IMG/VR virus record: IMGVR_UViG_2565956608_000009
Length of the DNA stretch: 41,580 nt
Source of the DNA: a virus
Taxonomy: Duplodnaviria; Heunggongvirae; Uroviricota; Caudoviricetes
Direction: 5' to 3' (one strand)
Shown: piece after piece, positions 1 through 41,580 of the stretch
Position numbering within the stretch: position 1 is the first letter of the stretch
Layout of the letters: every line of letters begins with the position of its first letter
Notes under the pieces: generated by a model
Databases searched by the model: none
Seen by the model: only the letters and a program-made list of their open reading frames with translations
What the model was told of the DNA's origin: nothing
Position numbers and translations under genes: made by a program

Positions 1-516
1 ATGAAATTTAAAAAATGTCTTCTGCCTGTGGCAATGTTAGCGTCATTCACTCTGGCAGGATGCCAGTCAAATGCTGATGATCATGCCGCCGATGTTTATC
101 AAACCGATCAACTGAATACCAAACAAGAAACTAAAACCGTTAATATTATTTCCATTCTTCCCGCAAAAGTTGCCGTAGACAACGCCCAAAATAAACGGAA
201 CGCACAAGCCTTCGGCGCGCTTATTGGCGCTGTCGCTGGCGGTGTTATCGGCCACAACGTCGGGTCTGGCAGCAATTCCGGAACGACGGCAGGTGCAGTT
301 GGCGGCGGAGCTGTAGGCGCGGCAGCGGGTTCTATGGTGAATGATAAAACCTTAGTGGAAGGTGTTTCTTTAACATATAAGGAAGGCACCAAAGTGTATA
401 CCTCCACCCAGGTGGGTAAAGAGTGCCAGTTTACGACAGGTTTAGCCGTTGTTATTACCACGACGTATAACGAAACGCGTATTCAGCCAAATACCAAATG
501 TCCTGAAAAGAGCTAA
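1..516 (+). CDS. Glycine-zipper outer-membrane lipoprotein (YcfJ/Pcp-like); probable chromosomal flank
   Basis: 171-aa ORF; lipoprotein signal peptide with lipobox LAGC; Gly/Ala-rich GAVAGGVIGHNVG...GGGAVGAAAG glycine-zipper segment; family assigned by motif recognition only. Confidence 0.65.
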   Translation: MKFKKCLLPVAMLASFTLAGCQSNADDHAADVYQTDQLNTKQETKTVNIISILPAKVAVDNAQNKRNAQAFGALIGAVAGGVIGHNVGSGSNSGTTAGAVGGGAVGAAAGSMVNDKTLVEGVSLTYKEGTKVYTSTQVGKECQFTTGLAVVITTTYNETRIQPNTKCPEKS

Positions 517-531
517 TAATCAGGAGGAGTC

Positions 532-1071
532 ATGAAGAAAGTTTTTCTTTGCGCCATCTTAGCCTCCTTAAGCTATCCGGCTATCGCCTCATCATTGCAG
601 GATCAACTCTCGGCTGTCGCAGAAGCGGAACAGCAAGGTAAAAATGAAGAGCAAAGGCAGCATGACGAATGGGTCGCGGAGCGCAACAGGGAAATCCAGC
701 AAGAGAAGCAACGTCGCGCAAACGCCCAGGCCGCGGCTAATAAAAGAGCGGCAACGGCAGCAGCGAATAAGAAAGCTCGTCAGGATAAACTGGACGCCGA
801 AGCCACTGCGGACAAAAAACGCGATCAAAGTTATGAAGATGAGCTACGTAGCTTAGAGATTCAGAAACAAAAACTGGCGCTGGCGAAAGAAGAAGCCCGC
901 GTCAAGCGCGAAAACGAATTTATCGATCAGGAACTGAAGCACAAAGCTGCGCAAACCGATGTGGTGCAATCTGAAGCTGACGCAAACAGAAATATGACTG
1001 AAGGCGGTCGCGATCTGATGAAAAGCGTGGGTAAAGCAGAAGAGAATAAATCAGATAGCTGGTTTAACTAA
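532..1071 (+). CDS. Secreted K/E/A/Q-rich coiled-coil protein, function unknown; probable chromosomal flank
   Basis: 179-aa ORF; N-terminal signal peptide MKKVFLCAILASLSYPAIA; SD AGGAGGAG at 522-529; starts 16 nt after the upstream gene. Confidence 0.6.
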   Translation: MKKVFLCAILASLSYPAIASSLQDQLSAVAEAEQQGKNEEQRQHDEWVAERNREIQQEKQRRANAQAAANKRAATAAANKKARQDKLDAEATADKKRDQSYEDELRSLEIQKQKLALAKEEARVKRENEFIDQELKHKAAQTDVVQSEADANRNMTEGGRDLMKSVGKAEENKSDSWFN

Positions 1072-1109
1072 ACGATGTTAGTAACTTCAAACCTATAATT
1101 CTTTAGGAT

Positions 1110-1143
1110 AAAAAAACCCTCTGTAGTAACAGAGGGTTTTGTT
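1110..1143. terminator. Bidirectional rho-independent terminator
   Basis: A-run, stem CCCTCTG (1117-1123) / CAGAGGG (1130-1136), then TTTTGTT; lies between the chromosomal + strand genes and the minus-strand Rz gene. Confidence 0.6.
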
Positions 1144-1289
1144 CATTCATAGTGCAGGGTCAAATCATTCCCACTCAATTATTTACGACAATCATAACCA
1201 ATTGAGTGATAACATTTTTCCAAAACTTCATTTTTCTAGTACCGTTTTATATACCGTCACCGGAAATCAGTACCATGAAAAATGCCATG

Positions 1290-1772
1290 CTATCTGGTCA
1301 GGGTATCGTATTGTTTTTCGCAGACTCTTCCGGCTTCGGCTGCCCGGTCAGCATACTCTGCCAGTTGTCTGTTTCTCTCGAGAGATTTGCTGAGCACGTC
1401 GGCAAGCAAAACTCCGGTGTCTGCGGCTGACGTCCCAGCGCCGACAATGGCGTTATACTGCCTGAGCTGCTCACGGATGGCAAAGAGTTGTTGCTGCAAC
1501 CGGCCAGCGCGAGCGGCAGCATCAAGAGCATCATTGCGCGCCTGGTCGATCCTCTGCTGCGCTTCACGTTCATTGATCGATTTCTCCTGTTCGTAGTGCT
1601 GACGAACTATCTCATCTTCAGCTTTGCGGTCTTCCTTCGCCTGCGCATACCCGGCATCGTACTGACGACTGCCGTGTGCATTCCAGGCTACAACTCCTGA
1701 TATGACCAGAACAGCAAGCATCGCCATGATAACCAACTGTTTCCAGTATGCTTTTGCGAATGCCCAGATCAT
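1290..1772 (-). CDS. Rz-like i-spanin
   Basis: 160 aa; N-terminal TM helix then coiled-coil periplasmic domain; immediately downstream of endolysin; contains an embedded lipoprotein ORF in another frame. Confidence 0.7.
1298..1534 (-). CDS. Rz1-like o-spanin lipoprotein embedded in Rz
   Basis: Start at tandem ATG (1529-1534); signal [13 protein letters not shown] with lipobox; Pro-rich mature part; wholly inside the Rz reading frame in a different frame. Confidence 0.55.
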   Translation of the reverse strand: MMLLMLPLALAGCSNNSLPSVSSSGSITPLSALGRQPQTPEFCLPTCSANLSRETDNWQSMLTGQPKPEESAKNNTIP

Positions 1773-2398
1773 ACCGCCAGCACCTTACTGGCAGTGATGT
1801 ATCGCGCGCGCCGGTCATCAATGCCGTTCCGGCCACCATTGATAAGCAGAGTTACACGTGCAATATCTCCGGTATACTTCATGCAACCTTTGCTGGAGAA
1901 GAACCACGCCGCGCTACGAGCCGCGTATTCGTCCTGCGCCAACAGTTCAGGATTCTCCAGCAGGTCAACTTTCAGACCGTTTCCACAGTCACGATAGTTA
2001 TTCAAACCGGTAATCTGGATAAGCCCGCGCCCACGGTAATTCCAGCCATCACCAGGGGCATTGTTCCCCATGCGTTTGCTGTACACCAGATTGGCGATCG
2101 CTCGCTGGCGCTCGAGTGGCAATGGTGGCTCACCAGCACGGCGACCAAGTGCATTAGCCTGCCCCTGAGTGAGACGCCCAGCCCGAACGAAGTTAGCCAG
2201 TCCGCTGACGCTGTAGTTGAAATTCTCCTGCAACCGGGTGAAGCCCCCAGACTCATGCCCGACTTGAGCAATAAACATTGCCTGATCTTCTGCTTTGCTG
2301 ATACCAAACTCTTTCATCGCAGAAGTTATATGCGAGAACCAGCGTGCGGCCAGCGCCTCGCTAATACCAGCAGCTCGCTGGAATTGTTTAATCTCCAT
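1769..2398 (-). CDS. Endolysin, glycoside hydrolase family 19-like
   Basis: Start at ATG 2396-2398 with SD GAGGT 7 nt upstream (ORF track extends to 2629); motif QVGHESGGF...ENFNYS characteristic of GH19-type phage lysozymes. Confidence 0.85.
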
Positions 2399-2696
2399 GT
2401 TTAGACCTCGATATTTTGAAAATCTGAACAACGTTACCGCGTGTTTTAATAACCGCGGCAAGCATGACAGCGTTGATAATGACCTCAGATAAATCCACAG
2501 CCATTGGCGTGCGTAACCAGATTGCATAGACGACACGAACAGGAATACTGGCCGCAGCAACAATAAGGAAATAAGCAAGCCACCCTCCCCATCTTCGATG
2601 TTGAGAGCCGTTACGCCGGAATGTGACAACGCGAATTGCTATGCCAGTACAAATAACTGCATTGGTGATAAGCAAAAAAAACTCATGCGTTACCAT
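2388..2696 (-). CDS. Small membrane protein of lysis cassette (holin/antiholin-like)
   Basis: 102 aa, 2-3 predicted TM helices; ATG 2694-2696 preceded by SD GGGGAG; overlaps the endolysin start. Confidence 0.45.
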
Positions 2697-3087
2697 CGTC
2701 TTTTCTCCCCGGAATTAAATCGCGTGGATTGTCTGAACGGTGGTAGAGCCATATACCAATACGCACAGCGACAATTGCTGACACGAATGCGCCAGCAGAG
2801 AAAACAATCCCTTTTTCAAAAGAGTCCTGCGTGATGGTAGGGATCAGGCTGGCTATGCCGATAAGAATTGATGCTGCTGGTTTGTAGAAAAGAAGTCCGC
2901 AGAGAAAGCTAAGCATCGATAAGAGTACGCGACGATGAATTGGGTACTCTACCGCAGAGGTAACAAAAATTACCGCACCAGCCAAAGACCCTAAAGCAAC
3001 CTCAGGAGGAACTCCTGCTATAACCGCAGCAAGAGAACTCATACTAAGCCATTGATTTAAAGATTCGCTGGTTAGCTGAACTGACAT
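2683..3087 (-). CDS. Holin-like 4-TM membrane protein (GtrA-like flippase not excluded)
   Basis: Likely start ATG 3085-3087 with SD GGTGG; ORF track starts at GTG 3096 giving MVFM, a possible dual-start motif; four hydrophobic segments; first gene of the lysis cassette. Confidence 0.5.
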   Translation of the reverse strand: MSVQLTSESLNQWLSMSSLAAVIAGVPPEVALGSLAGAVIFVTSAVEYPIHRRVLLSMLSFLCGLLFYKPAASILIGIASLIPTITQDSFEKGIVFSAGAFVSAIVAVRIGIWLYHRSDNPRDLIPGRKDDGNA

Positions 3088-3190
3088 AAAGACCACCGTT
3101 TAATGTGCATGAAGCCCCACTTAGTTAGTGAAATAACACACATATTAAACCATATATGAATCACATTTAAACGGATAACTCTTCACGAAA

Positions 3191-3205
3191 TTACCCTATA
3201 GGTGA
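3191..3205. promoter_or_regulatory. Operator-like palindrome TTACC-ctata-GGTGA upstream of the acetyltransferase gene
   Basis: One mismatch to TTACC-N5-GGTAA; 37 nt upstream of ATG 3242 in the divergent holin/acetyltransferase intergenic region. Confidence 0.4.
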
Positions 3206-3241
3206 TATCATTGGGTTATCCTATTCAAAACGATAGCAATT

Positions 3242-5182
3242 ATGTCTTATTTAAAATACAGAACAGATATTGATGGGCTGCGAGCTATTGCGGTTTTGCT
3301 GGTCGTGCTGTACCACGCAAACTTTCCTATTCATGGTGGTTTTATTGGTGTAGATGTTTTTTTCGTCATATCAGGATATCTCATTACCAACATCATATAT
3401 AAAGAGACTAAAAGAAATATTTTTTCATTCCTTAATTTTTACAAACGTCGAATAAAGCGATTGCTCCCAGCTTTTGCTTTTCTTCTTTTATTTTTATTTG
3501 TTTACTGCAAATTATATTTGATGCCAGATGAACTTATATCATTCTCTAAAAGTGCGGTATACGCTCTTCTTGGCATAAGCAATTTCTATTTTTTTAGTAG
3601 CACAGGTTACTTTAACTCAACCTCTTATGAACCGCTTTTACACACATGGTCGCTTTCCGTTGAAGAGCAGTTCTACATTGTATGGCCTTTCATCGTTTTC
3701 ATGCTCGTTCGGAACTCAGGGACAAAAAAAGCAATAATAATATCCTCATTACTATTTATTGTATTCCTTGGTATTTCACAGTATGGAGCGGTTAATTATA
3801 AAACAGCAGCGTATCTCCTACTGCCTTTTAGGTTCTTTGAGTTGCTCTCAGGTGCCCTACTTGCTATCTATAAAGATTCAATAACAAAACATCTGCGCCA
3901 CGGTTCTGTAATTTCACTGGTCGGCGTAATGCTGATTGTGTTGAGTTCATTATTTATAAATTCTAACACGCCATTTCCTGGGTTCACTGTTTTGCCTACA
4001 TGTTTAGGCGCTGTAATGCTTATTGCTGCAGGTGACTCATCCAAAAACTTCATTTCTAAAGTGCTGTCTTTAACTCCAGTTGTTTATGTAGGAAGAATTT
4101 CCTACTCTCTTTATTTATGGCACTGGCCTGTACTGATTCTTGCTGAATACAGGGGTATCGATCTTACGGCCTTAAATGCGACGGCGCTCATACTTATCGC
4201 ATTCATCATGGCAAGCATAAGCTATCACTTCGTTGAAAAGCCATTTAGGAAGGATTCGCTGCAATATTTCAGGACTGCATTTATAACCATCTACTTGATA
4301 CCATTAATAGTATCCGCTGCCTATGCAGCGTACATTTTAAAAAATGATGGTTTTCGCGCCAAAAGTTCAGAGTTAGTATCTGAATTAGAAGAGAGAAACG
4401 CGACAAATATTATGCGCCCACAGTGTATTGATAAATTATTTATCGGTAATGTAAATGACTGTCATCTTGGCGTTAATAAAGGCGAAGTAGATGGCGTGCT
4501 TCTTGGTGACTCCTTTGGTAATGCATATGCTTACTTTATTGATGAACTTGCGAAAGATGCTGGAATATCAATAACAGATACTACATATAGCTCAACACCT
4601 GTAATATCAGGAATTTATGTGCAGGATATCAGAAATAAGATATCTGACATAGATGCTAACCTGATAATGACATATACAAAAAACAGGCTGGAGTATGCAG
4701 CAAAACAAAAGTTCGCGATAATTTCCGTTTTTTGGGATCAGTACGGGCCACAAAATAATTACTTCCGTATCTTCGATAAAAACGGTGACGTATCGGAGAA
4801 TGCTTACCAGTTGCAATCTGAAGCAATAAAATATCTGCTGTCCAATGGCGTGAAAGTTTACATCATTGCAAGACCTTACCAGTCTATTGGCCCTGCTGCG
4901 ATAAACAAACTGCGCCAAATTAAGCTACGGCATGGGGATGTAACAACTGAAAAATATGAATACGGCGTAAAGAAAGATGATCGGATAGAATACAAGTTAA
5001 AGCAGGAGTTCCCTCAGATAACGCTAATCGATCCTAACGATGTACTTTGCCACAAAGGGGAATGTGATGCCATCGTGGATGGGAAGATCATTTTCAGAAC
5101 TGATGGTTCACACCTGAATGCTGTTGGAGCAAAAAAAATCGGGGAAGAGTATTTGAAAAACTACGCAAACCCATTTCGATAA
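3242..5182 (+). CDS. O-antigen acetyltransferase (acyltransferase-3 membrane domain plus C-terminal SGNH-like domain)
   Basis: 646 aa; N-terminus DGLRAIAVLLVVLYH...GGFIGVDVFFVISGYLIT typical of acyltransferase family 3 (OafA/Oac type); about 10 TM helices then a soluble domain; AT-rich relative to neighbours. Confidence 0.85.
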   Translation: MSYLKYRTDIDGLRAIAVLLVVLYHANFPIHGGFIGVDVFFVISGYLITNIIYKETKRNIFSFLNFYKRRIKRLLPAFAFLLLFLFVYCKLYLMPDELISFSKSAVYALLGISNFYFFSSTGYFNSTSYEPLLHTWSLSVEEQFYIVWPFIVFMLVRNSGTKKAIIISSLLFIVFLGISQYGAVNYKTAAYLLLPFRFFELLSGALLAIYKDSITKHLRHGSVISLVGVMLIVLSSLFINSNTPFPGFTVLPTCLGAVMLIAAGDSSKNFISKVLSLTPVVYVGRISYSLYLWHWPVLILAEYRGIDLTALNATALILIAFIMASISYHFVEKPFRKDSLQYFRTAFITIYLIPLIVSAAYAAYILKNDGFRAKSSELVSELEERNATNIMRPQCIDKLFIGNVNDCHLGVNKGEVDGVLLGDSFGNAYAYFIDELAKDAGISITDTTYSSTPVISGIYVQDIRNKISDIDANLIMTYTKNRLEYAAKQKFAIISVFWDQYGPQNNYFRIFDKNGDVSENAYQLQSEAIKYLLSNGVKVYIIARPYQSIGPAAINKLRQIKLRHGDVTTEKYEYGVKKDDRIEYKLKQEFPQITLIDPNDVLCHKGECDAIVDGKIIFRTDGSHLNAVGAKKIGEEYLKNYANPFR

Positions 5183-5212
5183 GGAGTGCGCCTCGCGGCG
5201 CACATGCCTAAA

Positions 5213-7444
5213 TTAAGACTTCTTAAGGTACGACCATGTAACAGTGGTCGTACCGCTGCTGGTAATAGATATATCCCTTTCTGATACGCTTGCTGTGAGG
5301 AACACCGCAGTCTTCAGCGGCTGGATCATTGCTGTCGTACCATCATAAATTACCAGGAATGAAATCGCGTAGTTTGCACCTCCGCCAGAAACCCACACGT
5401 TAACATCATAAACTCCCTCAGAGTTTGGCAAAGTAAAGAGCACGGACGCTACGTTAGCGTTGACCGATTTAGTACCATTGTCGGTATAGACCGTGGGCAC
5501 CTGAAGCCCATTGGCATTTTTATTTTCTACATACCCACCAGCAATAACGCCTGACGTGATGCAGTTCGTGTAGTTAACGTTGCCGGTGCTCACAGTAGAG
5601 ATGGTTGGAGTTCCTCCGGCCGGAGCCTGGAACCGGCAGTTATCTGCATCAACCTGCGAGGTTACATCTGTGTGGATGAATGATGGATAGCCGGCCATTC
5701 CTTCAAAAGCGATCGGCGTACCATCGAAGCTATCTTTGCAGTTCAGCATCTTCACGCGAGATCCATTTATCGCGCGGTAAAAATCAACGATACCATTAGA
5801 ACCACCGAAAGATGTTTTCAACTTGTTGCCAGAACCAACTGCCCCGACTATCGAAACGGTTGAATTATCGAATGTCATAAACGCCACCTCAAGTGCTGAG
5901 TTGTTGTTTATAACGTTCGCCTCACCATCAAAACCGGAGATAAGAAATCCGTGACAATTCGAAAGGTAAATAGCAGACTGACCGATAGACGCGTTGGAGT
6001 TTACTGTCATCTTATCTGCTGCGCAGTTCGTCATCTGCCCTGAAAGGAGGTTTGTTAAATACCACGCGCATACGCCACCCATTACATAGCAGGACTCATA
6101 ATGGATCGTCGTGCCGGTGTTTTTGTAGAAACCACCGCGACTGCGACGCACCCATACATGCTCAAGCCTAGACATATAATTTCCAGAGTCGTCATATACT
6201 CCCCACCATGCCCCATCTATATCGACGTTTTTAATCCTTATCAAACCCGGCGATGTCTCACCACCATTTATAAGAATGCCAATTTTACCGTCGTTTGTGG
6301 CAGCATCTGTTGGATAGTCAATTCCATTCTGATCATAGAAAATATATAAATTCTCAATATTTCCTGAAGCAAAAGACTCTCCATAATGTAAGCACGCTTT
6401 ATTTCCAATTACGGAAATAAAAGTCCCTGATCTATTTATTATGTTATTACACTCACCGTATACAGTTGCAGATGTATTCATCTTAATAGTGTCATTAACA
6501 AAATATGCATTTCCACCTGGAATAAACACATTTCGTCCAGTGTTAATAGCTGCCTGTATTCCTGCGTAGTCAAAAGACTGGGTAAGCGATGTCACAAATG
6601 GATATACCATTTGTGCTGCTGTCAATGTTGAAAACACTTCGCTTAACTGATGAAGTTTTCCATCGCCTGTAGCACCAAAATCTTTTGCACTAATAAAATC
6701 GCTGTTTTTATCATGCTGTGTACGAATAAATGAACTAATGAAAGGTTGCTTCACCGAGATCAGAGCATCGCCTTTCCCGTCCTCGCCGCTGGCCAACTGG
6801 TTGAATACGTCAGCCGCCGTTCCTGAAGGCACAGGGAACGGAACGGGCTTACCGTTGGCGATGCCGATTATGCTTCCTTCAAGTTGAGCGAGAGGTGGCA
6901 GCGGATCGATATAAGAATCAGGAACACGGATTGTATGGTCGATATTCGATAAAACCGTACTGTCCACATAATTCTTTGTGGATGCATCCTGCGGGTTTAC
7001 CGGGTCTTTCAGGTTTCGAATATAGTTGTTCAGCGCGTTATAATAATTTGCCACGAATGACGGCTTGCGCAGCGCCAAGCTAAACCAACTTCGAACCTGC
7101 TGGATCAGCATCGTTAGCTTATCAAAAGCATCCTCATGCACTTCTGCAAAGAACTTCCCCTGATTACGCAAATCAGTTTCCTGCGTAACCGGGAGCTCTC
7201 GTGATATAGAAATCTGGTAACCGTTAGCTAACGCCTTCGACAGAATTACATTACCGCCGTTATATCCACCAGCCCCAGTGACAGTGTAATCAGTATCCAG
7301 AGCCAGCACAGCGATATTTTCGTCAAGGTCAACCACCTGCACTACCAGATCAGATTCCTTGAAAACCCTAAAGGTATAAGGGAATGAAGTCGTAACGCCA
7401 TTGCCTGTGTATTCGTTGTGGTCAACTTCGGTTGAGACCGTCAT
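5213..7444 (-). CDS. Tailspike / tail fibre protein
   Basis: 743 aa; N-terminus NEYTGNGVTTSFPYTF resembles the conserved particle-binding domain of podovirus tail fibres and spikes; long beta-rich repetitive body; SD GGAG before ATG 7442-7444. Confidence 0.8.
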   Translation of the reverse strand: MTVSTEVDHNEYTGNGVTTSFPYTFRVFKESDLVVQVVDLDENIAVLALDTDYTVTGAGGYNGGNVILSKALANGYQISISRELPVTQETDLRNQGKFFAEVHEDAFDKLTMLIQQVRSWFSLALRKPSFVANYYNALNNYIRNLKDPVNPQDASTKNYVDSTVLSNIDHTIRVPDSYIDPLPPLAQLEGSIIGIANGKPVPFPVPSGTAADVFNQLASGEDGKGDALISVKQPFISSFIRTQHDKNSDFISAKDFGATGDGKLHQLSEVFSTLTAAQMVYPFVTSLTQSFDYAGIQAAINTGRNVFIPGGNAYFVNDTIKMNTSATVYGECNNIINRSGTFISVIGNKACLHYGESFASGNIENLYIFYDQNGIDYPTDAATNDGKIGILINGGETSPGLIRIKNVDIDGAWWGVYDDSGNYMSRLEHVWVRRSRGGFYKNTGTTIHYESCYVMGGVCAWYLTNLLSGQMTNCAADKMTVNSNASIGQSAIYLSNCHGFLISGFDGEANVINNNSALEVAFMTFDNSTVSIVGAVGSGNKLKTSFGGSNGIVDFYRAINGSRVKMLNCKDSFDGTPIAFEGMAGYPSFIHTDVTSQVDADNCRFQAPAGGTPTISTVSTGNVNYTNCITSGVIAGGYVENKNANGLQVPTVYTDNGTKSVNANVASVLFTLPNSEGVYDVNVWVSGGGANYAISFLVIYDGTTAMIQPLKTAVFLTASVSERDISITSSGTTTVTWSYLKKS

Positions 7445-7548
7445 GTTAAATCTCCAGATAGTCGCAGCACCCGTTGCGCCGCATATCTGGTTATTCTATT
7501 ACCTGAAAAACCATATATGGATGGAAAGAGTGTTAATGTGAGCAGATA

Positions 7549-7563
7549 TTACCTTTCAGGTGA
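7549..7563. promoter_or_regulatory. Operator-like palindrome TTACC-tttca-GGTGA
   Basis: One mismatch to the recurring TTACC-N5-GGTAA motif; intergenic between tailspike start and the 7640 gene. Confidence 0.4.
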
Positions 7564-7600
7564 TTCGCAAAACGTGCTGGATAGCAAACAAATTATTTGC

Positions 7601-7620
7601 TACTGTATAAACATACAGTT
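7601..7620. promoter_or_regulatory. LexA (SOS) box
   Basis: TACTGTATAAACATACAGTT: CTGT-N8-ACAG with the flanking TA of the consensus TACTGT(AT)4ACAGTA; 20 nt upstream of ATG 7640. Confidence 0.65.
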
Positions 7621-7639
7621 ATTGCATGGAGAAGATAAG

Positions 7640-7897
7640 ATGCAGCAGTATCACTATCCACTGGAAGAGGGATTTACCGAAAGGATTCACACGCCGGGAG
7701 GCGTCAGGTCACTGGTGGAAGGATCGCACTTGATGAAATTACTCCGGGATCTCGATAAGGATGGATTTAATGTCGATGGCCCACTTGCCGAACTGACTGC
7801 ACTGATTAACTACGTCACCAGCTCACAGATGTCTATGCAGGATCTGCAAACACATCTCGACTATTGTGCCGAACAACTACGAAAACAAACCACATAA
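7640..7897 (+). CDS. Small antirepressor-like protein (standalone homologue of the C-terminal domain of the Bro-N antirepressor at 9045-9755)
   Basis: 85 aa from ATG 7640 (SD GGAGAAG at 7628-7634); ORF track start 7517 would span the LexA box; clear similarity to the C-terminus of the 9045 protein (LMKLLRDLDKDGFNVDGPLAELT / LMNLLNQLQDDGHDVSGAAAELT; DLQTHLDY / DIQTHAEY). Confidence 0.55.
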   Translation: MQQYHYPLEEGFTERIHTPGGVRSLVEGSHLMKLLRDLDKDGFNVDGPLAELTALINYVTSSQMSMQDLQTHLDYCAEQLRKQTT

Positions 7898-7903
7898 AGA
7901 AAA

Positions 7904-7919
7904 GGCCGCAAGAGCGGCC
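7904..7919. terminator. Bidirectional terminator hairpin between convergent genes
   Basis: GGCCGC-aaga-GCGGCC; T-rich on the minus side, moderately T-rich on the plus side. Confidence 0.55.
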
Positions 7920-8647
7920 TATCGTTTCGCTTTGTGCTCGTCCCAGCACGTTTTGCACCATGCCATTAAGCCATCCGCATTTTGATTATTAGGGTAAAAG
8001 CTGGTTCGTTTTCTGCGGACATTACAAATTGGGCACCACTTCATATGACGTGTATTCTTTGGGCCATCTAGACACCTTGCACACCACTTAGTCAATCCAT
8101 CTGGATTTTTTGACGATTTCCTGAATTTTTCATATGGAAGGTTTATTCTGCATCGCAAACACTGCTTGCGGGCACTTGAAACTTCGTTAGCTGATTCTTC
8201 TTTTGACGGCGATACAGAAGGTATTCTTGCTGGCTCTGATACTGCCTGAGGTGCTTTTTTAGGTGACTGAGACGATACGTCATCACCAGGGAATCTTCCA
8301 TGATATGCCGGACACGTTGACACTCCAGGTGGAAGCTCTGCTGTAAATGGCTTTGGCTGAATCAGTTGCCTCTCTTTTGCTAACTCCTGCTGTTTATAAT
8401 ATGTCTGGATTACCGCGCTATCATAAGCAGGAGGTACGGAAATATTAGGCGCATTATCTCCCGTTTTTTGAAACTGAGTGGAGGTGTGTTCTATCACCTG
8501 TGTACGATTAATCGTTATCTCCCCATCTTCAGTCTTTATCGTTTTGTTACGATTAACGACCGTACGATCAGAGATCTTAGTCTTGTTCTGGTGAAGGACA
8601 TAAATAATCACCGCAACCACACCAACAACTATCCAGAAAACTTCCAT
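7919..8647 (-). CDS. Membrane-anchored protein with C-terminal double zinc-ribbon (four CxxC pairs), function unknown
   Basis: 242 aa; one N-terminal TM helix (FWIVVGVVAVIIYVL) followed by basic residues; C-terminus CLRC...CARC...CPIC...CKTC; SD GAGGAA before ATG 8645-8647. Confidence 0.6.
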   Translation of the reverse strand: MEVFWIVVGVVAVIIYVLHQNKTKISDRTVVNRNKTIKTEDGEITINRTQVIEHTSTQFQKTGDNAPNISVPPAYDSAVIQTYYKQQELAKERQLIQPKPFTAELPPGVSTCPAYHGRFPGDDVSSQSPKKAPQAVSEPARIPSVSPSKEESANEVSSARKQCLRCRINLPYEKFRKSSKNPDGLTKWCARCLDGPKNTRHMKWCPICNVRRKRTSFYPNNQNADGLMAWCKTCWDEHKAKR

Positions 8648-8667
8648 TGCTTTTCCTCACAATAACA

Positions 8668-8682
8668 TTACCTTAAAGGTAA
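8668..8682. promoter_or_regulatory. Operator palindrome TTACC-ttaaa-GGTAA
   Basis: Perfect copy; 21 nt upstream of the start codon of the minus-strand gene 7919-8647. Confidence 0.55.
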
Positions 8683-8760
8683 TATCTTGCTTTCAGGTGA
8701 TCAAGCGTTAAACGCCACCAACCAAATACGGTTGATTTTTATATTTCTCCGCGTTTATCA

Positions 8761-8775
8761 TTACCTTTGCGGTAA
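8761..8775. promoter_or_regulatory. Operator palindrome TTACC-tttgc-GGTAA
   Basis: Perfect copy at the head of the long leader upstream of the Bro-N antirepressor gene. Confidence 0.55.
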
Positions 8776-8810
8776 ATTTACATCGCACTCCTCTTGTGCC
8801 ATAGTAATCG

Positions 8811-8888
8811 GGCACTGGCAAAATCCAGTGCCGGGATTGGCGTCCCGGGTTACTAAGTGGCGCATACCACGCCAGACGTGGTTTTTTT
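8811..8888 (+). ncRNA. Structured leader / candidate small RNA or attenuator ending in an intrinsic terminator
   Basis: Three consecutive hairpins (GCACTGG/CCAGTGC 8812-8831; CCGGGA/TCCCGG 8831-8848; CCACG/CGTGG 8867-8881) followed by T7 run 8882-8888; located between operator 8761-8775 and the antirepressor SD at 9032. Confidence 0.35.
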
Positions 8889-9044
8889 ATGCGTTAAGCA
8901 CAGCTATATCCGAATTATGGTGGGCTGGGCAGGGGTCCGAAAGGACGCCGGTACCACTTAGGCCGGTACGCCAACCTTGTCCAGTTCACCACCAGTAATT
9001 GGCGTTGCGGTGGTGATTAAAATCACTAAGTGGAGATAACCACC

Positions 9045-9755
9045 ATGGCTAATGCTCAAACTTCCATCTTCAAATTTGAATCTGTTAACCCTATCCGTTC
9101 CATCATTATCGATGGCCAACCATGGTTTGTAGCCCAAGACGTTTGTAGTGCGCTGCGTATCCAAAACGTCACCCAAGCACTTGAAAAACTGGATGATGAT
9201 GAAAGGTCTATGTTCAACATAGGGCATGAACATCGTGCAATTTTTGACAGCCGAGTAAAAGAGATCAACATCATCTCCGAGTCAGGCCTCTACACACTGA
9301 TCCTCAGATGCCGCGACGCAGTGACACCAGGCACTATCCCCTACCGCTTTCGTAAATGGGTTACAGGTGAGGTTCTTCCTCAGATCCGCCGCACCGGAAG
9401 TTACATTAAAAACTCGCTCCCGCAGGAAGAACGCATAAAGATGGTTGCCGACCAGGTAGCCAACGCCACGGCGTCAGCAGTAATGCAGGCGATGAAGATA
9501 GAGAACAAAACCTACAGTGCCCCACTGAAGCCCGGCTACCGCAGTCTGATTCACTCGCCGTCTGGTGTTCTCGGCCTGACGGAGAACTCACTGCTGATGA
9601 ATCTGCTGAACCAGTTGCAGGACGACGGGCATGATGTATCGGGCGCGGCAGCGGAGCTGACCACCATGTTCTGCTACATCGTCGGTGTGAGCAAGTGCCT
9701 GCGTGATATCCAGACCCACGCGGAGTATATCAACGACAAAGCAGGGTTCTTCTGA
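9045..9755 (+). CDS. Antirepressor, Bro-N (KilA-N-type) N-terminal domain with Ant-type C-terminal domain
   Basis: Start ATG 9045 with SD GGAGA (track start is GTG 9030); N-terminal motif FVAQDVCSALRIQNVTQALEKLDDDE...YTLILR and VLPQIRRTGSY typical of Bro-N antirepressors. Confidence 0.8.
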   Translation: MANAQTSIFKFESVNPIRSIIIDGQPWFVAQDVCSALRIQNVTQALEKLDDDERSMFNIGHEHRAIFDSRVKEINIISESGLYTLILRCRDAVTPGTIPYRFRKWVTGEVLPQIRRTGSYIKNSLPQEERIKMVADQVANATASAVMQAMKIENKTYSAPLKPGYRSLIHSPSGVLGLTENSLLMNLLNQLQDDGHDVSGAAAELTTMFCYIVGVSKCLRDIQTHAEYINDKAGFF

Positions 9756-9827
9756 CGAGCGGCGGCACACGGATGTGCCTTTAAATAATTCTGTACAGAT
9801 TGCAGACTGGGGGTGAATAGCGTACTA

Positions 9828-9842
9828 TTACCTCAAGGGTAA
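9828..9842. promoter_or_regulatory. Operator palindrome TTACC-tcaag-GGTAA overlapping a candidate promoter
   Basis: Perfect copy; preceded by -35-like TTGCAG (9800-9805) and -10-like TACTAT (9823-9828). Confidence 0.55.
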
Positions 9843-9901
9843 GAAAGCATTTTTAATCTTCCCTTCAAAACGCGTCCTGTAGCCAAACATGGGAGGACGA
9901 A

Positions 9902-10534
9902 ATGAGAACAAATACAACAAGAAAAGCGATGCCATACATTATCCCAGAAGCAGATTTCGATAGAAAACTGAACATGTCTGAGAAGAACACTAGTCACACC
10001 GAAAGCTACTTAGCGAAAGGTGTGGTTGATTTCGTTCTTCCGGGATTCACAACACCTTATGGTTATCGCCTTGTAAAATCTTGTAATGGCGATCATTACA
10101 GAATGATTACTACCAGCGATACTCCAGAAACGGTGTATGCGGTTAAGTTAATCTTTCGGGAAGATATCGTCGAAGCCAAAAGAACATGTACGCAGATCAT
10201 GGTATGGCGTACGCCTAATGTTATTCATGACCGTGCTGTTCATGGTTTGCCTCAGATTTTTTTTCAGTTCTTCCTAGAGCAATATGCGATCGTTGTATCT
10301 GATGAGCAACAAACAATCGATGGGAGAAGATTCTGGGAAAGAATGATTTCTTGGGCTATAAACACCCCAGGATATAATGTATACGTTTCAGATGGCTCTG
10401 AAGAAGATAGACCTCTTAGCTTCATGACATCATGGGATGATTTCTATAGCCAGTGGGCTGATTTCTGTTGGGGCAGTGATAAAGATGTGCATACCCACAG
10501 ACTACTGGTTATAAGCAAAGATAAACTGCATTAA
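9902..10534 (+). CDS. Hypothetical protein (moron), no recognisable domain
   Basis: 210 aa; strong SD GGGAGGA at 9891-9897; own operator/promoter upstream and terminator downstream; starts with AGA codons. Confidence 0.6.
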   Translation: MRTNTTRKAMPYIIPEADFDRKLNMSEKNTSHTESYLAKGVVDFVLPGFTTPYGYRLVKSCNGDHYRMITTSDTPETVYAVKLIFREDIVEAKRTCTQIMVWRTPNVIHDRAVHGLPQIFFQFFLEQYAIVVSDEQQTIDGRRFWERMISWAINTPGYNVYVSDGSEEDRPLSFMTSWDDFYSQWADFCWGSDKDVHTHRLLVISKDKLH

Positions 10535-10538
10535 TAGA

Positions 10539-10561
10539 AGCCCGCAGCGCGGGCTTTTTTG
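10539..10561 (+). terminator. Rho-independent terminator
   Basis: AGCCCGC-agc-GCGGGCT followed by TTTTTT. Confidence 0.65.
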
Positions 10562-10631
10562 TGGATGAAACAAAAGTCAGTGCTACACTCATTGACGCCA
10601 CATTGAGGTGGCTTATAGATGGAAATTTCAA

Positions 10632-10793
10632 ATGAAAAAAGCATTTGCTGCACTGTTCGTTTTGTTGTCTCTGGTAGCTTCAACTCAGGCCTTTGCCGGT
10701 CGTTGTCAGCACGACAGCGATACTGCCGCTGACGGCTCCCGCTGCGGTGGGCGTTCTGCGGATTCTCGCCCGGGCGGCGGTGGCATTCGTTAA
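10632..10793 (+). CDS. Small secreted peptide (signal peptide plus about 31-aa mature Cys-containing peptide)
   Basis: 53 aa from ATG 10632 (track starts at GTG 10608); MKKAFAALFVLLSLVASTQAFA signal with AFA-G cleavage motif; weak SD. Confidence 0.4.
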   Translation: MKKAFAALFVLLSLVASTQAFAGRCQHDSDTAADGSRCGGRSADSRPGGGGIR

Positions 10794-10800
10794 AAAACAA

Positions 10801-10816
10801 GGCCGCGAAAGCGGCC
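10801..10816. terminator. Terminator hairpin closing the minus-strand late operon (also follows the + strand small gene)
   Basis: GGCCGC-gaaa-GCGGCC; on the minus strand followed by TTGTTTTTT. Confidence 0.6.
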
Positions 10817-10817
10817 T

Positions 10818-10829
10818 GTGACATGTCAC
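10818..10829. repeat. 12-bp perfect palindrome GTGACATGTCAC, copy 1 of 3
   Basis: Identical 12-mer also at 28049-28060 and 30314-30325; copies 1 and 3 share the extended GTGACATGTCACACT. Confidence 0.6.
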
Positions 10830-10986
10830 ACTCACGTTATGACAAGCCTATGTATCCTGCTACACCAGATAATATCAAAATAACTGCAACAGCAAATTCG
10901 CCATCGTCAATGATACATTTACGGTTCATAACGCCAAGTGCAACAAGCGCAAACACAACAAGAATAAAAGCAATCATTTCTCATCC

Positions 10987-13461
10987 TTATTGCGGAGTGA
11001 CATCCTGTGGTCGCCACCAGTATGTCTGGTTAAACTCTTTCTTCGAACGTTGCTCCATTTTACGCAAATAGCCTGGTGAAAAATACTCCTGCATCTGGTT
11101 AAAGATCATGTGATCGAGAGCCGCCTTCAAGTACCAGAGATTCGCACCTGGCATCAGCCCCTTCCCCAGCTTAACCAGATCACCACCAGTCTGCTCATTC
11201 TTCCCTTCCACAGCATTTAACGGTATGCCCTGAGCAATCTTCACTACGTCATCAACCAGACCAGCTACCGGGCCAAGCATCGACGCCAGCGCGCCGCTTC
11301 CGTACCTAGTGTGATCTGACAATAAAAAGTCACCGTAAAGGCCAAGACCACCACCTTTCAGTAGAGCACCAAGCCAAAATTTAGCAGCATCTTCTCCTGT
11401 CATCTCGCGATGATTACGACCAGACGCAAGGTCGTTAAGTTGCTGAGACAAAGCGCCAAGAATGGTCGTGCTGGCAATAAACGTCGCAATATATGCCGCA
11501 CGCCCACCAGCAGACGGCATACCCATAGCGCGTGACCAGTGACGCATAACCACCGAGATAGGGAACGATTTAAACAGGAAAACACTTCTCGTTAATTCAC
11601 CTTTCCATGTTCCACGCTGAATACCAGAACCGGTTATCAGTTGCTCACGTGCTCCCGGTGTAATAACAGCCATATCAACTTCTTCAGTTACGGCACCGAG
11701 CAGTTTACGCATTGCCTCAAATTTCACGCGTTCAGGCTCACCAAGATGTTTAACTGCTGAATCAGGGATACGCATAATGCTTTCCGGTGTCAGCATCGTA
11801 TTATTACCGTTCCCCCAGTCCTCCTGTTGCGCCAGCTTCCATACGCTCCAGTCTGTGTCAGTAATCCCTTTGCTTTTCAGGATACGAAAATCAGAGTCAT
11901 CGAGGCTACGAAGGTCTGGTGTCCGTGACACTACTTCTCCCAGGCTTCCCATCATGGTTACGCCATAGGCGCGCTTGTGCGCATCTGACCATGCTGTAAG
12001 CCCACTGGCACGCATTACCGCCGTTGCAGCCCAACGAGACACTGACGGCCCCATATTATCCATCGCCCAGCGGTTAACGCTGCCAAGTAGAGATTCCATC
12101 GCCAGACCAGCGCGGCGCGCCCGCGCAAGCTCAGTACGGTTCGTTGGGTCCATAGCTTCAAGCTGGTTGCGGAATAACTGGTTCATTGGAAGGTTGGTCA
12201 CCTTCGCAGACAGATACATGGTTCCAAGATCAGAGAACGATGACAGCAACGCGGATCCGAGTCTGCTGGCAACCAGCCAGTTGCGGATATTGTCAGACCA
12301 TCGCGCGATGTGCGGATTTGCTACAGGCTGTGTCTTTCCGGAAATAAAGTTGTACAGATTCTCTGTGTTGTTCGCCAGCCGCTCGACTTTACCGGTTTTA
12401 CTCGGGTTAGCTGTTGCCGTTTCTGCCTTCACCTGATCAAGAAGAGAGCGGAAAACATGATCGGGGTTTGGGCCATATGTTTCCACCAGTGCAATATCTT
12501 TACTGATACCTTCCAGGTGACCGACCATGATTTCCCATAGAGAGCGATCGCCATAAAGTTGCTGATATTGCAGATAGGAATCTGCATCTTTGAAATGTAT
12601 CTGTCGTGATGCATTACCACGGTTAGCACGTGCGCCGGAAATTCGCATTCCGGTATCAGTAAGCTTATTCAGCCCACCAGTAGCGATCGTGTTATAAGCC
12701 TCTCCAAGAAATGCAGACAACTCGGCATCGTTCATCAGTTGTCCATCGGCTCGGATATAATATTTGCGATCCAGCTTACCTATAACATCGCTAACCCACT
12801 TATCCTTTGATACCGCCCCAACCTTTTCCATAGAATGATGTTGAGGGATCCCCCAGTTTTCGAGATAGCCAATGTCCCCACCAGCATCATTAAACCGGCG
12901 GCGCAGCAGCTCTGTAACTTCTCTCCACGCCTTAGCACCTTTTCTTGCTTTAGCATTGCCAGTATTTTGCCCCCGCATTTCATATACCAGGTCACGTACG
13001 CCCGCTTCATCTTCAAACAGACCAAAAAAGCGAGGATCAACTGCTTCGAATGCCTCCTGCAATTGACTCAATGCATAATCACGGGTGGCTTTTGTTCTGG
13101 ATTCAACAGAGAGGAAATTAGACTTACCGTCTGCATTAAAAGCTATAGTACGGTTAAGAGCGCCAAGTTTCCCATCAGCCCCTTGATAGCTATTGATAAA
13201 TTTATCCAATCTCTGACGTGCAGCTATAGTGAGAGCCACACGACGTTTCTTTAATGCCGCTTCTCGCTGTAATTCTTCAGATGCCAATTGTGCTGCACGA
13301 TACAGCCGCTCTGACTCGGAAAGTTGTCGCCACGACATAGGGTCATCACGAGCAATGGAGCGCATATTGCGATAAATGCGGTCTTCAATGTTCTGTATTT
13401 CTCGCGCCGTTAACGTGCGCTGCGCCGCCTGCTGGACCGCTTGTATACATTCCTGTCTCAT
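10987..13461 (-). CDS. Internal virion / ejection protein (large)
   Basis: 824 aa; position between nozzle-side genes and tailspike as in T7-like core protein sets; no specific motif recognised. Confidence 0.6.
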   Translation of the reverse strand: MRQECIQAVQQAAQRTLTAREIQNIEDRIYRNMRSIARDDPMSWRQLSESERLYRAAQLASEELQREAALKKRRVALTIAARQRLDKFINSYQGADGKLGALNRTIAFNADGKSNFLSVESRTKATRDYALSQLQEAFEAVDPRFFGLFEDEAGVRDLVYEMRGQNTGNAKARKGAKAWREVTELLRRRFNDAGGDIGYLENWGIPQHHSMEKVGAVSKDKWVSDVIGKLDRKYYIRADGQLMNDAELSAFLGEAYNTIATGGLNKLTDTGMRISGARANRGNASRQIHFKDADSYLQYQQLYGDRSLWEIMVGHLEGISKDIALVETYGPNPDHVFRSLLDQVKAETATANPSKTGKVERLANNTENLYNFISGKTQPVANPHIARWSDNIRNWLVASRLGSALLSSFSDLGTMYLSAKVTNLPMNQLFRNQLEAMDPTNRTELARARRAGLAMESLLGSVNRWAMDNMGPSVSRWAATAVMRASGLTAWSDAHKRAYGVTMMGSLGEVVSRTPDLRSLDDSDFRILKSKGITDTDWSVWKLAQQEDWGNGNNTMLTPESIMRIPDSAVKHLGEPERVKFEAMRKLLGAVTEEVDMAVITPGAREQLITGSGIQRGTWKGELTRSVFLFKSFPISVVMRHWSRAMGMPSAGGRAAYIATFIASTTILGALSQQLNDLASGRNHREMTGEDAAKFWLGALLKGGGLGLYGDFLLSDHTRYGSGALASMLGPVAGLVDDVVKIAQGIPLNAVEGKNEQTGGDLVKLGKGLMPGANLWYLKAALDHMIFNQMQEYFSPGYLRKMEQRSKKEFNQTYWWRPQDVTPQ

Positions 13462-13466
13462 TTAAT

Positions 13467-15269
13467 TTAACCTCTCAAGAAACACGCCACAGCAACATCA
13501 AACAGGCTGGAATCCTGTATTGCCTGCTCACTTTCCCTGTTAGCTTCATCCAGTACTTCACGCGCACTGCGCGATTGTGGATTACCATCATCATCCAGCA
13601 CGGTGATTATCATGTCAGGCGATTCAAGCAGCGAGTCTTCAGCTATACGCAGATCAATATCTCCTGCCGGATCTGCCATCATTTTTTGTTCTGTCTGTTG
13701 CAATATCTTACCGGGCTCAAAAGGAGCTACTTCGTCTGGCGTCCTGACCTCTGCTGTTTTATAGAATGAAACAGCCTGAGCATTAAGTTCACTTTCTGCC
13801 TGCTGTCGCCGTGCCAGTTCTGCTCGAGCTTCAAAAAACTGACCTCCAGGCTCGTGCGGTGCCAACGCGTTACGGGAAAATTCCAGGCGTTCTTGTGCCT
13901 GCCGGATTCGTTGATCAATATCACGAAGTCTGGCCTGTTTATCTGATCGAGCACGAGACAAAGCTTTACCGCTACCGGTTGGCTCTTCTGCAAGAATTTG
14001 TGCACGCTGTTCAGTGAGATTTTCAATAATTCGTTGGCTATTAGCGATTTCAGACTGGTAAACCTGTCTATCTCCACGCGGCAAAAGCTGCGCGGCCTGT
14101 TCTTCAAGCAACCGATTTTCTATAGCGCGCGCCGTTACTCCATCATCTACAGATGACAGAGCCTCATTAACTGCCTGAGACAGCAGACTCTTGCGCCCAG
14201 GAATTTCACTGAAAGATGCAGACTCAACAATGCTGGCAACGTCTACAGGTCTCCCCTGGCTAACATCAGACATAGCTTTTCGCAGAGCCTGAATGTGAGA
14301 ATTGCGCGAAAGCACGTTGATCGGCACGCCGGGCGCAATATCAATTTCAGCATGATGAGCGGCATTCGCCGCCAGTGCAGCATCAATATCAACTGGTGAA
14401 AAATTTGGTGCGCTTGTAGACTCGCCGCGAGAGTTAATAAATCTGCCGACACCACCAAACGCCACCCCAAGAACAGCATCAATAGCAATTGCCTGTCGAT
14501 CCAACACATCATACTGGTTAGCCATTTCGCTATAGCCACCATCACGAAGCGTTTTTGCAGTAAGCCCACGCTGTGCCATACCGAACGCAATATTTGTACC
14601 TGCGGCATAGGCAATATCTGGCGTTGCACTTACTGCTGTTGCTGCGGCGCGTCGCACTGAACTTTCACCCGTCCGCGCAAGCTGAGCCGCCACACCTTCC
14701 GCCAGCGCACCACCAGCACGTAACCCGAGGCTCATAGGGATCATTGTTCCGGCACCAGCAGTAATACCCTGCACTAATCCCGCTTCCTGCGCCGTCCTGA
14801 AATCAACACCCTGTGCTGTCAGCCGTTCAAACTCAGAAAAACCCTGTAGCGAAGTTACCGCCGCAGCACCTCCGGCCGGACCACCGAGCGTTGTACCGAT
14901 AACAGCCTGCCCGCCCATATCGAACAACCCATAAAGAACCTGCCCGGCGGTTCCGGTTGTCGCGGCATCAGGCGTCAGCCGCTTAACCTGCTGCTCTGCT
15001 AGTTTTCTCTGCTCGGCAATGTATGAAACTGAAGTGTCATTGAGCGAGGTGTTTTCGTTAACAAACTGAGCAATCGGGGATACGATTTTATCCATCCCTG
15101 CCCAGAGCAACTGATCTGGCTTTGCCACCAGCCCGGAGTACAAACCAGACAATGCCGCTCCTACAGCATTGTCGAAAAAACCAACATCGCTGTTAAAGCC
15201 AGCTGGATTTGATGCTGCTTCGTCAAGCTGCTGATTCTGGTTTACTGGATTAAGGCCAAAGTAACTCAT
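13467..15269 (-). CDS. Internal virion / ejection protein (Gly/Ala-rich)
   Basis: 600 aa; Gly/Ala-rich N-terminal half, coiled-coil C-terminal half; part of the same tightly packed operon. Confidence 0.6.
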   Translation of the reverse strand: MSYFGLNPVNQNQQLDEAASNPAGFNSDVGFFDNAVGAALSGLYSGLVAKPDQLLWAGMDKIVSPIAQFVNENTSLNDTSVSYIAEQRKLAEQQVKRLTPDAATTGTAGQVLYGLFDMGGQAVIGTTLGGPAGGAAAVTSLQGFSEFERLTAQGVDFRTAQEAGLVQGITAGAGTMIPMSLGLRAGGALAEGVAAQLARTGESSVRRAAATAVSATPDIAYAAGTNIAFGMAQRGLTAKTLRDGGYSEMANQYDVLDRQAIAIDAVLGVAFGGVGRFINSRGESTSAPNFSPVDIDAALAANAAHHAEIDIAPGVPINVLSRNSHIQALRKAMSDVSQGRPVDVASIVESASFSEIPGRKSLLSQAVNEALSSVDDGVTARAIENRLLEEQAAQLLPRGDRQVYQSEIANSQRIIENLTEQRAQILAEEPTGSGKALSRARSDKQARLRDIDQRIRQAQERLEFSRNALAPHEPGGQFFEARAELARRQQAESELNAQAVSFYKTAEVRTPDEVAPFEPGKILQQTEQKMMADPAGDIDLRIAEDSLLESPDMIITVLDDDGNPQSRSAREVLDEANRESEQAIQDSSLFDVAVACFLRG

Positions 15270-17779
15270 TGCGGAATATCTCCGGAGAATCTCTGACGCT
15301 TCTGTGTCAGATCAAGAACAACGGGAGAACCATCATCTTTTAGCAGATAACCAGTACCAAGTTTCACCAGGTACTGACTATCGCCGTAACTTTGCAAACC
15401 ATACTGACCAGGCGGTGTTTTTATCCCTGTGCCAACAACTTGTTCATTCCAAGCCTGATTAACCTGCTTATCGAATTGCTCTGCAGACATTCCCCACGGC
15501 AAAAGAACATTCCCCATTCCGTTATAGTCATGCACGCCACCTGTAGCTACGTTAACAGCCTGTTTCCAGATATCATTGTCAATTTCGCCTGATACCACGC
15601 CTTTTTTCGCCATCACACCAGCGTAATAGTCCTTTGCGATCTCGTATGCCATTGATGCCCCCTGAGCATCACCAGCAAATGCATCCTTCACCATGTCAGA
15701 AAACTCAAGGCGGAGATCAGCATCTTTAGGCATCGGAATACCTTTCGCGTCATCAGTACCTTTACGAGCCGCCGCGCCAGCAAGAATTGTCTGCGCAGCG
15801 GTTTCAGGAGACACGGAAACATCCGGATTAAACCAGTTTTTTTCTGCCAAAATACCACCTGGCTTATCCATCAGTATCCCGGCAACGGCAGCAGATGGAG
15901 CGTTGGCACTGATCTGCTGTAGTGCTGACATATACACCTGCCCACCACCAGTGCTCTGCCTGATGGTATCGAGATATGCTGCCTGTTGGGAAACGGGCGC
16001 ATCACGAAAGAAAACACCGATCTGATTGGCCTCGTCTTTGGAAAAGAACGTCAGTGGAGTGCCATATGACTTAGCAAGGTCACTGACCTGAGCAGCACGC
16101 AAGGCAACGCTCTGTCCAAAGTTATCCTTATTGCTCATGTCGATAGGCTTTGCCTGTCCGGCGGCAAGAGAGAACTGTACAGGATCAGCCTGTCGCTGCT
16201 TTATCACCTGACTTGCAGCCGACACAACGTTGTCATAAAGAGCGGCTCGTGCCGCATAACCCTCCCCTGTCTCACCAGTATCCGGGCGTAATTGCTCAAC
16301 ATATGCTGTAATGCTGCTTGTCGGCATGTTGCGGAAAGAGCCTATATACTGTCCGGCGATTTGCGTATTTCTGAACTCGGTATATCGCAGTTTTCCTTCT
16401 CTGACTCCATAAGCTGCAATAAAATCAGCCTCACCAGGTGGGTTAGGAAATTCAACGCCACGCATATACGCAGCTGTCGCATCGCGAACCTGGCTGTCAA
16501 TCATCGTTTTATATTCAGCCTGCTGCTGCCGACGCAGTTGATCCGCCTGTCGCATAAAACTTGCCTGCGCCTCAGGAGATGCCGCATCGAATGCTGCATT
16601 ACCGGTATAGCGTTTGGTGTTGGTTGGAATTGTTGATAAACCAAGTGCTGCACTGACACCAGCAGTTAACTGCTGATCACTGTATGGCTGGCTACCGTTC
16701 TCATGATGGATAATGGCTGCACAAAGCGCCTTCAGGGTATCAGGATTAGATGCATCGAGAGGCTCATCAGCAGAAACGCCAAGTTGTTCGCACACTGCTT
16801 TGATATACGACATAGTGTCATTTTTATCAGTAGGCGGTGCCCAGCGATTAATTATCTCGCTGACGGTATCAATACCCTGCCTCTGATACGACATCAGGTT
16901 CCGCCCTAATGCACGAATCCCGTGTTCAGGTGTTTCGAATTTAGCAAATCGACCATCATCACCGGTCTGGCCTACCCACGGATTAGTTTTGCTGTATTCG
17001 AGATTTCCTGGGTTATTGTTGCGTATGCCACGGGCACGCTCGGAAGAGTCACTATCTGCTACAGCACGGCGAGCTCCAGCAGCAGTATCGCTTAACTCGC
17101 CATTACTTTGGATAAATGAGATCGCATTGTTTGCCGACCACTGGGACAATGCTGCATCAGCAACCTTCTCTTTAAACTCGATTTTCTTGGCCTGTATTTG
17201 CTCGTCGCTCCAGCCATGTGCAGCACCGTACTCCTCAATTTGCTGGAAAGTTTGCTTATTAGCCAATACGTATGCGGCATTGTCGCCATACAATGCTGCG
17301 GCATTTTTACCATTGTTCAGCAGCGTCGCCTGAAACTGACCTTCTTCGTAGGCATTTATTTGCCCTATCTCGTGCCGCCCGGCCTGCGTAGTGAACTGAA
17401 TACGCTGCTGCTGCGCCTGCTGCATGAAAGCATTACGAGCCTGTTCATCCGGCAGCGACATAGCCAGTTGTTCGATCTGAGCATCAAACTGCTGCGTATA
17501 CTCCTGACCTTTTCCAATAGCATTTTTCCATTTCAGGTTAAGCAAACCTGTTTCAGGGTTATTCAGCAGATCGCTGCCTGTCTGACTGAGTTTAAGGGAT
17601 GCCTCCTGAGCCAGAGCGATATTGGCACGCTGTTTTGCCTGACCAAAAACATCAATTGTCTCTGCCCCTGCCCGAACAAAAGCATCACCAATACCTGGCT
17701 GAGAAAACGTCTGCAAGCCTGCTGACTGAACTCCACGGCTCTCAACCTGACGTCCGGATACTGTTGGTACGACTGGCAT
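15266..17779 (-). CDS. Internal virion protein with peptidoglycan-hydrolase-like domain
   Basis: Start ATG 17777-17779 overlapping the upstream stop (TAATG); central motif ARGIRNNNPGNLEY...HGIRALGRNL resembles virion-associated muralytic domains. Confidence 0.7.
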   Translation of the reverse strand: MPVVPTVSGRQVESRGVQSAGLQTFSQPGIGDAFVRAGAETIDVFGQAKQRANIALAQEASLKLSQTGSDLLNNPETGLLNLKWKNAIGKGQEYTQQFDAQIEQLAMSLPDEQARNAFMQQAQQQRIQFTTQAGRHEIGQINAYEEGQFQATLLNNGKNAAALYGDNAAYVLANKQTFQQIEEYGAAHGWSDEQIQAKKIEFKEKVADAALSQWSANNAISFIQSNGELSDTAAGARRAVADSDSSERARGIRNNNPGNLEYSKTNPWVGQTGDDGRFAKFETPEHGIRALGRNLMSYQRQGIDTVSEIINRWAPPTDKNDTMSYIKAVCEQLGVSADEPLDASNPDTLKALCAAIIHHENGSQPYSDQQLTAGVSAALGLSTIPTNTKRYTGNAAFDAASPEAQASFMRQADQLRRQQQAEYKTMIDSQVRDATAAYMRGVEFPNPPGEADFIAAYGVREGKLRYTEFRNTQIAGQYIGSFRNMPTSSITAYVEQLRPDTGETGEGYAARAALYDNVVSAASQVIKQRQADPVQFSLAAGQAKPIDMSNKDNFGQSVALRAAQVSDLAKSYGTPLTFFSKDEANQIGVFFRDAPVSQQAAYLDTIRQSTGGGQVYMSALQQISANAPSAAVAGILMDKPGGILAEKNWFNPDVSVSPETAAQTILAGAAARKGTDDAKGIPMPKDADLRLEFSDMVKDAFAGDAQGASMAYEIAKDYYAGVMAKKGVVSGEIDNDIWKQAVNVATGGVHDYNGMGNVLLPWGMSAEQFDKQVNQAWNEQVVGTGIKTPPGQYGLQSYGDSQYLVKLGTGYLLKDDGSPVVLDLTQKRQRFSGDIPQ

Positions 17780-18324
17780 TATAATCCTCCAGGTAATCTG
17801 GTTCCTGCTGCTGCCCCGATTGGCGCAGGAGTGCTTTGAGTAAACGGACTCCACGTCCCACCAAACATCTGGTACGCACCGTATGCCTTCAGAGGCGCAG
17901 TGAGCAATGTTGTTGCTGCTCCCACATTCCCCTGTTTACGGGCTGAACTGGCTTCTGCTTTATAGTTAGCAGCCTGAACCTGATAACCGTAAGCCTCGCG
18001 TTGCGCGTTATTCACCGTCGTCAGCGAATCAAGGGCGCCAAACTGAGCAGTGTCACCAAATATATCCAGCGCGTTACCTGTAGATAAATCGGCGCCGGTC
18101 GCCCCCATTGTCGCCGCCTGTGTACCAAGCCGCTGTCGGGTCTCTCTGCGCCGTTGCTCAGCTTCAGCGTTACCCCTATTTATTGCATCATTTGCCTGAG
18201 CTGTGGCTATATCTGCGTTCGCTTCTGCAACCTTCGAGGCATACTTTCCCTGTTGGTACTGGGTGTATGCCTGAATGCCACTCATGGCGAGCATTGCGCC
18301 ACCAGCAATAACCGGATCGCACAT
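17779..18324 (-). CDS. Small internal virion protein, function unknown
   Basis: 181 aa; Ala/Gln-rich; translationally coupled within the late operon. Confidence 0.5.
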   Translation of the reverse strand: MCDPVIAGGAMLAMSGIQAYTQYQQGKYASKVAEANADIATAQANDAINRGNAEAEQRRRETRQRLGTQAATMGATGADLSTGNALDIFGDTAQFGALDSLTTVNNAQREAYGYQVQAANYKAEASSARKQGNVGAATTLLTAPLKAYGAYQMFGGTWSPFTQSTPAPIGAAAGTRLPGGL

Positions 18325-18788
18325 TATTTTCTCTCCATGTGAAATCTGTGGAAATTAAGACCAAGAGCACCATAAGGCGCGGCTTCTTCAAGCCTGAATC
18401 CAAGCCAGTGGAGCCATGCTTTGGCAACATGGTTTCGCTCGTCGACGTAGTTTTCCAGGCGCGGATAAACTGCCAGCATCTGCCGCAATACAGGGTGGCA
18501 GTGGCGAAGAAATGTCTTCTGATATTTTTCAATACGGCTGGTCCCGACCAGCCAGGGCGTACCATTGCCACCGATCATTGACGCCGGAGATACACCAAAC
18601 ATGGTTACCAGTTCTCCGTTCGCGAACCCTGACCAGGCCATAGTCGCAGTGCGCAGACCAACACGCAGCGCATCTTCGGTAGTCATCAGCGATACCGCAT
18701 ACAGTTCGTCAATATCAGCCTGACGAACATCCGGCAAAATCATCTGAAGATGCTCTTCGGTTGCGGGAATAATTTGAACACCAATCAT
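18324..18788 (-). CDS. Hypothetical late protein
   Basis: 154 aa; start overlaps the stop of the upstream gene (ATGA). Confidence 0.5.
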   Translation of the reverse strand: MIGVQIIPATEEHLQMILPDVRQADIDELYAVSLMTTEDALRVGLRTATMAWSGFANGELVTMFGVSPASMIGGNGTPWLVGTSRIEKYQKTFLRHCHPVLRQMLAVYPRLENYVDERNHVAKAWLHWLGFRLEEAAPYGALGLNFHRFHMERK

Positions 18789-21259
18789 CAGAATCCCCCA
18801 ACAGTAAGGCGAGGAATAACGGCAAGAACAGACAGCGGCAACGGATCAAGCTGACGGATTTTTACACGTCCGTTTTTGCCCCAGTTACTGTCCAGTTTCA
18901 CTTCTACTTTTCCGGTAGCATCATCAACAGGATCATCGTAGAACTCGAATTCACGCTGTGGATATTCGTACCATTTACCGCCGGGCGTAGTCGCCCAGAT
19001 GCCGCGGCTGGCATTCACAACCAGAGTAACGGATGGGATCACCTGTTTTTTGTCCAGCAGCGTTTCCTGTCCGTTAATGTTGATATCCAGTGTTTCGAAT
19101 TCAGCAGTTATTGGCAGGCCGATGTGCACTACAGCCCCCGGAGATTCCAGCGTGACGGCACCTCCGGAAACCACTTTCTGTGGTTCCACGTTCGCATCAG
19201 AGAGAATGTTTACGGTCTGGCCTTCAAGATGAGACAGGCCTCCAAATGTCCGGCGCGCCATCTGCCAGTTCGTGGTGGCCACATTCCTGAGGGATGGCGG
19301 GACGTTCCTGTTAGCACGAACCACTACAGCGGTATTGCTGGTTACAGAAATAATGTCGCAACGTAATTCTTTTGACACTTCATCGCCAGTATCAGGATCA
19401 GTTCCGGTATAAGGGAATTGTAGTTGCGCACCGACATCACTACTGGTGAAGTACGCACCACCAGAAATACTGATTGTATATTCCACGCGGTAATCCCATT
19501 CACCAGAACCACCAGTGATGGTCATCGTTCTGTCAGACGTATTTCTTCCATCATAGCTAAGGCCAGAATCAACAAAGAAAGCATCTTCATCGCTGGTAAA
19601 TAAACGGCTGGACAGCCGCTCGATGTATCTCACTGTTTGCCCGTTAACGGTTCGGTTAACGACGAAATACACCGCATCTTCATTTCCTTCGCTGATACTG
19701 CATGTGCTTTCATATTTTCCGGTACTGGACTGTGGTGCCCATGCAAAAACCTGTTGATCACGCAAATAGGTCATCACCAGTAATTTACCGTCATCACGAA
19801 TGCAGAAGGCGCTGGAGTAAGGGACAATAGAGAAGCACCAGTCAACAATGCTGTGCTTCTGAAAAAGATGATTGGCAAGGATGGTCAGGTCGTTCCCCTG
19901 ATAGCCGTCAACATCGAATGAGTAGGCCAGATCACGGACAACACTGCCTTTCTCCTGGACGAACAGAGCAATATTCGCCACGGCAATTGGTGGGACATTG
20001 CTCGAGCCATTTGATCCCTGAGAGCTGAATGCAAATGATGATGGGGTTAACACTTTGTTCTGGTCGCCGGTGATGACGTACTCACCTCCGGAAGTCAGCG
20101 CCACCAGCGAACCAACATCAATCAGGTGACGGATCTCATTAACCTGACGCCCGGCATAGGTGTAGATAATTCTGTCGTCATCCTGCGTAGGATTGCTTTT
20201 GCCAAAATCCTTATAATCCCCAGTACGGCTGGCTCAGATAGTCTGAGGGAACGCAGTCGATGCGGCGAAGTAAAGACGTTGTTGATAATAAACAACAGTG
20301 CCAGGATAACCATTAACACTGTTCCAGGCATATTTAGCCCATTTATAGCTGGCATTATCCTCGCCAACTACCTGCGAAGGGATATAGGAAATCACCTCGG
20401 CAGTTGCAGTAGTTCCATTTGCAGCAGTGATACGGGCAATGCCAAAACCACTGTGCAGATACTCCCACTCAATGCCAGTATCATCATCACCGGAGCCGCC
20501 CCAGCCATCCCATGATGTGCCTTCTGTATGCGAAGGGCGCAAAGTGCCTGTTTTGCCTGCTGTAACGGCGCGATAGTAGTTACTGTCTGCACGGCGAATA
20601 TCGCTAATCGACGTACTCTTACTGGTTTCCCATACCGGCACTGAATCCACTGCAGGCTGTTCCAGATAGAACAATTTGCCTACCTGCTCCGCGCCAAAAA
20701 TAGAGGCGCTTGCCGTTAACGTAATTGTCCCAGTGCTGGCGCTGGCATAAACCGTCACTGACTCGTCGATATTGATATCTTCAAATGGTCCGTTCTTCGT
20801 TACCACATCAACCAGTTGCCAGTTGTCATGCGCATAGCGACGCAACTCTTTCGGCGGGTATGCCGGATGAACAAGCGTAAGCACGTCGGCGCTTTGCGTG
20901 AATTTAATTCGGAACAGATCGGCTTCAGTATATGGCGTGGCAATTTCATAAATAACATTGCTGCTGTTCAGCACCAACGCACCATCTTTGATAACGCGCA
21001 TGTACTGGTGTCCGAACTCCAGAGCGTAGGTCTGAACCGTCGAGAACTGGAACGGGATCAGGCGGCATTTCCGATTTGGGTATTTGGCGGCACCGACAAA
21101 ACGCGTACCAGGTCGATTCTCAACGCCGCCATACTGCCGCACGATAAAGTTATCGCACTTGCGCAATGCCACCTGGTACTTCGCCATGTCGATACGACCG
21201 TACAACGACGGTCCAATCTCACCACCGGCAAAGCTGGGCTGGATCCAACTGATAGCCAT
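18788..21259 (-). pseudogene. T7 gp12-like tail nozzle gene interrupted by a single in-frame TGA (20234-20236)
   Basis: ORFs 20234-21259 (341 aa) and 18788-20104 (438 aa) are in the same frame; the 43 codons between them are open and the track start at 20104 is a GTG inside continuous coding; combined about 822 codons, the size expected for a nozzle protein. Confidence 0.6.
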
Positions 21260-21864
21260 CAGGACAACCTCGCAATGGTAAACTCGTCAACCGGTGGCTG
21301 TGGTTCCTGTGATTCATTCTGGCTATGCGAGCCAGCACTAAGAATCACGCGATTGTACATATTGAGAGCAAATGTACCGAGATCCGCATTCCCAGTCAGC
21401 GCCATGTTAATGGCTGCCGCAAGACGCCAGGCCAACGCCTCCATAAAAATGGCATCAAACATGTTCACATCTGAAACGCGAGAGACATACTTGAGCCATG
21501 CCTGCGGCTGGTCTGTGTAGATCAACTTTCCTGTTCCGTCGGTGTCTGCACCAACTTCGTACTGAACGCGCATTGCTGCTGTTGGATTGCGTACACCAGG
21601 AAGCATAATTTCAGTAATGCGCAGACAATCTGACGGGTACTGATACGCATATTCCCAGTCAGGCGGTGGATTGCTCGTATCTGCAAGTGCCACGCGTTTG
21701 GTAGCAAAGTTCCAGTCAAAATCAGAAAGCACAGCATCACGGCAGGCCTCAAAGTGCAGCGAACATTCCCCCGCTTCCTTACTGGCTTCCGTCAGGCTGT
21801 TAATGCTGCGGCTATTGCCAATATTGGACAGCGCACGATTGCAGATCTCTACTACAGAGGCCAT
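21259..21864 (-). CDS. Tail adaptor (T7 gp11-like tubular protein A)
   Basis: 201 aa; N-terminal pattern VVEICNRALSNIGNS...WNFA resembles T7 gp11; sits just before the nozzle gene. Confidence 0.55.
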   Translation of the reverse strand: MASVVEICNRALSNIGNSRSINSLTEASKEAGECSLHFEACRDAVLSDFDWNFATKRVALADTSNPPPDWEYAYQYPSDCLRITEIMLPGVRNPTAAMRVQYEVGADTDGTGKLIYTDQPQAWLKYVSRVSDVNMFDAIFMEALAWRLAAAINMALTGNADLGTFALNMYNRVILSAGSHSQNESQEPQPPVDEFTIARLS

Positions 21865-22193
21865 TACTCACCCCCATTGCCGTACAGGGTTTCAGCCGCT
21901 GATTTTTCTACATCCCCGGAAACAGGAGCGATCGCCATATCAGTGATCTGCAGATCGGCGCTGCGATTAACACCATCGTCAGTTTCTCTGGCAGACAGGC
22001 CTCGAATAACAGCCTTTGCAGTTATCATCACTTCTGTTCCGACGCCCTGAGGTTGCGCCTTCAGCTTATTCAATGTGTCGTTATTAAGAGTGATGCACAG
22101 CCCCCACGGGTATTCATCGCGAGTTCTGGTTTCTCCGCTCTCATCCTGGTAGCTGTCAGTGCCGGTTTTGAGGTTTACGAGTTCCATATACAC
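21864..22193 (-). CDS. Hypothetical head/tail completion protein
   Basis: 109 aa; translationally coupled in the structural operon. Confidence 0.45.
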   Translation of the reverse strand: MYMELVNLKTGTDSYQDESGETRTRDEYPWGLCITLNNDTLNKLKAQPQGVGTEVMITAKAVIRGLSARETDDGVNRSADLQITDMAIAPVSGDVEKSAAETLYGNGGE

Positions 22194-22237
22194 TCCTGCA
22201 ATAAAGGGGCCGAAGCCCCTTGTCGGATTCGCGAGGC

Positions 22238-22582
22238 TTACACGCCCAGTTCTTTACGCTTATCTGCGATCTTCTCGCGGAGCGTTTCGGCTTTAGCGTT
22301 ATGGTGTGGCTTCTCGTTAAAGAGCAATTCGTACTCTTCACGGAGCTTATCCAGTTCACCATCATCTGACACATCGTTGATGATTTTGGTGCTGGTTGCT
22401 GCCATAGACACCTTTCCTGCTACCTTTGCTTTTGCCTGTCTGGCTGCATCGTTAACAGGTTCCAGTGCGCTACCAGGCTCACCTTCGTATTCGATTTCTG
22501 CCCCCTCCGGCCACAGAGTGTTATGGATATGAGAGAGGCGCAGAACGCGGTATCTTGGTTTCTCACCTGACATCGATATCAC
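22238..22582 (-). CDS. Hypothetical structural-module protein
   Basis: 114 aa; GTG start; between capsid-side and tail-side genes. Confidence 0.45.
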   Translation of the reverse strand: MISMSGEKPRYRVLRLSHIHNTLWPEGAEIEYEGEPGSALEPVNDAARQAKAKVAGKVSMAATSTKIINDVSDDGELDKLREEYELLFNEKPHHNAKAETLREKIADKRKELGV

Positions 22583-22583
22583 C

Positions 22584-23021
22584 TTAACCAGTTACTTTTG
22601 AGCGGATCGGATACGGCGTATTGGCATCAACATCAAGACTGATACCAGCAGTGAATTCGCCAGCCGTTAGTGGGCCAGTTGCGACGGAGTAGTTAACACG
22701 CAGATATCGCTGAACACCGGCAGGCACCTTTGCAGAAACAACTCGTTTACCTGCTGTCAGGGCGGTCTTTGCCAGTGCGCCACTATCATAAATAGTGGTC
22801 CATGAGCTGTTATTCTCACTCGTCTGCAACTGGATGTTTACAGTTGCATCACCGCTTGCCGCGGCGGCTGTGTTAACCAGCGCCCAAAACTCAAGCGGGT
22901 AACCCACGCCGATATCACGACGTTTTCCGTCAATTGGACCGAGATCGATTACGTCAGTAGAAGCCGCGGTATTCGTAACCGCCTGAGCTTCGGAGAACAT
23001 CAACAGTTTGTCGGTGATCAT
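22584..23021 (-). CDS. Putative capsid decoration / minor head protein
   Basis: 145 aa, beta-rich, directly downstream of the major capsid gene; SD GGAGAAAG. Confidence 0.45.
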   Translation of the reverse strand: MITDKLLMFSEAQAVTNTAASTDVIDLGPIDGKRRDIGVGYPLEFWALVNTAAAASGDATVNIQLQTSENNSSWTTIYDSGALAKTALTAGKRVVSAKVPAGVQRYLRVNYSVATGPLTAGEFTAGISLDVDANTPYPIRSKVTG

Positions 23022-23072
23022 CTTCTTTCTCCATTAGTGGGTCTGTTACGACCCACAGGTTAATAACAGGCG

Positions 23073-24065
23073 TTACACCACGCGGGCTTCTGTTTCCAGA
23101 AGCGCATCAGTTTCACGGATTGGTACACCACGGAATGAAGTCCACCACTCGCCTTCTGTCTCTTTTACGCTGATCGCCAGAGATGTTTTCTCCAGAGATT
23201 GCAGATCAAGAGCCTGGCCTACAGTGCGGTTCATGTAGAACACCGGGCGACCCATGCCACGATTTGGAATGCGATGCAGTGCTTTAACCATCAACTTCGC
23301 AATATTTGCGGCAGAGGAAGGTTCTGAAAGATTGCTGACATCGATGTTTGCAATGCGAACAACATAACGCCAGTCACGCAGAGCAAGTCCGTTGTCCCAT
23401 TTGTAATGGGTACGGTAGCCTTCGTACTTGCCGCCATTAGCATCTTCCAGTGTCACCTGGCCTTTATCTTCCATCTGAATGCCAGCCTTCTGCCCTTTCG
23501 GGAAGATGCCATGCACTGTGTTTTCGCCCCACACCACTAACCAGATTGAGGTGTTATCTGTACCCGTGCCACCAGCATCAATGATGTTCTGAGCATTACC
23601 TGCAGACAGGCTGGAATAGCGGGAGGACAGTCCCATAAACTGCTGAGGGTTAACGCTGGAATCACCATAAAACAGCGTCTGCGCCATCTGCTGATTCATC
23701 GCTTCAATAAATGCGCGGTCTTCAGACAGGCGGAATTCGGCGGTATTGCCGTTCAGATCAGCCAGTGACTTATCGACTTCAGCATAGGTTTCCAGCATGC
23801 CAACGGAATCGGTTACCTGCACTGTGGTTGATTTGCTTGGCTGTACGCCATAGTTCAGCAAACGCCAGGTAGCTGAAGGTAAACCAGAACGAATGGTGGT
23901 TCGGTGTCCGGTAGGAAGGTTCCCTTCGACAAAAGGCATATCCTGAAGGATCGGGTTAGTTTGACCGAGAAGCTCGATAATCTTATCGACTTTCCCGTTT
24001 GGATCGACGCGCTTACCCCAGTCAGCCAGCGTTAGCGCAGTTAAGCCTTTAACAGCCATTGTCAT
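23073..24065 (-). CDS. Major capsid protein
   Basis: 330 aa; follows the scaffold gene and precedes a stem-loop (23037-23056); assignment from order and size. Confidence 0.7.
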   Translation of the reverse strand: MTMAVKGLTALTLADWGKRVDPNGKVDKIIELLGQTNPILQDMPFVEGNLPTGHRTTIRSGLPSATWRLLNYGVQPSKSTTVQVTDSVGMLETYAEVDKSLADLNGNTAEFRLSEDRAFIEAMNQQMAQTLFYGDSSVNPQQFMGLSSRYSSLSAGNAQNIIDAGGTGTDNTSIWLVVWGENTVHGIFPKGQKAGIQMEDKGQVTLEDANGGKYEGYRTHYKWDNGLALRDWRYVVRIANIDVSNLSEPSSAANIAKLMVKALHRIPNRGMGRPVFYMNRTVGQALDLQSLEKTSLAISVKETEGEWWTSFRGVPIRETDALLETEARVV

Positions 24066-24073
24066 TTCCTCTC

Positions 24074-24775
24074 TTATTTGCCATAGAGCACTTCGGCCGC
24101 ACTACGCTGGCCTTCATTACCACCGGTGACCATGCCATCTTCAGACATCGCCTTTCCGATTTTCACGAACGTTTTGACCAGATCAGGGTGATTACCCAGC
24201 CCGGTGGTGTTCAGATATTCTTTGAGTTCAGGTGTCCCGAACTGGTCAAGCGCACGCTGTGCGGCGCTAAGGTTAGAAATCAACTTGTCGCCACCGATTT
24301 CTTTGTCAGCTTTTACATCAGCAGCCCACTGCTCGGTTGTTTTCTGCCAGGCTTCTGCCTGGCGCTGCTGCACACCTGCCAGAATCTTCGGATAAGCATC
24401 AACCAGCTTTTGCGCTTGCTCGTTGGTCAGGTTAAGTTCTCGCGCCACCGGCTCGAATTCCTTCAACGCTTCTGTATCCAGCTCTACGCCTTCGGCAGCC
24501 TGAAACTCGTACTTCTCAGGCGCACCCTCTGGTTTATCGCCGTCCTTTTTTTCATCCTGCTTATCGTTTTCAGGCTTTTTGTCATCAGCAGGTTTATCGC
24601 CATCAGCAACAGGTTGTGGCTTATCACCTTCCGATTGTGATGGATCACCAACTGGAGCAGGGTTATCACCTGCAGGCGCTGACGGTTCTGACGCAGCCGG
24701 AGCTGCTCCACCATCGACTGGTTGCTCATTGCAAAGACGGCGATACAGCAAACGCTCAAATAAATTCATGATCAC
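24074..24775 (-). CDS. Scaffolding protein
   Basis: 233 aa; highly acidic low-complexity N-terminal half, helical C-terminal half; between portal and capsid. Confidence 0.6.
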   Translation of the reverse strand: MIMNLFERLLYRRLCNEQPVDGGAAPAASEPSAPAGDNPAPVGDPSQSEGDKPQPVADGDKPADDKKPENDKQDEKKDGDKPEGAPEKYEFQAAEGVELDTEALKEFEPVARELNLTNEQAQKLVDAYPKILAGVQQRQAEAWQKTTEQWAADVKADKEIGGDKLISNLSAAQRALDQFGTPELKEYLNTTGLGNHPDLVKTFVKIGKAMSEDGMVTGGNEGQRSAAEVLYGK

Positions 24776-25068
24776 TCCTGTTCACTGGCCTCTTTGGCCA
24801 TCTTCAAATACTGTTCAGGGCAATGCGCCATAACGCGCTGAAACAGTTCCAGCGCCAGATTGCGTTGCCCCTCATTAAATGCCATTGCCATAGCATCCAT
24901 CGGAGAGATAGCGGAAAACACCCGGCCTTTCTCCAGCACAGACCAGACAACGCGACGCCCCTGTTCACTGCTCATGACAAAGCGAATGTCATCAATTTCA
25001 CGTTGTGCCATGTCACGTTGCTTACGGGCGTTTTCTTCTTTCAGTTGATCGTCTTCGTAATCTGTCAT
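24772..25068 (-). CDS. Hypothetical small protein between portal and scaffold
   Basis: 98 aa, charged; overlaps neighbouring genes by 4 nt at both ends. Confidence 0.45.
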   Translation of the reverse strand: MTDYEDDQLKEENARKQRDMAQREIDDIRFVMSSEQGRRVVWSVLEKGRVFSAISPMDAMAMAFNEGQRNLALELFQRVMAHCPEQYLKMAKEASEQE

Positions 25069-26744
25069 TGTGATTGCCCACCCTGACCACTAACTGCATT
25101 CGCCATAGCTGACAAAACACTCGGATCCGAAGTTTTAGCTTCGCTTAGCGTCTTGGCACCCTGTGCCGCCGCCATCCCCATCTCCATCATTTGTTGCTGC
25201 TGTTGTTGCTGTGCCCGTTGCTGGCGAGCCTGCTCAACCTGTTCCTGCGGAACAATGACGGTTGGAGACACTCCGGACATATCAGCGAATGCATCGATTG
25301 CCTGATCAACGTTGAGTTTGTCGAGAGCTTCTGGTTTCGCTTGCGCAAGTTGACCAATGAAGTTGACCGTAGACGCCAGACTGGACAGGCCGATAGACTT
25401 CTGCGCCTGAGCCATGACGGAAATGTATTCGACCTTCAGGGGCATACCTTCCATCGCGTCAGGCGGGGGCGGCAGCATGTTTTTACGCACCATCATCGAG
25501 AAAGCGCGGTCAATGAGAGGATTAAGACATTCGTCGTTCAGACGCTCCAGAACCGGCCCCAACATCAGAAGTTTTTCTTCTTTCATTTCGATCACCGCTT
25601 CAACAGGCATCGAACGGGTATTGATGTTCTGCAACATCATGAACAGATCGACAAAGTAGGCACTGTTAATGATTTGACGAGTGTCCTGAATGTCTGCCAC
25701 CAGATCTGCTGTACTGGGGTTAACCAGATAAGCAGGCCTGAAACCATCCTGACCAGTAATCTGATCGATATACGTGATGTCGCCAGGAAGAAGGGAGGCG
25801 CGCTGATTCTTGAGGGAAGTCGGAGCAATCATCGGCGGATTGGTGGCTTTATCAATCAACTGCGACTTGCGCTTCTGGAGAAGCTGCAATGCCTTAACAG
25901 GTCCAAGCGCCAGCATACCCGGGCATGATGATCCATAAACATCTTCGCCGTTAACTTCCCAGCGCGGAGCCATAATTGGAAACTCATCGAATCCTGACTC
26001 ACGCAACAACTTGTCGTTATCACCGCCAACCTCGTAATAAACCGATTTGAATGGCTTGTTCTTGCTATCCAGCTTCGATGTATCGCGGTCAATGTTCGGG
26101 TAAACCGAATGCATCACTTCAATCCACTTCTCGTAGGTGCCGCTTTCCCACATGCTTTTTACGGATTCGCTGACGTTATTTAGCCCGAACTCCTGAACAA
26201 GCTGACGAACAGTCATAGAGAACTTGCGAAAACAGGTGTCCACACTGCCACGAGGTGAGTTAGCCAGGTAGTAACTGCCTATCGGGAATGGCATTGTGCG
26301 AATGATGTCATCGTCATCCTCCAGTACCGCCATTGCACCAGTGCTGTATGTGCCGAGGCTTCCGTATAACTGCGGCAGCGACTGATAGAGATTCGACTTA
26401 TTGAACATATCGTTCATGCGGTTCTGCACCGCCTCAAGCCACAACTTAACAGGGCCATAATCCATCATTTCAGGATCTGGCGTAGCCAGGCGAAACCACG
26501 GACGCGCGGGGCTTGTGATGCCTGACATCATGCCGCTGGCGAGAGTGCGCGCCGCCATAGTCCCGGTCGAATCAATAATGCGTGTATTGCGTCGATCGTT
26601 ACGGTTGACCTCAGAAGTCAGAAAGCGGGAACCACGCGGGTTGATGTAATCACTCAACTCGCGCCAGTGCGGCTCGAACGACTGACGCTCGCTTTCAAGT
26701 TGTGCGAACTGTTTGTTCAATCGCTCTTTAGTTGTTTCCGCCAT
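25065..26744 (-). CDS. Portal protein (T7 gp8-type head-to-tail connector)
   Basis: 559 aa; Gln/Met-rich C-terminus QARQQRAQQQQQQQMMEMGMAAAQGA closely resembles the T7 gp8 C-terminus; SD GGAG before ATG 26742-26744. Confidence 0.8.
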   Translation of the reverse strand: MAETTKERLNKQFAQLESERQSFEPHWRELSDYINPRGSRFLTSEVNRNDRRNTRIIDSTGTMAARTLASGMMSGITSPARPWFRLATPDPEMMDYGPVKLWLEAVQNRMNDMFNKSNLYQSLPQLYGSLGTYSTGAMAVLEDDDDIIRTMPFPIGSYYLANSPRGSVDTCFRKFSMTVRQLVQEFGLNNVSESVKSMWESGTYEKWIEVMHSVYPNIDRDTSKLDSKNKPFKSVYYEVGGDNDKLLRESGFDEFPIMAPRWEVNGEDVYGSSCPGMLALGPVKALQLLQKRKSQLIDKATNPPMIAPTSLKNQRASLLPGDITYIDQITGQDGFRPAYLVNPSTADLVADIQDTRQIINSAYFVDLFMMLQNINTRSMPVEAVIEMKEEKLLMLGPVLERLNDECLNPLIDRAFSMMVRKNMLPPPPDAMEGMPLKVEYISVMAQAQKSIGLSSLASTVNFIGQLAQAKPEALDKLNVDQAIDAFADMSGVSPTVIVPQEQVEQARQQRAQQQQQQQMMEMGMAAAQGAKTLSEAKTSDPSVLSAMANAVSGQGGQSQ

Positions 26745-26758
26745 TTCAATGACTCCGG

Positions 26759-26965
26759 TTACTGACCAAGCAGCGTTTTACCGCTGGTATTAGCGGTTGA
26801 TGTGTCACCCTGAGAACCGGTAAGCAGCGTAGAACTACGACCAGCAGCAGCGCGACGGCGACGTGTTTCTTCGTCGCGGGCATCAACAACGGCGGCATCC
26901 TGCTCCTGTGGTGCTGCCTGAACTTCTGGTGTTGCAGGCACTGATGGTGAGCTACCCATGCACAT
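26759..26965 (-). CDS. Small hypothetical protein upstream of portal
   Basis: 68 aa, low complexity; initiation region CGGAGTCATTGA-ATG nearly identical to that of the portal gene; the overlapping 79-aa alternative frame (26746-26985) looks less protein-like. Confidence 0.3.
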   Translation of the reverse strand: MCMGSSPSVPATPEVQAAPQEQDAAVVDARDEETRRRRAAAGRSSTLLTGSQGDTSTANTSGKTLLGQ

Positions 26966-27033
26966 ATCAATGACTCCGTACGCAATTAAATTATTACCAA
27001 TTTAACCACATATGATTTATTTATCGTAGACAG

Positions 27034-27070
27034 TTGACATTTAACGCACGAATTATTACCTTTCAGGTAA
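27034..27070 (+). promoter_or_regulatory. Candidate promoter (-35 TTGACA) with operator palindrome TTACC-tttca-GGTAA (27056-27070)
   Basis: Perfect -35 hexamer 27034-27039; perfect operator copy overlapping the expected -10/+1 region; directed toward the tRNA. Confidence 0.5.
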
Positions 27071-27392
27071 GCAGAGAGTGCATTCCTGTTATTAACCTGA
27101 CTGGCTTGTCGTTAAATTGAACAGGTGGAGTGAGATTTTATTTTGAGCAGTACGGCGTATGGCACATGCGCCGATAGCGGTCTGGATACGTTTAATGGGC
27201 ACCCTCCCTTGCTCGGGCAAACGAACCAGGTAGCCGGAATGTGCAAGTCGAGCGGTTTTATTCCGCGCACGGGGATTCACCATCCCGGCGATTCGGTGTG
27301 ACGCCTCGGAAGAGACGAGGGTGCAACGATGAGAGCATTTATGGAGCCGCGACAAAGTGTGGCGCCTTAACAGGCTAAGTGCTCTCAGCGTT

Positions 27393-27469
27393 GTGGCATT
27401 AGCTCAGTTGGACAGAGCAACCGCCTTCTAAGCGGTCGGTCGCAGGTTCGAATCCTGCATGCCACGCCA
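27393..27469 (+). tRNA. tRNA-Arg (anticodon UCU), phage-encoded
   Basis: 77 nt with CCA; 7-bp acceptor stem GTGGCAT/ATGCCAC, D-arm GCTC/GAGC, anticodon stem ACCGC/GCGGT with loop CTTCTAA, T-arm GCAGG-TTCGAAT-CCTGC; internal to the prophage, so not the integration site. Confidence 0.85.
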
Positions 27470-27672
27470 GAATCACGCCTAAGGACCGTGATGCCAGAAG
27501 TTCCAGGGGCTTGGCGGTGATGGTTTCCCTTGAAGGACTATCACCGCCCTTTTTACAGCAGGACGCCATTGCGATGGCTTCATGCTGTAAACCAGTACAG
27601 CCACGGAAGGCATAACTCATTGCTTCCAGTTCGCCCGGTTCGCAGGGCATTTTTTTAAGGTGAGATTAGACT

Positions 27673-28044
27673 ATGAGTGACAAAGACATTGAATCTGAAA
27701 TTCAGGCTAAAGGTTTAGCCGCGCCGCGCGTTACGCCAGACCATATCGAGAGTATTATTGCTCAGGAGGCATATTTCACAGCAGAAGATGGTGTCTTTGG
27801 CGTAGCCATAAAAGCGAAACATACTGGCGGAGAGGTAAACTACCAGCCGCACGAATCACTTTCTCTGCTGACGTTCTGCGTTCTGGTGCTGCGCAATGGC
27901 TTCACCGTCACCGGAGAGAGCGCCTGTGCAAGCCCGGAAAACTTTGATGCGGAAATTGGTCGGAAGATTGCCCGGCAGAATGCTGTAAACAAAATCTGGA
28001 TGCTTGAAGGTTACTTGCTGAAGCAGAAGTTAAGCGAGCAATAA
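27673..28044 (+). CDS. Gp49-like phage protein of unknown function
   Basis: 123 aa; SD AAGGTGAG; pattern TFCVLVLRNGFTVTGESACASPENFD recalls the N4 gp49 / Sf6 gp66 family; oriented opposite to the flanking late genes. Confidence 0.5.
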   Translation: MSDKDIESEIQAKGLAAPRVTPDHIESIIAQEAYFTAEDGVFGVAIKAKHTGGEVNYQPHESLSLLTFCVLVLRNGFTVTGESACASPENFDAEIGRKIARQNAVNKIWMLEGYLLKQKLSEQ

Positions 28045-28048
28045 CACC

Positions 28049-28060
28049 GTGACATGTCAC
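28049..28060. repeat. 12-bp perfect palindrome GTGACATGTCAC, copy 2 of 3
   Basis: Begins 4 nt after the stop of the 27673-28044 gene and 4 nt before a terminator hairpin. Confidence 0.6.
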
Positions 28061-28064
28061 AAAC

Positions 28065-28091
28065 AGCCAGCCGATGAGCTGGCTTTGTTTT
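28065..28091 (+). terminator. Rho-independent terminator
   Basis: AGCCAGC-cgatga-GCTGGCT followed by TTGTTTT. Confidence 0.65.
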
Positions 28092-28134
28092 ATCCTCACC
28101 AGAGGATATCTCCGTCATTATCCCCGCTAACGGA

Positions 28135-29610
28135 TTAAGCATAGGGATCGTAATCTGTAATGGCCTTGCCTTGCTGGTTCTGCTGCCCGGGAATTCGCAG
28201 ACGCTTAGACACAGGGAACGCAAACGTCAGCAGTAGCGCATCGCCTTTACCCGGCGAACGCCCAAGCCGCTCCTTGATATCTTCCTTCGGTTCGATAACG
28301 ATTTTACCGTCCACTCGAACTTTGTACTCTGCCGCCGACAGGTCGTCCGCTGTTTCCTGGTCATCCAGCATGCCGCCCAGCCTCAGCCATGTCTTGCATG
28401 AGTTGAACATCTCCCCACGCTTGTTGAGCATCTGCGGGTCAGTAGACGCGCCACCGAACGGAACAAGTTGCCATGTGCGCCCCCAACCGTCACCGATTGA
28501 CTTCAGCCCGGTACCGTAACCGAAGTCGATGAACACCGCGTCAGCCTGATACTGGTCTTCAAAGTCAGCGATACGCTTCGCCATAATCAGATCGTCAGTG
28601 GTCTTGTTGCCGGTCCACAGCACCTTACTATGCAGCCCCTGCCGCAGGTATATCACAGCGTCATCAACGCCGGAGTATGCCGGGTCAACGCCGATTATCA
28701 CCGGAGCATGTGCAACCTGCGCAGCGGTTACCACCCGTTTCATTGCCTCGTCAGTAAGTCCGGTAGGGATAAACTGCAATTCAGATGCATCCGGGAATAT
28801 GCCGCGCACACGGATTTTAACGAAGTCGCTGTCTTCCCCGTAGTCATCAACCCATTTCTGCAACTGCTGTTTGTTAGTGCCTTCCACCGTCCGGCTGTCA
28901 ATCTGCGCAGTTTTCCAGCGGTGTTTATATTTGCGGAAACATTCGCGGAAACGCCCGGTGTTACGTGTAGGGTTTCCGAACGCCACCCAGATAATCTCAG
29001 TGTCTTCGTCCGTAAGCGCACCCTCAGCAACTTCCCACACCAGATCCGCAATGTTCGACGCTTCATCGAATACCACGATGATGCGTTTGCGCTCGTTGTG
29101 TAGTCCGGCGAATGCCTCAGTGTTGTGCTCAGACCAGGGGATTGCGTCAGCTCGCCACCGCTTGTCGTGCCCAGGATCATTGCTGTACATCGCGGTAGCG
29201 GTACAGGTAAACCAGTCTTTCGTGATAGCAAGGTTCGACCACTTGATAATTTCCGGCCAGGTCTTCGTTCGTAGCTGGTTGTCGGTGTTGGCGGTCACCA
29301 CGACCTTACAATCCTCGCAAGTGGACATGCCCCAGTTGATCAGCATTGAGATGAATGCGGATTTACCAATACCGTGACCAGAAGCGCGTGCCAGCATAAG
29401 CGGCTGATAGCGCGTCGCTGGATTCTGCAGGTGATCACGTATCTCTCGGAACGCATCAGCCTGCCACTGACGTGGGCCGGTAGCATGTGCCAGTTCAGTC
29501 CCTTCTTCCCCCCACGGGAACGCATAGAGGGCATAGCCAAGCGGATCGTGAGTGAACCCTGCAATATCCTCGATCAACTGCTCTTCAGGAGATAACGCTG
29601 TATCTGTCAC
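28135..29610 (-). CDS. Terminase large subunit
   Basis: 491 aa; Walker A-like RASGHGIGKS; C-terminal nuclease-like region; overlaps the small-subunit gene by 4 nt. Confidence 0.85.
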   Translation of the reverse strand: MTDTALSPEEQLIEDIAGFTHDPLGYALYAFPWGEEGTELAHATGPRQWQADAFREIRDHLQNPATRYQPLMLARASGHGIGKSAFISMLINWGMSTCEDCKVVVTANTDNQLRTKTWPEIIKWSNLAITKDWFTCTATAMYSNDPGHDKRWRADAIPWSEHNTEAFAGLHNERKRIIVVFDEASNIADLVWEVAEGALTDEDTEIIWVAFGNPTRNTGRFRECFRKYKHRWKTAQIDSRTVEGTNKQQLQKWVDDYGEDSDFVKIRVRGIFPDASELQFIPTGLTDEAMKRVVTAAQVAHAPVIIGVDPAYSGVDDAVIYLRQGLHSKVLWTGNKTTDDLIMAKRIADFEDQYQADAVFIDFGYGTGLKSIGDGWGRTWQLVPFGGASTDPQMLNKRGEMFNSCKTWLRLGGMLDDQETADDLSAAEYKVRVDGKIVIEPKEDIKERLGRSPGKGDALLLTFAFPVSKRLRIPGQQNQQGKAITDYDPYA

Positions 29611-30203
29611 TGATTACCATCCTGACGTTCTTTGAGTCGCTTCCTGGCTGCTGCTATGCGATCAGCAATTGTCACATTCACATTAACATCCAGACGTTCT
29701 TTGAACGCGTTGACATCAACATGCTTACCAATCAGCTCAAGGTTCTTCACCTTGTCAGGCCATTTAATTTTTTTGAGGATTGTCTCTATCGAATCCTCGT
29801 TCATGTTCATGATGGTCGACGACAGATCAAAGCCACTAAGCGTAGTGCGCCAGATTTTCGGCCACTCACGGATTGGTTTAAGGCTCCCATCGTCGTTGAG
29901 GATGTCGATCACGTCCATCTGGTCGATCTCCACCAGGCGCATGAGAACGTAATCAGCACTGACGCGCATTCGTTTGTTGCGCTCCTCCATCAACTCGGCA
30001 ATCCGTTTCTGAATGCGTTCATCGCGCATCATGACACTGGCTTTAACTGCCGCTGTGTTTGGGGAGAATCCTGCGTTAATCGCTGCCTGAGTCTGGTTTT
30101 CAGGCGTTTTGATGTATGACTGGCAATAAGCCTCCTGCATTGCTGTGAGCGGCTTAAATTGCGTTGATTTGCGTTTATAGGTTTTAGGTTCAGCAGGCAT
30201 CAT
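29607..30203 (-). CDS. Terminase small subunit
   Basis: Likely start at tandem ATG 30198-30203 with SD GGTGG (track starts at TTG 30281, which would span a terminator hairpin); HTH-like LTAMQEAYCQSYIKTPENQTQAAINAGFS. Confidence 0.7.
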   Translation of the reverse strand: MMPAEPKTYKRKSTQFKPLTAMQEAYCQSYIKTPENQTQAAINAGFSPNTAAVKASVMMRDERIQKRIAELMEERNKRMRVSADYVLMRLVEIDQMDVIDILNDDGSLKPIREWPKIWRTTLSGFDLSSTIMNMNEDSIETILKKIKWPDKVKNLELIGKHVDVNAFKERLDVNVNVTIADRIAAARKRLKERQDGNQ

Positions 30204-30220
30204 AACCACCGTGGTAATAG

Positions 30221-30235
30221 TTACCGTTGTGGTAA
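30221..30235. promoter_or_regulatory. Operator-like palindrome TTACC-gttgt-GGTAA just upstream of the terminase small-subunit start
   Basis: Perfect TTACC-N5-GGTAA; only copy adjacent to the late operon; within the track's N-terminal extension of the 29607 ORF. Confidence 0.45.
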
Positions 30236-30246
30236 TAATACCATGC

Positions 30247-30272
30247 AAAATAAAGCCGCCATAGTTGGCGGC
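30247..30272 (-). terminator. Intrinsic terminator-like hairpin upstream of the terminase genes
   Basis: Minus-strand GCCGCCA-acta-TGGCGGC followed by TTTATTTT. Confidence 0.45.
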
Positions 30273-30313
30273 AGTATTCAAAATCCATCAAATTCATCAT
30301 GCATAATCTACTC

Positions 30314-30325
30314 GTGACATGTCAC
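30314..30325. repeat. 12-bp perfect palindrome GTGACATGTCAC, copy 3 of 3
   Basis: Overlaps the stop codon of gene 30322-30669; about 45 nt upstream (in transcript direction) of hairpin 30247-30272. Confidence 0.6.
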
Positions 30326-30669
30326 ACTATTAATTTCGTTTCATGCCAGCCTTTAGTCACCCAGCATTGCGAGTCACCATTACACGGGCATGAATTAACT
30401 GGAACTCTCTCGCCGCACTTACCGCAACGTTTTCTGCTGATCGATTTTATACGCCCGCGCACGCGTGCATCATCCTGGCGGATCAGTAACGCGATGTATT
30501 CGCTCATTTCATACGGCGCACGACCAGGGCGACGGGCGGCACAGTTACGCTCCAGCATTTCCTGCTCCTGCTTATCCAGCACCAGTTCAATTTTGCGCTC
30601 ACCGGCGGCGGACTGCCGAGCGCGCTGCGCGGCTTTGCGTTCTGCGGGGGATTTAGCCACGAATCGCAC
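30322..30669 (-). CDS. Hypothetical protein with C-terminal Cys cluster (candidate late-gene regulator)
   Basis: About 112-115 aa; C-terminus RCGKCGERVPVNSCPCNGDSQC; start ambiguous between GTG 30669 and GTG 30660 (SD GGAG 9 nt upstream of the latter); last gene before the terminase operon. Confidence 0.45.
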   Translation of the reverse strand: MRFVAKSPAERKAAQRARQSAAGERKIELVLDKQEQEMLERNCAARRPGRAPYEMSEYIALLIRQDDARVRGRIKSISRKRCGKCGERVPVNSCPCNGDSQCWVTKGWHETKLIV

Positions 30670-30775
30670 TCCACGCCAGATTGATTAATGACTCCCAGGC
30701 AATATAAACCCGGATACCAGCAGCCAGGCCGAAACCAATCACCATGGCATAAAGCAGAGCGTTGCACTTGTTCAT
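30653..30775 (-). CDS. Small hydrophobic ORF (40 aa), not in the ORF track
   Basis: MNKCNALLYAMVIGFGLAAGIRVYIAWESLINLAWSAIRG; ATG overlaps the stop of the upstream gene (TAATG); single TM-like segment. Confidence 0.25.
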   Translation of the reverse strand: MNKCNALLYAMVIGFGLAAGIRVYIAWESLINLAWSAIRG

Positions 30776-31302
30776 TACTTCACCTCCTGCGGCGGTTCCG
30801 GTAGCGGCATCCAGTGAGTTGCCTGCTCAATACCATTACCCGGCTTAATCGTTGCTTCTCCTCGCCGGAATGTGCTTCCGGTATAGCGTGCGGAGCATAT
30901 TAGCGGTTCAACCAGAGAGCTGTCGAAATTCACCGAAATAAGCACGTTCTTGTTCTTTTCCGGCATTCGCTCACTACAGCTTATCCAACTATCCGGAGTT
31001 GCCGGATAGTTGCCAGATAGCTCGTTCAACTTGTAAGTTTGGCTTACGGGTTCGGCTTCCAGTTCCGCTATGCGCTTTTTTGCTGTTTCCAGCTCGCCCA
31101 GCAGCGCCAAGACGGTAGCCGGATTGGCTGCGGCTATGAATCGTTTATTGGCGCGATTATCCGGTCCTGAGCATGATGCTATGTAGTAATTGGCGTTCAG
31201 TCCGGCATCGGCAATTACTCCATGGTAGTCATCAGTACACCATTCGCCTGGTGTTGCATTTTCTGCCGCCTCACGCAGTGCCTGGTAATTAATTTCGCTC
31301 AC
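30775..31302 (-). CDS. Ead/Ea22-like N-terminal region fused to DUF551-like C-terminal domain
   Basis: 175 aa; GTG start with strong SD AGGAGG; C-terminal THWMPLPEPP matches the DUF551 signature. Confidence 0.55.
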   Translation of the reverse strand: MSEINYQALREAAENATPGEWCTDDYHGVIADAGLNANYYIASCSGPDNRANKRFIAAANPATVLALLGELETAKKRIAELEAEPVSQTYKLNELSGNYPATPDSWISCSERMPEKNKNVLISVNFDSSLVEPLICSARYTGSTFRRGEATIKPGNGIEQATHWMPLPEPPQEVK

Positions 31303-32000
31303 TGGTTGCCTCCTTTGCGAAGCTGGGCAGCAAAGTCAACTAACCACTCAGTCATTTCAACCTTCCCTACCAGGTCTGAACCAGGGTGCATACAGCAATC
31401 ACTCTGCGCCGCTTTGAAATCCTTATACTCATATTCTTGGGCCACCAGATTTTTTGCAGCTTCTATAGCAGCATCCACCCCCTGCGCCCGCACTTCAGCC
31501 AGGCATTTGCGAAACTCGGAAACGTACTGTTCGACGCTCATTCCCCAGCTAAGTGGACATTCAGTGAATGTTTCGCCTTCGTGCTCTTCATCAGGTAGCT
31601 CTTTGGTAAAGAACTCACGCTCAATGGCGTGGAGTGTGTCAGCAAAACGACGTAAGTTACTCAAACCTACCGTAATGGAGAATTCAGGAGTATCACATCC
31701 GACGCCCATCTGCTGATAAACGGCGGTTTTGAAGGCCTTCAGCCCCGCATTCTCCGCCGCCAGCGCCGAAAACTTCTCGTGTGCCAACTTAACAGCCGAA
31801 TCAGCCTGTTTAATTGACTCAATGGCTCTCTGGTTGTCTTCGTCCTGCGCATTAGCACGCACCAGTTGCACTTCCAGTTGCGTTGCCAAATCGCTGATCA
31901 GCTTTGCCACACTGCGCATATCAACGGCACCACATTCTGCTTTCAGTTCCGAAGCCATCTCATGCCCGGCGGAAACTAACCCTTTGATATTACTTTCCAT
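31299..32000 (-). CDS. Hypothetical early protein
   Basis: 233 aa; acidic, helical; no recognised motif. Confidence 0.45.
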   Translation of the reverse strand: MESNIKGLVSAGHEMASELKAECGAVDMRSVAKLISDLATQLEVQLVRANAQDEDNQRAIESIKQADSAVKLAHEKFSALAAENAGLKAFKTAVYQQMGVGCDTPEFSITVGLSNLRRFADTLHAIEREFFTKELPDEEHEGETFTECPLSWGMSVEQYVSEFRKCLAEVRAQGVDAAIEAAKNLVAQEYEYKDFKAAQSDCCMHPGSDLVGKVEMTEWLVDFAAQLRKGGNQ

Positions 32001-32061
32001 CTTTACCCTCGCTTATCCACATAACTTATTGATTACATTGATAACTAAAAAGATCGTCGAT

Positions 32062-32409
32062 TCAGAACTCTTCGATGTTCCAGCCACCACCTGCTTTCTT
32101 TGGCTTAACCGTTACCCCGATGATTCGGAACGGATACTGATCTGCGGCGACTTTGGTTTTCACTCTGGCGTCATCGGTCCAGAATCCCCCTTTCACTTCG
32201 TGCAGCTCCATCTCGCCGGTGGCGAGCATCACAGCGAAATCGGGCGTATAGAACGTGTTGTCAGCTAACCGCAGCTTGATACCCTCGAATCGATACCAGG
32301 CGATTTCCCCTGCACGTTTACGCTGCTCAAGGTGCTGGCAATACGCAGATTCTGTTTTGTTCATCTGGCCTGTTTTGAGTCGACCAAGAGCCTGTATCTG
32401 TTTTCTCAT
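32062..32409 (-). CDS. DUF1064-like putative nuclease-fold protein
   Basis: 115 aa; pattern YTPDF...ELHEVKG suggests a PD-(D/E)XK-like fold; SD-like GAGGT inside the adjacent operator copy. Confidence 0.45.
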   Translation of the reverse strand: MRKQIQALGRLKTGQMNKTESAYCQHLEQRKRAGEIAWYRFEGIKLRLADNTFYTPDFAVMLATGEMELHEVKGGFWTDDARVKTKVAADQYPFRIIGVTVKPKKAGGGWNIEEF

Positions 32410-32412
32410 GAT

Positions 32413-32489
32413 TTACCTCTGAGGTAATTAAAAACCACATAAGACACTAAATTAATAGAGTTTAGAATATTTTGTTACCTGATAGGTAA
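32413..32489. promoter_or_regulatory. Two operator palindromes (32413-32427 TTACC-tctga-GGTAA; 32475-32489 TTACC-tgata-GGTAA)
   Basis: Both perfect; between the P-like gene stop and the DUF1064-like gene start; the proximal copy overlaps the SD. Confidence 0.55.
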
Positions 32490-32526
32490 TTATTGAGACG
32501 TAAAAAAATGCGCTATCGCGCTGGTA

Positions 32527-33312
32527 TTACTTGATAAATCCTGCCGCCTTTCCCCGCCTGTATTCCTCCATTAGCCACTGCGCCGGTGTTATTCCCCCCA
32601 GGGTGGCGGCGTTAGGCATACACCCGAAACTTCGCCCTGGTGGATGGTAAACGTCTCTCCCTGTGTCCGGAGGCGTACTCATGGGCTCTGGCTTTGCCTG
32701 TATGCTGATCACCGGATCGGGTATCTGCTGTCCGGAAGCCACCTTTTTCGCCCAATCATCGAGCAGCCTGCGCGCGTGTTTCTCAACCTCAATCTCGCTA
32801 AGCTGGCGCTGATACATTGCACGGCGGGTATCACATACGACCCAGTACATAACCGGATGTCGCCACGGGAATCTTTCGGGACCACCAGGATATAAACTTT
32901 TTTCCTTGCTGTACCGGTGAAACTCCGCCATCACATCGTCAATGGTGACGCCAAGAACCATCTTGCTGTCTTTACACCACTTGATGAATTGCCCTGGCGA
33001 CGGCCAGAACGGAGACTCACTGGCGCGAGCGTGGCGCATACCAGCAGAAACCTGTTCACGGGTTCGGATCCCACCTTCGGCAAACGCAGCAATCCACTGC
33101 TGTTTTGCAGCAACTTCCTGCTCTGGCGTCTTCAGGTTGGTTACTACTGCCGCCGGAAACAGTTGTTTCAGCTGTTTGAAAAGGGCATCAACAAGCCTCT
33201 CTGCTGACATGTTCACCACATTGTCATTGTTGACGTATTGATGCTCATAACCTGACATGCGAGAAAGGGCTTCTCCGTCACGGTTTTGTATCGCGGTAAA
33301 AACGTTGTTCAC
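32527..33312 (-). CDS. Replication protein P-like (DnaB helicase loader)
   Basis: Similarity to lambda P: QWIAAFAEGGIRTREQVSAGMRHARASESPFWPSPGQFIKWCKD vs lambda QWVLAFRENGITTMEQVNAGMRVARRQNRPFLPSPGQFVAWCRE; probable GTG start 33310-33312 with SD GGGAGGA (track start 33327). Confidence 0.8.
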   Translation of the reverse strand: MNNVFTAIQNRDGEALSRMSGYEHQYVNNDNVVNMSAERLVDALFKQLKQLFPAAVVTNLKTPEQEVAAKQQWIAAFAEGGIRTREQVSAGMRHARASESPFWPSPGQFIKWCKDSKMVLGVTIDDVMAEFHRYSKEKSLYPGGPERFPWRHPVMYWVVCDTRRAMYQRQLSEIEVEKHARRLLDDWAKKVASGQQIPDPVISIQAKPEPMSTPPDTGRDVYHPPGRSFGCMPNAATLGGITPAQWLMEEYRRGKAAGFIK

Positions 33313-34100
33313 AAGAAATCCTCCCACGCTTCAGGGCTGTTCCAGTGCGGAACGTTGTTATCAGGTAATGTTGATTGCTTCTGTCTGCTAATCTGCAGCC
33401 GCCTTGCCAGCTTCTGCTCCCACTGTGCCTGATGGTATGCCTTACCCTCAGCCATCCAGTAAATTCTGAACTCTGCAAGTTCCTGTGCCGTTGGCAGACT
33501 GTCCAGGTAGATTCCCTGCAATGAGCTTTTCCGAAGAAAGTCATCTGATGGTTGCCATTGTTCATGCATGACAAATTTGCCTAATTGCCCTGGCCCACCA
33601 GGAGGAACAAAGTTATTCATCACGGCGTTGTTTGCGCCGGGGTCATGAGGCACAGAATCCCCGGTTTTTGTCCTGCTCCCCCTCTCTTGGTTAAATGACT
33701 GGTTATATGACTGGTTCTGGATCCCGTTTTTGGGATCATTCAACATCCCGTTTTTGGGTATATTCCCGTTTTCGGTAACATTTCCGTTTTCGGGTTCATT
33801 ACTCCCTTCCCGGTTGCCTTTAATGTTCCCGTTTTTGGTTATATTAAGAGAGAAAACCCGCACTCTTTTCGTCGCTCCCTTTCTCTCTCCGGTATCTGAA
33901 ATAAGCCCCATTTTCATGAGCGATATAAGCCCGGCCTGCACGGTTTTTTTATTCAGGCAAGTGTCTTTAACGAGGCGTTCTATGCTGGGGTAGCAGAGGT
34001 TATATTCATCGGCTCTGTCAGCCATCGAGAGCAGTATGAGCTTTAATGATGAGCTGCCTGGATCTGTCTCCCAGGCCCAATCTGTTGCATGTCTGCTCAT
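33309..34100 (-). CDS. Replication initiator (O-like): N-terminal HTH domain, low-complexity linker, C-terminal domain
   Basis: 263 aa; N-terminal KLILLSMADRADEY...LCYPSIERLVKDTCLNKKTVQAGLISLMKMGLI resembles the winged-helix of phage initiators; linker is encoded by the iteron array; SD GGAG before ATG 34098-34100. Confidence 0.7.
   Translation of the reverse strand: MSRHATDWAWETDPGSSSLKLILLSMADRADEYNLCYPSIERLVKDTCLNKKTVQAGLISLMKMGLISDTGERKGATKRVRVFSLNITKNGNIKGNREGSNEPENGNVTENGNIPKNGMLNDPKNGIQNQSYNQSFNQERGSRTKTGDSVPHDPGANNAVMNNFVPPGGPGQLGKFVMHEQWQPSDDFLRKSSLQGIYLDSLPTAQELAEFRIYWMAEGKAYHQAQWEQKLARRLQISRQKQSTLPDNNVPHWNSPEAWEDFL
33694..33842. repeat. Candidate replication origin: iterons inside the initiator gene
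   Basis: Five copies of TCCCGTTTT(T/C)GG starting near 33722, 33746, 33764, 33782 and 33827, plus tandem ATGACTGGTT x2 at 33696-33716. Confidence 0.6.
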
Positions 34101-34115
34101 GATTAATCTCCGCTA

Positions 34116-34316
34116 TCAGCTTGAATGTTGTGGGGAGGAATTAATCATGATCTGCTTAATCTCTGCCCTAATGCGACGGTTTGATTCCATGGTGCACTCA
34201 ACACAGTGTCCGTTGTAAACCCAGCGTTCACTGTCATGTCCGTGCTTACATGGTTTTCCGGTGTAGTAGCGTTTAAGTCCGCGCTTTGCGGCATCAATAC
34301 GTGTAATGATTTCCAT
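34116..34316 (-). CDS. Small putative zinc-binding protein
   Basis: 66 aa from ATG 34314-34316 (track starts at TTG 34379); Cys/His cluster PCKHGH...HCVEC; weak SD. Confidence 0.4.
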   Translation of the reverse strand: MEIITRIDAAKRGLKRYYTGKPCKHGHDSERWVYNGHCVECTMESNRRIRAEIKQIMINSSPQHSS

Positions 34317-34396
34317 GGTAAGCCCTGTTATTAGTATTGGGATTACGGTTATTTTGTGCTGACACAAAAAAAAGATCAACCAGATTTGGTTTTTTA

Positions 34397-34411
34397 TTAC
34401 CTTTAAGGTAC
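34397..34411. promoter_or_regulatory. Operator-like palindrome TTACC-tttaa-GGTAC
   Basis: One mismatch; between the Cro-like gene terminator and the next early gene. Confidence 0.4.
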
Positions 34412-34421
34412 GAATAGATAT

Positions 34422-34444
34422 GAAAAGACCGCCGGATGGCGGTC
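34422..34444 (-). terminator. Terminator hairpin after the Cro-like gene (tR1-like position)
   Basis: Minus-strand GACCGCC-atcc-GGCGGTC followed by TTTTCA. Confidence 0.5.
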
Positions 34445-34466
34445 TACAGAGGGTTGTAGCTGGATA

Positions 34467-34697
34467 TCATGAGTAGAAGAAGTATGCCAGTTCTGCTTTT
34501 GAGCGCAGCCATTGTCTTGTTTTACAGGCTTTAAAAAGCCCATTCATCAATACTTTACCTGGCATTTTTCGCTTACCTGTTAAGTGAGTCTGGATATAGT
34601 GACTCGTCGTTCCGGCTTCCTGTGCGAAGGCTTCACGCTCATCCGGAGTAAGTGCAAGCCAGTGCTTTTTGAAATCGAAATGTCCGTTATCGCTCAT
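34467..34697 (-). CDS. Cro-like small HTH regulator
   Basis: 76 aa; HTH-like WLALTPDEREAFAQEAGTTSHYIQTHLTGKRK; divergent from the repressor gene with operators between them. Confidence 0.55.
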   Translation of the reverse strand: MSDNGHFDFKKHWLALTPDEREAFAQEAGTTSHYIQTHLTGKRKMPGKVLMNGLFKACKTRQWLRSKAELAYFFYS

Positions 34698-34764
34698 AGC
34701 TATTGCCTGATATTTATTTCAGATAATAAATATTCACCCATAAGGTAACAAAAATCAAGGATAG

Positions 34765-34796
34765 TTACCTATGAGGTGCATTTACCTGTTGGGTAA
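34765..34796. promoter_or_regulatory. Tandem operators in the divergent switch region (34765-34779 TTACC-tatga-GGTGC; 34782-34796 TTACC-tgttg-GGTAA)
   Basis: Two adjacent copies separated by 2 bp between the Cro-like and repressor genes; an AT-rich inverted repeat ATATTTATT/AATAAATAT lies at 34710-34733. Confidence 0.55.
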
Positions 34797-34851
34797 TATT
34801 GCTTTAAATTGAATCATCTACTGATTCATATATGAGGCGATTTTCCAGAAA

Positions 34852-35436
34852 ATGAAAAGTATCCAGGACGTCCGCAGGCAAAATCTCAACGACTTGATCG
34901 ACCGTGAATTCAATGGTGTTCAGACGCGGATGGCAGAAAAACTTGGAACTCAGGCAAATCTGGTAAACCGCTGGGCTCTTGGCAAGAAGGTTATCGGCGA
35001 CCAGGTTGCGCGAAAAATTGAAGCTGCCGCCAATAAACCCCGTAACTGGCTTGATATCGATCGCTCGCTTTCTCAGGAAGGTTTTCAGCCTGTCGGCCCA
35101 AGCGACATTGGTCAGCTGGCGGCTCACAACCTGGAACGCTGGATGAGCGAAAGCCGCGACCTTTCAACACAGGGAAAACTTCACCGCGCATCCGGCGTCG
35201 CCCAGGTGACAATCAGCCGCCTGTTAAACAATGAGGTCAGCGTTTCCATTTCCACCCTGGAGAATGTTGCATCTGCATTCGGGCGTCACGGATATGAACT
35301 ACTGATTCATCCGCATGACCCTGCAACTATCAACTATGACCGCTCGCGCTACGCATTGTTACCTGAAACAGAGAAGGCAAAGATCGAAAGTTACATTGAA
35401 TTTGTCATCAACCAGAACGAAAAAAACAAACAATAA
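34852..35436 (+). CDS. Prophage repressor candidate: tandem helix-turn-helix protein without a peptidase domain
   Basis: 194 aa; two XRE-like HTH segments (QTRMAEKLGTQANLVNRWALGKK and LHRASGVAQVTISRLLNNEVSVSISTLENVASAFG); no S24 Ala-Gly/Ser-Lys motif; followed by a strong terminator. Confidence 0.6.
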   Translation: MKSIQDVRRQNLNDLIDREFNGVQTRMAEKLGTQANLVNRWALGKKVIGDQVARKIEAAANKPRNWLDIDRSLSQEGFQPVGPSDIGQLAAHNLERWMSESRDLSTQGKLHRASGVAQVTISRLLNNEVSVSISTLENVASAFGRHGYELLIHPHDPATINYDRSRYALLPETEKAKIESYIEFVINQNEKNKQ

Positions 35437-35457
35437 AATCATATTTTTCAGTAAGTA

Positions 35458-35480
35458 AGCCGCCTTATGGCGGCTTTTTT
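35458..35480 (+). terminator. Rho-independent terminator
   Basis: AGCCGCC-ttat-GGCGGCT followed by TTTTTT. Confidence 0.65.
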
Positions 35481-35493
35481 ATTGCCTATTCGA

Positions 35494-35570
35494 TTACCTA
35501 ACGGGTAATTTTTTTAACTCATATCTATTGACATCAAACCAGATACGCATAATTATTACCTCAACGGTAA
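35494..35570 (+). promoter_or_regulatory. Promoter region of the plus-strand early operon: operators 35494-35508 and 35556-35570 flanking -35 TTGACA (35527-35532)
   Basis: Both copies perfect (TTACC-taacg-GGTAA, TTACC-tcaac-GGTAA); the second overlaps the expected -10/+1 region. Confidence 0.55.
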
Positions 35571-35589
35571 CAGACCGAGGTAACAAGTT

Positions 35590-41580: not shown

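Follow-up and report, generated by a model that had tools for sequence, protein, structure and literature searches.

The sixteen TTACC-N5-GGTAA sites of the 41,580-nucleotide stretch of DNA analysed here (the window) are very probably operators of Rep, a predicted operator-binding repressor of 194 aa encoded at 34852-35436 (plus strand), with binding by Rep inferred from homology, conservation and promoter geometry. The window represents a guaA-integrated Uetakevirus prophage with ~97-98% identity to phiV10 and phiv142-3, and record comparison shows that it has its gene order in common with epsilon15/SPC32H-type phages. Since the same sites are already annotated in epsilon15, the type phage of the genus (RefSeq record NC_004775), the dispersed operator system is already known and our finding is a rediscovery. 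Its details, namely operator pairs that bracket promoters at 62 bp, a fixed register with -10 hexamers and operator invariance across the family, are possibly new.

In the mechanism that we favour, the N-terminal helix-turn-helix of Rep would read each half-site and Rep, as a tetramer with two DNA-binding ends, would directly silence nearly all promoter regions of the prophage. Most transcription units would be insulated by an intrinsic terminator and restarted from a Rep-controlled promoter of their own.

Motif counts and placement

Ten perfect copies of TTACC-N5-GGTAA occur in the window as against 0.01 expected from dinucleotide shuffles (none of 100 shuffles reached ten or more), and 16 matches are found at one mismatch or less (0.62 expected). 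This agrees with the original prediction, which had put the perfect copies at ten and far above chance, and an unbiased count of all 5-Nx-5 palindromes ranks TTACC-N5 first in the window. The comparison with shuffled and unrelated DNA, proposed there as a check, likewise gave far lower densities outside the genus: lambda has no perfect copy and one match at one mismatch or less, P22 has one and five, and 50 kb of E. coli K-12 none and five, whereas seven Uetakevirus genomes carry 8-11 perfect copies and 13-18 matches at one mismatch or less. Of the sites, 67% have the flanking A, 67% the flanking T and 98% a central A or T; the extended consensus, A-TTACC-N2-W-N2-GGTAA-T, is a symmetric, two-fold palindrome.

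At all 14 coordinates originally listed the sequences are present as described, three of the imperfect copies (3191, 7549, 34397) carrying one mismatch and the fourth (34765) two. While all 14 are credible, two further operators (30203-30217 and 34734-34748) had been missed, and the credible set thus comprises 16 sites, ten perfect and six near-perfect. Among the 24 two-mismatch matches in the window 34765 is the only non-coding one, and it lies 17 bp from the perfect site at 34782, the same distance that separates perfect tandem pairs of epsilon15 and BUCT711. The one-mismatch match at 2949 was dropped from the set as probably due to chance; it lies within a gene and is not kept in relatives. 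We also dropped a mobile-repeat origin of the operators, which have only the 10 specified bases in common and unrelated flanks.

Consistent with the claim that all sites are intergenic, 16 of 16 credible operators fall into non-coding DNA, which makes up 7.8% of the window, and 15 of the 16 matches at one mismatch or less do so as well (P ~4e-16). This non-coding status rests on curated gene starts, as mechanical calling puts three sites within ORFs (7517-7897, 8687-8998, 29607-30281). The operators are spread over about ten loci, with none inside the 16-kb structural operon, and 10 of the 12 prophage non-coding gaps of at least 110 bp hold one. The two site-free gaps are junctions without an outgoing gene start: one lies between genes on the same strand below the structural operon and holds a terminator, the other is a convergent 3' end. 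A restriction of the sites to non-structural units, as first proposed, held only in part, for sites are also found at the head of the terminase operon (30203/30221) and in the divergent regions that control the lysis, tail-fibre and gp3-structural operons, all three of them late.

Promoter geometry of the operators

Our promoter calls are consensus matches only, and in a scan of the window promoter-like sites were no commoner than in shuffled sequence. With this in mind, a -10-like hexamer ends on the operator's first T at six sites (35556, 32413, 9828, 8761, 27056 and 30221). At six promoters the operator would thus share its first base with the final T of the -10 hexamer, and bound Rep would therefore be expected to occlude both the -10 and the start site.

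Two of these promoters are flanked by operator pairs exactly 62 bp apart. The early-left promoter-like site (35528-35556, plus strand; TTGACA-17-AATTAT, 10/12 matches) ends on the first T of its perfect proximal operator (35556-35570), and its perfect distal operator (35494-35508) lies directly past the rep terminator and 19 nt upstream of the -35. The internal early-right promoter-like site (32427-32455, minus strand; TTAATT-17-TTTAAT) ends in the same manner on the perfect operator 32413-32427, followed by GAGGTAAatcATG, and the right half of this operator doubles as the ribosome-binding site of the DUF1064 gene. Its distal partner, the perfect operator 32475-32489, is again 19 nt upstream of the -35, a hexamer that reads TTGATT or TTGAAA in relatives. 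Across nine genomes 14 of 36 neighbour spacings equal 62 bp. With the second operator upstream of the -35 at exactly this distance, one tetramer could therefore clamp both sides of either promoter. Given that the DNA-binding ends of the tetramer are about 100 Angstrom apart, a loop of 62 bp would be very short.

Among the other sites in -10 register, the perfect operator 9828-9842 overlaps the -10 in a promoter-like site that would serve gene 9902-10534 (TTGCAG-17-TACTAT, its last T being the operator's first base). The perfect operator 8761-8775 heads the isrK / C4 RNA / Bro-N antirepressor unit, where TTGATT-18-TATCAT ends on the first T and a second element, TTTACA-17-CATAGT (8777-8805), begins 2 nt past the operator; its predicted +1 at about 8812 is the Rfam start of isrK. 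Between gp3 (the first structural-operon gene, leftward) and tRNA-Arg (rightward), TAGACA-18-AATTAT on the plus strand ends on the first T of the perfect operator 27056-27070. Of the -35 hexamers named at the outset, TTGACA of early-left and TTGCAG stood up, but the TTGACA at 27034 is only 11 nt from AATTAT, and it is TAGACA at 27027 that has a workable spacing. Upstream of the small terminase gene and directly past a terminator, an extended -10-like element (TGgTATTAT, minus strand) ends on the first T of the perfect operator 30221-30235. The one-mismatch site 30203-30217 overlaps the ribosome-binding site of that gene, and this tandem, with its 18-bp spacing, is kept in phiV10, epsilon15, Tyrion and phiv142-3.

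Occlusion cannot be the mode everywhere, because the ant and isrK promoters have their operator upstream of the -35 and no promoter is evident near operator 34397. The former include the one-mismatch operator 7549-7563, which is flanked by the leftward tail-fibre gene and the rightward ant gene and precedes the -35-like TGGATA of the ant promoter by 14 nt. The latter (34397-34411, one mismatch) lies directly downstream of the terminator behind the cro-like gene, and an imperfect first half-site is kept at this position in 6 of 6 genomes. The perfect operator 8668-8682 adjoins the ribosome-binding site of a moron gene (7919-8647, minus strand). The region between the cro-like gene and rep, thought to hold two tandem sites, holds three: 34734-34748 (one mismatch), which overlaps both -35 and spacer of the early, leftward promoter-like site of the cro-like gene (TTGTTA-17-TATTAT, 34751-34723, minus strand), 34765-34779 (two mismatches, GGTGC) in tandem with 34782, and the perfect operator 34782-34796, which is closest to rep. 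Finally, operator 3191-3205 (one mismatch, GGTGA) separates the leftward lysis operon from the rightward O-antigen acyltransferase gene oac and lies within the spacer of a promoter-like TTCACG-18-TATCAT (3182-3211), and its weak GGTGA half-site is kept in phiV10, SPC32H and Tyrion. It is awkward for simple repression, as oac would be expected to be on in a lysogen because its phiV10 homologue is annotated as conferring superinfection immunity.

Such observations could be taken to mean that the sites are mainly architectural, with Rep tetramers linking far-apart operators so as to compact or insulate the prophage, or serving as roadblocks behind leaky terminators and, at oac and rep, perhaps activating. 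A tetramer with two DNA-binding ends would suit this role, and the tetramerisation fold was linked by the authors of the SPC32H work to DNA looping in a related plasmid repressor (PMC9986798). Also in its favour, four operators lie 15-20 nt past intrinsic terminators, several are without core-promoter overlap, and the oac operator is at odds with simple repression. To our minds, however, a mainly architectural role is improbable, as the exact -10 register at six operators and the fixed 62-bp brackets at two promoters point to local control, which is what we propose for Rep.

Rep, its antirepressor and the conserved operator

The two-HTH protein put forward in the original prediction as the binder is well supported as the candidate by its homology to SPC32H Rep (PDB 5D50; phmmer against 5D50_A, E 4e-42, residues 1-190 vs 2-197). 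Pfam places HTH_3 at 106-147 and gives a weak N-terminal HTH match, with HTH_26 and related families, and finds no peptidase S24 domain in Rep. The window protein is 100% identical to the phiV10 repressor and to the ZX5 ORF21 repressor, as it is to all 80 loci retrieved by a Rep-alignment scan of viral contigs. On overexpression of the ZX5 repressor, mRNA of holin and endolysin fell by >99.9% and free phage was abolished (PMC9782041). Overall identity to the repressor of epsilon15, gp38, and to SPC32H Rep is only 42%, yet the N-terminal recognition helix is identical, and its residues NLVNRW are invariant in five genomes. SPC32H Rep consists of N-terminal DNA-binding, middle dimerisation and C-terminal tetramerisation domains, with two middle-domain pairs about 100 Angstrom apart (PMC9986798). 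A further account describes it as a tetramer on palindromic sites that is split by Ant (PMC9638917), and Rep/Ant structures are deposited as PDB 5D50 and 5D4Z.

The window encodes a small antirepressor, Ant (7640-7897, plus strand), 89% identical to SPC32H Ant. Upstream of it, a LexA box (7601-7620, plus strand; TACTGTATAAACATACAGTT) overlaps the -10 of the ant promoter; it has 3 mismatches to consensus with 0 such boxes expected by chance, and it is kept in relatives. According to a review, LexA-controlled Ant induces such prophages (PMC7380047). Induction of the window prophage may hence be envisaged without repressor cleavage: DNA damage would take LexA off the ant promoter, and Ant made from the freed gene would dismantle the Rep tetramer.

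The epsilon15 RefSeq record carries seven features labelled 'protein_bind: repressor / lysogeny', each ATTACC-N5-GGTAAT, which together with the promoter geometry supports the prediction of a dispersed repressor operator. Our set matches the annotated positions ahead of the small terminase gene and of gp3, in the gap between ant and tail fibre, at early-left and past the replication genes; operators 30221, 27056, 7549 and 32475 are orthologous to the 'repressor' features 12-27, 2931-2947, 19895-19911 and 35906-35922, respectively. Conservation in related prophages, another check proposed at the outset, was seen in nine relatives from Escherichia, Salmonella, Enterobacter, Klebsiella and Serratia with sites at orthologous intergenic positions (including epsilon15, phiV10, phiv142-3, SPC32H, Tyrion and BUCT711); both newly added operators, 30203 and 34734, are kept. 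A protein search with contig look-ups found operators also in prophages whose Rep is only 52-65% identical. A changed half-site, sought in prophages with the recognition helices NLISRW, NLVSRW or NLINRW, was not found, TTACC-N5 still being the top palindrome. ATTACCWDWWNGGTAAT, a candidate operator consensus used only as a lead, gave no matches in a full-text literature search, and it is the epsilon15 GenBank features that serve as evidence.

Could these sites be read chiefly by another protein, with Rep acting at the immunity region only? Candidates are the Cro-like small regulator (34467-34697, minus strand, divergent from rep), a gp49-like regulator (30322-30660) and a host factor. Lambdoid Cro and CI do use common operators, and the Cro-like product, without any Pfam match, matches phrog_35 'transcriptional repressor' (E 5.6e-13). 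The gp49-like protein, a candidate reader of a second palindrome, has no Pfam or PDB match and an AlphaFold model whose mean pLDDT of 67.8 is too low for a fold search. Against a reader other than Rep, it is the repressor to which the epsilon15 record assigns the dispersed sites, the half-site stays invariant along with the recognition helix of Rep throughout the family, and overexpression of Rep alone silences late lysis genes. A host factor would moreover predict a like density in the host, where 50 kb of E. coli hold no perfect site. We therefore regard it as highly improbable that another protein takes the place of Rep. The Cro-like protein is a possible second reader of the Rep operators, but such sharing fits alongside Rep rather than replacing it.

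An RNA hairpin acting on translation or mRNA stability, in which an anti-Shine-Dalgarno ACCU would pair with an SD-like AGGU, had been offered as an alternative and is extremely unlikely: although the GGTAA half or its neighbour is a ribosome-binding site at 32413 (GAGGTAAatcATG), 30203 (GGTGGTTATGATG) and 35556 (nearby GAGGTAAC) and the 46-nt terminase leader folds at -11.3 kcal/mol, that leader has a z of only -1.6, single hairpins are no more stable than -3.5 to -4.5 kcal/mol, the distal operators precede the -35, genes on both strands are served, some sites are 40-100 nt from any start codon, and transcripts would be without the left arm where the -10 ends on operator T1, because they would start inside the palindrome. 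What largely refutes it is the lack of covariation, for the stems never covary and the five bases of each half-site are unchanged in all 57 perfect sites from six genomes. Because the spacers, or loops, vary at the same time, the pattern carries the signature of protein-DNA recognition.

TTACC-N5-GGTAA is kept in prophages of Escherichia, Salmonella, Enterobacter, Klebsiella, Citrobacter and Serratia, even where the identity of Rep falls to 42-52%. We tentatively consider, as a joint proposal that we rate as possible rather than probable, that operator specificity is frozen across the Rep family and that the invariant 62-bp pairs fit the two DNA-binding ends of one Rep tetramer. The likely reason for such freezing would be that the operator forms part of the -10 hexamers and ribosome-binding sites of at least ten promoters. 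In that case all of these phages would be cross-immune as one group, in contrast to lambdoid phages with their freely diversifying immunity regions, and one Rep tetramer would, if the 62-bp fit holds, trap a promoter in a micro-loop. Together, the two would make a clean case of dispersed operators constraining the evolution of immunity.

Comparison with known systems

The public epsilon15 record already contains the motif with its genome-wide spread and ascribes it to the repressor, and structures of the repressor-antirepressor pair have been solved. The use of the present work lies in extending this to phiV10-type prophages, which are very common in E. coli and whose records, where examined, are without operator annotation, and in a full map of 16 sites with promoter geometry for ChIP, reporter and engineering work, e.g. 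on phiV10-based reporter phages.

The stoperators bound by gp71 of mycobacteriophage L5 are spread over the genome by the dozen; they are asymmetric 13-mers that act in an orientation-dependent manner in transcribed regions, where they block elongation. Asymmetric multi-site operators are mentioned in the literature (PMC1934351). Window sites, in contrast, are symmetric and in promoter regions, every one of them intergenic and outside the structural operon.

In P1, one C1 repressor controls many units through scattered operators, including one before an antisense-RNA/antirepressor operon. The likeness to P1 C1 noted originally holds for this layout, with operator 8761 followed by a C4-family RNA and, downstream of that, a Bro-N antirepressor, but extends no further. 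P1 operators are asymmetric 17-mers and C1 is inactivated by Coi and helped by Lxc, whereas the window operator is a two-fold palindrome and Rep, a two-HTH tetramer with HTH_3 only, is unrelated to C1 and has SPC32H Rep as its best PDB relative.

As for lambda, its PR / PRM-cI / PL arrangement is mirrored in the window, where early promoter, rep, terminator and a second early promoter come in this order, and three operators lie between the cro-like gene and rep, one of them on the lytic promoter with a conserved weak half-site. Lambda differs in having operators at two loci only (OL/OR), antitermination cascades and RecA-stimulated CI cleavage, while the window has 16 sites at about ten loci, terminator-insulated units, a repressor without the S24 domain of autocleavage and, as predicted here, induction by an antirepressor.

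Closest to the window are the Salmonella phages epsilon15 and SPC32H, with the motif ATTACC-N5-GGTAAT at orthologous intergenic positions and, in SPC32H, a repressor homologous over its full length and the 89% identical Ant with its LexA box. By comparison, spacers in the window are less A/T-rich, early-left has two operators rather than three, and extra operators are found at the morons and at the isrK/C4/Bro-N module, a module that is absent from epsilon15.

Copies of the palindrome in the window and in related phages

The palindrome TTACC-N5-GGTAA occurs in ten perfect copies in the 41.6-kb window, the number given in the original prediction, while dinucleotide-preserving shuffles yield an expectation of 0.01; allowing up to one mismatch raises the count to 16, where 0.62 would be expected, and in an unbiased count TTACC-N5 ranks first among all 5-Nx-5 palindromes. 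Unrelated DNA, a control suggested in the original prediction, is nearly devoid of perfect copies (none in lambda, one in P22, none in 50 kb of E. coli K-12), whereas each of seven related phage genomes carries 8-11. The sites listed in the original prediction all bear the sequences ascribed to them, with one mismatch at 3191, 7549 and 34397 (sites are named by their first base) and two at 34765, but the list overlooked two real one-mismatch sites (30203-30217 and 34734-34748). A further one-mismatch match at 2949 lies within a gene, lacks conservation and is probably due to chance, and among 24 two-mismatch matches in the window 34765 is the only non-coding one. The credible set comprises 16 sites, and the claim that all are intergenic holds for 16/16, although non-coding DNA makes up 7.8% of the window; counting matches with up to one mismatch, 15 of 16 are non-coding (P ~4e-16).

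The window represents a Uetakevirus prophage (a genus of temperate podoviruses, the epsilon15/phiV10 group), with ~97-98% identity to phiv142-3 and phiV10, both Escherichia phages, across most of its length. Since the attachment core ATTGAGTGGGAATGATT, reported at the guaA 3' end for the sister phage ZX5, is found at 1163-1179, bases 1-1162 are flanking DNA; the integrase gene terminates the window at 41580. Left of the core (1-1179) lie two phage-family proteins (phrog_1277 'DNA methyltransferase' and phrog_1094), so the prophage adjoins a second prophage, or what is left of one, and not ordinary host genes. Every relative has a one-mismatch copy (TTACCTTAAAGGTAT or ATACC...GGTAA) ~45-60 bp upstream of its integrase gene (at 26870 in L003, which is phiV10, and at 36530, 26882, 26960, 28568 and 12620 in relatives L001, L002, L004, L005 and L006). 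Its counterpart would sit at ~41620, beyond the right end, so a seventeenth site has probably been cut off.

Orthologous intergenic positions are occupied in epsilon15, phiV10, phiv142-3, SPC32H, Enterobacter phage Tyrion and Klebsiella phage BUCT711, the kind of conservation among relatives that a search of related prophages was expected to reveal. Their Rep proteins are 42-100% identical to the predicted repressor of the window (Rep, 34852-35436, plus strand), and the N-terminal helix N36-L-V-N-R-W41 is invariant among the relatives compared. A co-variation test with Rep homologues of 52-65% identity and helix variants NLISRW, NLVSRW and NLINRW, including one Serratia prophage at a different integration site, found no half-site change alongside these variants, and around their rep genes TTACC-N5-GGTAA still outnumbered every other hyphenated palindrome. 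In 57 perfect sites from six genomes, where the search pattern itself dictates the ten specified bases, the central spacer base is A or T in 98% and the flanking A and flanking T are each present in 67%, the remaining spacer positions being variable. Weak half-sites are kept too: GGTGA at the site between the lysis genes and oac (the O-antigen acyltransferase gene, rightward of 3191) and at the one that overlaps the lytic early promoter, and GTACC, ACACC or ATACC 3' of the cro-like gene (34467-34697, minus strand). Their conservation in place suggests that operator affinity is graded and under selection.

Operators, promoter-like signals and the RNA alternative

Promoters were called here as consensus matches, scans for which gave no excess over shuffled sequence. 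Two bracketed promoter cassettes, conserved in all six genomes, share the order intrinsic terminator, distal operator, 19 nt, -35, 17 nt, -10, ribosome-binding site and start codon, with the last T of the -10 being the first T of the proximal operator. In the early-left cassette, operators 35494 and 35556 bracket TTGACA-17-AATTAT (10/12 consensus matches); in the internal early-right cassette, on the minus strand, 32475 and 32413 bracket TTAATT-17-TTTAAT, and the right half of 32413 doubles as the ribosome-binding site (GAGGTAAatcATG). Within each cassette the operators are exactly 62 bp apart, a distance accounting for 14 of the 36 neighbour spacings up to 120 bp in nine genomes, where 18, 48 and 17 bp also recur. 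Four further sites have a -10 ending on the first operator T: 9828 (TTGCAG-17-TACTAT), 8761 (TTGATT-18-TATCAT), 27056 on the plus strand toward tRNA-Arg (TAGACA-18-AATTAT) and 30221 on the minus strand toward the small terminase gene (extended -10-like TGgTATTAT). Elsewhere, 34734 overlaps the leftward promoter of the cro-like gene (TTGTTA-17-TATTAT) at its -35 and spacer, 3191 lies within the spacer of the promoter-like site of oac, 7549 precedes by 14 nt the -35 of the promoter of ant, which encodes a small antirepressor, and 34397 follows a terminator with no promoter evident. Of the 12 non-coding gaps inside the prophage that are 110 bp or longer, 10 bear an operator, and the two operator-free ones (a same-strand gap with a terminator below the structural operon, and a convergent 3' end) are without an outgoing gene start.

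If the small terminase gene began at the start annotated in phiV10 (position 41; L003 41-135), both operators and a terminator-like hairpin would fall within its reading frame. The epsilon15-type start corresponds to the ATG at 30200 (minus strand, region 30195-30285), which follows operator 30203-30217 by 3 nt, and the operator then overlaps the ribosome-binding site. Two genes, 7919-8647 (minus strand) and 9902-10534 (plus strand), are absent from phiV10 and epsilon15 at these places and have operators of their own (8668 and 9828); they are phrog_6762, whose C terminus has a zinc region resembling Lar or endonuclease VII, and phrog_1349.

As an alternative, the original prediction envisaged that some copies act on translation through an RNA hairpin, pointing to its Shine-Dalgarno-like AGGU. 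That remark stands insofar as at three sites the ribosome-binding site is provided by the GGTAA half or by sequence next to it, yet a single palindrome folds with only -3.5 to -4.5 kcal/mol, covariation in the stems was never seen, transcripts from the in-register promoters would begin inside the palindrome and distal operators lie upstream of the -35. To our minds, the ribosome-binding sites reflect signal overlap on DNA, and the evidence does not point to an RNA switch.

Rep, Ant and the proposed control of transcription units

The nomination of the 34852-35436 protein as the binder is supported by its 100% identity to the repressors of phiV10, ZX5 and PAS61 and by the alignment of residues 1-190 with SPC32H Rep (PDB 5D50, E 4e-42). 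Pfam finds HTH_3 at 106-147 and a weaker N-terminal HTH-like match, but no peptidase S24 domain. According to PMC9638917, SPC32H Rep binds palindromic DNA as a tetramer, with paired DNA-binding domains from different dimers, and the tetrameric antirepressor Ant splits it into two dimers. PMC9986798 assigns DNA binding, dimerisation and tetramerisation to the N-terminal, middle and C-terminal domains, gives the C-terminal domain the fold that causes DNA looping in the plasmid repressor Rco, and puts the two pairs of middle domains ~100 Angstrom apart. Overexpression of the ZX5 repressor, identical to Rep, left no free phage and lowered endolysin and holin mRNA by 99.99% and 99.97% (PMC9782041). 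The product of 7640-7897 (plus strand) is 89% identical to SPC32H Ant and its gene is preceded by a LexA box (7601-7620); such Salmonella prophages are induced by LexA-controlled Ant (reviewed in PMC7380047).

The best-supported reading is flat regulation, in which a single repressor, Rep, would act directly on nearly every promoter region, terminators would insulate transcription units from one another and the LexA-controlled antirepressor would reset the switch. At the six in-register sites Rep may occlude the promoter, and the 62-bp pairs could be clamped by a Rep tetramer. One conflict concerns oac: its phiV10 homologue is annotated as conferring superinfection immunity and should hence be expressed in lysogens, yet an operator lies in its promoter-like spacer. 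The weak conserved half-site at 3191 may permit partial oac expression, or Rep may act differently there.

A Bro-N antirepressor-like gene (9030-9755, plus strand) directly follows two RNAs detected by Rfam: isrK, an Hfq-binding sRNA (8812-8888, plus strand; 67.7 bits), and a C4 antisense RNA belonging to the immI family of P1/P7 (8913-8996, plus strand; 66 bits). The unit starts just after operator 8761 and a promoter-like site (8777-8805), and gives the prophage a second, RNA-controlled antirepressor module besides the small LexA-controlled Ant.

The lysis, tail-fibre and structural late operons (the last headed by gp3 and leftward) have divergent control regions, each shared with an operator. 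Their own promoter-like regions bear a different conserved palindrome, resembling AACCATATATGGTT, so late control probably involves more than Rep. Five copies with up to two mismatches, all non-coding (3148-3161, 7509-7522, 8720-8733, 27004-27017 and 34378-34391), have orthologous counterparts in relatives and are separated by 19-52 bp from a Rep operator; none occurs in lambda, P22 or 50 kb of E. coli. A -10-like hexamer follows this palindrome at 7 nt on the coding strand in the gp3 operon and in the phiV10 lysis operon, and at 7-10 nt in the window's tail-fibre and lysis operons; degenerate copies lie in the spacers of both bracketed early promoters. The palindrome could belong to late promoters or serve an activator.

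Another palindrome, GTGACATGTCAC (12 bp, perfect), recurs at three operon ends: 10818-10829 (after the structural operon), 28049-28060 (between p03 and the large terminase gene) and 30314-30325 (at the stop of a gp49-like regulator, with the terminator and the small terminase gene following immediately). In relatives 2-3 copies occur in the same places, and lambda, P22 and E. coli have none. The gp49-like 'transcriptional regulator' (30322-30660, minus strand; phrog_536, a family of at least 737 proteins without a Pfam or PDB match) shows by eye an N-terminal ribbon-helix-helix-like segment followed by a conserved Cys/His cluster (C79, C82, C91, C93, C99, H106); its AlphaFold model is of low confidence (pLDDT 67.8).

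Comparison with known repressor systems

Defining features of lambda CI and of L5 stoperators were not found in the window. The proposed likeness to P1 C1 holds for layout only, as P1 has an asymmetric operator and a C1-family protein, both absent here. Dispersed repressor operators do agree with Rep homology and with the RefSeq record of the type phage epsilon15 (NC_004775), which has seven 'protein_bind: repressor / lysogeny' features reading ATTACC-N5-GGTAAT: the small terminase gene and gp3, which heads the structural operon, each have one upstream, one separates gp19 from the tail-fibre gene, three are next to the repressor gene and the last follows the replication genes. These position classes match those of the window sites; our scan counts 11 perfect copies in epsilon15, and the phiV10 and phiv142-3 records are without repressor-site features. 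The epsilon15 genome paper of Kropinski et al. (2007) reportedly describes this operator, 17 bp in length. As all tested defining features of the epsilon15/SPC32H Rep-operator system are present, the window is, judged by its sequence, a member of it, and the original prediction correctly rediscovered operators that are already known, in a phage that differs little from published ones. Perhaps not spelled out before are the invariant spacing of 62 bp in the bracketed promoters, the -10 register shared by six sites, the cassettes of terminator and operator, and the family-wide half-site invariance, the last of which predicts that phages from several host genera form a single cross-immune group.

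Follow-up and report, generated by a model that had tools for sequence, protein, structure and literature searches.

A putative SPC32H-type LexA-Ant-Rep antirepression switch in a phiV10-like prophage of Escherichia coli

Introduction

The locus studied here, a small gene that begins just downstream of a LexA-like palindrome in an Escherichia coli prophage, raises the question of whether such a prophage responds to DNA damage through an antirepressor released by the host LexA protein rather than through the cleavage of its own repressor. An antirepressor, Tum of coliphage 186, was reportedly described by Shearwin et al. in 1998. In several Salmonella prophages, according to Kim and Ryu (2013, J Virol 87:11775), an antirepressor is made once LexA has cleaved itself, and its contact with the lytic repressor inactivates the latter. 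For phage SPC32H, the account of Kim et al. (2016, PNAS 113:E2480) describes a repressor, Rep, that binds DNA as a tetramer and a tetrameric Ant protein that binds two Rep dimers and breaks this tetramer.

We have analyzed the whole stretch of DNA of IMG/VR record IMGVR_UViG_2565956608_000009, 41,580 nucleotides long, which will be called the window. We consider it very probable (roughly 85%) that it carries the E. coli Uetakevirus counterpart of the ant-rep antirepression switch, orthologous to that of SPC32H. The features on which the argument is based are collected in Table 1.

Table 1. Control elements, genes and RNAs of the putative ant-rep switch and of the second antirepressor cassette in the window.
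Feature	Position	Strand	Basis
Putative Rep operator-type palindrome TTACCTTTCAGGTGA (family TTACC-N5-GGTAA)	7549..7563		52 nt upstream of the LexA box start
LexA (SOS) box TACTGTATAAACATACAGTT	7601..7620	+	heterology index and conservation in relatives
Ribosome-binding site GGAGAAG	7628..7634	+	read from sequence; GGAG (7628-7631) 8 nt before ATG
ant, 85-aa antirepressor, SPC32H Ant orthologue	7640..7897	+	5D50 chain E match, synteny, PHROG 450
GC-rich hairpin terminator between ant and convergent gene 7919-8647	7903..7920		terminator scan
Putative operator palindrome (8761-8775) abutting promoter-like TTTACA-17-CATAGT (8777-8805)	8761..8805	+	pattern scan
isrK-like RNA (8812-8888) and C4 antisense RNA (8913-8996) with complementary target sites	8812..8996	+	Rfam
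Second antirepressor, Bro-N plus Ant-like C-terminal domain	9045..9755 (start 9030/9045)	+	Pfam, 5D50, PHROG
Three clustered putative operator palindromes between rep and divergent gene	34734..34796		pattern scan
rep, 194-aa non-cleavable prophage repressor	34852..35436	+	5D50 chain A/5D4Z matches, no S24 domain
Two putative operator palindromes flanking TTGACA-N17-CATAAT promoter downstream of rep	35494..35570		pattern scan

Results and discussion

The prophage and its relatives

The window is a phiV10/epsilon15-like prophage of an E. coli chromosome, and its relatives are members of the genus Uetakevirus or group with it. Over its whole length the window shares 99.94% identity with part of the E. 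coli SCU-116 chromosome, from which it differs by a single 24-bp indel. The host genes yfgH and yfgI (1-1071) at one end and a tyrosine integrase gene (40330-41580) at the other indicate that the window holds essentially the whole integrated prophage.

In a megablast search, the identity of the ant region was 95-97% for TL-2011b, phiV10, ZX5 and other E. coli phages, and 77-78% for Salmonella and Enterobacter relatives. Searches with the ant and rep proteins widened the set of relatives to epsilon15 and SPC32H. Ant was found in 35 records and full-length Rep in 36, the two proteins co-occurring in nearly every Uetakevirus record, and the ant module is present in 531 of the 5426 complete E. coli genomes (about 10%).

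The LexA box upstream of ant

The palindrome that precedes ant has the structure CTGT-N8-ACAG and departs from the 20-nt LexA consensus TACTGTATATATATACAGTA by three mismatches. No other site in the 41.6-kb window matches with three mismatches or fewer, and no such match arose in 100 shuffles. Its quality was further evaluated with a heterology index (HI) matrix made from 30 known E. coli LexA sites. The HI of 1.88 is better than that of 28 of the 30 training sites in a leave-one-out comparison, only those of umuDC and dinD being better, and it was reached by none of 200 random windows, whose best value was 4.38 and whose median best was 11.1. The near-consensus LexA box that the preliminary description had placed just upstream of ATG 7640 is thus borne out both by its mismatches and by weight-matrix scoring, as the sole strong site in the window and with a gap of 19 nt to the start codon. 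The second-best matrix site, located at 4062-4081 within the acyltransferase gene, has an HI of 9.41 and was discarded as being at chance level, as were two further CTGT-N8-ACAG matches at 23043 and 27585.

The control region was then compared by aligning the tailspike-ant intergenic region of ten phages and by scoring nine further genomic loci. All 18 enterobacterial relatives, a count that includes the window, have kept the box, its spacing to the ATG and the palindrome upstream of it. In 13 of them, which come from E. coli, Salmonella, Enterobacter, Citrobacter, Pseudocitrobacter, Scandinavium, Buttiauxella and Erwinia, the LexA box is strong (HI 1.1-4.4), and the gap between it and the ant start is 19-22 nt in twelve and 32 nt in the thirteenth, that of Buttiauxella. 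A weaker box (HI 6-9), with ATGT as left half and the right half kept, occurs in four Klebsiella loci and in Superficieibacter, and its scores are still inside the range of the training sites. The palindrome starts 51-52 nt upstream of the box in the relatives (49 nt in Buttiauxella). In SPC32H the LexA box, TACTGTATGTTTATACAGTG, occupies the same alignment position as the box of the window.

These data also bear on a different explanation, i.e., that the palindrome at 7601-7620 is a chance sequence or a relic, or serves the divergent tailspike gene, and that ant is run by the Rep-type operator at 7549-7563. This operator does lie in the same intergenic region as the box, the left half-site is degraded in the Klebsiella and Superficieibacter relatives, and no promoter was located near the box: a consensus scan of positions 7350-8000 for sigma-70 promoters with at least 9 of 12 matches gave none, and a manual search for -35 and -10 elements around the box gave no candidate conserved across the relatives. 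Nevertheless, the HI is at the level of the best chromosomal SOS boxes and beyond all the random windows, the distance between box and ant is fixed while the flanking bases vary, the box is 157 nt away from the tailspike start, and the published account of the orthologue credits it with LexA control. We thus regard this explanation as very improbable and, by analogy with the orthologue, would expect ant of the window to be controlled by LexA.

The ant gene and its product

The ant ORF starts at ATG 7640, ends at TAA 7895-7897 and encodes a protein of 85 aa. This product matches chain E ("Anti-repressor protein") of PDB entry 5D50 with an E value of 5e-48, residues 2-85 being aligned, and shares 90.6% identity with Ant of SPC32H, whose gene is annotated ant in the SPC32H record. 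The profiles that it matches are PHROG 450, PHROG 15539 and PHROG 1760 only, with no Pfam family. The gene adjoins the divergently transcribed tailspike gene, the same place as that of SPC32H ant and epsilon15 gp19, and lies outside the immunity region (at 7.6 kb vs 34.9 kb for rep, 27 kb apart). The epsilon15 record annotates a rho-independent terminator at the position equivalent to the hairpin found downstream of ant.

A word-indexed protein search for wider Ant relatives gave only stand-alone proteins of about 85-86 aa, N-extended calls or partial calls, all from Enterobacterales. A genome scan for Ant added one doubtful match with 30% identity in Nitrosomonas, where neither a box nor an operator accompanies it. 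RefSeq labels ant as "hypothetical protein", and so do all the E. coli phage records in which the gene is annotated.

Public gene calls often extend ant to 126-127 aa from position 7517, through the LexA box and the operator, and the database clusters P0005 and P0024-P0029 consist of calls of this gene. If the true gene were the 126-aa ORF that starts at ATG 7517, the LexA box would be intragenic. Versions of 126-127 aa are indeed made by gene callers, e.g., in the cluster represented by P0005, which has 833 members. However, the stretch 7517-7639 contains indels that would shift a reading frame, their lengths not being divisible by three, and conservation within it follows the DNA sites, i.e., the operator and the box, and not the codons. 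In addition, GGAG is placed 8 nt before ATG 7640 and is invariant in the ten-phage alignment, the crystallised Ant of SPC32H has 86 aa, and the PGAP call is 7640-7897. The longer ORF was rejected on these grounds, its probability being negligible.

The repressor and its putative operators

The protein encoded by rep has an HTH DNA-binding domain at its N-terminus, an HTH_3-like domain in the middle and a helix at its C-terminus. Its residues 1-190 match chain A ("Repressor") of 5D50 (42% identity, E 4e-42), and residues 89-190 also match 5D4Z, a C-terminal fragment (E 4e-20). The homologous gene of SPC32H is annotated rep. Ant and Rep thus match the two chains of the same entry, which means that the pair to which the preliminary description had come by reasoning consists of homologues of co-crystallised proteins.

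Pfam detected HTH_3 at residues 106-147 of Rep and a weak HTH-like match at residues 21-61, but no match to Peptidase_S24, the domain expected of an autocleaving repressor of the CI/LexA type. The PGAP annotation of the near-identical SCU-116 prophage contains no S24-type protein and no peptidase-type repressor. The lack of an S24 domain in Rep suggests that the SOS signal would arrive via the host LexA and an antirepressor and not via self-cleavage. A repressor with two HTH domains and no cleavable peptidase domain had been proposed for this gene; the absence of the peptidase domain stands, but the second HTH-like domain would be a dimerisation domain and not a DNA-binding one, judging from SPC32H. 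In the published description of SPC32H, the N-terminal domain of Rep binds DNA, the middle domain serves dimerisation and a C-terminal element is responsible for tetramerisation and for the contact with Ant, and F187 and F190 are given as aromatic residues of the tetramer interface. These two residues align with Y181 and F184 of the window Rep.

The window Rep is 100% identical to the repressor of phiV10 and ZX5. In the ZX5 study, overexpression of this repressor abolished free ZX5 phage.

The palindrome TTACC-N5-GGTAA occurs at 16 sites in the window, almost always intergenic; in the pattern scan, 39 strand matches were counted where 2.7 would be expected by chance. The 15-nt palindromes start at positions 2949, 3191, 7549, 8668, 8761, 9828, 27056, 30203, 30221, 32413, 32475, 34397, 34734, 34782, 35494 and 35556. 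SPC32H and epsilon15 show the same arrangement around rep, and the epsilon15 GenBank record annotates the motif as "protein_bind repressor, lysogeny", including the copy upstream of gp19, the ant orthologue. On the basis of this annotation and of the pattern in both phages, we read the palindrome as the probable operator of Rep. Its half-sites are identical in the window phage and SPC32H despite the 42% identity of the Rep proteins. The dispersion of the palindromes suggests that Rep may act at many promoters beyond the immunity region. The palindrome at 3191 sits between the lysis genes and the acyltransferase gene. The copy at 7549-7563 may serve ant, the tailspike gene that diverges from it, or both.

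Proposed mechanism of induction and comparison with known systems

The mechanism that we propose can be described as follows. In the lysogen, host LexA bound to its box would keep ant silent, and a Rep tetramer bound to the TTACC-N5-GGTAA operators would keep the lytic promoters off. After DNA damage, RecA would become active, LexA would cleave itself and ant would be transcribed. Ant would then bind the C-terminal part of Rep and turn the DNA-binding tetramer into inactive dimers, Rep itself remaining uncleaved, and the loss of Rep from its operators would derepress the lytic genes. A second protein, in which an Ant-like domain is fused to Bro-N and which may be controlled by a Rep operator and by C4, would probably reinforce derepression afterwards. 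The binding mode of Ant and Rep in this scheme is the one described for SPC32H, and since the Rep of the window is only 42% identical to SPC32H Rep, we extrapolate when we assume that the E. coli Ant would act on it in the same way.

A small antirepressor derepressed by LexA and directed against a non-cleavable repressor, as the preliminary description had predicted, follows the same logic as the published SPC32H system and agrees with the 5D50 matches and the lack of an S24 domain. The arrangement can no longer be called unusual, as it was there, given that the Rep-Ant system of SPC32H had already been published. The feature is real, and the system is already known: it is very probably the LexA-Ant-Rep switch of the SPC32H type in an E. 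coli orthologue that had remained unannotated.

SPC32H is, like the phage of the window, a Uetakevirus with an Ant of 85-86 aa (about 90% identity), a full-length Rep homologue without peptidase, ant next to the tailspike gene, a LexA box 19-22 nt before ant, and TTACC-N5-GGTAA palindromes around rep and upstream of ant. The two differ in that their Rep proteins share 42% identity, in that the host here is E. coli, and in that SPC32H is without the Bro-N-fused Ant-domain protein and the isrK/C4 cassette that are present in the window phage.

By analogy, the systems of Tum of 186 and of GfoA/GfhA of the Gifsy prophages are comparable as well, with a non-cleavable repressor and a small LexA-controlled antirepressor encoded outside the immunity region (Lemire et al. 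2011, PMC3121763). However, no sequence relationship of Ant to Tum or GfoA was found, Ant being set apart by its profile matches (PHROG, 5D50) and not by direct alignment, and the repressor families and phage types are different. The Gifsy antirepressors are most likely dimers (PMC3121763), whereas SPC32H Ant is described as a tetramer. With lambda CI, P22 C2 and the repressors of the LexA type, the proposed switch would have in common that prophage induction depends on the SOS response, but the window Rep is without the S24 peptidase domain.

A second antirepressor with a Bro-N domain

The other antirepressor of the window contains a Bro-N domain (Pfam E 1e-19), and its residues 155-231 match chain E of 5D50 (E 2e-13) and PHROG 450 (E 6e-36). 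Ant aligns to residues 160-237 of this protein with 40% identity (E 2e-15), and no other Ant homologue was found in the window, in agreement with the earlier statement that the 85-aa product is homologous only to the C-terminal domain of the Bro-N protein. A third copy of the Ant domain, which is present in TL-2011b and HEMP4, is absent from the window. The earlier interpretation of Ant as a truncated paralogue of the Bro-N antirepressor, in contrast, has to be turned around. Ant accompanies Rep nearly everywhere and the fusion is missing from four phages (SPC32H, epsilon15, SPN1S and BUCT554), which indicates that Ant is the conserved core gene and that the Bro-N fusion is an accessory form, probably a derived one.

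Pattern and matrix scans of the window located no LexA box upstream of the Bro-N gene. The control elements found in this place are of a different kind. The palindrome at 8761-8775 abuts the -35 element of a promoter-like sequence, and the start predicted from the latter, at about position 8812, is the 5' end of isrK. A distance of 48-51 nt between this putative operator and the isrK 5' end downstream of it is shared by five phages, which include TL-2011b, phiV10, Tyrion and a Klebsiella pneumoniae prophage. Rfam assigns 67.7 bits to isrK (gathering score 50) and 66 bits to C4 (gathering score 45). Of the C4 loop sequences, CCACTTAG is complementary to 8853-8860 and ACGCCAA to 8837-8843, both within isrK, and they can pair likewise with 9026-9033 and 8999-9005, respectively. 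The target at 9026-9033 abuts the Shine-Dalgarno sequence GGAG of the Bro-N gene at 9032-9035. The isrK and C4 pair is found in TL-2011b, phiV10, Tyrion and the K. pneumoniae prophage, and it is absent from SPC32H. From this layout, we infer that the Bro-N gene may be controlled by a Rep operator and by C4.

A similar layout is known from immI of P1 and P7, with c4 antisense RNA over ant, and from isrK-orf45-anrP of Gifsy-1 (Hershko-Shalev et al. 2016, PMC4825925), the likeness concerning the Bro-N cassette only. As in those systems, isrK and C4 lie directly upstream of the gene and the C4 targets are duplicated, one copy being next to the ribosome-binding site. The promoter-like sequence adjoins a putative operator of the phage repressor. 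The effector is different here, as it is a domain resembling 5D50 chain E, i.e., Ant, fused to Bro-N. That an antirepressor can be under the control of the phage repressor and not of LexA has a precedent in FsoA of Fels-1 (PMC3121763).

The Bro-N protein is 80% identical to ORF4 of ZX5, whose overexpression lowered the lysogen count about 1000-fold in the ZX5 study. The Bro-N gene is followed by a gene for a protein of 210 aa (9902-10534, plus strand; PHROG 1349), which has an operator palindrome of its own upstream, at 9828-9842.

Conservation of Ant and Rep and the target of Ant

Between the E. coli and Salmonella phages, the identity of Ant is 87-91%, as opposed to 42% for Rep. When Rep is compared by regions with that of SPC32H, the DNA-binding domain (54% identity) and the C-terminal segment (47%) are better conserved than the middle domain (32%) and the linker (27%). 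No such gap between the two proteins exists in Tyrion (Rep 78%, Ant 84.5%) or in the Klebsiella phages (Rep 45%, Ant 62-65%). Three explanations of the mismatch can be considered: rep modules could have been exchanged while Ant tolerates different Rep proteins, Ant could recognise only the conserved C-terminal segment of Rep, or Ant could be constrained by something else.

The mismatch also invites the idea that the LexA-controlled ant is mainly directed against another target, such as the repressors of other prophages or some other partner, and that the Bro-N protein with its Ant-like domain is the real inducer. The far better conservation of Ant than of Rep across these phages would fit, as would the action of Gifsy and Fels antirepressors on non-cognate repressors (PMC3121763) and the effect of Bro-N protein overexpression on the lysogen count of ZX5, a phage with the same Rep. 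Against it, almost all records that contain one of the two families, Ant or Rep, contain the other as well, and SPC32H, epsilon15 and BUCT554, which have no Bro-N paralogue, have nevertheless kept ant and the LexA box. Moreover, the best-conserved parts of Rep are precisely the DNA-binding domain and the C-terminal segment for Ant binding and tetramerisation. We consider this idea unlikely and keep the cognate Rep as the preferred target of Ant.

With Rep as that target, the two antirepressors might form a circuit of two stages, in which Ant, gated by LexA, would start induction and the Bro-N fusion, gated by the Rep operator, C4 and isrK, would lock it in, with an Ant able to act across Rep types. 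This suggestion is a tentative one. It would concern the Uetakeviruses of E. coli, Enterobacter and Klebsiella, in which one Rep-binding domain would be used twice, and the Bro-N fusion would be released only once Rep starts to fail. The conservation of Ant at about 90% against 42% for Rep raises the possibility that one Ant might inactivate several types of Rep and cross-induce co-resident prophages of the genus.

The value of these results lies mainly in the annotation, and nothing in them is new at the level of mechanism. Ant was overlooked in the only published functional test in a phage with the same Rep, that of ZX5, where the Bro-N protein was used instead. The recognition of Ant predicts that these prophages, among them the O-antigen-modifying phiV10-like phages of O157 and of other pathogenic E. 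coli, are induced by the LexA route and not by repressor cleavage. The possible two-stage arrangement and the mismatch between the conservation of Ant and Rep provide modest but testable leads.

Other features of the prophage

Some additional features of the window deserve to be mentioned. The convergent gene 7919-8647 (minus strand), which is inserted between ant and the isrK/C4 cassette, encodes a protein of 242 aa (PHROG 6762) with a hydrophobic N-terminus and cysteine-rich, zinc-ribbon-like repeats at the C-terminus, and this product shows weak matches to the endonuclease VII and Lar-like families. In TL-2011b the equivalent stretch bears no annotation other than a misc_feature, and phiV10 lacks it. 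A tRNA-Arg gene (anticodon TCT) is located at 27393-27469 (plus strand), near the operator palindrome at 27056.

Finally, a structural gene of 824 codons (18788-21259, minus strand), at the position of gp12 in epsilon15, carries an in-frame stop at codon 342. The prophage may be incapable of producing complete virions even after induction. The counterpart of this gene in the SCU-116 prophage is a pseudogene in RefSeq.

Follow-up and report, generated by a model that had tools for sequence, protein, structure and literature searches.

An IsrK-type small RNA and a C4 antisense RNA upstream of the Bro-N antirepressor gene of a phiV10/epsilon15-like phage

The DNA analyzed here (the window, 41,580 nucleotides in full) belongs to a phiV10/epsilon15-like podovirus, and its best match is Escherichia phage HEMP4, with 98-99% identity. 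An Rfam scan of the whole window returned three matches above the curated cut-offs, a tRNA, isrK and C4 antisense RNA, and no match to a riboswitch family or to a P4-type family. The tRNA is a tRNA-Arg (anticodon TCT) at 27393-27469 on the plus strand. The isrK and C4 matches are found in a structured leader at 8776-9044 that precedes a Bro-N antirepressor gene. The features of this region are listed below, with sites in the transcript written as RNA.

8761-8775, no strand assigned: operator palindrome TTACCTTTGCGGTAA, which abuts the -35 hexamer
8777-8805, plus strand: predicted sigma-70-type promoter, TTTACA-17 nt-(TG)CATAGT, with a predicted start at G8812
8812-8888, plus strand: IsrK-type small RNA (Rfam isrK), the equivalent of the P1 'a1b1' leader element
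8812-8831, plus strand: hairpin 1, GCACUGG (8812-8818) with CCAGUGC (8825-8831), 7 bp
8832-8847, plus strand: hairpin 2, CGGGA (8832-8836) with UCCCG (8843-8847), 5 bp
8837-8843, plus strand: a1, UUGGCGU, the complement of a', in the hairpin 2 loop
8853-8860, plus strand: b1, CUAAGUGG, the complement of b', 5 nt upstream of the terminator stem
8866-8871 and 8877-8882, plus strand: terminator hairpin, ACCACG with CGUGGU, running into T7 at 8882-8888
8913-8996, plus strand: C4 antisense RNA (Rfam C4, RF01695, 66 bits against a cut-off of 45, full length)
8919-8993, plus strand: predicted mature C4 of about 75 nt, from homology to the annotated 77-nt P1 C4
8918-8934 and 8975-8991, plus strand: C4 closing stem, enclosing a hairpin at 8935-8946 and a second hairpin at 8947-8967
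8917-8961, plus strand: remnant of the 'orf45' frame of Gifsy-1, 14 codons from an AUG at 8917 in the C4 5' strand to a TAG at 8959-8961 in the b' loop
8954-8961, plus strand: b', CCACUUAG, in the loop of the second C4 hairpin, P(unpaired) = 0.85, complementary to b1 and b2
8968-8974, plus strand: a', ACGCCAA, in the single-stranded joint of C4, P(unpaired) = 0.99, complementary to a1 and a2
8999-9005, plus strand: a2, UUGGCGU, in the antirepressor leader, at a position that matches P1 a2
9010-9017, plus strand: conserved segment GGUGGUGA just after a2, complementary to the C4 3' strand at 8986-8993 and alternatively to 9039-9044 before the AUG
9026-9033, plus strand: b2, CUAAGUGG, sharing its last two bases with the Shine-Dalgarno sequence GGAG at 9032-9035
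9045-9755, plus strand: Bro-N antirepressor gene (PF02498, E = 9.6e-20), the presumed regulated target, whose ATG at 9045 is also the RefSeq start

The operator has the form TTACC-N5-GGTAA, which occurs ten times in the window (8668-8682, 8761-8775, 9828-9842, 27056-27070, 30221-30235, 32413-32427, 32475-32489, 34782-34796, 35494-35508 and 35556-35570) compared to an expectation of 0.03. Three of the copies flank the gene of an HTH_3 protein at 34852-35436. From the sequence, this protein is likely to be the phage repressor, and we infer that the repressor binds the palindrome at 8761-8775. The copy at 8668-8682 is located just upstream of the start of a divergent ORF (7919-8647, minus strand) that encodes 242 aa with a hydrophobic N-terminus, a Cys-rich C-terminus and a weak, sub-threshold match to Stc1. 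The scattered palindromes recall the dispersed C1 operators of P1, and the P1 operator Oc4 occupies the same position upstream of the c4 promoters as the palindrome at 8761-8775 does in the window. In nearly all of the 34 homologous classes described below, including P1 with its P51b (TATAGT), the distance between the -35/-10 pair and hairpin 1 is constant, and the Gifsy-1 promoter (TTGACA-17-TATATT) is spaced as in the window. The original prediction, which was made from the bare sequence, had set the structured leader between this operator and the Shine-Dalgarno sequence of an antirepressor gene; both elements are in place, and PF02498 confirms that the gene is Bro-N.

The isrK model (RF01394) matches 8812-8888 over its full length (model positions 1-77) with 67.7 bits against a cut-off of 50 (E = 1.6e-12). 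The match has the layout of isrK, with two 5' hairpins and a Rho-independent terminator, a promoter at the start and an antirepressor gene downstream. The full c4-a1b1 model (RF03163) matches 8799-8851 with 44.1 bits (E = 5.6e-10), narrowly below its cut-off of 46.7, and the a1/b1 complementarity that defines c4-a1b1 is present in the window despite this score. The 77-nt stretch 8812-8888 has a minimum free energy (MFE) of -30.0 kcal/mol (z = -2.42), 4 of 200 shuffled sequences being equally stable, and compensatory changes are found in six of the seven pairs of hairpin 1 among the 34 class representatives. Both the fold and the isrK match bear out the three hairpins ending in a T7 run that had been noticed at first. 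These had been read as either a small RNA of roughly 80-110 nt ending near 8888 or an attenuation switch. The small RNA is upheld by the full-length IsrK match, but the classical terminator/antiterminator reading is not: in the isolated RNA, P(unpaired) is 0.11 for the 5' strand of the terminator, and neither the MFE nor the centroid fold of the isolated RNA contains the competing antiterminator helix that marks an attenuator or a riboswitch.

A further 150 nt of leader had been described after the terminator. The sequence is present, but it is not plain leader as it holds the C4 RNA gene and the target sites. The covariance-model matches to isrK and C4 have E-values of 1e-11 to 1e-12. C4 has an MFE of -43.1 kcal/mol with z = -4.64 on the plus strand, compared to z = -0.26 on the opposite strand, and its closing stem is 95% paired with seven compensatory pairs in the 34 class representatives; the three-helix fold of C4 is supported by both the score and the co-variation. 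By analogy with P1, whose C4 is reportedly processed by RNase P (Hartmann et al. 1995), the C4 of the window is probably excised from its precursor by the same enzyme. The original prediction was incomplete rather than wrong, as it overlooked both C4, which is the repressor in the P1 paradigm, and the three-way complementarity of the a and b sites. Judged from its sequence, the leader at 8776-9044 belongs to a known kind of phage immunity module that consists of two RNAs, first an IsrK-type small RNA and then a C4 antisense RNA. It is an unannotated example of this module, and no new kind of mechanism emerges from it. By analogy with the characterized systems, the module most likely controls translation of the Bro-N antirepressor.

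The a' and b' sites of C4, which are predicted to be exposed, are complementary to a2 and b2 downstream, with b2 at the ribosome binding site (RBS), and have a second pair of targets, a1 and b1, upstream. The composite TTGGCGT-N(5-25)-CTAAGTGG is found in the 41.6 kb only at 8837-8860 and 8999-9033 on the plus strand and at 8954-8974 on the minus strand, and shuffled sequences contain none. In isolated folds, b1 and b2 are only about 40-45% unpaired. Plain cofolding predicted no stable C4-leader or IsrK-C4 complex, the energies (-58.5 vs -58.2 and -73.3 vs -73.1 kcal/mol) giving almost no net gain; this null result is not decisive because loop-loop (kissing) pairing is outside the calculation. 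The segment at 9010-9017 co-varies with the 3' strand of the C4 closing stem in several lineages, and in the window it alternatively pairs with ACCACC just 5' of the AUG. Its sequence suggests that it may act as a cis switch in the unprocessed transcript. A leader hairpin (9010-9015/9039-9044) around b2 and the Shine-Dalgarno sequence is predicted in the window and in some homologues; it is not supported as a family-wide feature, with only 29-48% pairing and b2 in the enclosed loop in only 9 of 31 classes.

The comparative evidence comes from a pattern scan of viral contigs that gave 120 loci, which were filtered to 35 distinct (a', b') specificity classes, 34 representatives of which were aligned. 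The first contig pattern had GCCAACC fixed, which biases a', and its minimum gap of 50 nt left out the window; the filter was later relaxed. The spacing of the sites relative to C4 is fixed across the classes: the upstream sites a1 and b1 are at about -78 and about -62, respectively, and the downstream sites a2 and b2 at about +5 and about +32 to +40. A T-run terminator is found about 33 nt upstream of C4 across the family. Among the 34 representatives, a':a2 is paired in 100% and a1:a' in 99.6% of the cells, each with compensatory changes in four of seven pairs. b' is hypervariable, and b1 and b2 change along with it in the 35 classes. On the MAFFT alignment the hypervariable b regions are misaligned, so that only 34-52% of the cells of b1:b' and b':b2 are paired, and this measure was replaced by an anchor-based search for cognate and non-cognate matches. 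Cognate matches of at least 6 nt to both b1 and b2 were found in 83% of the classes, compared to 3.7% of 1190 non-cognate combinations. Membership in the two RNA families, the structure, and the three-way complementarity with its co-variation are shown by the sequence analysis. A GGAG/GAGG about 10 nt before a start codon is adjacent to b2 or overlaps it in nearly all classes, and the genes downstream of the modules are Bro-N, Rha-like, Ant-like or Icd-like. The b' of phiV10, CCUUUUAG, differs from that of the window at two positions, and b1 and b2 of phiV10 are changed to match, a situation that resembles that of P1 and P7.

The immI regions of P1 and P7 have the same order of features as the window with near-identical spacing, including a terminator-like hairpin and a b2 on the RBS of the next gene. 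In the P1 record the order is C1 operator, two promoters, a1, b1, c4, a2, b2 and icd/ant. P1 C4 has the same fold as the C4 of the window, with Rfam scores of 68.8 and 66 bits, respectively, and in P1 and P7 it is likewise the a/b sequences that set the specificity. The a' and b' sequences themselves differ (CUGUCAA and UCACUAAC in P1). In P1, the gene directly masked is the small icd gene, whose translation is needed for transcription of ant, whereas in the window it would be that of the Bro-N antirepressor itself, a protein that is unrelated to Ant1/2 of P1. P1 is also a plasmid prophage while the phage of the window is an integrating podovirus. The a1b1 region of P1 matches both c4-a1b1 (51.0 bits) and isrK (35 bits, full length including the terminator), from which it follows that IsrK and the P1 a1b1 leader are one homologous element. 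To our knowledge, the role of a1 and b1 in P1 has never been settled. According to reviews, P1 C4 represses the synthesis of Ant.

The second characterized relative is isrK-orf45(STnc1160)-anrP of the Salmonella prophage Gifsy-1. It has the same three IsrK hairpins with the terminator and a1 at +26 to +32, followed by a C4-family RNA and a2, and its b2 abuts the anrP Shine-Dalgarno sequence much as b2 of the window lies at that of the antirepressor. 'orf45'/STnc1160 (record L124, 34131-34316, minus strand) is a full-length C4 match with 69 bits, and Gifsy-1 IsrK also matches c4-a1b1 with 48.1 bits. A study by Hershko-Shalev et al. (2016; PMC4825925) determined that Gifsy-1 IsrK is a 77-nt terminated small RNA that associates with Hfq, that transcripts reading through its terminator form the antirepressor mRNA, and that anrP translation is increased more than 100-fold by IsrK supplied in trans. 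This expression and activity are known for Gifsy-1 only. In the same study a helix was defined by the compensatory pairs G28A/C162U and G31A/C159U (PMC4825925). With +1 at hairpin 1, these pairs fall on the a1:a' helix, position 1 of the isrK model in Gifsy-1 placing the published G28 and G31 on guanines of a1. The equivalents in the window are G8839:C8972 and G8842:C8969, G8839 being +28 and G8842 +31. A processed RNA of about 80 nt, STnc1160, comes from the C4 position, and its constitutive expression strengthened the toxicity of IsrK rather than relieving it (PMC4825925), which is a misfit with a simple scheme in which C4 represses and IsrK acts as a sponge.

The connection between the P1 and Gifsy-1 systems is absent from the literature that was searched, both for orf45/STnc1160 with C4 and for IsrK with c4-a1b1. 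The Gifsy-1 authors compare their system to seqA and CI of P4 and mention neither P1 C4 nor RNase P (PMC4825925), and a review from 2025 treats IsrK and c4 as two distinct systems. The presence of both RNAs next to a BRO gene has been noted for APSE phages. For the related Uetakevirus ZX5, overexpression of the Bro-N anti-repressor was found to lower lysogeny, with the RNAs going unmentioned (PMC9782041). The CI RNA of satellite phage P4 resembles the C4 of the window in being a processed small RNA that is complementary to sites upstream and downstream in its own transcript (seqA, seqB and seqC), but it causes premature transcription termination on replication genes whereas the proposed target in the window is the RBS of the antirepressor. 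P22, also a temperate podovirus, limits synthesis of its antirepressor (ant) with the sar RNA of its immI region. The sar RNA is encoded on the opposite strand across the RBS of ant, whereas the regulator in the window is encoded on the same strand, upstream, and would use two short separated complementary sites.

We consider it very probable that the region 8761-9044 is an RNA immunity module of the P1-immI and Gifsy-1-isrK type that precedes the Bro-N gene of a phiV10/epsilon15-like (Uetakevirus) phage, and that C4 acts as the repressor and the IsrK-like RNA as its decoy. How C4 is processed, which way the regulation runs, the decoy role and the control by the operator are all extrapolated from P1 and Gifsy-1. 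In this model, the promoter at 8777-8805, beside the repressor operator, would start transcription at about 8812. Most transcripts would end at the T7 terminator (8888) to give a 77-nt IsrK-like RNA that carries both a1 and b1, while those that read through would run across the C4 gene into the antirepressor gene. C4 (about 75 nt, 8919-8993) would probably be cut out by RNase P as in P1, and b' in its hairpin loop and a' in its single-stranded joint would then pair with b2 and a2 of the leader. Since b2 overlaps the Shine-Dalgarno sequence, it is proposed that this pairing blocks translation of the antirepressor and so keeps lysogeny. It is also proposed that the IsrK-like RNA competes for C4, as it bears the same two sites as the leader, and it may do so both in cis, as part of the precursor, and in trans, in its short terminated form. 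The balance between terminated and read-through transcripts would set the antirepressor output, and b' would serve as the specificity address that differs between related phages.

A different switch, modeled on Gifsy-1, would have the IsrK sequence pair in cis with C4/'orf45' so that the mRNA is silent, and the short IsrK would open this structure in trans and allow translation of an upstream ORF that is coupled to the antirepressor, with processed C4 being inessential. Mutational, gel-shift and fusion data exist for such a switch in Gifsy-1 (PMC4825925), the Gifsy-1 locus is homologous to the window in every feature, and the conserved segment after a2, with its alternative pairing to the C4 3' strand or to the region before the AUG, would suit a cis switch. 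The coupling itself is where this account meets difficulty. The Gifsy-1 frame, which begins at the AUG within the C4 5' strand, is 45 codons long and finishes at the start of anrP (AUGA), for which coupling has been reported, but the corresponding frame in the window is closed after 14 codons. Its stop precedes the antirepressor start by 86 nt, which makes Gifsy-1-type coupling impossible in the window. Of the 34 classes, 9 (the window and P1 included) have the frame closed inside C4, 3 have it finish at the start of the downstream gene and 18 have it in frame with that gene, and such high variability is not like that of a conserved coding feature. The position of b2, on the Shine-Dalgarno sequence of the antirepressor itself in the window and Gifsy-1 and at the corresponding P1 site, points instead to direct occlusion of the RBS. 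For the window we regard the Gifsy-1 type of switch as doubtful.

Attenuation of the P4 kind, which corresponds to the second option of the original prediction, was raised by the Gifsy-1 authors by analogy to the P4 CI RNA with seqA and seqC (PMC4825925), and it would have C4 pair with a1 and b1 on the nascent RNA and raise termination at the T7 run, which would make the control mainly transcriptional and autoregulatory. The end of b1 5 nt before the terminator stem fits this proposal. However, the terminator is predicted to form regardless of C4, as its 5' strand is already paired and has no antiterminator helix to compete with, and the location of b2 on the Shine-Dalgarno sequence in nearly all classes would be left unexplained. 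As the principal mechanism, we judge attenuation to be unlikely; it is compatible with masking of the antirepressor RBS by C4 and the two are not mutually exclusive. We give almost no credence to the idea that the ORF at 8687-8998 (103 aa) codes for a protein, or that the hairpins are chance structure with an ordinary terminator. An open frame is present, but it has a TTG start only with no internal ATG, spans the promoter, the terminator and two RNA genes, has no Pfam match and is absent from the RefSeq gene calls; a coding role was rejected on these grounds, in agreement with the earlier view that the frame is unlikely to be coding. The two covariance-model matches and the compensatory base changes are evidence against chance structure, and there is no plus-strand gene upstream for an ordinary terminator to serve.

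The model in which C4 represses and the IsrK-like RNA acts as a decoy can be extended to the whole family. In this extension IsrK would be the P1 'a1b1' element and STnc1160/'orf45' would be C4, and all of these prophages would use a two-RNA ratio device, in which a terminated decoy and a processed antisense repressor are made from one promoter and read-through sets their balance. The hypervariable b' (at least 35 classes) would keep co-resident switches orthogonal, and a cis switch would come in addition from the conserved alternative helix that 9010-9017 forms with the C4 3' strand. Taken together, these proposals are tentative, and we think it possible, though somewhat short of probable, that all of them hold at once.

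Of 5426 complete E. coli genomes, 457 carry the module, and it also occurs in 256 phage records, many Stx-converting phages among them; 93 E. coli records are at least 99% identical, and in E. coli SCU-116 the identity is 100% over 8756-9060. In the RefSeq and phage records that were inspected, the BRO-N CDS is annotated and neither RNA gene is, and the sole annotation at the position of the module in the phiV10 record is "putative rho-independent terminator". The module would decide whether the antirepressor is produced and hence whether the prophage is silent or induced. Its recognition prevents the ORF at 8687-8998 from being called a gene, pinpoints the exact bases to be mutated in studies of prophage induction, and joins the literature on P1 c4 with that on Gifsy-1 IsrK. 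Four of the viral contigs (L012, L023, L040 and L093) each contain two IsrK-C4 modules that differ in a' or b', which suggests, from sequence, that orthogonal switches exist within one element.

Follow-up and report, generated by a model that had tools for sequence, protein, structure and literature searches.

The prophage examined here carries a gene for a 210-aa cytoplasmic protein (9902..10534, forward strand; WP_001260052.1) that is annotated as 'hypothetical'. The locus raises two questions, namely in which phase of the phage's life this gene would be expressed and what kind of protein it encodes. A first-pass annotation had read it as a moron with a defence or conversion function. In the lambdoid definition a moron is an independent accessory transcription unit of a phage, and its hallmark is expression from the repressed prophage. 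The concept is said to go back to Juhala, Hendrix and co-workers in 2000. Phage morons have been reviewed (PMC3594210). The answer given below depends on the boundaries of the exchangeable DNA, on the operator in front of the gene, on the leader, and on the predicted fold and the relatives of the protein.

The exchangeable slot and its boundaries

The window, by which we mean the whole stretch of DNA that was analysed (41,580 nucleotides), is a prophage that adjoins yfgH/yfgI and has its integrase gene at the opposite end. Its nearest phages are TL-2011b and phiv142-3; phiv142-3 is placed in the genus Uetakevirus. Annotation, relatives and repressor are all epsilon15/SPC32H-like. The phage is an epsilon15/SPC32H-like Uetakevirus prophage of E. 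coli, and the P22-like context that had been assumed for it is ruled out.

The slot that holds the 210-aa gene is bounded on one side by a BRO-N antirepressor gene and on the other by a conserved gene whose 53-aa product is secreted. Repressor and antirepressor components crowd this neighbourhood. In addition to the BRO-N gene they include a c4 RNA and an 85-aa Ant-like gene (7640-7897), which adjoins the tailspike gene about 2 kb from the cargo gene and has a LexA box (CTGTATAAACATACAG, 7603) on its 5' side. Within 7400-11000, Rfam 15 matched nothing but the c4/isrK elements 5' of the BRO-N gene.

The slot was aligned between the window, TL-2011b, phiv142-3 and four E. coli prophages. From the end of the BRO-N gene onwards the sequences are almost identical, across a promoter-like element and a palindrome, until the agreement stops immediately 3' of GGTAA, at 9842. 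Homology restarts at about 10540, in the stem of a terminator, and extends into the downstream gene for the 53-aa secreted protein. The breakpoints against prophages with alternative cargos delimit the exchangeable cargo, a leader and an ORF on the forward strand, to 9843..10539. Because homology breaks at these two places, the promoter, operator and terminator belong to the slot, and the mobile part is the leader with its ORF. The description of the gene as a self-contained cassette has to be given up, since the promoter, palindrome and terminator sit in a conserved slot that is shared with other cargos. A hairpin farther upstream (9761..9790, forward strand; GGCACA-cgga-TGTGCC with arms at 9764-9769 and 9774-9779, then TTTAAATAATT) is kept in all cargo variants aligned and is part of the same conserved slot. 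It is likely to be a weak terminator for the BRO-N antirepressor gene that precedes it.

A set of 5,426 complete E. coli genomes was queried with each cargo separately. The 210-aa gene is present in 93 of them, two unrelated YafO-family toxin modules (each a small ORF plus a toxin) in 61 and 69, a DUF4760 protein in 41 and a cargo of two small ORFs in 77. The 143-bp upstream module occurs at full length in 318. The cargos other than the 210-aa gene are toxin-antitoxin modules and proteins of no assigned function, and no PADLOC v2.0.0 model was matched by the 210-aa protein (E <= 1) or by any of them. Close relatives of the phage lack the 210-aa gene and have another cargo annotated at the same place, and more diverged prophages of the same type carry homologues of 82-83% identity in the same slot. 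The GC content of the cargo is about 40.8-40.9%, against 48.9% for the window. Composition and absence from close relatives support the earlier view of the 210-aa ORF as a horizontally acquired accessory gene.

The promoter-like element of the slot (9800..9828, forward strand) has a -35 hexamer TTGCAG (9800-9805), a 17-nt spacer and a -10 hexamer TACTAT (9823-9828). About 318 E. coli genomes retain its hexamers, which stand 5' of five different cargos. The -35/-10-like elements of the first-pass annotation are thus present and conserved, but they agree with the consensus at 7 of 12 positions, under the threshold of the promoter scanner, and are the slot's rather than the gene's. We infer that the element would act as a weak sigma-70-type promoter of the slot, with a predicted transcription start at about 9835.

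At the other end of the cargo lies an intrinsic terminator (10538..10560, forward strand), which reads AAGCCCGC-AGC-GCGGGCTT followed by a T run and is common to all cargo variants. Its stem, GCCCGC/GCGGGC (10540-10554), can be lengthened by two further A-T pairs and is followed by T6, and the fold has an energy of -17.6 kcal/mol (z = -2.9). The GC-rich stem and T6 bear out the terminator that had been called at 10539-10561. A consensus terminator scanner did not report the 10538-10560 element, in our reading because the extended stem consumes the beginning of the T run.

Probable operators of the prophage repressor

The palindrome TTACCTCAAGGGTAA (9828..9842, no strand assigned) is a perfect match to TTACC-N5-GGTAA and a predicted binding site. 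The -10 hexamer ends on its first T, so that the operator covers the predicted transcription start. This palindrome had been noticed from the start as an operator of the gene itself. The site is there, but it is one of a phage-wide set of SPC32H-type repressor operators and not the gene's own.

The set is readily seen in the window. With up to one mismatch TTACC-N5-GGTAA has 16 sites, 10 of them perfect, where 0.62 are expected, and in 100 shuffles the count always stayed below 16. When 5-N5-5 palindromes were counted without bias, TTACC was the sole enriched arm (10 occurrences, against 2 or fewer for any other). The intergenic region that separates the repressor gene from the divergent cro-like gene holds three sites (34734, 34765 and 34782), and two more (35494 and 35556) are at a strong promoter 3' of the repressor gene. 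One operator (7549) precedes the 85-aa Ant-like gene and two (8668 and 8761) precede the BRO-N gene. Further operators are found 5' of the terminase gene and of genes of replication and of the late region, and one site is in the lysis/acyltransferase divergent region. The fusion of -10 hexamer and operator by a shared T, seen at 9828, recurs at 8761, 35556 and 27056.

The same set is found in related phages. TL-2011b and phiv142-3 have 14-15 sites at matching places, and their repressors are 98-100% identical to that of the window. The SPC32H genome has 18 TTACC-N5-GGTAA sites, three of which lie between rep and its divergent neighbour. Operator pairs exactly 62 bp apart occur in the window, TL-2011b, phiv142-3 and SPC32H, and this spacing would suit a tetramer holding two palindromes.

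The prophage repressor (34852..35436, forward strand) has two HTH domains (Pfam HTH_3) and lacks an S24 peptidase domain. Over its full length it is homologous to the repressor of SPC32H (PDB 5D50; E = 4e-42, residues 1-190), and it is presumed to bind the operator at 9828. The SPC32H Rep/Ant system was reportedly described by Kim and Ryu in 2013 and Kim et al. in 2016, and repressor and antirepressor are both available as solved structures (PDB 5D50 and 5D4Z). SPC32H Rep is described as a tetramer that binds palindromic sites and is released or disassembled by the antirepressor Ant (PMC9638917).

Since the operator abuts the -10 hexamer, the prophage repressor probably keeps the 210-aa gene silent until induction, when the gene would come on. 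Expression at induction appears more likely than expression in the lysogen, the operator being of the kind that the immunity repressor would bind. Three points temper this view. The hexamers of the promoter-like element are poor (7 of 12 positions). The operator at 9828 is solitary, whereas the best-defined operator sets are paired 62 bp apart, and repression at a solitary site may be weak or need DNA looping. An operator-like site at 3191 adjoins an O-antigen acyltransferase gene. Genes of this type are usually expressed in lysogens, and possession of a site does not prove silencing.

The core of the phage operator, ACCT-N3-AGGT, resembles the host MqsA site AACCT-N3-AGGTT (PMC4894380). The repressor had no significant similarity to the MqsA sequence with which it was compared, and the identity of the operator with the host MqsA site is kept as a lead only.

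The leader and the 210-aa protein

The leader extends over 59 nt from the slot junction to the ATG. It has the strong Shine-Dalgarno sequence GGGAGGA (9891-9897), 4 nt 5' of the ATG, that the first-pass annotation described, together with the pairing that was proposed to occlude it in part. CGTCCT and AGGACG form a perfect 6-bp inverted repeat, and in the transcript CGUCCU (9873-9878) would pair with AGGACG (9894-9899) in a hairpin (9873..9899, forward strand) that covers the 3' half of this ribosome-binding site. This pairing is the minimum-energy structure of the predicted transcript 9835-9915. An alternative hairpin, UCUUCCC/GGGAGGA, has minimum energy only in a fragment without the 5' end; in the full predicted transcript the 5' end captures the UCUUCCC segment and the CGUCCU/AGGACG fold wins. 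Taken alone the hairpin is not exceptional (z = -1.2 to -1.5), and the covariance models of Rfam 15 found no match in the leader (9843-9901).

The pairing recurs in leaders of homologous genes. Twenty leaders were aligned, from E. coli, phage LLS, Symbiopectobacterium, Acerihabitans, Yersinia, Photorhabdus, Mixta, Serratia, Xenorhabdus and Providencia. The sequences have otherwise diverged, yet none of them varies in the upstream UCC or in the GGA of the ribosome-binding site, and an equivalent of the (G/C)UCC : GGA(G/C) pairing is present in all 20, which come from more than eight genera. At pair 16-40 nine leaders have G-C and three have C-G; at pair 15-41 seven have U-A and two have C-G. 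Shuffles give a covariation score of 0.090, and none of 500 reached the observed 0.138. All nine GUCC leaders have GGAC or GGGC downstream. In the CUCC leaders a second register of pairing, with GGAG, is possible and the two registers compete. When folded singly, 12 of 12 leaders enclosed the ribosome-binding site in a hairpin. The hairpin is absent from the more distant homologues of Proteus and Enterobacter. Because the core of this short hairpin is invariant, and so uninformative, and because the sequences are related, the support is moderate and not conclusive that the conserved hairpin damps translation of the 210-aa gene.

WP_001260052.1 matches PHROG 1349, which has no assigned function, over its full length (E = 3e-113). 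The remark that the protein has no recognisable motif was borne out by searches of Pfam, NCBIfam, PADLOC and the PDB sequences, none of which gave a match. Profiles of 45 and 100 sequences had no significant match to PDB sequences, and a Pfam search with 100 diverse family members had none either, the GNAT/Acetyltransf models included. No literature was found on the accession or on PHROG 1349. Close relatives fall into 63 clusters at 90% identity, and all of those with an organism name are Enterobacterales. A profile search with a cut-off of E <= 0.001 collected 903 representative clusters (50% identity), most of which are stand-alone proteins about 200 aa long. Across this family N29, Y79, W102, D134, F144, W145 and I204 are nearly invariant, and the core motif is S-D-x-x-Q-T-x-x-G-x-R-F-W. 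Rare domain fusions, to an MqsA-type zinc ribbon, to a region with a sub-threshold SAD/SRA match and to DUF5397, offer weak hints; the gene neighbourhood of the zinc ribbon fusion was uninformative.

The AlphaFold model of the protein (pLDDT 80.9, pTM 0.78) was compared with the PDB by Foldseek, and all matches were to GNAT proteins and all were weak. In a viral structure library, full-length matches to uncharacterised phage proteins were followed by proteins of the acetyltransferase superfamily. Structure prediction and structural search, which had been suggested as a check, thus gave weak GNAT matches, and the protein joins no known sequence family. The most conserved residues (D134, Q137, T138, G141, R143, F144 and W145) lie around a strand-loop-helix segment. 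In GNAT enzymes the loop between strand and helix binds the acyl-CoA pyrophosphate, and from the order of secondary structure elements we judged the conserved segment of the model to be the counterpart of this loop. At the strand-4/helix-3 loop the protein does not show the canonical GNAT motif A (Q/R-x-x-G-x-G/A) in register. In the family motif, D134-x-x-Q-T-x-x-G141-x-R-F-W, the Gly is shifted by one position and an Arg replaces the second Gly/Ala. Because motif A is non-canonical, the protein is called GNAT-like in fold and not a member of the GNAT family. It is predicted to be soluble and to stand alone, and its fold to be a divergent GNAT-like one. Judging from where the conserved residues lie, its activity would most likely be the modification of a protein or small-molecule target, dependent on acyl-CoA or another nucleotide cofactor.

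Outside of this phage type, the homologue is a single gene at chromosomal sites that are specific to each genus and lie among housekeeping genes. Neighbours include ppc, metF and nfsB-like genes, and none of the homologues was found in a defence island. The large upstream proteins were recognised by sequence inspection as a ShlA/HpmA-type hemolysin, PEP carboxylase and MetL. Chromosomal homologues in Enterobacter, Proteus, Providencia, Morganella, Xenorhabdus and Photorhabdus have ordinary -10 boxes and no operator. No neighbour gene is shared across contexts in 69 loci from other genera, and a conserved partner gene, such as one for an antitoxin or immunity protein, is ruled out for these loci. 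A general cellular function fits better than a phage-specific one, since the chromosomal homologues are single, have ordinary promoters and lack operator and partner.

The lambdoid phage LLS has an 84%-identical copy of the gene after the lysis genes Rz/Rz1, with its own terminator. The promoter-like element of this copy (TTGGCT-17-TACTAT) is fused to a perfect TTACCCAGAAGGTAA, the sole perfect operator site in the LLS genome. Similar palindromes occur 5' of homologues in some other viral contigs. The copies in LLS, in viral contigs and in chromosomes indicate that the gene travels between phages and chromosomes, sometimes with the operator.

An explanation for the slot and its relation to known systems

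The explanation that best accounts for these observations jointly, and to which we give about an even chance, is a repressor-gated exchangeable slot with a GNAT-like cargo that is off in the lysogen and on at induction. The slot would provide the weak promoter-like element, the operator fused to its -10 hexamer and the intrinsic terminator, and the cargo would bring its own leader. The SPC32H Rep homologue would sit on the transcription start and keep the gene off or low in the lysogen. Inactivation of Rep, by Ant in SPC32H and in the window perhaps by the product of the 85-aa Ant-like gene with its upstream LexA box, would permit transcription from about 9835. Pairing of CGUCCU with the ribosome-binding site would then damp translation of the transcript, and the GNAT-like product would modify its target, a protein or a small molecule, while the phage is in the lytic or induction phase. 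A bolder form of this explanation strikes us as improbable. It envisages an induction-fired cargo bay, whose fixed promoter and terminator could take in any of several genes, toxin modules among them, and express them only once the repressor is disabled. In it the 210-aa protein founds an uncurated enzyme family of about 900 clusters and modifies a target in the host or a competitor at the switch from lysogeny to lysis, the hairpin sets the dose, and the resident Uetakevirus repressor could regulate the LLS gene via its orphan operator.

Two other readings start from the cargo and its surroundings. That the gene is a classical moron, expressed in the lysogen from its own promoter and serving defence, superinfection exclusion or conversion, is possible and on the unlikely side. 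The base composition of the gene is atypical, a promoter-like element and a terminator flank it, and the slot also takes YafO toxin-antitoxin modules and the DUF4760 protein, which is typical of defence hotspots. The LLS homologue is in a classical moron position after Rz/Rz1, chromosomal homologues seem to have constitutive promoters, and the solitary operator at 9828 might be bound only weakly. Against these points, a repressor-type operator overlaps the predicted transcription start, neither the 210-aa protein nor the other cargos matched a PADLOC model, and the homologues sit among housekeeping genes (ppc, metF, nfsB-like) and not in defence islands. The defence or conversion role proposed at first would go with expression in the lysogen, and the repressor operator points the opposite way, to silence in the lysogen and expression at induction. 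The gene may nevertheless have a defence function. The least probable of the readings is a solitary GNAT-type toxin or host shut-off factor, which would acetylate aminoacyl-tRNA or another essential target and stay silent until commitment to lysis. The alternation with YafO toxins in the same slot and the two layers of control, transcriptional and translational, speak for such a factor. There is no antitoxin gene upstream, however, where the leader is just 59 nt long, and the protein has 210 aa against about 150-180 aa for the toxin chains among the structural matches. A strong toxin would also be hard to tolerate as the stable, single-copy and partnerless chromosomal genes with ordinary promoters that are seen in many genera.

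The departure of the protein from the canonical GNAT motif A invites another interpretation, in which a non-catalytic GNAT-like module would bind a ligand or protein as a regulator, sensor or decoy, for example as an anti-defence or anti-repressor accessory factor of the immI-like region. The position of the gene among repressor and antirepressor components (Ant-like, BRO-N, c4 RNA) and the rare domain fusion to an MqsA-type zinc ribbon are consistent with such a role. It seems a rather doubtful one, because N29, Y79 and D134 are strongly conserved over some 900 clusters and a tyrosine with an acidic residue has the look of a catalytic pair.

The repressor-gated slot would have consequences beyond this prophage. 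The usual assumption is that a lysogen expresses the accessory genes in its prophage hotspots. If the operator works as predicted, all five cargos, the toxin modules included, would be induction-phase functions, and this would alter how morons are screened for and interpreted. The protein family is large (903 clusters), has no Pfam entry and is found in phages and at fixed chromosomal sites of many Enterobacterales, so that knowing what one member does would annotate the whole family. The system is directly testable in a relative of a model phage, given the solved structures of the SPC32H repressor and antirepressor.

Comparison with known systems shows both what is shared and what is peculiar to this slot. 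Like morons, the 210-aa gene is a single accessory gene of atypical GC content with a promoter-like element and a terminator, placed between backbone genes. Close relatives lack it, and it moves between phage types, as the copy after Rz/Rz1 in LLS illustrates. It differs from morons in that promoter and terminator are those of a fixed Uetakevirus slot and in that the repressor operator makes expression in the lysogen doubtful. The P2/P4 accessory-gene hotspots, reportedly described by Rousset et al. in 2022, resemble the slot in their fixed position, conserved flanks and mutually exclusive cargos, toxin-antitoxin modules among them, at comparable frequencies within one species. Unlike those hotspots, the slot has cargos that match no known defence models and adds a promoter that is probably gated by a repressor.

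The GNAT superfamily, including TacT, AtaT and KacT, shares with the 210-aa protein the predicted order of an antiparallel sheet followed by strand-helix-strand-helix-strand. Its structural neighbours are almost without exception GNAT proteins, and its conserved residues cluster at the strand-helix loop. In contrast to TacT, AtaT and KacT, there is no adjacent RHH/DUF1778 antitoxin gene here and no conserved partner in the 69 loci. Known leaders that sequester the ribosome-binding site include translational attenuators and RNA thermometers such as fourU and ROSE. The leader described here resembles them in that a pyrimidine-rich upstream element pairs with the ribosome-binding site and is conserved in homologues. 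Unlike leaders of the fourU and ROSE type, it has no Rfam match, a stem of just 4-7 bp with a loop of 10-17 nt, and no evident signal or ligand.

A further parallel is the SPC32H Rep/Ant system. The repressor of the window is homologous to SPC32H Rep over its full length, both phages have the same family of palindromes dispersed over the genome, and the window has its 85-aa gene, with a LexA box upstream, beside the tailspike gene where SPC32H has ant. The core operators come in pairs 62 bp apart, and the site at 9828 departs from them in being solitary. Phage P1 offers an analogy, as its dispersed C1 operators are carried one each by many separate operons, and in the window too many separate operons each have an operator. 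We know of no earlier description of an exchangeable cargo slot under the control of such a repressor operator.

Candidate antirepressor genes and their control elements

The segment 5' of the BRO-N gene (9045-9755) matches in Rfam the antisense immunity module of the phage P1 type, at 8799-8996 on the plus strand. The matches, all on this strand, are to c4 targets a1/b1 (8799-8851; 44.1 bits, slightly below the gathering score of 46.7 bits), isrK (8812-8888; 67.7 bits) and C4 antisense RNA (8913-8996; 66 bits). Upstream of all three matches lies a promoter, TTGATT-18-TATCAT, to which a repressor operator (8761) is fused. Because of these RNA matches and the operator-fused promoter, the BRO-N protein looks like a second antirepressor, under the control of a c4 RNA.

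The gene adjoining the tailspike gene in the window encodes 85 aa (7640-7897, plus strand). In SPC32H the same tailspike-adjacent position is occupied by ant, the 86-aa antirepressor gene. A LexA box, CTGTATAAACATACAG (7603-7618, plus strand), directly precedes the 85-aa gene and a repressor-type site is found nearby at 7549. To judge from this arrangement, the SOS response would connect to inactivation of the repressor.

Other genes of the prophage

Downstream of nearly all the cargo variants that were examined lies a gene (10632-10793, plus strand) whose 53-aa product apparently carries a signal peptide and belongs to PHROG 14503, 'membrane associated protein'. The gene has its own promoter-like element, TTGACG/TAGATG, without a repressor operator, and may be the gene of the region that is actually expressed in lysogens. 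A 242-aa protein (7919-8647, minus strand; PHROG 6762) has a hydrophobic segment at the N-terminus and zinc-ribbon repeats at the C-terminus. The repeats weakly resemble the zinc-binding modules of Stc1, Lar-like proteins and endonuclease VII. Among prophages of this type only some carry the gene, which thus may be a further variable accessory gene. The large tail-protein gene (18788-21259, minus strand) is interrupted at codon 342 by an in-frame stop, and in RefSeq it is annotated as a pseudogene in strain SCU-116. The prophage copy in the window may be incapable of virion production.

Leaders of the homologues in other genomes

In Yersinia, Photorhabdus, Serratia and Mixta (loci L005-L015) the leader of the homologue contains a GC-rich hairpin with a T run after it (GCCGAAGCAAAGAATTTCGGCTTTTTTT is one example). 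This hairpin lies approximately 40-70 nt 5' of the ATG, flanked by a conserved -10-like box (TACACT) and the ribosome-binding-site hairpin. It has no match among Rfam families, and together with the T run it looks like a transcription attenuator.

In phage LLS the homologue's -10 box is joined to an orphan operator of the Uetakevirus type, TTACCCAGAAGGTAA (42053-42067). LLS is a lambdoid phage with a different repressor of its own. A co-resident Uetakevirus repressor might regulate the LLS homologue across phages.

Operator spacing and comparison with MqsA

In each of the four phages compared (the window, TL-2011b, phiv142-3 and SPC32H), there are operator pairs whose centres are exactly 62 bp apart. 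The pairs in the window are 32413/32475 and 35494/35556. This distance corresponds to about six turns of the helix, which agrees with a repressor tetramer gripping two palindromes. Several operators, including that at 9828, are solitary. A comparison of the prophage repressor with an approximate MqsA sequence gave no significant similarity. P0152, a distant member of the 210-aa protein's family, carries a fused zinc ribbon of the MqsA type. The operator core in the window, ACCT-N3-AGGT, resembles the palindrome of the MqsA antitoxin, AACCT-N3-AGGTT (PMC4894380).

Follow-up and report, generated by a model that had tools for sequence, protein, structure and literature searches.

The DNA analyzed here is a stretch of 41,580 nucleotides (the window), a phiV10/epsilon15-like (Uetakevirus) E. 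coli prophage inserted between yfgI and guaA, and it raises the question of what a short perfect palindrome, repeated at several junctions between its gene modules, is for. An initial annotation had reported three copies of this 12-base sequence, GTGACATGTCAC, each next to a terminator hairpin, and all three were found exactly as described (Table 1), while 100 dinucleotide-preserving shuffles of the window yielded none and the naive expectation is ~0.0025 copies per window. The single copy with one mismatch, GTGCCATGTCAC at 25005-25016, is located within a coding region. Commonness in the host genome, which that annotation had named as a ground for doubt, is not seen in the ~58 kb of E. coli chromosome flanking the prophage, where there are no exact copies.

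Table 1. Palindromic sites and associated features, in window coordinates.
Feature	Position	Strand	Context
Site A, GTGACATGTCAC	10818-10829		7 nt past the stop of the last structural-operon gene (10837-10977, - strand)
Terminator-like hairpin (10800-10817) with T-tract	10790-10817	-	Abuts site A (gap 0)
Site B, GTGACATGTCAC	28049-28060		4 nt past the stop of the Gp49-family moron gene (27673-28044, + strand)
Terminator-like hairpin (28065-28084) with T-tract	28065-28094	+	4 nt downstream of site B
Two repressor-operator motif copies	30202-30236		Between terminator C and the likely small terminase start
Intrinsic terminator-like hairpin (30255-30272) with T-tract	30247-30272	-	Closes the early-right operon, 41 nt downstream of site C
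Site C, GTGACATGTCAC	30314-30325		Overlaps the TGA stop of the regulator gene (30324-30322, - strand)
Gene for the 112-aa protein, proposed palindrome binder	30322-30660	-	Ribbon-helix-helix and Cys4 zinc domains; PHROG 536

As a matter of anatomy, the sites do coincide with module junctions, as had been proposed. Site A separates the last structural-operon gene from the moron and BRO-N cluster that converges on it. Site B is flanked by the Gp49-family gene (a tRNA-Arg is found at 27393-27469) and by the large terminase gene (28135-29610, - strand), which runs toward it and whose stop is 74 nt away. Site C marks the end of the last early gene, and the small terminase gene lies downstream of it. 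All three are at 3' ends of transcription units beside terminators, and divergent promoter regions showed no copy. The hairpins and their T-tracts were found where they had been placed, and in the direction of each T-tract the palindrome precedes the hairpin in every case; this order stands, with a distance of 41 nt at site C in place of the earlier estimate of about 45 nt. At the converging junctions A and B the terminator T-tract is present on one side only. The distance from site to terminator is variable (22, 41 and 254 nt), and because of this variation site and terminator would appear to act independently. The association with terminators that had been claimed is real in the Uetakevirus lineage and does not extend across the family: as a family-wide rule it was rejected, since immediate adjacency is confined to Uetakeviruses and hairpins of terminator-like form occur at a background of 1.34 per kb.

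Close relatives were informative as to which parts of this arrangement are maintained. Absence from their equivalent junctions had been named as another ground for doubt; the palindrome is present in phiV10, epsilon15 and Tyrion at junctions whose flanks have diverged to 74-82% identity. The equivalents of site A are at 19493 in phiV10, at 19517 in epsilon15, where the palindrome overlaps the gp18 stop, and at 20377 in Tyrion; one phiV10 copy has a single mismatch and is masked, since the reference record is opened inside it. Overall, site C is kept in 77 of 80 related viral contigs. Site B is present in 52 of 77 relatives, carries one mismatch in 4 and is absent from 21, and, being missing in about a quarter of relatives, appears dispensable; where present its offset from the terminase gene is fixed while the adjoining cargo changes, and in other variants it is missing outright. 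Conservation at site C ends 2 nt past the palindrome, after which four different downstream modules follow, and one relative (L073) retains the left half GTGACAT alone before continuing into unrelated sequence. The boundary at site C would seem to arise because the site is part of a gene cassette, and is not taken as evidence of a dedicated recombination signal.

The gene in question was identified by comparing distant phages. In a scan of 1024 half-sites at 5 spacings, GTGAC-N2-GTCAC was the top scorer, with 14 occurrences in 223 kb over six backbones (mean 0.28, next best 4). It is found in Uetakeviruses, the myovirus ZF40, the telomere phages N15 and phiKO2, P2-like phages and a Vibrio siphovirus, with three copies each in the window, epsilon15, Tyrion, ZF40, N15, phiKO2 and Vibrio K233, and one copy plus a degenerate copy in a Yersinia P2-like phage. 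The central dinucleotide varies (AT, TG, GC, AC, CG) and the half-sites are fixed. The sole ORF common to all six backbones compared is the gene for the 112-aa protein of PHROG 536, and lambda and P2 have neither this gene nor the motif. Judged by these co-occurrences, the motif is associated with one gene and not with a phage backbone.

More distant members of the family follow the same pattern with some variation. In the P2-like group, whose protein has 36% identity, one site is located at most 10 kb downstream of the gene in 34 of 37 loci and none is upstream, the site falling where the early operon meets the converging portal-terminase operon. Distant members have the variant sites GTGACCGGTCAC or GTGTCCGGTCAC, which in 4 of 7 loci coincide with the gene end or come within ~30 nt of it, and in two further loci of the seven are ~420 nt downstream or ~900 nt upstream of the gene. 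In Pseudomonas phages the half-site co-varies to GTKAC, and variant sites also occur inside terminase and head genes. A scan of viral contigs with TGTGACATGTCACA returned at least 120 stretches, a number near the chance expectation for the collection, and is informative only because, among the stretches listed, 32 partial ones also contained the gene and many held 2-3 sites.

Based on this gene-motif co-occurrence, the palindromes are very probably operators of the 112-aa protein. The initial annotation had singled out a Cys-cluster ORF at 30322-30669 as the candidate partner, and this ORF accompanies the motif in every backbone examined. Among the roles that it had listed, the co-occurrence favors a binding site for a late-gene regulator, antitermination is retained as one live mechanism, and a methylation or nuclease target is disfavored for reasons given below.

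The 112-aa protein matches the profile of PHROG 536 ('transcriptional regulator') with an E-value of 4.6e-54 over residues 5-114 of 115, and has homologues in phiV10 (gp55), epsilon15 (gp49), N15 (gene 46) and ZF40 (gp22); Pfam and NCBIfam models gave no match to it. Its structure model is confident and comprises one basic N-terminal helix, a ribbon-helix-helix domain with the β-strand, two helices and structural likeness to known members expected of this fold, and then a Cys4 zinc domain, while Foldseek searches of this model against the PDB and viral libraries gave no informative match. For the zinc domain, a PDB profile search placed TraR and YbiI on top with marginal E-values of 0.04-0.06. 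A TraR/DksA-like zinc finger was not adopted: the Pfam zinc finger (DksA/TraR C4) was detected in 0 of 57 family members, and where the CxxC-x17-CxxC pattern of DksA/TraR has its second CxxC pair, the phage protein has dispersed cysteines. From its dyad symmetry and its co-occurrence with the gene, the motif is suggested to be bound by a dimer that would insert a two-stranded sheet into the major groove, in the manner of ribbon-helix-helix regulators such as Arc, Mnt, CopG, MetJ and the antitoxins MazE and ParD. The phage protein differs from these in its additional basic helix and zinc domain, and in having its operators at the 3' ends of genes and operons, one of them in its own stop codon, and not at its own promoter.

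This last feature is recurrent. In Uetakeviruses, N15, phiKO2, the Yersinia P2-like phage and Pseudomonas phages, the TGA stop of the gene falls inside the half-site, at motif positions 2-4 and in the same register across four lineages; in ZF40 the stop is TAA and is located two codons earlier. The coding sequence of the regulator thus runs into its own proposed operator, an arrangement known from roadblock autoregulation of the LacI-O3 type, in which an operator over the end of the regulator gene would lead the bound protein to truncate the message before its stop; LacI differs in being a helix-turn-helix tetramer and in looping DNA between operators. A literature search with the 12-mer and six variants returned no relevant match, and no paper or experimental work on the protein family was found.

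The organization of transcription in the window provides the context in which such a protein would act. A prophage-repressor operator motif of the type ATTACC-N5-GGTAAT, annotated in the epsilon15 record as repressor sites, occurs 16 times in the window against 1.05 expected. Copies lie upstream of the terminase, portal, tailspike and lysis units and indicate that these units have separate promoters, and the two copies that follow terminator C imply a repressor-controlled promoter for the terminase unit itself; with separate promoters of this kind, read-through would not be needed. A promoter-like match at site C is weak (GTGACA as the -35 hexamer, an 18-nt spacer, CATGAT). The reading that site C supplies the -35 hexamer of a late promoter was rejected, as the following sequence is unconserved, with four unrelated versions among relatives.

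These observations lend themselves to an explanation in which the palindromes are operators of the phage's own ribbon-helix-helix and zinc protein that serve as boundary elements at operon ends, and to this explanation as a whole we would give an even chance. A dimer of the protein would bind GTGAC-N2-GTCAC, and gene and site would travel as one cassette, with the TGA stop of the gene within the first half-site. The lytic genes seem to be divided among several units, each apparently under a repressor-controlled promoter of its own, and three consecutive ones (early-right, terminase and structural) each end with one site beside a one-way intrinsic terminator. Bound protein would halt RNA polymerase at these junctions; at the converging sites A and B it would also cover the side left open by the one-way terminator, and at the end of its own gene it would limit its own synthesis. 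There, polymerase stalled before an operator that contains the stop codon would give rise to transcripts without one, an outcome described for LacI and O3. That binding results in a roadblock or insulation at operon ends is a tentative choice, preferred to antitermination of the type considered next.

Several features of the family are at odds with a boundary role. Strong roadblocks at the Pseudomonas sites within terminase and head genes would harm late expression, and a single 12-bp site with a small dimer may be a weak roadblock in any case. Site B can be lost, as it is in about a quarter of relatives. In four backbones the gene occupies the position of lambda Q, the usual seat of positive late regulators, and in Pseudomonas phages a putative terminator hairpin directly before the holin gene, with no promoter in the scan, calls for read-through.

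An alternative, which we consider unlikely, is that the protein binds the palindrome and passes to an RNA polymerase that crosses it, which then reads through the adjacent and later terminators from early into late genes. PHROG 536 would then add a fourth family to the Q-type late antiterminators, structurally unrelated to the others, composed of ribbon-helix-helix and zinc domains and loading from GTGAC-N2-GTCAC at a distance from promoters and in either direction, a proposition to which we attach the same low probability; if true, one factor would license read-through at several operon boundaries of a phage genome. Like lambda Q, the gene closes the early operon, its DNA site following at once and a terminator and the late genes lying directly beyond; it immediately precedes the terminase or lysis genes in Uetakeviruses (phiV10, epsilon15, Tyrion), Vibrio K233, HK97-like Pseudomonas phages (L257-L259) and ZF40. 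The known Q families are mutually non-homologous, and Q-lambda itself pairs a DNA-binding motif with a zinc ribbon (PMC9388147). The position of every window site 5' of a terminator in its working direction fits this proposal, the variable distance to the terminator suits a processive factor, and ZF40 has one site per early operon arm, like nutL and nutR. In the Pseudomonas phages the gene stop with its site is followed after ~130 nt by a hairpin, which we read as a terminator and the consensus scan did not list, and then by the holin start, and the scan found no promoter.

Other observations go against antitermination. The Q arrangement, in which the element lies within a late promoter with a proximal pause and then a terminator, was not found: a terminator does follow in the Uetakevirus lineage, but site C has no conserved promoter or sigma-dependent pause element and four different sequences come after it, and adjacency to terminators is not shared by the family. 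The Uetakevirus late units have promoter motifs of their own under repressor control. Site B faces the terminator that ends a moron transcript running antisense into the terminase gene. Gene and site are retained in N15 and phiKO2 in spite of a true Q along with a separate late promoter, and in P2-like phages in spite of their use of Ogr. The phage protein is of an unrelated fold and has extra sites at operon ends and inside genes. Searches for homology to Q families gave no Pfam or NCBIfam match and no Q structure among the PDB matches, and no ribbon-helix-helix antiterminator is known.

The half-sites also invite comparison with matS, the 13-bp site of MatP, whose consensus is GTGACRNYGTCAC (PMC6907758) and whose half-sites are identical to those of the palindrome. 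It is conceivable, if rather improbable, that the protein marks dispersed phage sites in order to bridge or tether DNA or to exclude a host DNA-organizing complex, or, in a variant of this idea, that host MatP itself binds them. With 1-5 sites per genome, kilobases apart and partly intragenic (N15 repA, ZF40, Pseudomonas late genes), the distribution resembles that of matS or parS more than that of promoter operators, and position relative to promoters and terminators is not conserved between backbones. Most sites, however, fall between genes or at their ends. All copies have a 2-bp spacer, giving a site of 12 bp, where matS has a spacer of 3 bp, and GTGAC-N3-GTCAC is absent from all motif-bearing phages examined. 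The protein is phage-encoded, its model lacks the four-helix bundle and coiled coil of MatP, and the family reaches Pseudomonas phages, whose hosts are not known to have MatP. Homology to MatP was not demonstrable: hhalign of the family alignment against E. coli MatP (MatP sequence confirmed against PDB 4d8j) gave a non-significant E-value of 0.23 over 38 columns, and PDB profile searches with the family did not return MatP.

That the palindrome is a recombination boundary or the target of a nuclease or methyltransferase, and not an operator, is very improbable. The sites do coincide with mosaic junctions, L073 diverges directly after its retained half-site, and the prophage encodes an MT-A70 methyltransferase. 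The methylation or nuclease target suggested earlier nevertheless lost its footing, as no recombinase, nuclease or methylase is common to the motif-bearing backbones; a varying center between fixed half-sites fits a dimeric binder better than a target of the restriction or methylation type, and site B holds its offset from the terminase gene through changes of cargo or is simply missing. We give the least credence of all to an element that acts as RNA, for instance as a small hairpin at transcript 3' ends or near ribosome-binding sites. All three window copies are transcribed just before terminators, and in N15, phiKO2, Vibrio K233 and one Uetakevirus variant the site is located 10-19 nt before a start codon. 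The RNA would fold into a stem of only 4-5 bp with a 4-nt loop, and a search for alternative pairing with the terminators found none; the variable center and palindromic symmetry fit recognition of duplex DNA by a dimer, and duplex DNA is what ribbon-helix-helix proteins bind.

The assignment of operators to the 112-aa protein, drawn from comparative sequence analysis, would provide a cognate DNA motif for PHROG 536, a family with no tested function. This family is found in prophages of 9-13% of complete E. coli genomes, and also in phages of Salmonella, Klebsiella, Enterobacter, Pectobacterium, Yersinia, Serratia, Vibrio and Pseudomonas. The pair of gene and site recurs in at least six unrelated phage types, and is shared by podovirus, myovirus and siphovirus backbones as a portable regulatory cassette. 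For annotation, the motif marks operon boundaries in Uetakevirus-type phages, and the identity of its half-sites with those of matS poses an evolutionary question about DNA recognition of the MatP type. The placement of operators at the ends of units and in the regulator's own stop codon is unusual for the ribbon-helix-helix fold, and may show how temperate phages insulate or couple their operons.

The motif GTGAC-N2-GTCAC tracks a single gene, that of the 112-aa protein homologous to phiV10 gp55, rather than any phage backbone, and this is the central result of our analysis. We counted all 1024 inverted five-base half-sites at five spacings over 223 kb from six backbones; the commonest was GTGAC at a spacing of 2 bp, with 14 occurrences distributed over 6 of 6 genomes, compared with a mean of 0.28 and a runner-up count of 4. 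BLASTP clustering of all ORFs identified the gene for the 112-aa protein as the only one common to all six backbones, the next cluster spanning three, while lambda and P2 contain neither gene nor motif. About 58 kb of host flank contained no exact copy of the palindrome and one GTGACAGGTCAC.

Homologues of this protein were found in very different phages, each with the motif. The Pectobacterium myovirus ZF40 has three exact TGTGACATGTCACA, one located 2 nt past the homologue's stop; the telomere phages N15 and phiKO2 have three GTGACTGGTCAC whose positions correspond, one of them across that stop; and a Yersinia P2-like phage has GTGACGCGTCAC across the stop as well as a degenerate copy. Vibrio phage K233 (33% protein identity) has three copies, and in 34 of 37 loci of a P2-like group (36%) a single copy follows the gene within 10 kb, with none upstream. 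In 4 of 7 loci from more distant members, GTGACCGGTCAC or GTGTCCGGTCAC lies at the gene end or close to it, and in Pseudomonas HK97-like phages (27%) the half-site has co-varied to GTKAC, with GTGACAGGTAAC across the stop codon, two GTTACGCGTAAC, and GTTACCCGTCAC. The predicted binding partner of the palindromes is thus very probably the 112-aa protein.

Two of the three ZF40 sites, 5125 and 7622, flank its cI-cro-cII immunity region, ~1.1-1.2 kb on either side, a layout that recalls nutL and nutR; pairs ~2.1-2.2 kb apart with similar flanks recur in viral contigs L139, L141, L160 and L163. One site in N15 (28550) and phiKO2 (31182) adjoins a CTGATCAG-N3-CTGATCAG repeat that includes GATC sites, and the terminator preceding the antirepressor operon follows it 112-115 nt downstream. 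In K233, sites 21342 and 35942 are each exactly 19 nt ahead of a start codon, one of them that of the small terminase gene, with a ribosome-binding site in between. Pseudomonas phages L257-L259 have two copies of the variant CGTTACGCGTAACG and one GTTACCCGTCAC (13047, 14217, 18837) within terminase and head-completion genes.

The initial annotation described three palindromes in the window, each beside a terminator hairpin, and this description is accurate: GTGACATGTCAC occurs exactly three times (sites A, B and C), and a hairpin lies 0, 4 and 41 nt away, respectively, the palindrome being 5' in the T-tract-bearing direction each time. Not one copy appeared in any dinucleotide-preserving shuffle of the window. 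Allowing mismatches adds only GTGCCATGTCAC, which may be a weak site or a mere coding coincidence; the corresponding position carries the mirror variant GTGACATGGCAC in phiV10 and no copy in epsilon15. RNA folding of the palindrome gave a tiny hairpin only and no alternative structure.

Palindromes, terminator-like hairpins and related features of the window
Feature	Position	Strand	Context
Site A	10818-10829		between final structural-operon gene and converging cluster including BRO-N protein
Hairpin + T-tract, site A	10800-10817	-	consensus scan
Site B	28049-28060		between large terminase gene end and end of converging Gp49-family moron, which adjoins tRNA-Arg gene
Hairpin + T-tract, site B	28065-28084	+	consensus scan
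Site C	30314-30325		overlaps stop codon of last early gene
Hairpin + T-tract, site C (terminator C)	30255-30272	-	consensus scan
Last early gene (112-aa protein; phiV10 gp55)	30322-30660	-	
One-mismatch copy	25005-25016		within small gene 24772-25068 (-)
phiV10 gp15 homologue	18788-21259	-	ORFs 18788-20104 and 20234-21259
Small terminase gene	29607-30281	-	annotated start TTG at 30281
ATTACC-N5-GGTAAT	3190, 7548, 8667, 8760, 9827, 27055, 30202, 30220, 32412, 32474, 34396, 34781, 35493, 35555		plus weaker matches

The window consists of E. coli chromosome (1-1162; yfgH, yfgI) followed by a prophage whose integrase gene adjoins guaA, a phiV10/epsilon15-like podovirus (Uetakevirus) whose conventional plus strand is the window's minus strand. 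Its first 33.7 kb are identical to a prophage of strain SCU-116, its identity is 98% to phiV10 across packaging and structural genes and 74-82% to epsilon15, and the region is found in 486-706 of 5426 complete E. coli genomes. The prophage may be defective, since its gp15 homologue (a large tail or internal-virion protein gene) is broken into two ORFs and RefSeq reports an internal stop in the SCU-116 counterpart, which it labels a pseudogene. The repressor operator annotated in epsilon15, ATTACC-N5-GGTAAT, is in strong excess in the window (16 copies, ~1 expected). Copies lie in the immunity region and ahead of the units for terminase, portal and structural proteins, tailspike, lysis and BRO-N, which suggests that the prophage repressor directly silences many promoters. 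With operators ahead of most lytic units, the lytic genes seem to be divided into several such units, each driven from a separate promoter under repressor control. The early-right, terminase and structural units, which follow one another, all close with a palindrome beside a terminator. The start annotated for the small terminase gene precedes both terminator C and the repressor operators; a more plausible start is the ATG at 30200 or 30203, which has GGTGG ahead of it and agrees with the Tyrion annotation.

Among relatives, epsilon15 and Enterobacter phage Tyrion have three perfect copies each at equivalent positions despite differing flanks. Besides its copies at 2262 and 19493, phiV10 has a third with one mismatch; its record (NC_007804.2) was opened right after the gp55 stop, inside this palindrome (GTGA at 39101-39104, then CATGTTAC at 1-8), so that a linear scan gives only two. 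Site C is present in 77 of 80 related viral contigs. Site B, across the 77 loci that could be scored, is present in 52, has one mismatch in 4 and is absent from 21, independent of the identity of the adjoining cargo gene. When 38 distinct site C regions were aligned, conservation ended two bases past the palindrome, and four unrelated modules followed: two versions with a terminator plus terminase, a small inserted gene starting 10 nt past the site, and a LexA-box promoter. The palindrome therefore belongs with the upstream gene, not the downstream sequence. The distance from site C to the terminator varies (22, 41 or 254 nt). In the relatives L073, L084 and L086, a TTGACT/TATACT promoter 6 nt downstream of site C, overlapped by the LexA box CTGTTTAAATATACAG, drives a different downstream gene, and site C would centre near -48 of this SOS-controlled promoter. 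In L073, site B is also reduced to its left half, GTGACAT, ~29 nt past the large terminase stop; the AT-rich sequence beyond it is unrelated, as if recombination had joined the two at the palindrome centre.

The 112-aa protein matches PHROG 536 (E 4.6e-54) and no Pfam or NCBIfam model. It belongs to a small family, with 155 representatives among 1.8 billion proteins when clustered at 50% identity. In a 57-member alignment C79 and C82 are invariant, R8, R13, P87, G95 and C99 are near-invariant, and a fourth cysteine, C91, is present across members. AlphaFold2 gave a confident model (pLDDT 90.6), and the C-terminal half gave marginal profile matches to the zinc fingers of TraR and YbiI (E 0.04-0.06), unconfirmed by Pfam.

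What binding achieves is less certain, and we tentatively favor a roadblock or insulator. Junctions A and B are converging, with a terminator T-tract on one side only at each, and P2-like phages likewise have the site between two converging operons, the early and the portal-terminase one, close to cos; we counted the variable spacing to the terminator and the lack of alternative RNA structure as fitting this boundary role as well. In four lineages the stop codon lies inside the operator in the same register, and polymerase stalled there would yield stop-less transcripts of the regulator's own gene, a mechanism known for LacI and O3. The roadblock model leaves the intragenic late-gene sites of L257-L259 unexplained, and such sites speak for Q-like antitermination, as do the position of the gene, which is that of lambda Q in four backbones, a hairpin in the Pseudomonas phages read as a terminator directly ahead of the holin gene (where the consensus scan gave neither terminator nor promoter), and the fact that Q families are non-homologous functional analogues (PMC9388147). 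We nevertheless consider antitermination unlikely, given that no conserved promoter or pause element accompanies the site, some phages with the gene also encode a genuine Q or Ogr regulator, and the sites do not adjoin terminators throughout the family.

An architectural or MatP-like role draws on the half-sites of matS (GTGACRNYGTCAC, 13 bp; PMC6907758), which are those of the phage motif, there set one base closer. This is resemblance only and not membership of the MatP family: profile comparison with MatP (sequence verified) was not significant (E 0.23), and its four-helix bundle and coiled coil are missing from the phage protein, whose family reaches Pseudomonas phages. We regard such a role as quite improbable, and the remaining options as less probable still.

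Within the literature library searched, no paper mentions the 12-mer or a variant of it in such a setting, and none characterizes the 112-aa protein. A ribbon-helix-helix regulator paired with a palindromic operator is of an already known kind; what makes this a new variant is the combination of domains, the position of the predicted operators, which lie where operons end and across the stop codon of the gene itself, and the occurrence of this cassette in unrelated phages.

Follow-up and report, generated by a model that had tools for sequence, protein, structure and literature searches.

A derived opal codon in the tail nozzle gene of an otherwise intact phiV10-like prophage of Escherichia coli: a probable recent nonsense mutation

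A reading frame that continues beyond a single internal stop codon raises the question of whether the gene is broken, misread by the sequencer or still expressed in some unusual way. Such a locus is present in the window, i.e. the whole stretch of 41,580 nucleotides of viral DNA that was analysed here (IMGVR_UViG_2565956608_000009). There, a tail gene on the minus strand is split by one in-frame TGA. The first-pass annotation of this DNA had offered three explanations: a recent nonsense mutation in a defective prophage, a sequencing error, or low-level readthrough of UGA.

Translation of 21259..18788 (minus strand) ran through 824 codons and was interrupted by a single internal stop, at codon 342 (TGA, 20236..20234). 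The gene thus consists of 822 sense codons, one internal TGA and the terminal stop. The stop is preceded by the residues ...YFAASTAFPQTI and followed by ASRTGDYKDFGK... in the translation of the window. In the ORF list, the two parts appeared as ORFs 20234..21259 (341 aa) and 18788..20104 (438 aa, GTG start) in the same frame. The split gene of about 822 codons described in the first-pass annotation was therefore confirmed by both translation and ORF list. The codons at the junction are ATC TGA GCC AGC CGT, with G as the base after the stop, and the base at 20234 on the plus strand is T. This site does not lie in a homopolymer. The 341-aa fragment stops just where the most conserved central domain begins; the central region of homology between T7 and epsilon15 begins at about T7 residue 354, which corresponds to about residue 321 of the window protein. 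Upstream, the stop of the adaptor gene overlaps the start of the nozzle gene (Table 1). The only tRNA that ARAGORN found in the window has the anticodon UCU, so the earlier statement that the phage tRNA is not an opal suppressor was correct. A hairpin of six perfect base pairs (CUCAGA-CUA-UCUGAG; 20228..20247, minus strand) that holds the new stop is completed by the G>A change. This hairpin is probably meaningless because the whole region folds no better than shuffled sequences.

Table 1. Features at and around the interrupted nozzle gene (window coordinates)
Feature	Position	Strand	Basis or remark
Nozzle (tubular tail protein B) gene	18788..21259	-	phiV10 gp15/epsilon15 gp12 homologue
Premature opal codon, codon 342	20234..20236	-	TGG (Trp) to TGA, G>A at 20234
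Still-translated 341-aa N-terminal fragment	20237..21259	-	translation, ORF list
Remainder beyond the stop, untranslated, 481 codons + stop	18788..20233	-	sequence, ORF list
Adaptor/tubular tail protein A gene, intact, epsilon15 gp11 homologue	21259..21864	-	phrog_394, phrog_9239
Internal virion protein gene, intact	18324..18788	-	annotation of identical copies
Internal virion protein gene, T7 gp14 family, intact	17779..18324	-	Pfam PF24072 T7_gp14, annotation
tRNA-Arg(UCU), prophage	27393..27469	+	ARAGORN; tRNA-Arg annotated in identical genomes
RefSeq pseudogenes HHJ31_RS06710 (SCU-116), K6136_RS12705 (MS20673), AC3R3U_RS06855 (Eco_23-2678)			"internal stop"

The DNA of the nozzle gene (2.47 kb) was 97.7-98.4% identical over its full length to phiV10, TL-2011b, ZX5, PAS61 and other Escherichia phages, phiV10 itself being at 97.7%. 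The identity was 80.6% with Enterobacter phage Tyrion and 77.2% with Salmonella phage epsilon15. In these phages the gene is a single intact CDS of 819-825 codons annotated as "tail protein" (phiV10 gp15, epsilon15 gp12 and Tyrion gp13), with a 201-aa tail protein directly upstream and internal virion proteins directly downstream. The intact phiV10 protein matched the PDB chain 8ck1_A, "Tail Nozzle" (830 aa), over residues 2-822 (E=3e-217). With the family profile the match to this chain reached 8e-282, and 9efk_M, from an entry with six chains, was likewise matched. A full-text literature search for the PDB code 8CK1 gave no match; our guess is that this nozzle comes from Cobetia phage Carin-1. 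Pfam-A and NCBIfam contained no family for the nozzle, for either of its fragments or for the adaptor. Among the PHROGs, phrog_376 ("tail protein") spans residues 1-823 of the nozzle, and the upstream ORF matched phrog_394 ("tail protein") and phrog_9239 ("tail tubular protein"). Two further PHROGs matched only parts of phiV10 gp15, phrog_20269 at residues 1-407 (723 bits) and phrog_15566 at residues 300-823 (1024 bits), which implies that close relatives annotated in two overlapping pieces exist in phage databases; other mutations, frameshifts or errors of annotation may account for these.

The gene order at the nozzle is T7-like, with the adaptor upstream and internal virion proteins downstream, T7_gp14 (PF24072) being two genes downstream. 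The annotation of epsilon15 gp11 cites an HHpred match to T7 tail tubular protein A. According to Hardies et al., T7 gp12 and epsilon15 gp12 are homologous tubular tail B (nozzle) proteins; the similarity was significant by PSI-BLAST/HHpred over a central stretch, T7 354-556. Our own hhalign comparison of a 6-sequence profile with T7 gp12 was weak (probability 4.4%, E=0.009; residues 319-396 with T7 350-426), and the alignment fell in the region that those authors reported with deeper profiles. T7 gp12 has the same position in the gene order and the same role as the window nozzle; it differs in that the sequence similarity by hhalign was marginal and that T7 is lytic and belongs to another family. 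In function and family, the "T7 gp12-type nozzle" of the first-pass annotation was right, as judged from the match to 8ck1_A and from Hardies et al. The structural module as a whole is collinear with those of phiV10 and epsilon15, as in a Uetakevirus-type phage. On sequence comparison, the window is a phiV10/epsilon15-like (Uetakevirus-type) prophage that lies beside yfgI in an E. coli chromosome.

Which codon is expected at position 342 can be read from the intact homologues. In phiV10, epsilon15 and Tyrion, TGG (Trp) was aligned to the TGA of the window. PhiV10 gp15 (YP_512269) and epsilon15 gp12 (NP_848220) are the same gene as in the window, of the same length and with the same neighbours, but they are intact, with TGG at codon 342. 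Trp342 sits in a PQTIW motif that is conserved in homologues with as little as about 35% identity. The Trp is shared by a Klebsiella prophage (58% identity), Pseudomonas phage Ab31, Xylella phage Usme, Bordetella phage BIP-1 and 8ck1; Pelagibacter phage Skadi-4 has Tyr at this position.

The gene was present in 534 of 5426 complete E. coli genomes. We counted the two alleles in complete E. coli genomes by exact matches of an 81-mer centred on codon 342. The TGA version was found in three records, SCU-116, MS20673 and Eco_23-2678, and the exact TGG version in 84 of the 523 records that matched the 81-mer. The three TGA genomes differ in laboratory, host and country of origin (USA, Australia and St Kitts). 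In all three, PGAP marked the nozzle gene as pseudo with an "internal stop" and flagged no other gene of the prophage, in agreement with the first-pass view that every other late gene looks intact. These RefSeq pseudogene copies are 100% identical to the window throughout the gene, TGA included, and share its prophage and chromosomal site. They differ from it outside the gene, where the window lacks one 24-bp unit and also lacks the IS3 of Eco_23-2678 (see below). The exact 341-aa product is on record as ESE15523.1 (GenBank, E. coli 908675), and it occurred on 96 contigs in NCBI, ENA and Logan (153 index blocks). Twenty-four of these contigs were read; 23 collapsed to one gene context and the remaining one had the same gene order. 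The stop in this gene is therefore already on record as a RefSeq-flagged pseudogene, and as a finding it is ordinary and of a familiar type.

The age of the allele was approached through its nearest relatives. Over ~41 kb, the window differed from the three TGA genomes by 0-4 SNPs and one 24-bp repeat unit. Strain AH19K002 shares both the prophage and its site, between integrase and yfgI, and its nozzle gene is intact (WP_001617186.1). Over 41 kb, 3 SNPs separated the AH19K002 prophage from the window, and window position 20234 was the sole difference within the nozzle gene. We also compared 24.9 kb of the chromosomal flank, with SCU-116 as the query. No genome but the three with TGA was perfectly identical over this flank (45984 bits). 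The next score, 45979 bits, was that of AH19K002 and several other strains, one step away, followed by UTI89, S88, IHE3034, APEC O1 and a strain named ST95-32. Judging from the names of the strains that share the flank, the host background seems to be ST95-like. The nonsense mutation is real, derived and rare, one base from the ancestral state and confined to genomes with an identical flank. The simplest reading of these sequence comparisons would be a single G>A transition that occurred in a young sublineage within an ST95-like clone and has since been inherited vertically. The proposal of a recent nonsense mutation was thus upheld: the homologues are intact with TGG, and the AH19K002 gene differs by that one base.

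Two other differences were observed among these prophages. A 24-bp unit (ATCATTCAACATCCCGTTTTTGGG) occurs once in the window, at 33735..33758, and as a tandem pair in each of the four near-identical complete genomes. The unit lies in a minus-strand ORF, 33309..34100, which is a DnaT-like replication gene; the extra copy adds 8 codons and keeps the frame. Either the copy number has truly changed or the repeat was collapsed in assembly. Because of this missing repeat unit (33758), the window is not identical to any complete genome. In Eco_23-2678, an IS3-family transposase lies within the prophage at 33521..34734 of its stretch, which corresponds to window ~7782..7785, with a 4-bp overlap of the flank alignments. 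This IS3 fits a second, independent step of prophage decay.

Several other explanations of the TGA have to be weighed against a nonsense mutation. That the true codon is TGG and the TGA a sequencing or assembly error might be suspected from the fact that only a single base separates it from the nearest intact allele. The same base, however, was present in three independent complete genomes from the USA, Australia and St Kitts. The window adds a fourth, non-identical copy, which counts as separate because the 24-bp indel sets it apart. In addition, the exact truncated protein occurred on 96 contigs and the site is not a homopolymer. As the allele recurs in many independent assemblies, across laboratories and continents, we exclude the sequencing error offered in the first-pass annotation and give it practically no chance. 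We put equally little faith in programmed recoding, whereby an evolved readthrough site or a selenocysteine UGA would yield two products from one gene. The open frame does continue beyond the in-frame UGA, but the stop is missing from all phage homologues examined and from >99% of E. coli copies, and the nearest relative, AH19K002, has Trp. Programmed readthrough and selenocysteine insertion were rejected because the stop is not conserved. No stimulatory or SECIS-like structure was found downstream of the UGA. The 101 nt around and after the stop had a minimum free energy of -21 kcal/mol, no better than shuffles (z = 0.11), and a search of Rfam over 19800..20600 returned nothing at E<=1.

Another explanation is a functional fission, in which the nozzle would now be built from two polypeptides as in some podoviruses. 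Two-subunit nozzles do exist, for example PhiXacm4-11 gp30+gp31 and phiRIO-1 gp44+gp40. The cryo-EM structure of PhiXacm4-11 showed the nozzle as a hexamer of gp30:gp31 heterodimers, and Hardies et al. described phiRIO-1 as another nozzle encoded by two ORFs (gp44/gp40). In Xylella phage Usme the homologue comprises two cistrons of 464 and 570 codons in different frames (locus 92..3195, junction 1470..1485), joined by an AGGAGG-N7-ATG that overlaps the TAA. The end of the first Usme cistron, ...RPGGSSNVQQEAL, is the gp30 C-terminus quoted for PhiXacm4-11. These homologous nozzles are encoded by conserved cistrons with a Shine-Dalgarno (SD) sequence and an ATG, are split at a linker near residue 290, and have both polypeptides in the virion. 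By contrast, a bare stop at residue 342 splits a single gene in the window. No start codon or SD sequence was found at its junction, and there is no in-frame start for 44 codons. The natural split corresponds to about residue 286-299 of phiV10 gp15, in a Gly/Ser-rich linker. The stop of the window, at 342, falls inside the PQTIW motif, and in Usme this motif is part of the second subunit. Moreover, the event is one base old. The first-pass annotation had asked whether homologues have two separate genes with a start codon and a ribosome-binding site at this junction; close relatives have one gene, and two genes were found only in a distant clade of Xanthomonas/Xylella phages, with the junction elsewhere. 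Downstream reinitiation was also rejected from the sequence. The first in-frame start after the stop is a GTG at 20104, 44 codons downstream and without an SD sequence, and a product from it would miss residues 342-385, including conserved motifs. Given the lack of a restart signal and the position of the stop within a second-subunit motif, functional fission is very unlikely.

Passive leakage of the stop deserves more attention. Among E. coli stop codons, UGA leaks the most, and its misreading yields mainly Trp. Readthrough of UGA is the outcome of competition between Trp-tRNA(Trp) and RF2, and in E. coli K-12 reporters it was ~2% at 37 C and ~4% at 25 C. The K-12 RF2 allele is described as inefficient, however, and may not be that of the host. 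A G after the stop raises readthrough, and the context in the window is TGA-G. The five nucleotides upstream of the stop (CTATC) contain T and no G, a context reported to lower readthrough. Since the ancestral residue at codon 342 is Trp, any Trp-readthrough product would be the wild-type nozzle. As UGA is leaky and chiefly misread as Trp, some wild-type full-length nozzle is probably made, by prediction from these rates and contexts. Only six nozzle copies are needed per virion, as judged from the hexamer in related phages, but surplus 341-aa fragment could interfere with assembly. That Trp-tRNA(Trp) would in this way supply a little full-length nozzle and a few infectious virions per induced cell seems to us rather unlikely, although it stands well above the three explanations treated so far. 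A stronger form, in which the opal allele is a leaky, self-correcting mutation and the throttled phage persists in a successful E. coli lineage, has a much slimmer chance. If it were true, very few infectious particles would be made, the lysogenic-conversion and lysis functions would be kept, and selection acting on the host could tolerate or even favour this state. All TGA copies examined lie in one chromosomal context with an identical flank, with no sign of horizontal transfer. Phage Qbeta makes its A1 protein by natural UGA readthrough by tRNA-Trp. As in Qbeta and the E. coli reporters, UGA might be misread here by tRNA-Trp at a low percentage. Sites of the Qbeta type are conserved and their extended product has its own function, whereas the stop in the window is a rare derived allele and readthrough would restore the ancestral protein. 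Of the low-level readthrough proposed in the first-pass annotation, only passive leakiness is left standing; the programmed form fails on an unconserved stop and the lack of a stimulatory structure.

We therefore return to the nonsense mutation. It is very probable, in our judgement, that the locus is a TGG>TGA nonsense pseudogene in an otherwise intact prophage, which arose once and recently, has been inherited vertically, and represents a first step of decay with loss of infectivity. As a hexamer beneath the adaptor, the nozzle (tubular tail protein B) would form the tip of the short tail. A single G>A change has turned the conserved Trp342 codon from TGG to TGA, so that translation should stop after 341 residues and the conserved central and C-terminal domains should be missing. 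In related solved nozzles it is these domains that touch the adaptor and the fibres. The distal tip of the PhiXacm4-11 nozzle is formed by the N-terminal subunit, and its C-terminal subunit contacts the adaptor and the fibres. From these roles we infer that the 341-aa fragment cannot build a tail and that induced particles would be non-infectious. Upon induction, the prophage would make heads and few or no infectious tailed particles. Nozzle function and infectivity would thus be lost. The mutation would have arisen once, in one bacterial sublineage, and have passed vertically with the chromosome as the first step of prophage decay. One point against this reading is that there is almost no decay elsewhere in the prophage and that many isolates have the allele. 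This fits a very recent origin. It is also possible that it leaves room for some residual nozzle function.

A gene that the identical genomes annotate as acyltransferase family (646 aa) was also observed at 3242..5182 (plus strand), adjoining a 743-aa "hypothetical protein" ORF at 5213..7444 (minus strand). By analogy with phiV10, we assume that this acyltransferase may serve lysogenic conversion (O-antigen modification). If so, the gene would still be useful to the host after the phage had been disabled.

Beyond annotation, the interrupted nozzle gene matters little, but it would provide a clean, datable first inactivating hit in an otherwise perfect prophage. AH19K002 with TGG and SCU-116, MS20673 and Eco_23-2678 with TGA form a natural isogenic pair, which could be used to gauge how much infectivity is kept by UGA leakiness at a Trp codon in wild E. 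coli. In genome scans, a structural gene of a prophage with a lone in-frame stop should be compared with close relatives before recoding is invoked.

Follow-up and report, generated by a model that had tools for sequence, protein, structure and literature searches.

What does a short plus-strand unit do between blocks of minus-strand genes in a prophage, and what is the long GC-rich stretch that precedes its genes? We addressed this for a 41,580-nt stretch of viral DNA (the window). In our ORF set, minus-strand genes at 10531-26744 and 28135-30209 flank the unit; a minus-strand ORF at 27399-27650, antisense across the tRNA, was called between them but left out of the gene count. The prophage is phiV10-like (phiV10 is 98.7% identical to the window at this locus), and the plus-strand unit is a repressor-controlled early cassette with a rare-codon tRNA and a predicted sponge protein. 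The initial annotation had described a separate transcription unit whose promoter is overlapped by an operator, a GC-rich structured non-coding stretch, a tRNA-Arg(UCU), a Gp49-like ORF, a hairpin with CTTTTT, a palindrome and a final terminator. All of these features were found, where it had placed them or a few bases away:

27034-27062, plus strand: promoter with -35 TTGACA (27034-27039), a 17-nt spacer and -10 TACCTT (27057-27062), read from the sequence
27056-27070, no strand assigned: operator palindrome TTACCTTTCAGGTAA, overlapping the -10 element (motif enrichment; epsilon15 annotation)
27071-27151, plus strand: 5′ leader segment, aligning with Tyrion, PAT1 and epsilon15
27152-27392, plus strand: structured RNA module of a new family (covariance model R1, covariation counts)
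27393-27469, plus strand: tRNA-Arg(UCU) with encoded CCA (ARAGORN; Rfam RF00005)
27472-27492, plus strand: small hairpin ATCACG...CGTGAT in the tRNA trailer, read directly
27513-27556, plus strand: terminator T1, GGCGGTGATGG...CTATCACCGCC followed by CTTTTTAC (terminator scan)
27633-27656, plus strand: weak second terminator-like hairpin, GCCC...GGGC followed by T7, read directly
27673-28044, plus strand: ORF of 123 aa, PF13876/Acb4 family, predicted cyclic-dinucleotide sponge (Pfam, phmmer)
28049-28060, no strand assigned: palindrome GTGACATGTCAC (copy count)
28065-28091, no strand assigned: terminator hairpin ending the plus-strand unit (scan: 28065-28084 and a T-run)

Promoter and operator

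The TTGACA-N17-TACCTT arrangement is also kept in Salmonella phage PAT1; the promoter scan reported only an overlapping TAGACA-18-AATTAT and not this pair. The motif TTACCTNNNAGGTAA occurs at 18 sites in the window when up to two mismatches are allowed, compared with 0.83 expected, and none of 100 shuffles reached 18. Five copies are perfect, among them those at 8668, 27056, 32413 and 32475. Given this enrichment, the motif represents a genuine dispersed operator, and a repressor site is entered at the corresponding position in the epsilon15 record. Operators also sit between cI and the RNA module in mEp460, and phage P1 has a C1 operator at the ban operon, the transcript that carries the RNA. 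The operator of the unit is one of many dispersed copies, and in this the regulatory logic resembles that of P1. The leader segment at 27071-27151 is common only to epsilon15-like phages; the lambdoid and P1 copies do not align there.

A structured RNA module of a new family

The GC content is 53% at 27071-27392 and 58% at 27152-27392, against 49% for the whole window. The latter interval folds as follows:

27153-57/27169-73, plus strand: helix P1
27162-67/27239-44, plus strand: pseudoknot PK1
27182-85/27226-29, plus strand: helix P2, capped by the variable helix P3
27229-47, plus strand: invariant 19-mer
27252-66, plus strand: variable helix P4
27272-76/27282-86, plus strand: helix P5
27278-81/27295-98, plus strand: pseudoknot PK2
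27304-08/27316-20, plus strand: helix P6
27324-37/27380-93, plus strand: helix P7, covarying

Covariance model R1 matches the module with 148 bits (E = 2e-48) as one copy in the window, and gave matches of 111-176 bits in 99 of the 100 loci searched. The fold comprises five covarying helices and two pseudoknots, one covarying and one invariant. Paired cells reached 95.6% and 93.6%, compared with 27-44% in register-shifted controls in which the partners were slid; compensatory changes were seen at 12 and 13 pairs, and the observed covariation score was reached in none of 500 shuffles. Of its positions 56 are invariant, most of them in loops and junctions, and helix P7 tolerates apical inserts from ~30 to >300 nt. 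Because G-U pairs, which would become A-C mismatches on the opposite strand, are frequent in the module, the folded strand is the plus strand.

A search of the leader against RNA families gave no Rfam match over 26900-28200 at E values up to 10, and none in the homologous loci either. No database annotates the module, and its sequence is printed nowhere in the literature searched, which comprised neither the genome paper of phage P1 nor the Minerva preprint. Searches of this literature for a conserved 15-mer, a conserved 11-mer and phage P1 ban/trnI likewise returned no description of it. The module is a previously unannotated family with defined borders, a conserved fold and a wide distribution.

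Other readings were tried and set aside. A boxA in the 3′ strand of P7 (UGCUCUUU in some copies) was not sustained: elsewhere this strand changes together with its pairing partner, so that the helix and not the sequence is conserved. A T-box-like reading, with GGC in the P5-PK2 linker facing the GCCA end of the tRNA and AGA in the P6 loop as specifier, was dropped because most copies are without a tRNA and the Rfam T-box model was unmatched. Complementarity of invariant segments to 16S rRNA (GGUGUGAC versus 16S 1405-1412) was at chance level for 8-mers. Finally, the prophage Pas sRNAs were ruled out, as these map close to Q and the holin gene, within the late region.

Distribution and genomic contexts

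We found 129 distinct sequences of the RNA module in epsilon15-like, lambdoid and P1-like phages, including Shiga-toxin phages as well as Stx2c and cdtI-type prophages, and 1064 of 5426 complete Escherichia coli genomes (~20%) carry it. Among 155 loci, 79 are lambdoid, 51 epsilon15-like and 18 P1-type. The module is invariably in sense orientation within an early transcript under repressor control, in about two-thirds of these loci without any tRNA nearby, and the genes downstream of it are unrelated to one another. Podo-, sipho- and myovirus genomes share it at 70-83% identity, and the differences include compensatory changes.

In lambdoid phages the module is located downstream of cI with no flanking tRNA, the order in mEp460 being cI terminator, operators, RNA module, T1/T2 and first ORF. 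Phage P1 carries it between trnI and ban, after a tRNA: 14 nt separate the end of tRNA-Ile from the conserved block, and ban follows 85 nt after the module with no terminator between. In SfV exactly the RNA core is lost and a different ORF occupies the slot, while both terminators and the downstream genes are kept. The RNA block stands out with sharp borders at 83% identity in otherwise unrelated lambdoid phages and at 79% in P1; together with the varied contexts and the loss in SfV, this shows that the module is autonomous.

With search filters off, the window and the complete genome of mEp460 each gave a single copy; a second, divergent one was found neither downstream of pR nor at any other place in the window. 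Only one locus (L052) has two copies. In tRNA-less loci the tRNA position starts a domain closed by GUGGU...ACCAC. As to known sRNAs in the slot after the module, only a sub-threshold RprA-like match at two loci was obtained.

tRNA-Arg(UCU) and the Acb4-family ORF

The tRNA was recovered both by ARAGORN (anticodon tct at position 35, 3′ end ...ATGCCAC-G-CCA at 27469) and by the tRNA covariance model, with 72.2 bits (gathering score 29). Sister phages (O157 typing phages 9 and 10, SPN9TCW) annotate a tRNA-Arg as well. Its first G also closes helix P7, and base +1 is part of the last P7 pair in 29 of 29 tRNA-Arg loci. The codon comparison agrees with the proposal that the phage uses AGA: this codon occurs 6.3 times per 1000 in the window, ~3-fold the E. 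coli frequency, with 10 AGA in ORF 9902-10534 alone. Phage-borne, argU-like tRNA-Arg(UCU) genes of lambdoid/Stx phages share this anticodon and the presumed task of decoding rare AGA; unlike these, the tRNA of the window is joined through base +1 to the last helix of a structured RNA and is controlled by a prophage operator. The trailer hairpin is kept in PAT1, there 3′ of a non-tRNA domain.

The ORF belongs to PF13876, the Gp49/Sf6 gp66 family (E = 2.4e-35; 121.3 bits, cut-off 27; all 82 profile positions covered), and phmmer matched it to PDB 9e4w, Acb4 of Bacillus phage SPO1 (E = 0.0068). The initial annotation was silent on the Gp49-like family now being the Acb4 anti-CBASS sponge family. 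These proteins are cyclic-dinucleotide sponges that block CBASS immunity, and eight diverse homologues assayed all bound 3′3′-cGAMP (PMC11722364). The ligand-contact residues of SPO1 Acb4 are K36, F48, E49, V56, Y57, F62, N63, I66 and T70 (PMC11722364). In the phmmer alignment, F77, F91 and I95 of the ORF correspond to F48, F62 and I66, whereas the other contacts differ. The ORF aligns with SPO1 Acb4 over the beta-strand and alpha-4 core with the common motif ..CV...N.F.V.G.S...ENF..EIGR; overall identity is low, and the ORF adds an N-terminal extension of ~25 aa. On the basis of this family relationship, the ORF product is predicted to act as a sponge.

Terminators and the 3′ end of the unit

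T1 consists of a 14-pair stem (27513-27548) followed by CTTTTT. Its module, GGCGGT...ACCGCC CTTTTTAC, occurs downstream and on the same strand in 71 of the 155 loci, including lambdoid ones and SfV, and in none of the 155 upstream or antisense of the RNA module. A generic terminator scan was not discriminating (97 downstream versus 96 upstream of 122 loci). The second hairpin lies directly 5′ of the ribosome-binding site of the ORF and is under the scan threshold in the window; its counterpart in PAT1 and epsilon15 is a strong 6-bp UUCG hairpin. No promoter-like site was reported by the scan between T1 and the ORF. For GTGACATGTCAC, three exact copies (10818, 28049, 30314) and one single-mismatch copy were found in the window, compared with 0.11 expected. 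For late transcription running antisense through the unit, the initial annotation had suggested possible interference or a separate portal-side promoter; the phiV10 record annotates the 28065-28084 hairpin as the minus-strand terminator of terL.

Function of the RNA module

Our best guess, which we put forward tentatively, is that the module is a stable RNA released by tRNA processing. We infer that the accessory cassette would be switched on as the prophage repressor leaves its operator, delivering three independently exchangeable cargo modules: the RNA, tRNA-Arg(UCU) and the Acb4-family protein. Cleavage by RNase P at the 5′ end of the tRNA would leave an RNA ending in the blunt helix P7, and this ~240-nt pseudoknotted RNA would most likely be free and stable; in phage P1, the upstream tRNA-Ile would set its 5′ side. 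Most transcripts would end at the conserved terminator T1. The tRNA would decode AGA, a codon used ~3-fold more in the tail, early and moron genes of the phage than in E. coli, and transcripts reading through T1 would yield the Acb4-family protein, predicted to soak up CBASS cyclic-dinucleotide signals, though with only three of the nine ligand-contact residues identical.

Release as a stable RNA is supported by the shared P7/tRNA base pair at all 29 tRNA-Arg loci, by the short distance between tRNA-Ile and the conserved block in P1, by the closed domain that starts at the tRNA position in tRNA-less loci and by the conservation of the T1 sequence, only downstream on the sense strand. Less easily accommodated are the lambdoid phages, where no tRNA flanks the module, and its position 5′ of co-oriented protein genes in every context, as for a cis-regulator. 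Moreover, from the early promoter to the first ORF the N-less lambdoid phages have intrinsic terminators and 0.5-1.7 kb of untranslated RNA, which calls for some antitermination. A more far-reaching and unlikely reading is that the module represents a new class of phage effector RNA, made within a minute of derepression and acting in trans on some conserved component or signal of the host. Possibly it would then be an RNA decoy or sponge against a defence or takeover target, parallel to the adjoining Acb4 sponge, and it would pass as a cassette between temperate phages as unlike as P1, Stx/lambdoid and epsilon15-like ones.

The main rival explanation, possible but in our view on the unlikely side, is that of a cis-acting processive antiterminator or anti-Rho leader, put-like in function but with a different fold. 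The transcribed RNA might modify RNA polymerase or block Rho and so permit passage through T1, T2 and untranslated stretches. Its constant sense orientation agrees with such a role, as do its place as the first conserved element after the repressor-controlled early promoter in lambdoid and epsilon15-like phages, the one or two intrinsic terminators that separate it from the first ORF, and its portability independent of downstream sequence. At L052, ~1.6 kb of untranslated RNA follows the module and crosses two opposite-strand genes. As regards a lambda-type nut system, an N-like gene was not found at the start of the pL operons: the first pL ORFs have no N-like Pfam domain, and no N gene is annotated in mEp460. 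However, SfV lacks the RNA core yet retains the two terminators and the same genes downstream, the interval before ban in P1 is terminator-free, there is one copy per genome with none downstream of pR, and no similarity to HK022 was seen. In the window, moreover, a polymerase resistant to termination would continue into terL and terS in the antisense direction.

A riboswitch-like sensor, whose ligand-bound core would control P7 and hence the fate of the early transcript, is improbable. Aptamers typically show covarying stems and pseudoknots, of which the module has two; its invariant positions fall largely in loops and junctions, and it does lie in a 5′ leader, but an adjacent expression platform is missing, since the tRNA or a domain of at least 100 nt separates P7 from T1. 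The recurrence of the module with different downstream sequence and mutually unrelated genes, together with the large apical inserts tolerated in P7, also argues against a sensor, and no known riboswitch class was matched in Rfam at E values up to 10.

The initial annotation had taken the structure for the leader of the tRNA. That it is a mere structured 5′ leader of the precursor, removed by RNase P and without a function of its own, is very improbable and is already contradicted by the distribution of the module. Although the tRNA follows it directly both here and at 29 related loci, the module is a self-contained block at 27152-27392; some two-thirds of the copies have no tRNA, and that of P1 follows one. 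The identity and compensatory changes across podo-, sipho- and myoviruses are against this explanation too, and the covariation speaks against tRNA-less copies being decaying remnants.

Least credible of all is that the region codes for a small protein or works as double- or single-stranded DNA (a binding site or priming signal): most copies hold stop-free frames, and ORFs spanning the region are annotated for phiV10 and mEp460, but a conserved protein, which the initial annotation had considered for the leader, was not seen, the core lengths falling into all three classes modulo 3 (27, 16 and 11 sequences) and the open frames lacking a consistent phase relative to the invariant 19-mer, and the compensatory stem substitutions and abundant G-U pairs argue against this explanation as well.

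The module combines a complex fold and strong covariation with its presence in the model phage P1. A cis-acting antiterminator would account for early-left operon expression across a large group of lambdoid phages that lack N; a role in trans would make the module a phage effector RNA of a new kind. Both possibilities are open to direct test with existing P1 and phiV10 genetics.

Comparison with known systems

The tRNA and the Acb4-type gene are of known kinds and alone would make an ordinary anti-defence and codon-supply cassette. The RNA module is different: as far as RNA family databases, genome annotations and searchable papers were checked, none describes it. GOLLD and ROOL are large, complex RNAs of phages and prophages, often located beside tRNA genes and of unknown function, mainly in Firmicutes and other groups and not in Enterobacteriaceae. 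They are two to four times larger than the module, and neither family was matched in the Rfam scans.

The put elements of HK022 (putL/putR) are cis-acting antiterminator RNAs of an N-less lambdoid phage, portable and active with no phage protein. Like the RNA module of N-less lambdoid phages, put is folded and closely follows the early promoter pL, ahead of terminators. The put-like order of promoter, RNA, terminator and ORF is seen in mEp460 and in the window (with the tRNA before T1) and not in P1. However, put measures ~70 nt with two stem-loops, whereas the present family has 170-240 nt, seven helices and two pseudoknots; put occurs in two copies, after pL and after pR, and the module in one. 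A search of the whole HK022 genome with R1 (filters off) gave at best 8.5 bits (E = 0.05) in a stretch of 28% GC, and no common motifs were found. Unlike put in this comparison, the module also occurs in phage P1 and epsilon15-like phages.

RNAs C and D of phage T4 (rnaC, rnaD) are small stable RNAs of unknown function that are co-transcribed with phage tRNAs and freed by tRNA processing. In gene arrangement the module is comparable, with P7 abutting tRNA position +1, but homology to the T4 RNAs is not expected. Whereas rnaC and rnaD belong to the tRNA cluster of a lytic phage, the RNA module resides in repressor-controlled early units of temperate phages, most of them without a tRNA.

A widespread RNA element in the portal-terminase interval

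Between 26950 and 28140 the sequence shares 98.7% identity with Escherichia phage phiV10 and with O157 typing phages 9 and 10, epsilon15-like podoviruses of the genus Uetakevirus. The following features were identified.

Features of the locus and its flanks
25065-26744, minus strand: portal gene (PF12236)
Flanking gene, minus strand: 68-aa homologue of epsilon15 gp3
27034-27039, plus strand: promoter, -35 TTGACA, then TACCTT after a 17-nt gap
27056-27070: operator, TTACCTTTCAGGTAA
27152-27392, plus strand: structured RNA
27393-27469: tRNA-Arg(UCU)
27513-27548: hairpin of terminator T1, then CTTTTT
27673-28044: Acb4-type ORF (PF13876)
28135-29610, minus strand: large terminase gene
Flanking gene, minus strand: small terminase gene (PF03592)

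All items of the initial annotation were found: promoter, operator, tRNA, hairpin, ORF, palindrome and final terminator. Its interpretation is right in part: what it says of the tRNA, the operator and the family of the ORF holds. The structured segment, which had been taken for a leader of the tRNA, is an autonomous module, and about two thirds of the loci lack a tRNA. The promoter layout is also kept in Salmonella phage PAT1.

BLAST searches with the leader gave matches beyond the relatives of phiV10. A 245-nt block (27152-27396) is present with 83% identity in the lambdoid phages mEp460 and cdtI and in Stx2c phages, and a block of about 165 nt with 79% identity in phages P1, P7, D6, SJ46 and RCS47; weaker matches were obtained in Klebsiella, Enterobacter and Salmonella phages. 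Exact searches for the invariant 19-mer GGTAGCCGGAATGTGCAAG retrieved 24 loci from Enterobacteriaceae genomes and at least 120 from IMG/VR, yielding 129 distinct sequences. One genome match (L020) is a chance occurrence of the 19-mer within a bacterial gene; R1, the covariance model of the RNA, does not recognise it. Of 5426 complete E. coli genomes, 1064 contain the block by megablast, as do 591 plasmid records, mostly P1-like phage-plasmids; among the matches listed, the only features annotated under the RNA are a few "hypothetical protein" ORFs. With R1 the window copy reaches 148 bits, and the model detects a single copy each in the window and in the complete mEp460 genome. A lambdoid contig (L052) carries two copies, 4798-4962 and 3991-4157 (-), with 162 and 122 bits; they are parted by an opposite-strand membrane-protein ORF, and a second such ORF precedes the pL genes.

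Fold of the RNA

An alignment of 54 representatives (A2) contains 56 invariant columns with variable hairpins between them. In the proposed fold, helix P1 bears an invariant 11-nt loop UAUGGCACAUG, whose GCACAU pairs with AUGUGC of the 19-mer (pseudoknot PK1); both strands are invariant, hence no covariation signal is possible. P2 is capped by the variable P3 and is followed by the variable P4. The P5 loop CACC pairs with GGUG downstream to give an H-type pseudoknot (PK2), P6 has a conserved loop GAAGAGW, and the long helix P7 closes the structure, its apical insert ranging from about 30 to over 300 nt.

The pair counts support this fold. In A2, 95.6% of cells are paired compared with 27-44% in slid controls, with 12 compensatory pairs, and in A4, an alignment of 100 model-aligned hits, 93.6% compared with 31-40%, with 13 of 19 pairs compensatory; the observed covariation was reached by 0 of 500 shuffles in both cases. 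PK2 changes from CACC:GGUG to AACC:GGUU in five sequences, and in P7 the pairs GAUGAGAGCA/UGCUCUCAGC, GGUAAGAGCA/UGCUCUUUCC and AUGAUGGCU/AGUCAUCUU all occur. Frequent G-U pairs indicate that the plus strand is the folded strand. No reading frame conserved among the copies was found, in agreement with the earlier description of the leader as non-coding. Rfam 15, searched at E up to 10, gave no match for the RNA in the window or in five homologous loci.

PAT1 has an insertion of about 270 nt between P6 and P7 (L010 2706-2980), shared by six or more other loci, among them L012, L014, L061, L062, L100 and L123. The pL leader of L011 (2370-3060) contains at least seven copies of GGAAAGAC(C), mostly as CCGG-GAAAGA-CCGG hairpins of boxB-like appearance, which the P6 loop (GGAAGAGAC) resembles.

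Gene contexts

In 79 of 155 loci a repressor gene from one of three unrelated families lies directly upstream on the same strand. The epsilon15-like loci (51 of 155) carry the RNA between gp3/portal and terL, and in 18 P1-like loci it follows trnI and precedes ban. In phage P1 itself the RNA lies inside the C1-controlled ban operon, 14 nt past tRNA-Ile(CAU) and 85 nt ahead of ban; CRISPRi knock-down of trnI and ban is tolerated. In mEp460, cI and its terminator are followed by two TTGC-N7-GCAA operators (three of six such sites genome-wide are within the immunity region), the RNA, a domain with GUUGUGGUG...CACCACAAC as its closing helix, two terminators and yfdP/Q/R-type genes. In these lambdoid phages, transcription from pL thus reaches the RNA before anything else.

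RNA, tRNA and Acb4-type ORF are three cargo modules that vary independently. Neighbouring tRNAs are co-oriented in every case, and tRNA-Arg(UCU) follows in 29 of the 51 epsilon15-like loci, beginning at the last base pair of P7. An Acb4-type ORF lies 3' of the RNA in 14 loci, and a Klebsiella plasmid-borne prophage has RNA and Gp49-family ORF without tRNA. Epsilon15 retains promoter and ORF with the RNA cut to a 94-nt remnant (L007 2546-2639). Compared with PAT1, the 3' two thirds of the RNA, the next slot and the 5' half of T1 are gone, a deletion between copies of a 13-nt repeat, TTCCCTTGATGCT, that PAT1 has in both the P3 and T1 loops. In SfV an unrelated ORF replaces the RNA core, while the following domain and both terminators are kept.

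Where the tRNA is missing, the slot holds a multi-hairpin domain of 95-130 nt with the closing helix GUUGUGGUG...CACCACAAC (L003 3240-3372; L004 3240-3350; SfV, L158 ~24960-24820 (-); L010 3056-3150). This domain has no Rfam match; it could be another RNA module that lacks annotation, or could mimic an acceptor stem. T1 (GGCGGU...ACCGCC, CUUUUUAC) is a conserved module: 71 of 155 loci, and SfV as well, have it downstream on the sense strand, and in no case was it found upstream or antisense. Its sequence is common to epsilon15-like and lambdoid phages (window 27513-27556; L156 30966 (-); L158 24800 (-)), its inner stem covaries, and its loop often includes YCCUU(G/A), similar to the loop of P3. 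Directly 3' of the RNA in two loci (L011 2631-2750, L067 7558-7677) is a stretch ending in a terminator and matching RprA at about 50 bits (E = 0.002), below the gathering score of 70; it is possibly a phage-borne RprA-like sRNA. Enterobacter phage Tyrion has an int-alpA RNA (L009 3708-3772; Rfam, 44 bits, gathering score 35.8) among cargo ORFs of the same slot.

The tRNA and the Acb4-family ORF

The tRNA-Arg(UCU) is of a known kind and is annotated as tRNA-Arg in records of sister phages. The phiV10 GenBank record has no tRNA feature and places hypothetical protein PhiV10p04 antisense over it (L002 3450-3701; window 27399-27650, minus), probably a mis-annotation. Use of AGA by the phage, including gene 9902, had been proposed: across 46 non-overlapping ORFs built from the window, AGA accounts for 6.3 per 1000 codons and 10.5% of Arg codons, and ORF 9902-10534 (phrog_1349) has 10 among 210 codons. 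E. coli K-12 uses about 2 per 1000. In this count AGA is frequent in tail, early and moron-like genes and absent from all head, portal and terminase ORFs within 20234-30209. Codon supply is thus enough to explain the tRNA.

The ORF, noted earlier as Gp49-like, matches PF13876 with 121 bits and aligns with the solved Acb4 of phage SPO1 (PDB 9e4w, E = 0.0068), with three of nine contact residues identical. SPO1 Acb4, assigned to PF13876, is a tetrameric sponge of 3'3'-cGAMP and related CBASS signals, and 8 of 8 diverse homologues assayed bound 3'3'-cGAMP (Chang et al., PMC11722364). On these grounds the ORF is placed by profile in the Acb4 family, with a predicted sponge role.

Operators and repeated palindromes

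The operator motif occurs at 18 sites in the window with at most two mismatches (0.83 expected), which implies a repressor that, like C1 of phage P1, has many operators scattered over the genome. Copies of the palindrome TTACCTNNNAGGTAA lie, among these 18, at 7549, 8668, 8761, 9828, 27056, 32413, 32475, 34397, 34782, 35494 and 35556. Those at 8668 and 8761 precede Rfam matches to isrK (8812-8888, +) and C4 antisense RNA (8913-8996, +), an arrangement that looks like the immI-type antirepressor control module of phage P1; the RNA pair is also present in mEp460 (L003 706-894). A 12-bp palindrome, GTGACATGTCAC, has three exact copies (10818-10829, 28049-28060, 30314-30325; 0.11 expected) and one with a single mismatch at 25005. 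Two copies adjoin terminator hairpins, and another stands shortly upstream of terS; the palindrome may be a site for a late regulator.

Possible roles of the RNA

Two models fit best. Possibly, though short of probably, the RNA is stable and acts in trans. Because it is fused precisely to tRNA ends, RNase P cleavage at the tRNA would leave an RNA ending in P7. This model is also favoured by the acceptor-stem-like helix in the same position where the tRNA is missing, the sequence-conserved terminator close behind, the optional, moron-like distribution with replacement by an ORF in SfV, the adjoining anti-defence gene, and a complexity nearer that of protein- or ligand-binding RNAs than of known antiterminators.

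It is rather doubtful that the RNA is a cis-acting antitermination or anti-Rho leader. It is always the first element that early transcription meets, with terminators and an untranslated stretch of 0.5-1.7 kb after it, and its lambdoid carriers of the mEp460 type have no annotated N gene and no detectable N-like domain. However, SfV keeps the terminators without the core, in phage P1 no terminator separates the RNA from ban, each genome has a single copy, and in the window a polymerase resistant to termination would continue antisense into the terminase genes. Lacking an expression platform, the module is unlikely to be a classical riboswitch. Its distribution and substitution pattern contradict readings as no more than a tRNA leader, as protein-coding sequence or as an element acting at the DNA level.

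Comparison with known systems

As far as searched, the novel element is an undescribed, widespread family of structured RNA; the tRNA and the ORF are of known kinds. No prior description was found in Rfam scans, in the PGAP annotation of E. coli genomes or in papers on phage P1 and prophage sRNAs, nor was the invariant sequence found in full-text literature. As literature coverage is incomplete, there is a minor but appreciable chance that the RNA has been described elsewhere. In position it is similar to HK022 put, with a negative homology test, and in gene arrangement to the T4 stable RNAs and to GOLLD/ROOL, the latter without Rfam match. Since the homology tests failed, the RNA stands outside HK022 put and GOLLD/ROOL, and no homology to the T4 stable RNAs is expected.

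Follow-up and report, generated by a model that had tools for sequence, protein, structure and literature searches.

The window, that is the whole stretch of 41,580 nucleotides analysed here, is an integrated prophage copy of a virus of the Caudoviricetes (IMGVR_UViG_2565956608_000009) in which one structural gene is interrupted. Two divergent open reading frames, coding for a Cro-like protein and for a protein of 194 residues (Rep), have been confirmed on either side of a gap of 154 bp (34698-34851), in agreement with the preliminary description of this DNA. The Cro-like protein is assigned to phrog_35, a family described as 'transcriptional repressor' (E 5.6e-13), and shares a sequence identity of 76% with SPC32H_042 of Salmonella phage SPC32H. 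It has no match in Pfam and none in a sequence search of the PDB at E-values up to 10, and the Cro role suggested by the position of its gene therefore stays a positional one. Pfam likewise gave no match for a 66-aa protein or for the small genes of the early-left region. The immunity region is encoded in 562 of 5426 complete E. coli genomes, or about one in ten. The features considered in the analysis are collected in Table 1.

Table 1. Genes, protein domains, predicted sites and RNAs of the switch and of the loci related to it (nucleotide positions in the window, residues for the domains of Rep)
Feature	Position	Strand	Basis or remark
Operator-like site, TTACCTTTAAGGTAC	34397..34411		1 mismatch; just past terminator of Cro-like gene
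Intrinsic terminator 3' of Cro-like gene	34426..34445	-	computed; in phiV10 annotation too
Cro-like gene (76 aa)	34467..34697	-	heads rightward early (replication) operon; phrog_35, SPC32H_042
AT-rich inverted repeat	34710..34733		contains -10 hexamer of PR-like promoter
PR-like promoter, TTGTTA-17-TATTAT, into Cro-like gene	34723..34751	-	9/12 consensus matches; unmapped
Predicted operator O3, TCACCCATAAGGTAA	34734..34748		1 mismatch; overlaps spacer and -35 of PR-like promoter
Predicted operator O2, TTACCTATGAGGTGC	34765..34779		motif scan; 2 mismatches to TTACC-N5-GGTAA
Predicted operator O1, TTACCTGTTGGGTAA	34782..34796		motif scan; exact palindrome, conserved in 5 phages
rep, 194-aa lysogeny repressor	34852..35436	+	homology to SPC32H Rep, phiV10 p40, ZX5 ORF21
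Rep N-terminal HTH DNA-binding domain	about aa 1-72		role by homology to SPC32H Rep
Rep flexible linker	about aa 73-84		AF2 model
Rep middle HTH-fold dimerisation domain	about aa 85-155		role by homology to SPC32H Rep
Rep C-terminal tetramerisation and Ant-binding domain	about aa 156-194		role by homology to SPC32H Rep
Intrinsic terminator 3' of rep	35457..35476	+	computed; in phiV10 annotation too
Predicted OL distal operator, TTACCTAACGGGTAA	35494..35508		ends 20 bp upstream of PL -35
PL-like promoter, TTGACA-17-AATTAT, leftward early operon	35528..35556	+	10/12 consensus matches
Predicted OL proximal operator, TTACCTCAACGGTAA	35556..35570		abuts PL -10
Operator-like site	3191..3205		1 mismatch; divergent holin/O-antigen acyltransferase intergenic region
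Predicted Rep operator, TTACCTTTCAGGTGA	7549..7563		1 mismatch; upstream of ant promoter
LexA box, CTGTATAAACATACAG, CTGT-N8-ACAG	7603..7618		21 nt upstream of ant start codon
ant, 85-aa small antirepressor	7640..7897	+	homology to SPC32H Ant
Predicted Rep operator	8668..8682		motif scan; exact, distal in isrK-C4-ant operon
Predicted Rep operator	8761..8775		exact; abuts TTGATT-18-TATCAT promoter-like match (read by eye)
isrK-family sRNA	8812..8888	+	upstream of BRO-N ant gene; Rfam RF01394, 67.7 bits (gathering 50)
C4 antisense RNA (P1/P7 immI type)	8913..8996	+	upstream of BRO-N ant; Rfam RF01695, 66 bits (gathering 45)
BRO-N domain fused to Ant-like C-terminal domain, candidate second antirepressor	9045..9755	+	phrog_130, phrog_450
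Predicted Rep operator	9828..9842		exact; between BRO-N ant gene and next gene
Predicted Rep operator	27056..27070		exact; intergenic, portal-side gene/tRNA-Arg
Two predicted Rep operators (30221 exact, 30203 1 mismatch)	30203..30235		between terminator and likely true small terminase gene start
Predicted Rep operator	32413..32427		exact; 3 nt upstream of DUF1064 gene start
Predicted Rep operator	32475..32489		exact; downstream of replication gene P, starts 62 bp after 32413 site

Rep is 100% identical to p40 of phage phiV10 and to ORF21 of phage vB_EcoP_ZX5, two Uetakeviruses of E. coli. The GenBank annotation of p40 already states 'two helix-turn-helix motifs', and the two-HTH architecture of this repressor is thus known. 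With the Rep protein of SPC32H it shares 42% identity over the full length (BLASTP, E 2e-53). A profile of 27 Rep sequences searched against the PDB with hmmsearch identified 5D50_A at an E-value of 7.7e-65, covering positions 1-192 of 195, and 5D4Z at an E-value of 1.2e-32. The same two entries are the best matches of the Rep model in Foldseek, where the C-terminal two-thirds of the protein match 5D4Z with a target TM-score of up to 0.78. In an alignment inspected by eye, the N- and C-terminal parts of the two Rep proteins look more conserved than the middle domain. When ZX5 ORF21 was overexpressed, the transcripts for endolysin and holin fell by about 99.97-99.99% and free phage was abolished (PMC9782041). 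The region 34698-35436, described earlier as the immunity switch of a prophage, is therefore borne out as such by its homology, and is very probably the lysis-lysogeny switch of a prophage of the phiV10/epsilon15 type (Uetakevirus) with a Rep/Ant system of the SPC32H type.

The gap between the two genes carries the two adjacent operators that had been placed at 34765-34796, and their motif occurs far above chance. The starts of O2 and O1 are 17 bp apart, and a 17-bp pair of exact sites lies at the corresponding place in SPC32H, epsilon15 and BUCT711. The sequence GGTAAC at 34744-34749, initially regarded as a single operator half-site, is present; it is not a lone half and forms the right half of the full operator O3, which is aligned in four related phages with an operator just as imperfect. 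The AT-rich inverted repeat has been found as described, with 9-nt arms (34710-34718 and 34725-34733) that are 100% complementary and 6 nt apart. Of four relatives, three (SPC32H, epsilon15 and one from Klebsiella) do not conserve it. That the repeat acts as a hairpin, in RNA or in regulation, was considered and rejected, since its fold is no better than that of shuffled sequences (z = -0.65) and three of the four relatives lack it.

Consensus matches and geometry suggest a PR-like promoter leading into the Cro-like gene and a PL-like promoter on the other side of rep, downstream of which are a 53-aa gene and the genes for a coiled-coil protein, a PD-(D/E)XK nuclease and RecT. The two operators of OL begin 62 bp apart, and in four other genomes, too, two exact sites with a spacing of 62-63 bp lie near rep. 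A consensus scan of the region found no promoter for rep itself (PRM). By eye, the invariant TAAATT at 34805-34810 could serve as its -10 hexamer, in a placement that overlaps O1, and TTGAAT at 34809-34814 offers an alternative as -35 hexamer.

The palindrome TTACC-N5-GGTAA is encountered in 10 exact copies in the window against 0.01 expected by chance, and among all palindromes made of a pentamer, five arbitrary positions and its reverse complement TTACC is the top half-site (10 copies against 2 for the next best). The symmetry extends to the flanks, with A at -1 and T at +1. Each of four other Uetakeviruses contains 9-11 exact palindromes at syntenic positions; all four have exact sites paired at a spacing of 62-63 bp, past the replication genes as well (62 bp), and three have the 17-bp OR pair. 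Such sites are labelled 'protein_bind repressor' in the GenBank record of epsilon15. The sites at 30203..30235 are syntenic with 12-26 and 30-44 of epsilon15, the first of which is an annotated repressor site, and the site at 27056..27070 is syntenic with the annotated repressor site 2931-2947. The imperfect site at 3191..3205 has syntenic counterparts at 24782 in SPC32H (1 mismatch) and at 24704 in epsilon15 (exact). We predict these palindromes, from their sequence and placement, to be operators of Rep.

A phage protein other than Rep, for instance the Cro-like one or a late regulator, could instead be the main reader of the dispersed palindromes, with Rep acting only at the immunity region. 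The invariance of the motif is paralleled by the Cro-like protein (76% identity to its SPC32H counterpart) rather than by Rep (42%), and some of the sites are located at the start of a gene where no promoter can be recognised, as in the case of terS behind a terminator. The Cro and CI proteins of lambda share their operators. Against this stand the recognition region NLVNRW, which is common to the N-terminal domains of Rep here and of SPC32H Rep, the identical sequence of the OR/OL sites and the dispersed sites, and the assignment of such sites to the repressor by the annotators of epsilon15. The lysis-gene transcripts silenced by overexpression of Rep in ZX5 are, moreover, far from the immunity region (PMC9782041). 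We consider this explanation improbable. The readings by Rep and by another protein can both hold.

The presence of two HTH domains, proposed earlier, agrees with the domain predictions. The second HTH is the only region of Rep above the cutoff in Pfam (HTH_3, aa 106-147, E 1.2e-9) and scores also as an HTH of the LacI type. The N-terminal HTH, for which Pfam gives a sub-threshold match to YdaS, is backed by the PHROG repressor families, by the AF2 model and by the homology to 5D50. The AF2 model (pLDDT 78) comprises helical bundles at 4-59 and 85-151 and a C-terminal helix at 172-193, and residues 74-83 between the bundles are disordered with a pLDDT below 50. The two HTH domains share no detectable similarity with each other (E 0.88) and carry net charges of +5 (N-terminal) and -1 (middle). 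An internal duplication as their source was rejected on account of this lack of similarity.

The Rep/Ant antirepression system of SPC32H was reportedly the subject of Kim and Ryu in J Virol 2013 and of Kim et al. in PNAS 2016, and the details of its mechanism are taken here from secondary accounts. In SPC32H Rep, these assign DNA binding to the N-terminal domain, dimerisation to the middle HTH-fold domain (MDD) and the formation of tetramers to a p53-like domain at the C-terminus (CAD/TetDloop); it is the tetramer that binds DNA, its N-terminal domains being paired across dimers (PMC9986798, PMC9638917, PMC6868357). The aromatic residues F187 and F190 of the tetramer interface (PMC9986798) are aligned with Y181 and F184 of the Rep analysed here. 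Among the 27 homologues F184 is invariant, and position 181 is occupied by Y or F. The oligomeric state and the DNA-contacting domain of Rep are thus suggested by analogy with this homologue, and as the identity to the crystallised protein is only 42%, the oligomeric state and the contacts with Ant are extrapolated.

It had been proposed that Rep recognises the palindrome as a monomer, a single chain forming an intramolecular pseudo-dimer in which each HTH reads one half of the site. Two HTH-fold domains are indeed joined by a flexible linker (residues 74-83), the centres of the half-sites are about 10 bp apart, and the middle domain, which scores as an HTH, keeps the HTH-typical polar residues Q107, Q118 and R123 invariant among close homologues. 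These residues are not kept in the SPC32H Rep, in the case of Q107 and Q118 despite the same operator. The two domains are dissimilar, yet the half-sites are identical and symmetric to their flanks, and such an operator fits two identical readers and not two different ones. The conserved pairs of operators at 17 and 62 bp, furthermore, suit a binder with four heads. The monomer proposal is not supported, because in the SPC32H Rep the first HTH binds DNA, the second dimerises and the C-terminus tetramerises, and we regard it as very unlikely. Still more remote is the reading of the 194-aa protein as an antitoxin-like regulator of the HigA/VapI type, with immunity located elsewhere: weak N-terminal similarity to YdaS and HigA-type HTH proteins and the label 'plasmid maintenance system antidote protein VapI' in one phage record favour it, but no gene for a toxin partner adjoins, the window holds no other repressor candidate, the protein is homologous along its whole length to a characterised repressor crystallised with its antirepressor, and the identical protein of ZX5 blocked the lytic cycle on overexpression (PMC9782041).

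Rep, the preferred reader of the palindromes, has no S24 autocleavage domain, as was noticed at the outset: Pfam gives no such match on the 194 residues. A separate CI-like repressor in the prophage was also looked for; tblastn of the lambda CI and LexA sequences over the whole window gave nothing better than E 0.35, and PGAP annotates no S24 or CI-like gene in a genome that differs from the window by one 24-bp indel. By analogy, Rep would not be cleaved on SOS induction.

The antirepressor thought to be needed for induction has a good candidate in the window. The 85-aa Ant shares 89% identity with the Ant of SPC32H (E 3e-58) and matches chain E of PDB 5D50, 'Anti-repressor protein', with an E-value of 5e-48. 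Its gene adjoins the tailspike gene, as in SPC32H, and lies behind a LexA box which is kept in SPC32H, epsilon15 and BUCT711 (four phages with the window); LexA-box matches in the window number 3 against 0.54 expected. The site of epsilon15 syntenic with the predicted operator upstream of ant is annotated as 'protein_bind repressor'. These features support the induction of the prophage through Ant, which, judging from the 5D50 complex and the secondary accounts, may bind Rep and release it from DNA.

In the mechanism that we propose, Rep would bind palindromes of 15-17 bp, (A)TTACC-N5-GGTAA(T), through pairs of its N-terminal HTH as in the homologue, its second HTH-fold domain would dimerise the protein, and the C-terminal p53-like domain would join the dimers into a tetramer. 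A single tetramer could in this way occupy a pair of palindromes, whether these are neighbours, as at OR (17 bp), or separated by some six helical turns, as at OL and past the replication genes (62 bp); the wider spacing suggests DNA looping. From O3, bound Rep would block the PR-like promoter, and from the operator that abuts the -10 hexamer it would block the PL-like one. It would occupy most other boundaries of the transcription units of the phage too. On DNA damage LexA would leave the box before ant, Ant would accumulate, and its binding to the uncleaved Rep would take the repressor off the DNA.

SPC32H and the phage studied here both belong to the genus Uetakevirus. Their gene order is the same: the cro-like gene and rep diverge, recombination genes come next after rep, and ant and the tailspike gene diverge as well. 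They also share the LexA box before ant and the syntenic TTACC-N5-GGTAA sites with spacings of 17 and 62 bp. Unlike in SPC32H, O2 and O3 are imperfect here, and SPC32H lacks two components that are present here, namely an isrK-C4-BRO-N::Ant module and a replication gene of the lambda P type. The mechanism, with an uncleavable tetrameric repressor and a LexA-controlled antirepressor, is already published for SPC32H and nothing fundamental is added to it; with earlier work on both proteins of this sister phage and a crystal structure at hand, the switch described here is genuine but not unusual. Since about one in ten E. coli genomes carry the region, the mechanism of induction is useful for prophage biology and for the engineering of reporter phages of the phiV10 type.

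LexA-controlled antirepressors of non-cleavable repressors are also represented by Tum of coliphage 186, AntC of N15 and GfoA/GftA/GfhA of the Gifsy phages (Lemire et al. 2011, PMC3121763). These systems follow the same logic, with a repressor devoid of an autocleavage motif, an antirepressor gene under LexA control outside the immunity region, and induction by protein binding. The Tum, AntC and Gifsy proteins are not known to be related to the Rep and Ant families. The Gifsy repressors are about 136 aa long and resemble the N-terminal part of CI (PMC3121763), unlike the repressor here, which has three domains and is tetrameric by homology; Ant belongs to a distinct family, phrog_450.

The arrangement of the lambda CI/P22 C2/LexA type is similar in its divergent PR and PRM, its three operators and the second set of operators at PL, and in its use of an HTH repressor whose oligomers bridge operators. 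Lambda CI and LexA are marked by a C-terminal S24 peptidase, with its Ser/Lys dyad, and by cleavage at an Ala-Gly site; the C-terminus of Rep is homologous to 5D4Z instead. Unlike these repressors, Rep would oligomerise via an HTH-fold dimer module and a p53-like tetramerisation domain, and its predicted operators are scattered over the whole genome.

Two modest leads are left, a BRO-N-fused paralogue of Ant and the genus-wide invariance of the operator. The product of 9045..9755 is assigned to phrog_130 'anti-repressor Ant' (E 3e-56), with phrog_450 at aa 153-234, and its residues 155-232 share 40% identity with the small Ant (E 2e-15). The operator at 8761..8775 and the promoter-like match next to it have the same geometry as those at PL. 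Overexpression of ORF4 of ZX5, a related BRO-N protein that shares 39% identity with ORF23, the antirepressor of phiV10, promoted the lytic cycle (PMC9782041). ZX5 and phiV10 have the identical repressor, and in ZX5 both ORF21 and the BRO-N antirepressor were assayed by overexpression; that paper names the BRO-N protein alone as antirepressor, and a search of its text met no mention of HTH motifs, EMSA or defined operator sites (PMC9782041).

The immI operons of P1 and P22 and the immA operon of N15 likewise have a C4-type antisense RNA ahead of their ant gene. P1 C1 controls the P1 immI operon, and here too the promoter region of the isrK-C4-BRO-N module carries predicted operators of the primary repressor. 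Unlike these operons, the module coexists with a separate small Ant under LexA control, and its BRO-N protein carries an Ant-like C-terminal domain. A two-tier antirepression circuit of this kind, which has no explicit earlier description, may operate in phiV10-type prophages.

In the Uetakeviruses examined there is one operator sequence and Ant is nearly invariant, with Rep diverged to 42% identity, so that immunity and induction could cross between different prophages of E. coli, Salmonella, Klebsiella and Enterobacter. That phiV10-type prophages combine two tiers of antirepression, such cross-immunity and cross-induction, and 62-bp loops of single tetramers is a tentative proposal, and we think it somewhat unlikely to hold as a whole. 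If it does, the BRO-N protein, whose gene lies behind isrK and C4 and whose promoter Rep would repress, would provide an SOS-independent or feed-forward inactivation of Rep, and at several promoters over the genome a single Rep tetramer would close a loop between the two sites of a conserved 62-bp operator pair.

Judged from its sequence, the immunity system encoded in the window is a member of the Rep/Ant family of Salmonella phage SPC32H, with which it agrees in every sequence-level feature that could be compared here. A profile of 27 homologues of Rep, the 194-aa repressor, matches in PDB the full-length 'Repressor' of 5D50 (E 7.7e-65) and the C-terminal 107 residues in 5D4Z (E 1.2e-32). 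These entries represent the SPC32H Rep alone and complexed with its antirepressor, and the corresponding genes are named rep and ant in the SPC32H record. The two repressors share 42% identity across the entire length. The AF2 model of Rep (pLDDT 78) comprises two helical domains, a disordered linker (74-83) and a long C-terminal helix, and a structural search with it has 5D50 and 5D4Z as best matches. In Pfam a single HTH is above threshold (HTH_3, aa 106-147) and the N-terminal region has a sub-threshold match to YdaS; PHROG repressor families match both halves. Unlike the repressors of the CI/LexA S24 family, the 194-aa protein has no S24 peptidase domain in the Pfam search, as originally proposed. 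phiV10 p40 and ZX5 ORF21 have the same sequence as Rep (100% identity). The two-HTH architecture is already on record, since the phiV10 GenBank note on p40 reads 'putative transcriptional repressor; two helix-turn-helix motifs'. Overexpression of ZX5 ORF21 lowers the endolysin/holin transcripts by about 99.97-99.99% and eliminates free phage (PMC9782041).

The prophage is an integrated podovirus of phiV10/epsilon15 type (genus Uetakevirus) in E. coli; the left end of the window holds the host genes yfgH and yfgI, the right end a tyrosine integrase. E. coli SCU-116 matches the window except for one 24-bp indel. The immunity region of 1.5 kb has 97-99% identity with phiV10, phiv142-3, ZX5 and other E. 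coli phages and, of 5426 complete E. coli genomes, 562 carry it. A large virion gene at 18788-21259 (-), homologous to a 2.4-kb gene at the epsilon15 gp12 position, is broken into ORFs 20234..21259 and 18788..20104; in the prophage of SCU-116, which is nearly identical, PGAP calls the gene a pseudogene and reports an internal stop. Given this split gene, viable particles may not be made by this prophage copy.

The divergent Cro-like gene and rep, separated by 154 bp, the two adjacent operators O1 and O2 and an exact AT-rich inverted repeat, all reported in the preliminary description, have been confirmed. The half-site described at 34744-34749 is present, but it belongs to a third full operator, O3, whose right arm it forms, and is not a lone half-site. 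O3 is kept, similarly imperfect, in SPC32H, epsilon15, Klebsiella phage BUCT711 and Enterobacter phage Tyrion. The best PR-like consensus match (TTGTTA-17-TATTAT, minus strand) has its -10 hexamer within the inverted repeat. The repeat lacks conservation in three of the four relatives compared and as RNA folds no better than shuffled sequence; we read it as promoter sequence and not as a separate element. The PL-like match is the putative equivalent of PL for the recombination operon.

Features of the Rep/Ant immunity system in the window
Feature	Position	Remark
Cro-like ORF	34467..34697 (-)	
AT-rich inverted repeat	34710-34718 / 34725-34733	arms
O3	34734-34748	TCACCCATAAGGTAA
O2	34765-34779	TTACCTATGAGGTGC
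O1	34782-34796	TTACCTGTTGGGTAA
rep ORF	34852..35436 (+)	194 aa
Intrinsic terminator	35457-35476	3' of rep
OL operator, distal	35494-35508	ends 20 bp upstream of PL-like -35
PL-like promoter TTGACA-17-AATTAT	35528-35556	best promoter match of region, consensus scan
OL operator, proximal	35556-35570	first base is last base of PL-like -10
Exact operators	32413-32427; 32475	after gene P
Operators before terS	30221; 30203-30217	exact; 1 mismatch
Exact operators	27056; 9828	
Exact operators, immI module	8668; 8761	either side of promoter-like site
1-mismatch operators	34397; 7549; 3191	
isrK-family sRNA	8812-8888	downstream of 8668/8761 operators
C4 antisense RNA	8913-8996	after isrK-family sRNA
BRO-N antirepressor gene	9045-9755	after C4 RNA
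Candidate LexA box	7603-7618	CTGTATAAACATACAG
ant ORF	7640..7897 (+)	85 aa

The prediction that such a repressor needs an antirepressor was right, because a homologue of SPC32H Ant with a conserved LexA box lies in the window. The pattern CTGT-N8-ACAG picks out the candidate box, which precedes an 85-aa ORF by 21 nt; this ORF and the tailspike gene are divergent, an arrangement shared with ant and tsp of SPC32H. The encoded protein has 89% identity with Ant of SPC32H and matches the 'Anti-repressor protein', chain E of 5D50 (E 5e-48). SPC32H, epsilon15 and BUCT711 have kept the box, together with a Rep operator some 40 bp farther upstream. Kim and Ryu reportedly found in 2013 that SPC32H Rep is uncleaved upon SOS induction and that LexA represses ant. 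Another CI-like repressor was looked for by tblastn with lambda CI and LexA over the whole window (nothing better than E 0.35) and in the PGAP annotation, and none was found. The system follows the same logic as those of phage 186, N15 and the Gifsy phages, in which antirepressors are likewise under LexA control (PMC3121763). The proteins of these circuits are not known to be related to Rep and Ant of the window. Between the tailspike gene and ant, a block at 7497-7520 (TTCTATTACC...AACC.TATATG) that holds a lone TTACC half-site lies upstream of the Rep operator and is kept in four phages. A second LexA-box-like match, CTGTAAACCAGTACAG at 27585-27600, precedes a gene of the Gp49 family (about 27673..28044) by some 70 nt, next to the phage tRNA-Arg (27393-27466).

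The operator motif TTACC-N5-GGTAA occurs far beyond chance, with 10 exact copies in the window against 0.01 expected, and is the commonest among all 5-N5-5 palindromes (2 for the runner-up). The exact copies are all intergenic or at gene starts, the single apparent exception (30221) lying within the PGAP-called terS but ahead of its likely true start, and the positions are likewise occupied in SPC32H, epsilon15, BUCT711 and Tyrion. The dispersed operators are not new, since seven of the shared positions are already labelled 'protein_bind: repressor' in the epsilon15 GenBank record. All five Uetakeviruses thus compared have this one operator. Between the window and SPC32H, conservation is high for Ant (89%) and for the Cro-like protein (76%), although Rep is only 42% identical. 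Together these findings raise the questions of what sets immunity specificity and of cross-immunity or cross-induction among these phages.

In the region 30180-30330 (minus strand), the two operators ahead of terS, the small terminase gene, are squeezed in after an intrinsic terminator and before an ATG at about 30200, leaving no room for a promoter. The PGAP start lies further upstream, at about 30281 (30257 in the PGAP-annotated reference sequence), which places the operators inside the annotated gene. In the SPC32H/epsilon15 counterpart the operator sites are at 12-44 and terS starts at 47, and by analogy the downstream ATG is probably the true start. A roadblock or a loop anchor are candidate roles of Rep here. 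The operators 32413-32427 and 30203-30217 stop 2-3 nt short of a start codon (TTACCTCAGAGGTAAatcATG; TTACCACGGTGGTTAtgATG), their GGT/AGG arm also serving as Shine-Dalgarno of the next gene.

The immunity system is already known, and the preliminary observation is real, rightly located and largely rightly interpreted; its only original mechanistic idea, that a Rep monomer reads the palindrome through its tandem HTHs, is the part that the evidence speaks against. No similarity was detected between the N-terminal and middle domains of Rep (E 0.88), which carry opposite net charges (+5 and -1). The operator arms are identical over 38 exact sites of four genomes, and the flanks are mirrored, with A at -1 in 28 and T at +1 in 23 of these sites. 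According to a secondary account of SPC32H Rep, the middle domain is the dimerisation module, F187 and F190 lie at the tetramer interface and Ant is also bound at the CAD (PMC9986798). This and two other secondary accounts describe a dimer-tetramer exchange in which the dimer binds DNA weakly and the tetramer binds palindromic DNA, the paired DNA-binding domains being proposed to come from different dimers (PMC9986798, PMC9638917, PMC6868357). Aromatic residues of this interface are present in Rep of the window as Y181 and F184, the latter invariant among the 27 homologues. At OR, the operator set between the Cro-like gene and rep, a pair of exact sites 17 bp apart is found in three of four relatives, the pair in the window being O1 and the imperfect O2. 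Each of the five genomes has operator pairs with a spacing of 62-63 bp, both at OL and past the replication genes, despite Rep identity down to 42%. Because of the dissimilar domains, symmetric operator, dimerisation module of the homologue, conserved aromatics and operator pairs, a four-headed Rep tetramer is indirectly suggested to fit better than a two-headed monomer.

A P1/N15-like immI module (8648-9755) is also encoded in the window, comprising isrK, C4 and BRO-N components that SPC32H and epsilon15 are without. Over its C-terminal 80 residues the BRO-N protein shares 40% identity with the small LexA-controlled Ant; on sequence grounds it is a putative second paralogue of Ant with a fused BRO-N domain, which is the main, if modest, residual lead. 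Divergent from the module is a 242-aa protein (7919-8647, minus strand), whose C-terminus has Cys/His-rich motifs in common with a 66-aa protein (34116-34316, minus strand) encoded after the Cro-like gene, and both match the same PHROG families of endonuclease VII / HNH-like zinc-finger proteins (phrog_1035).
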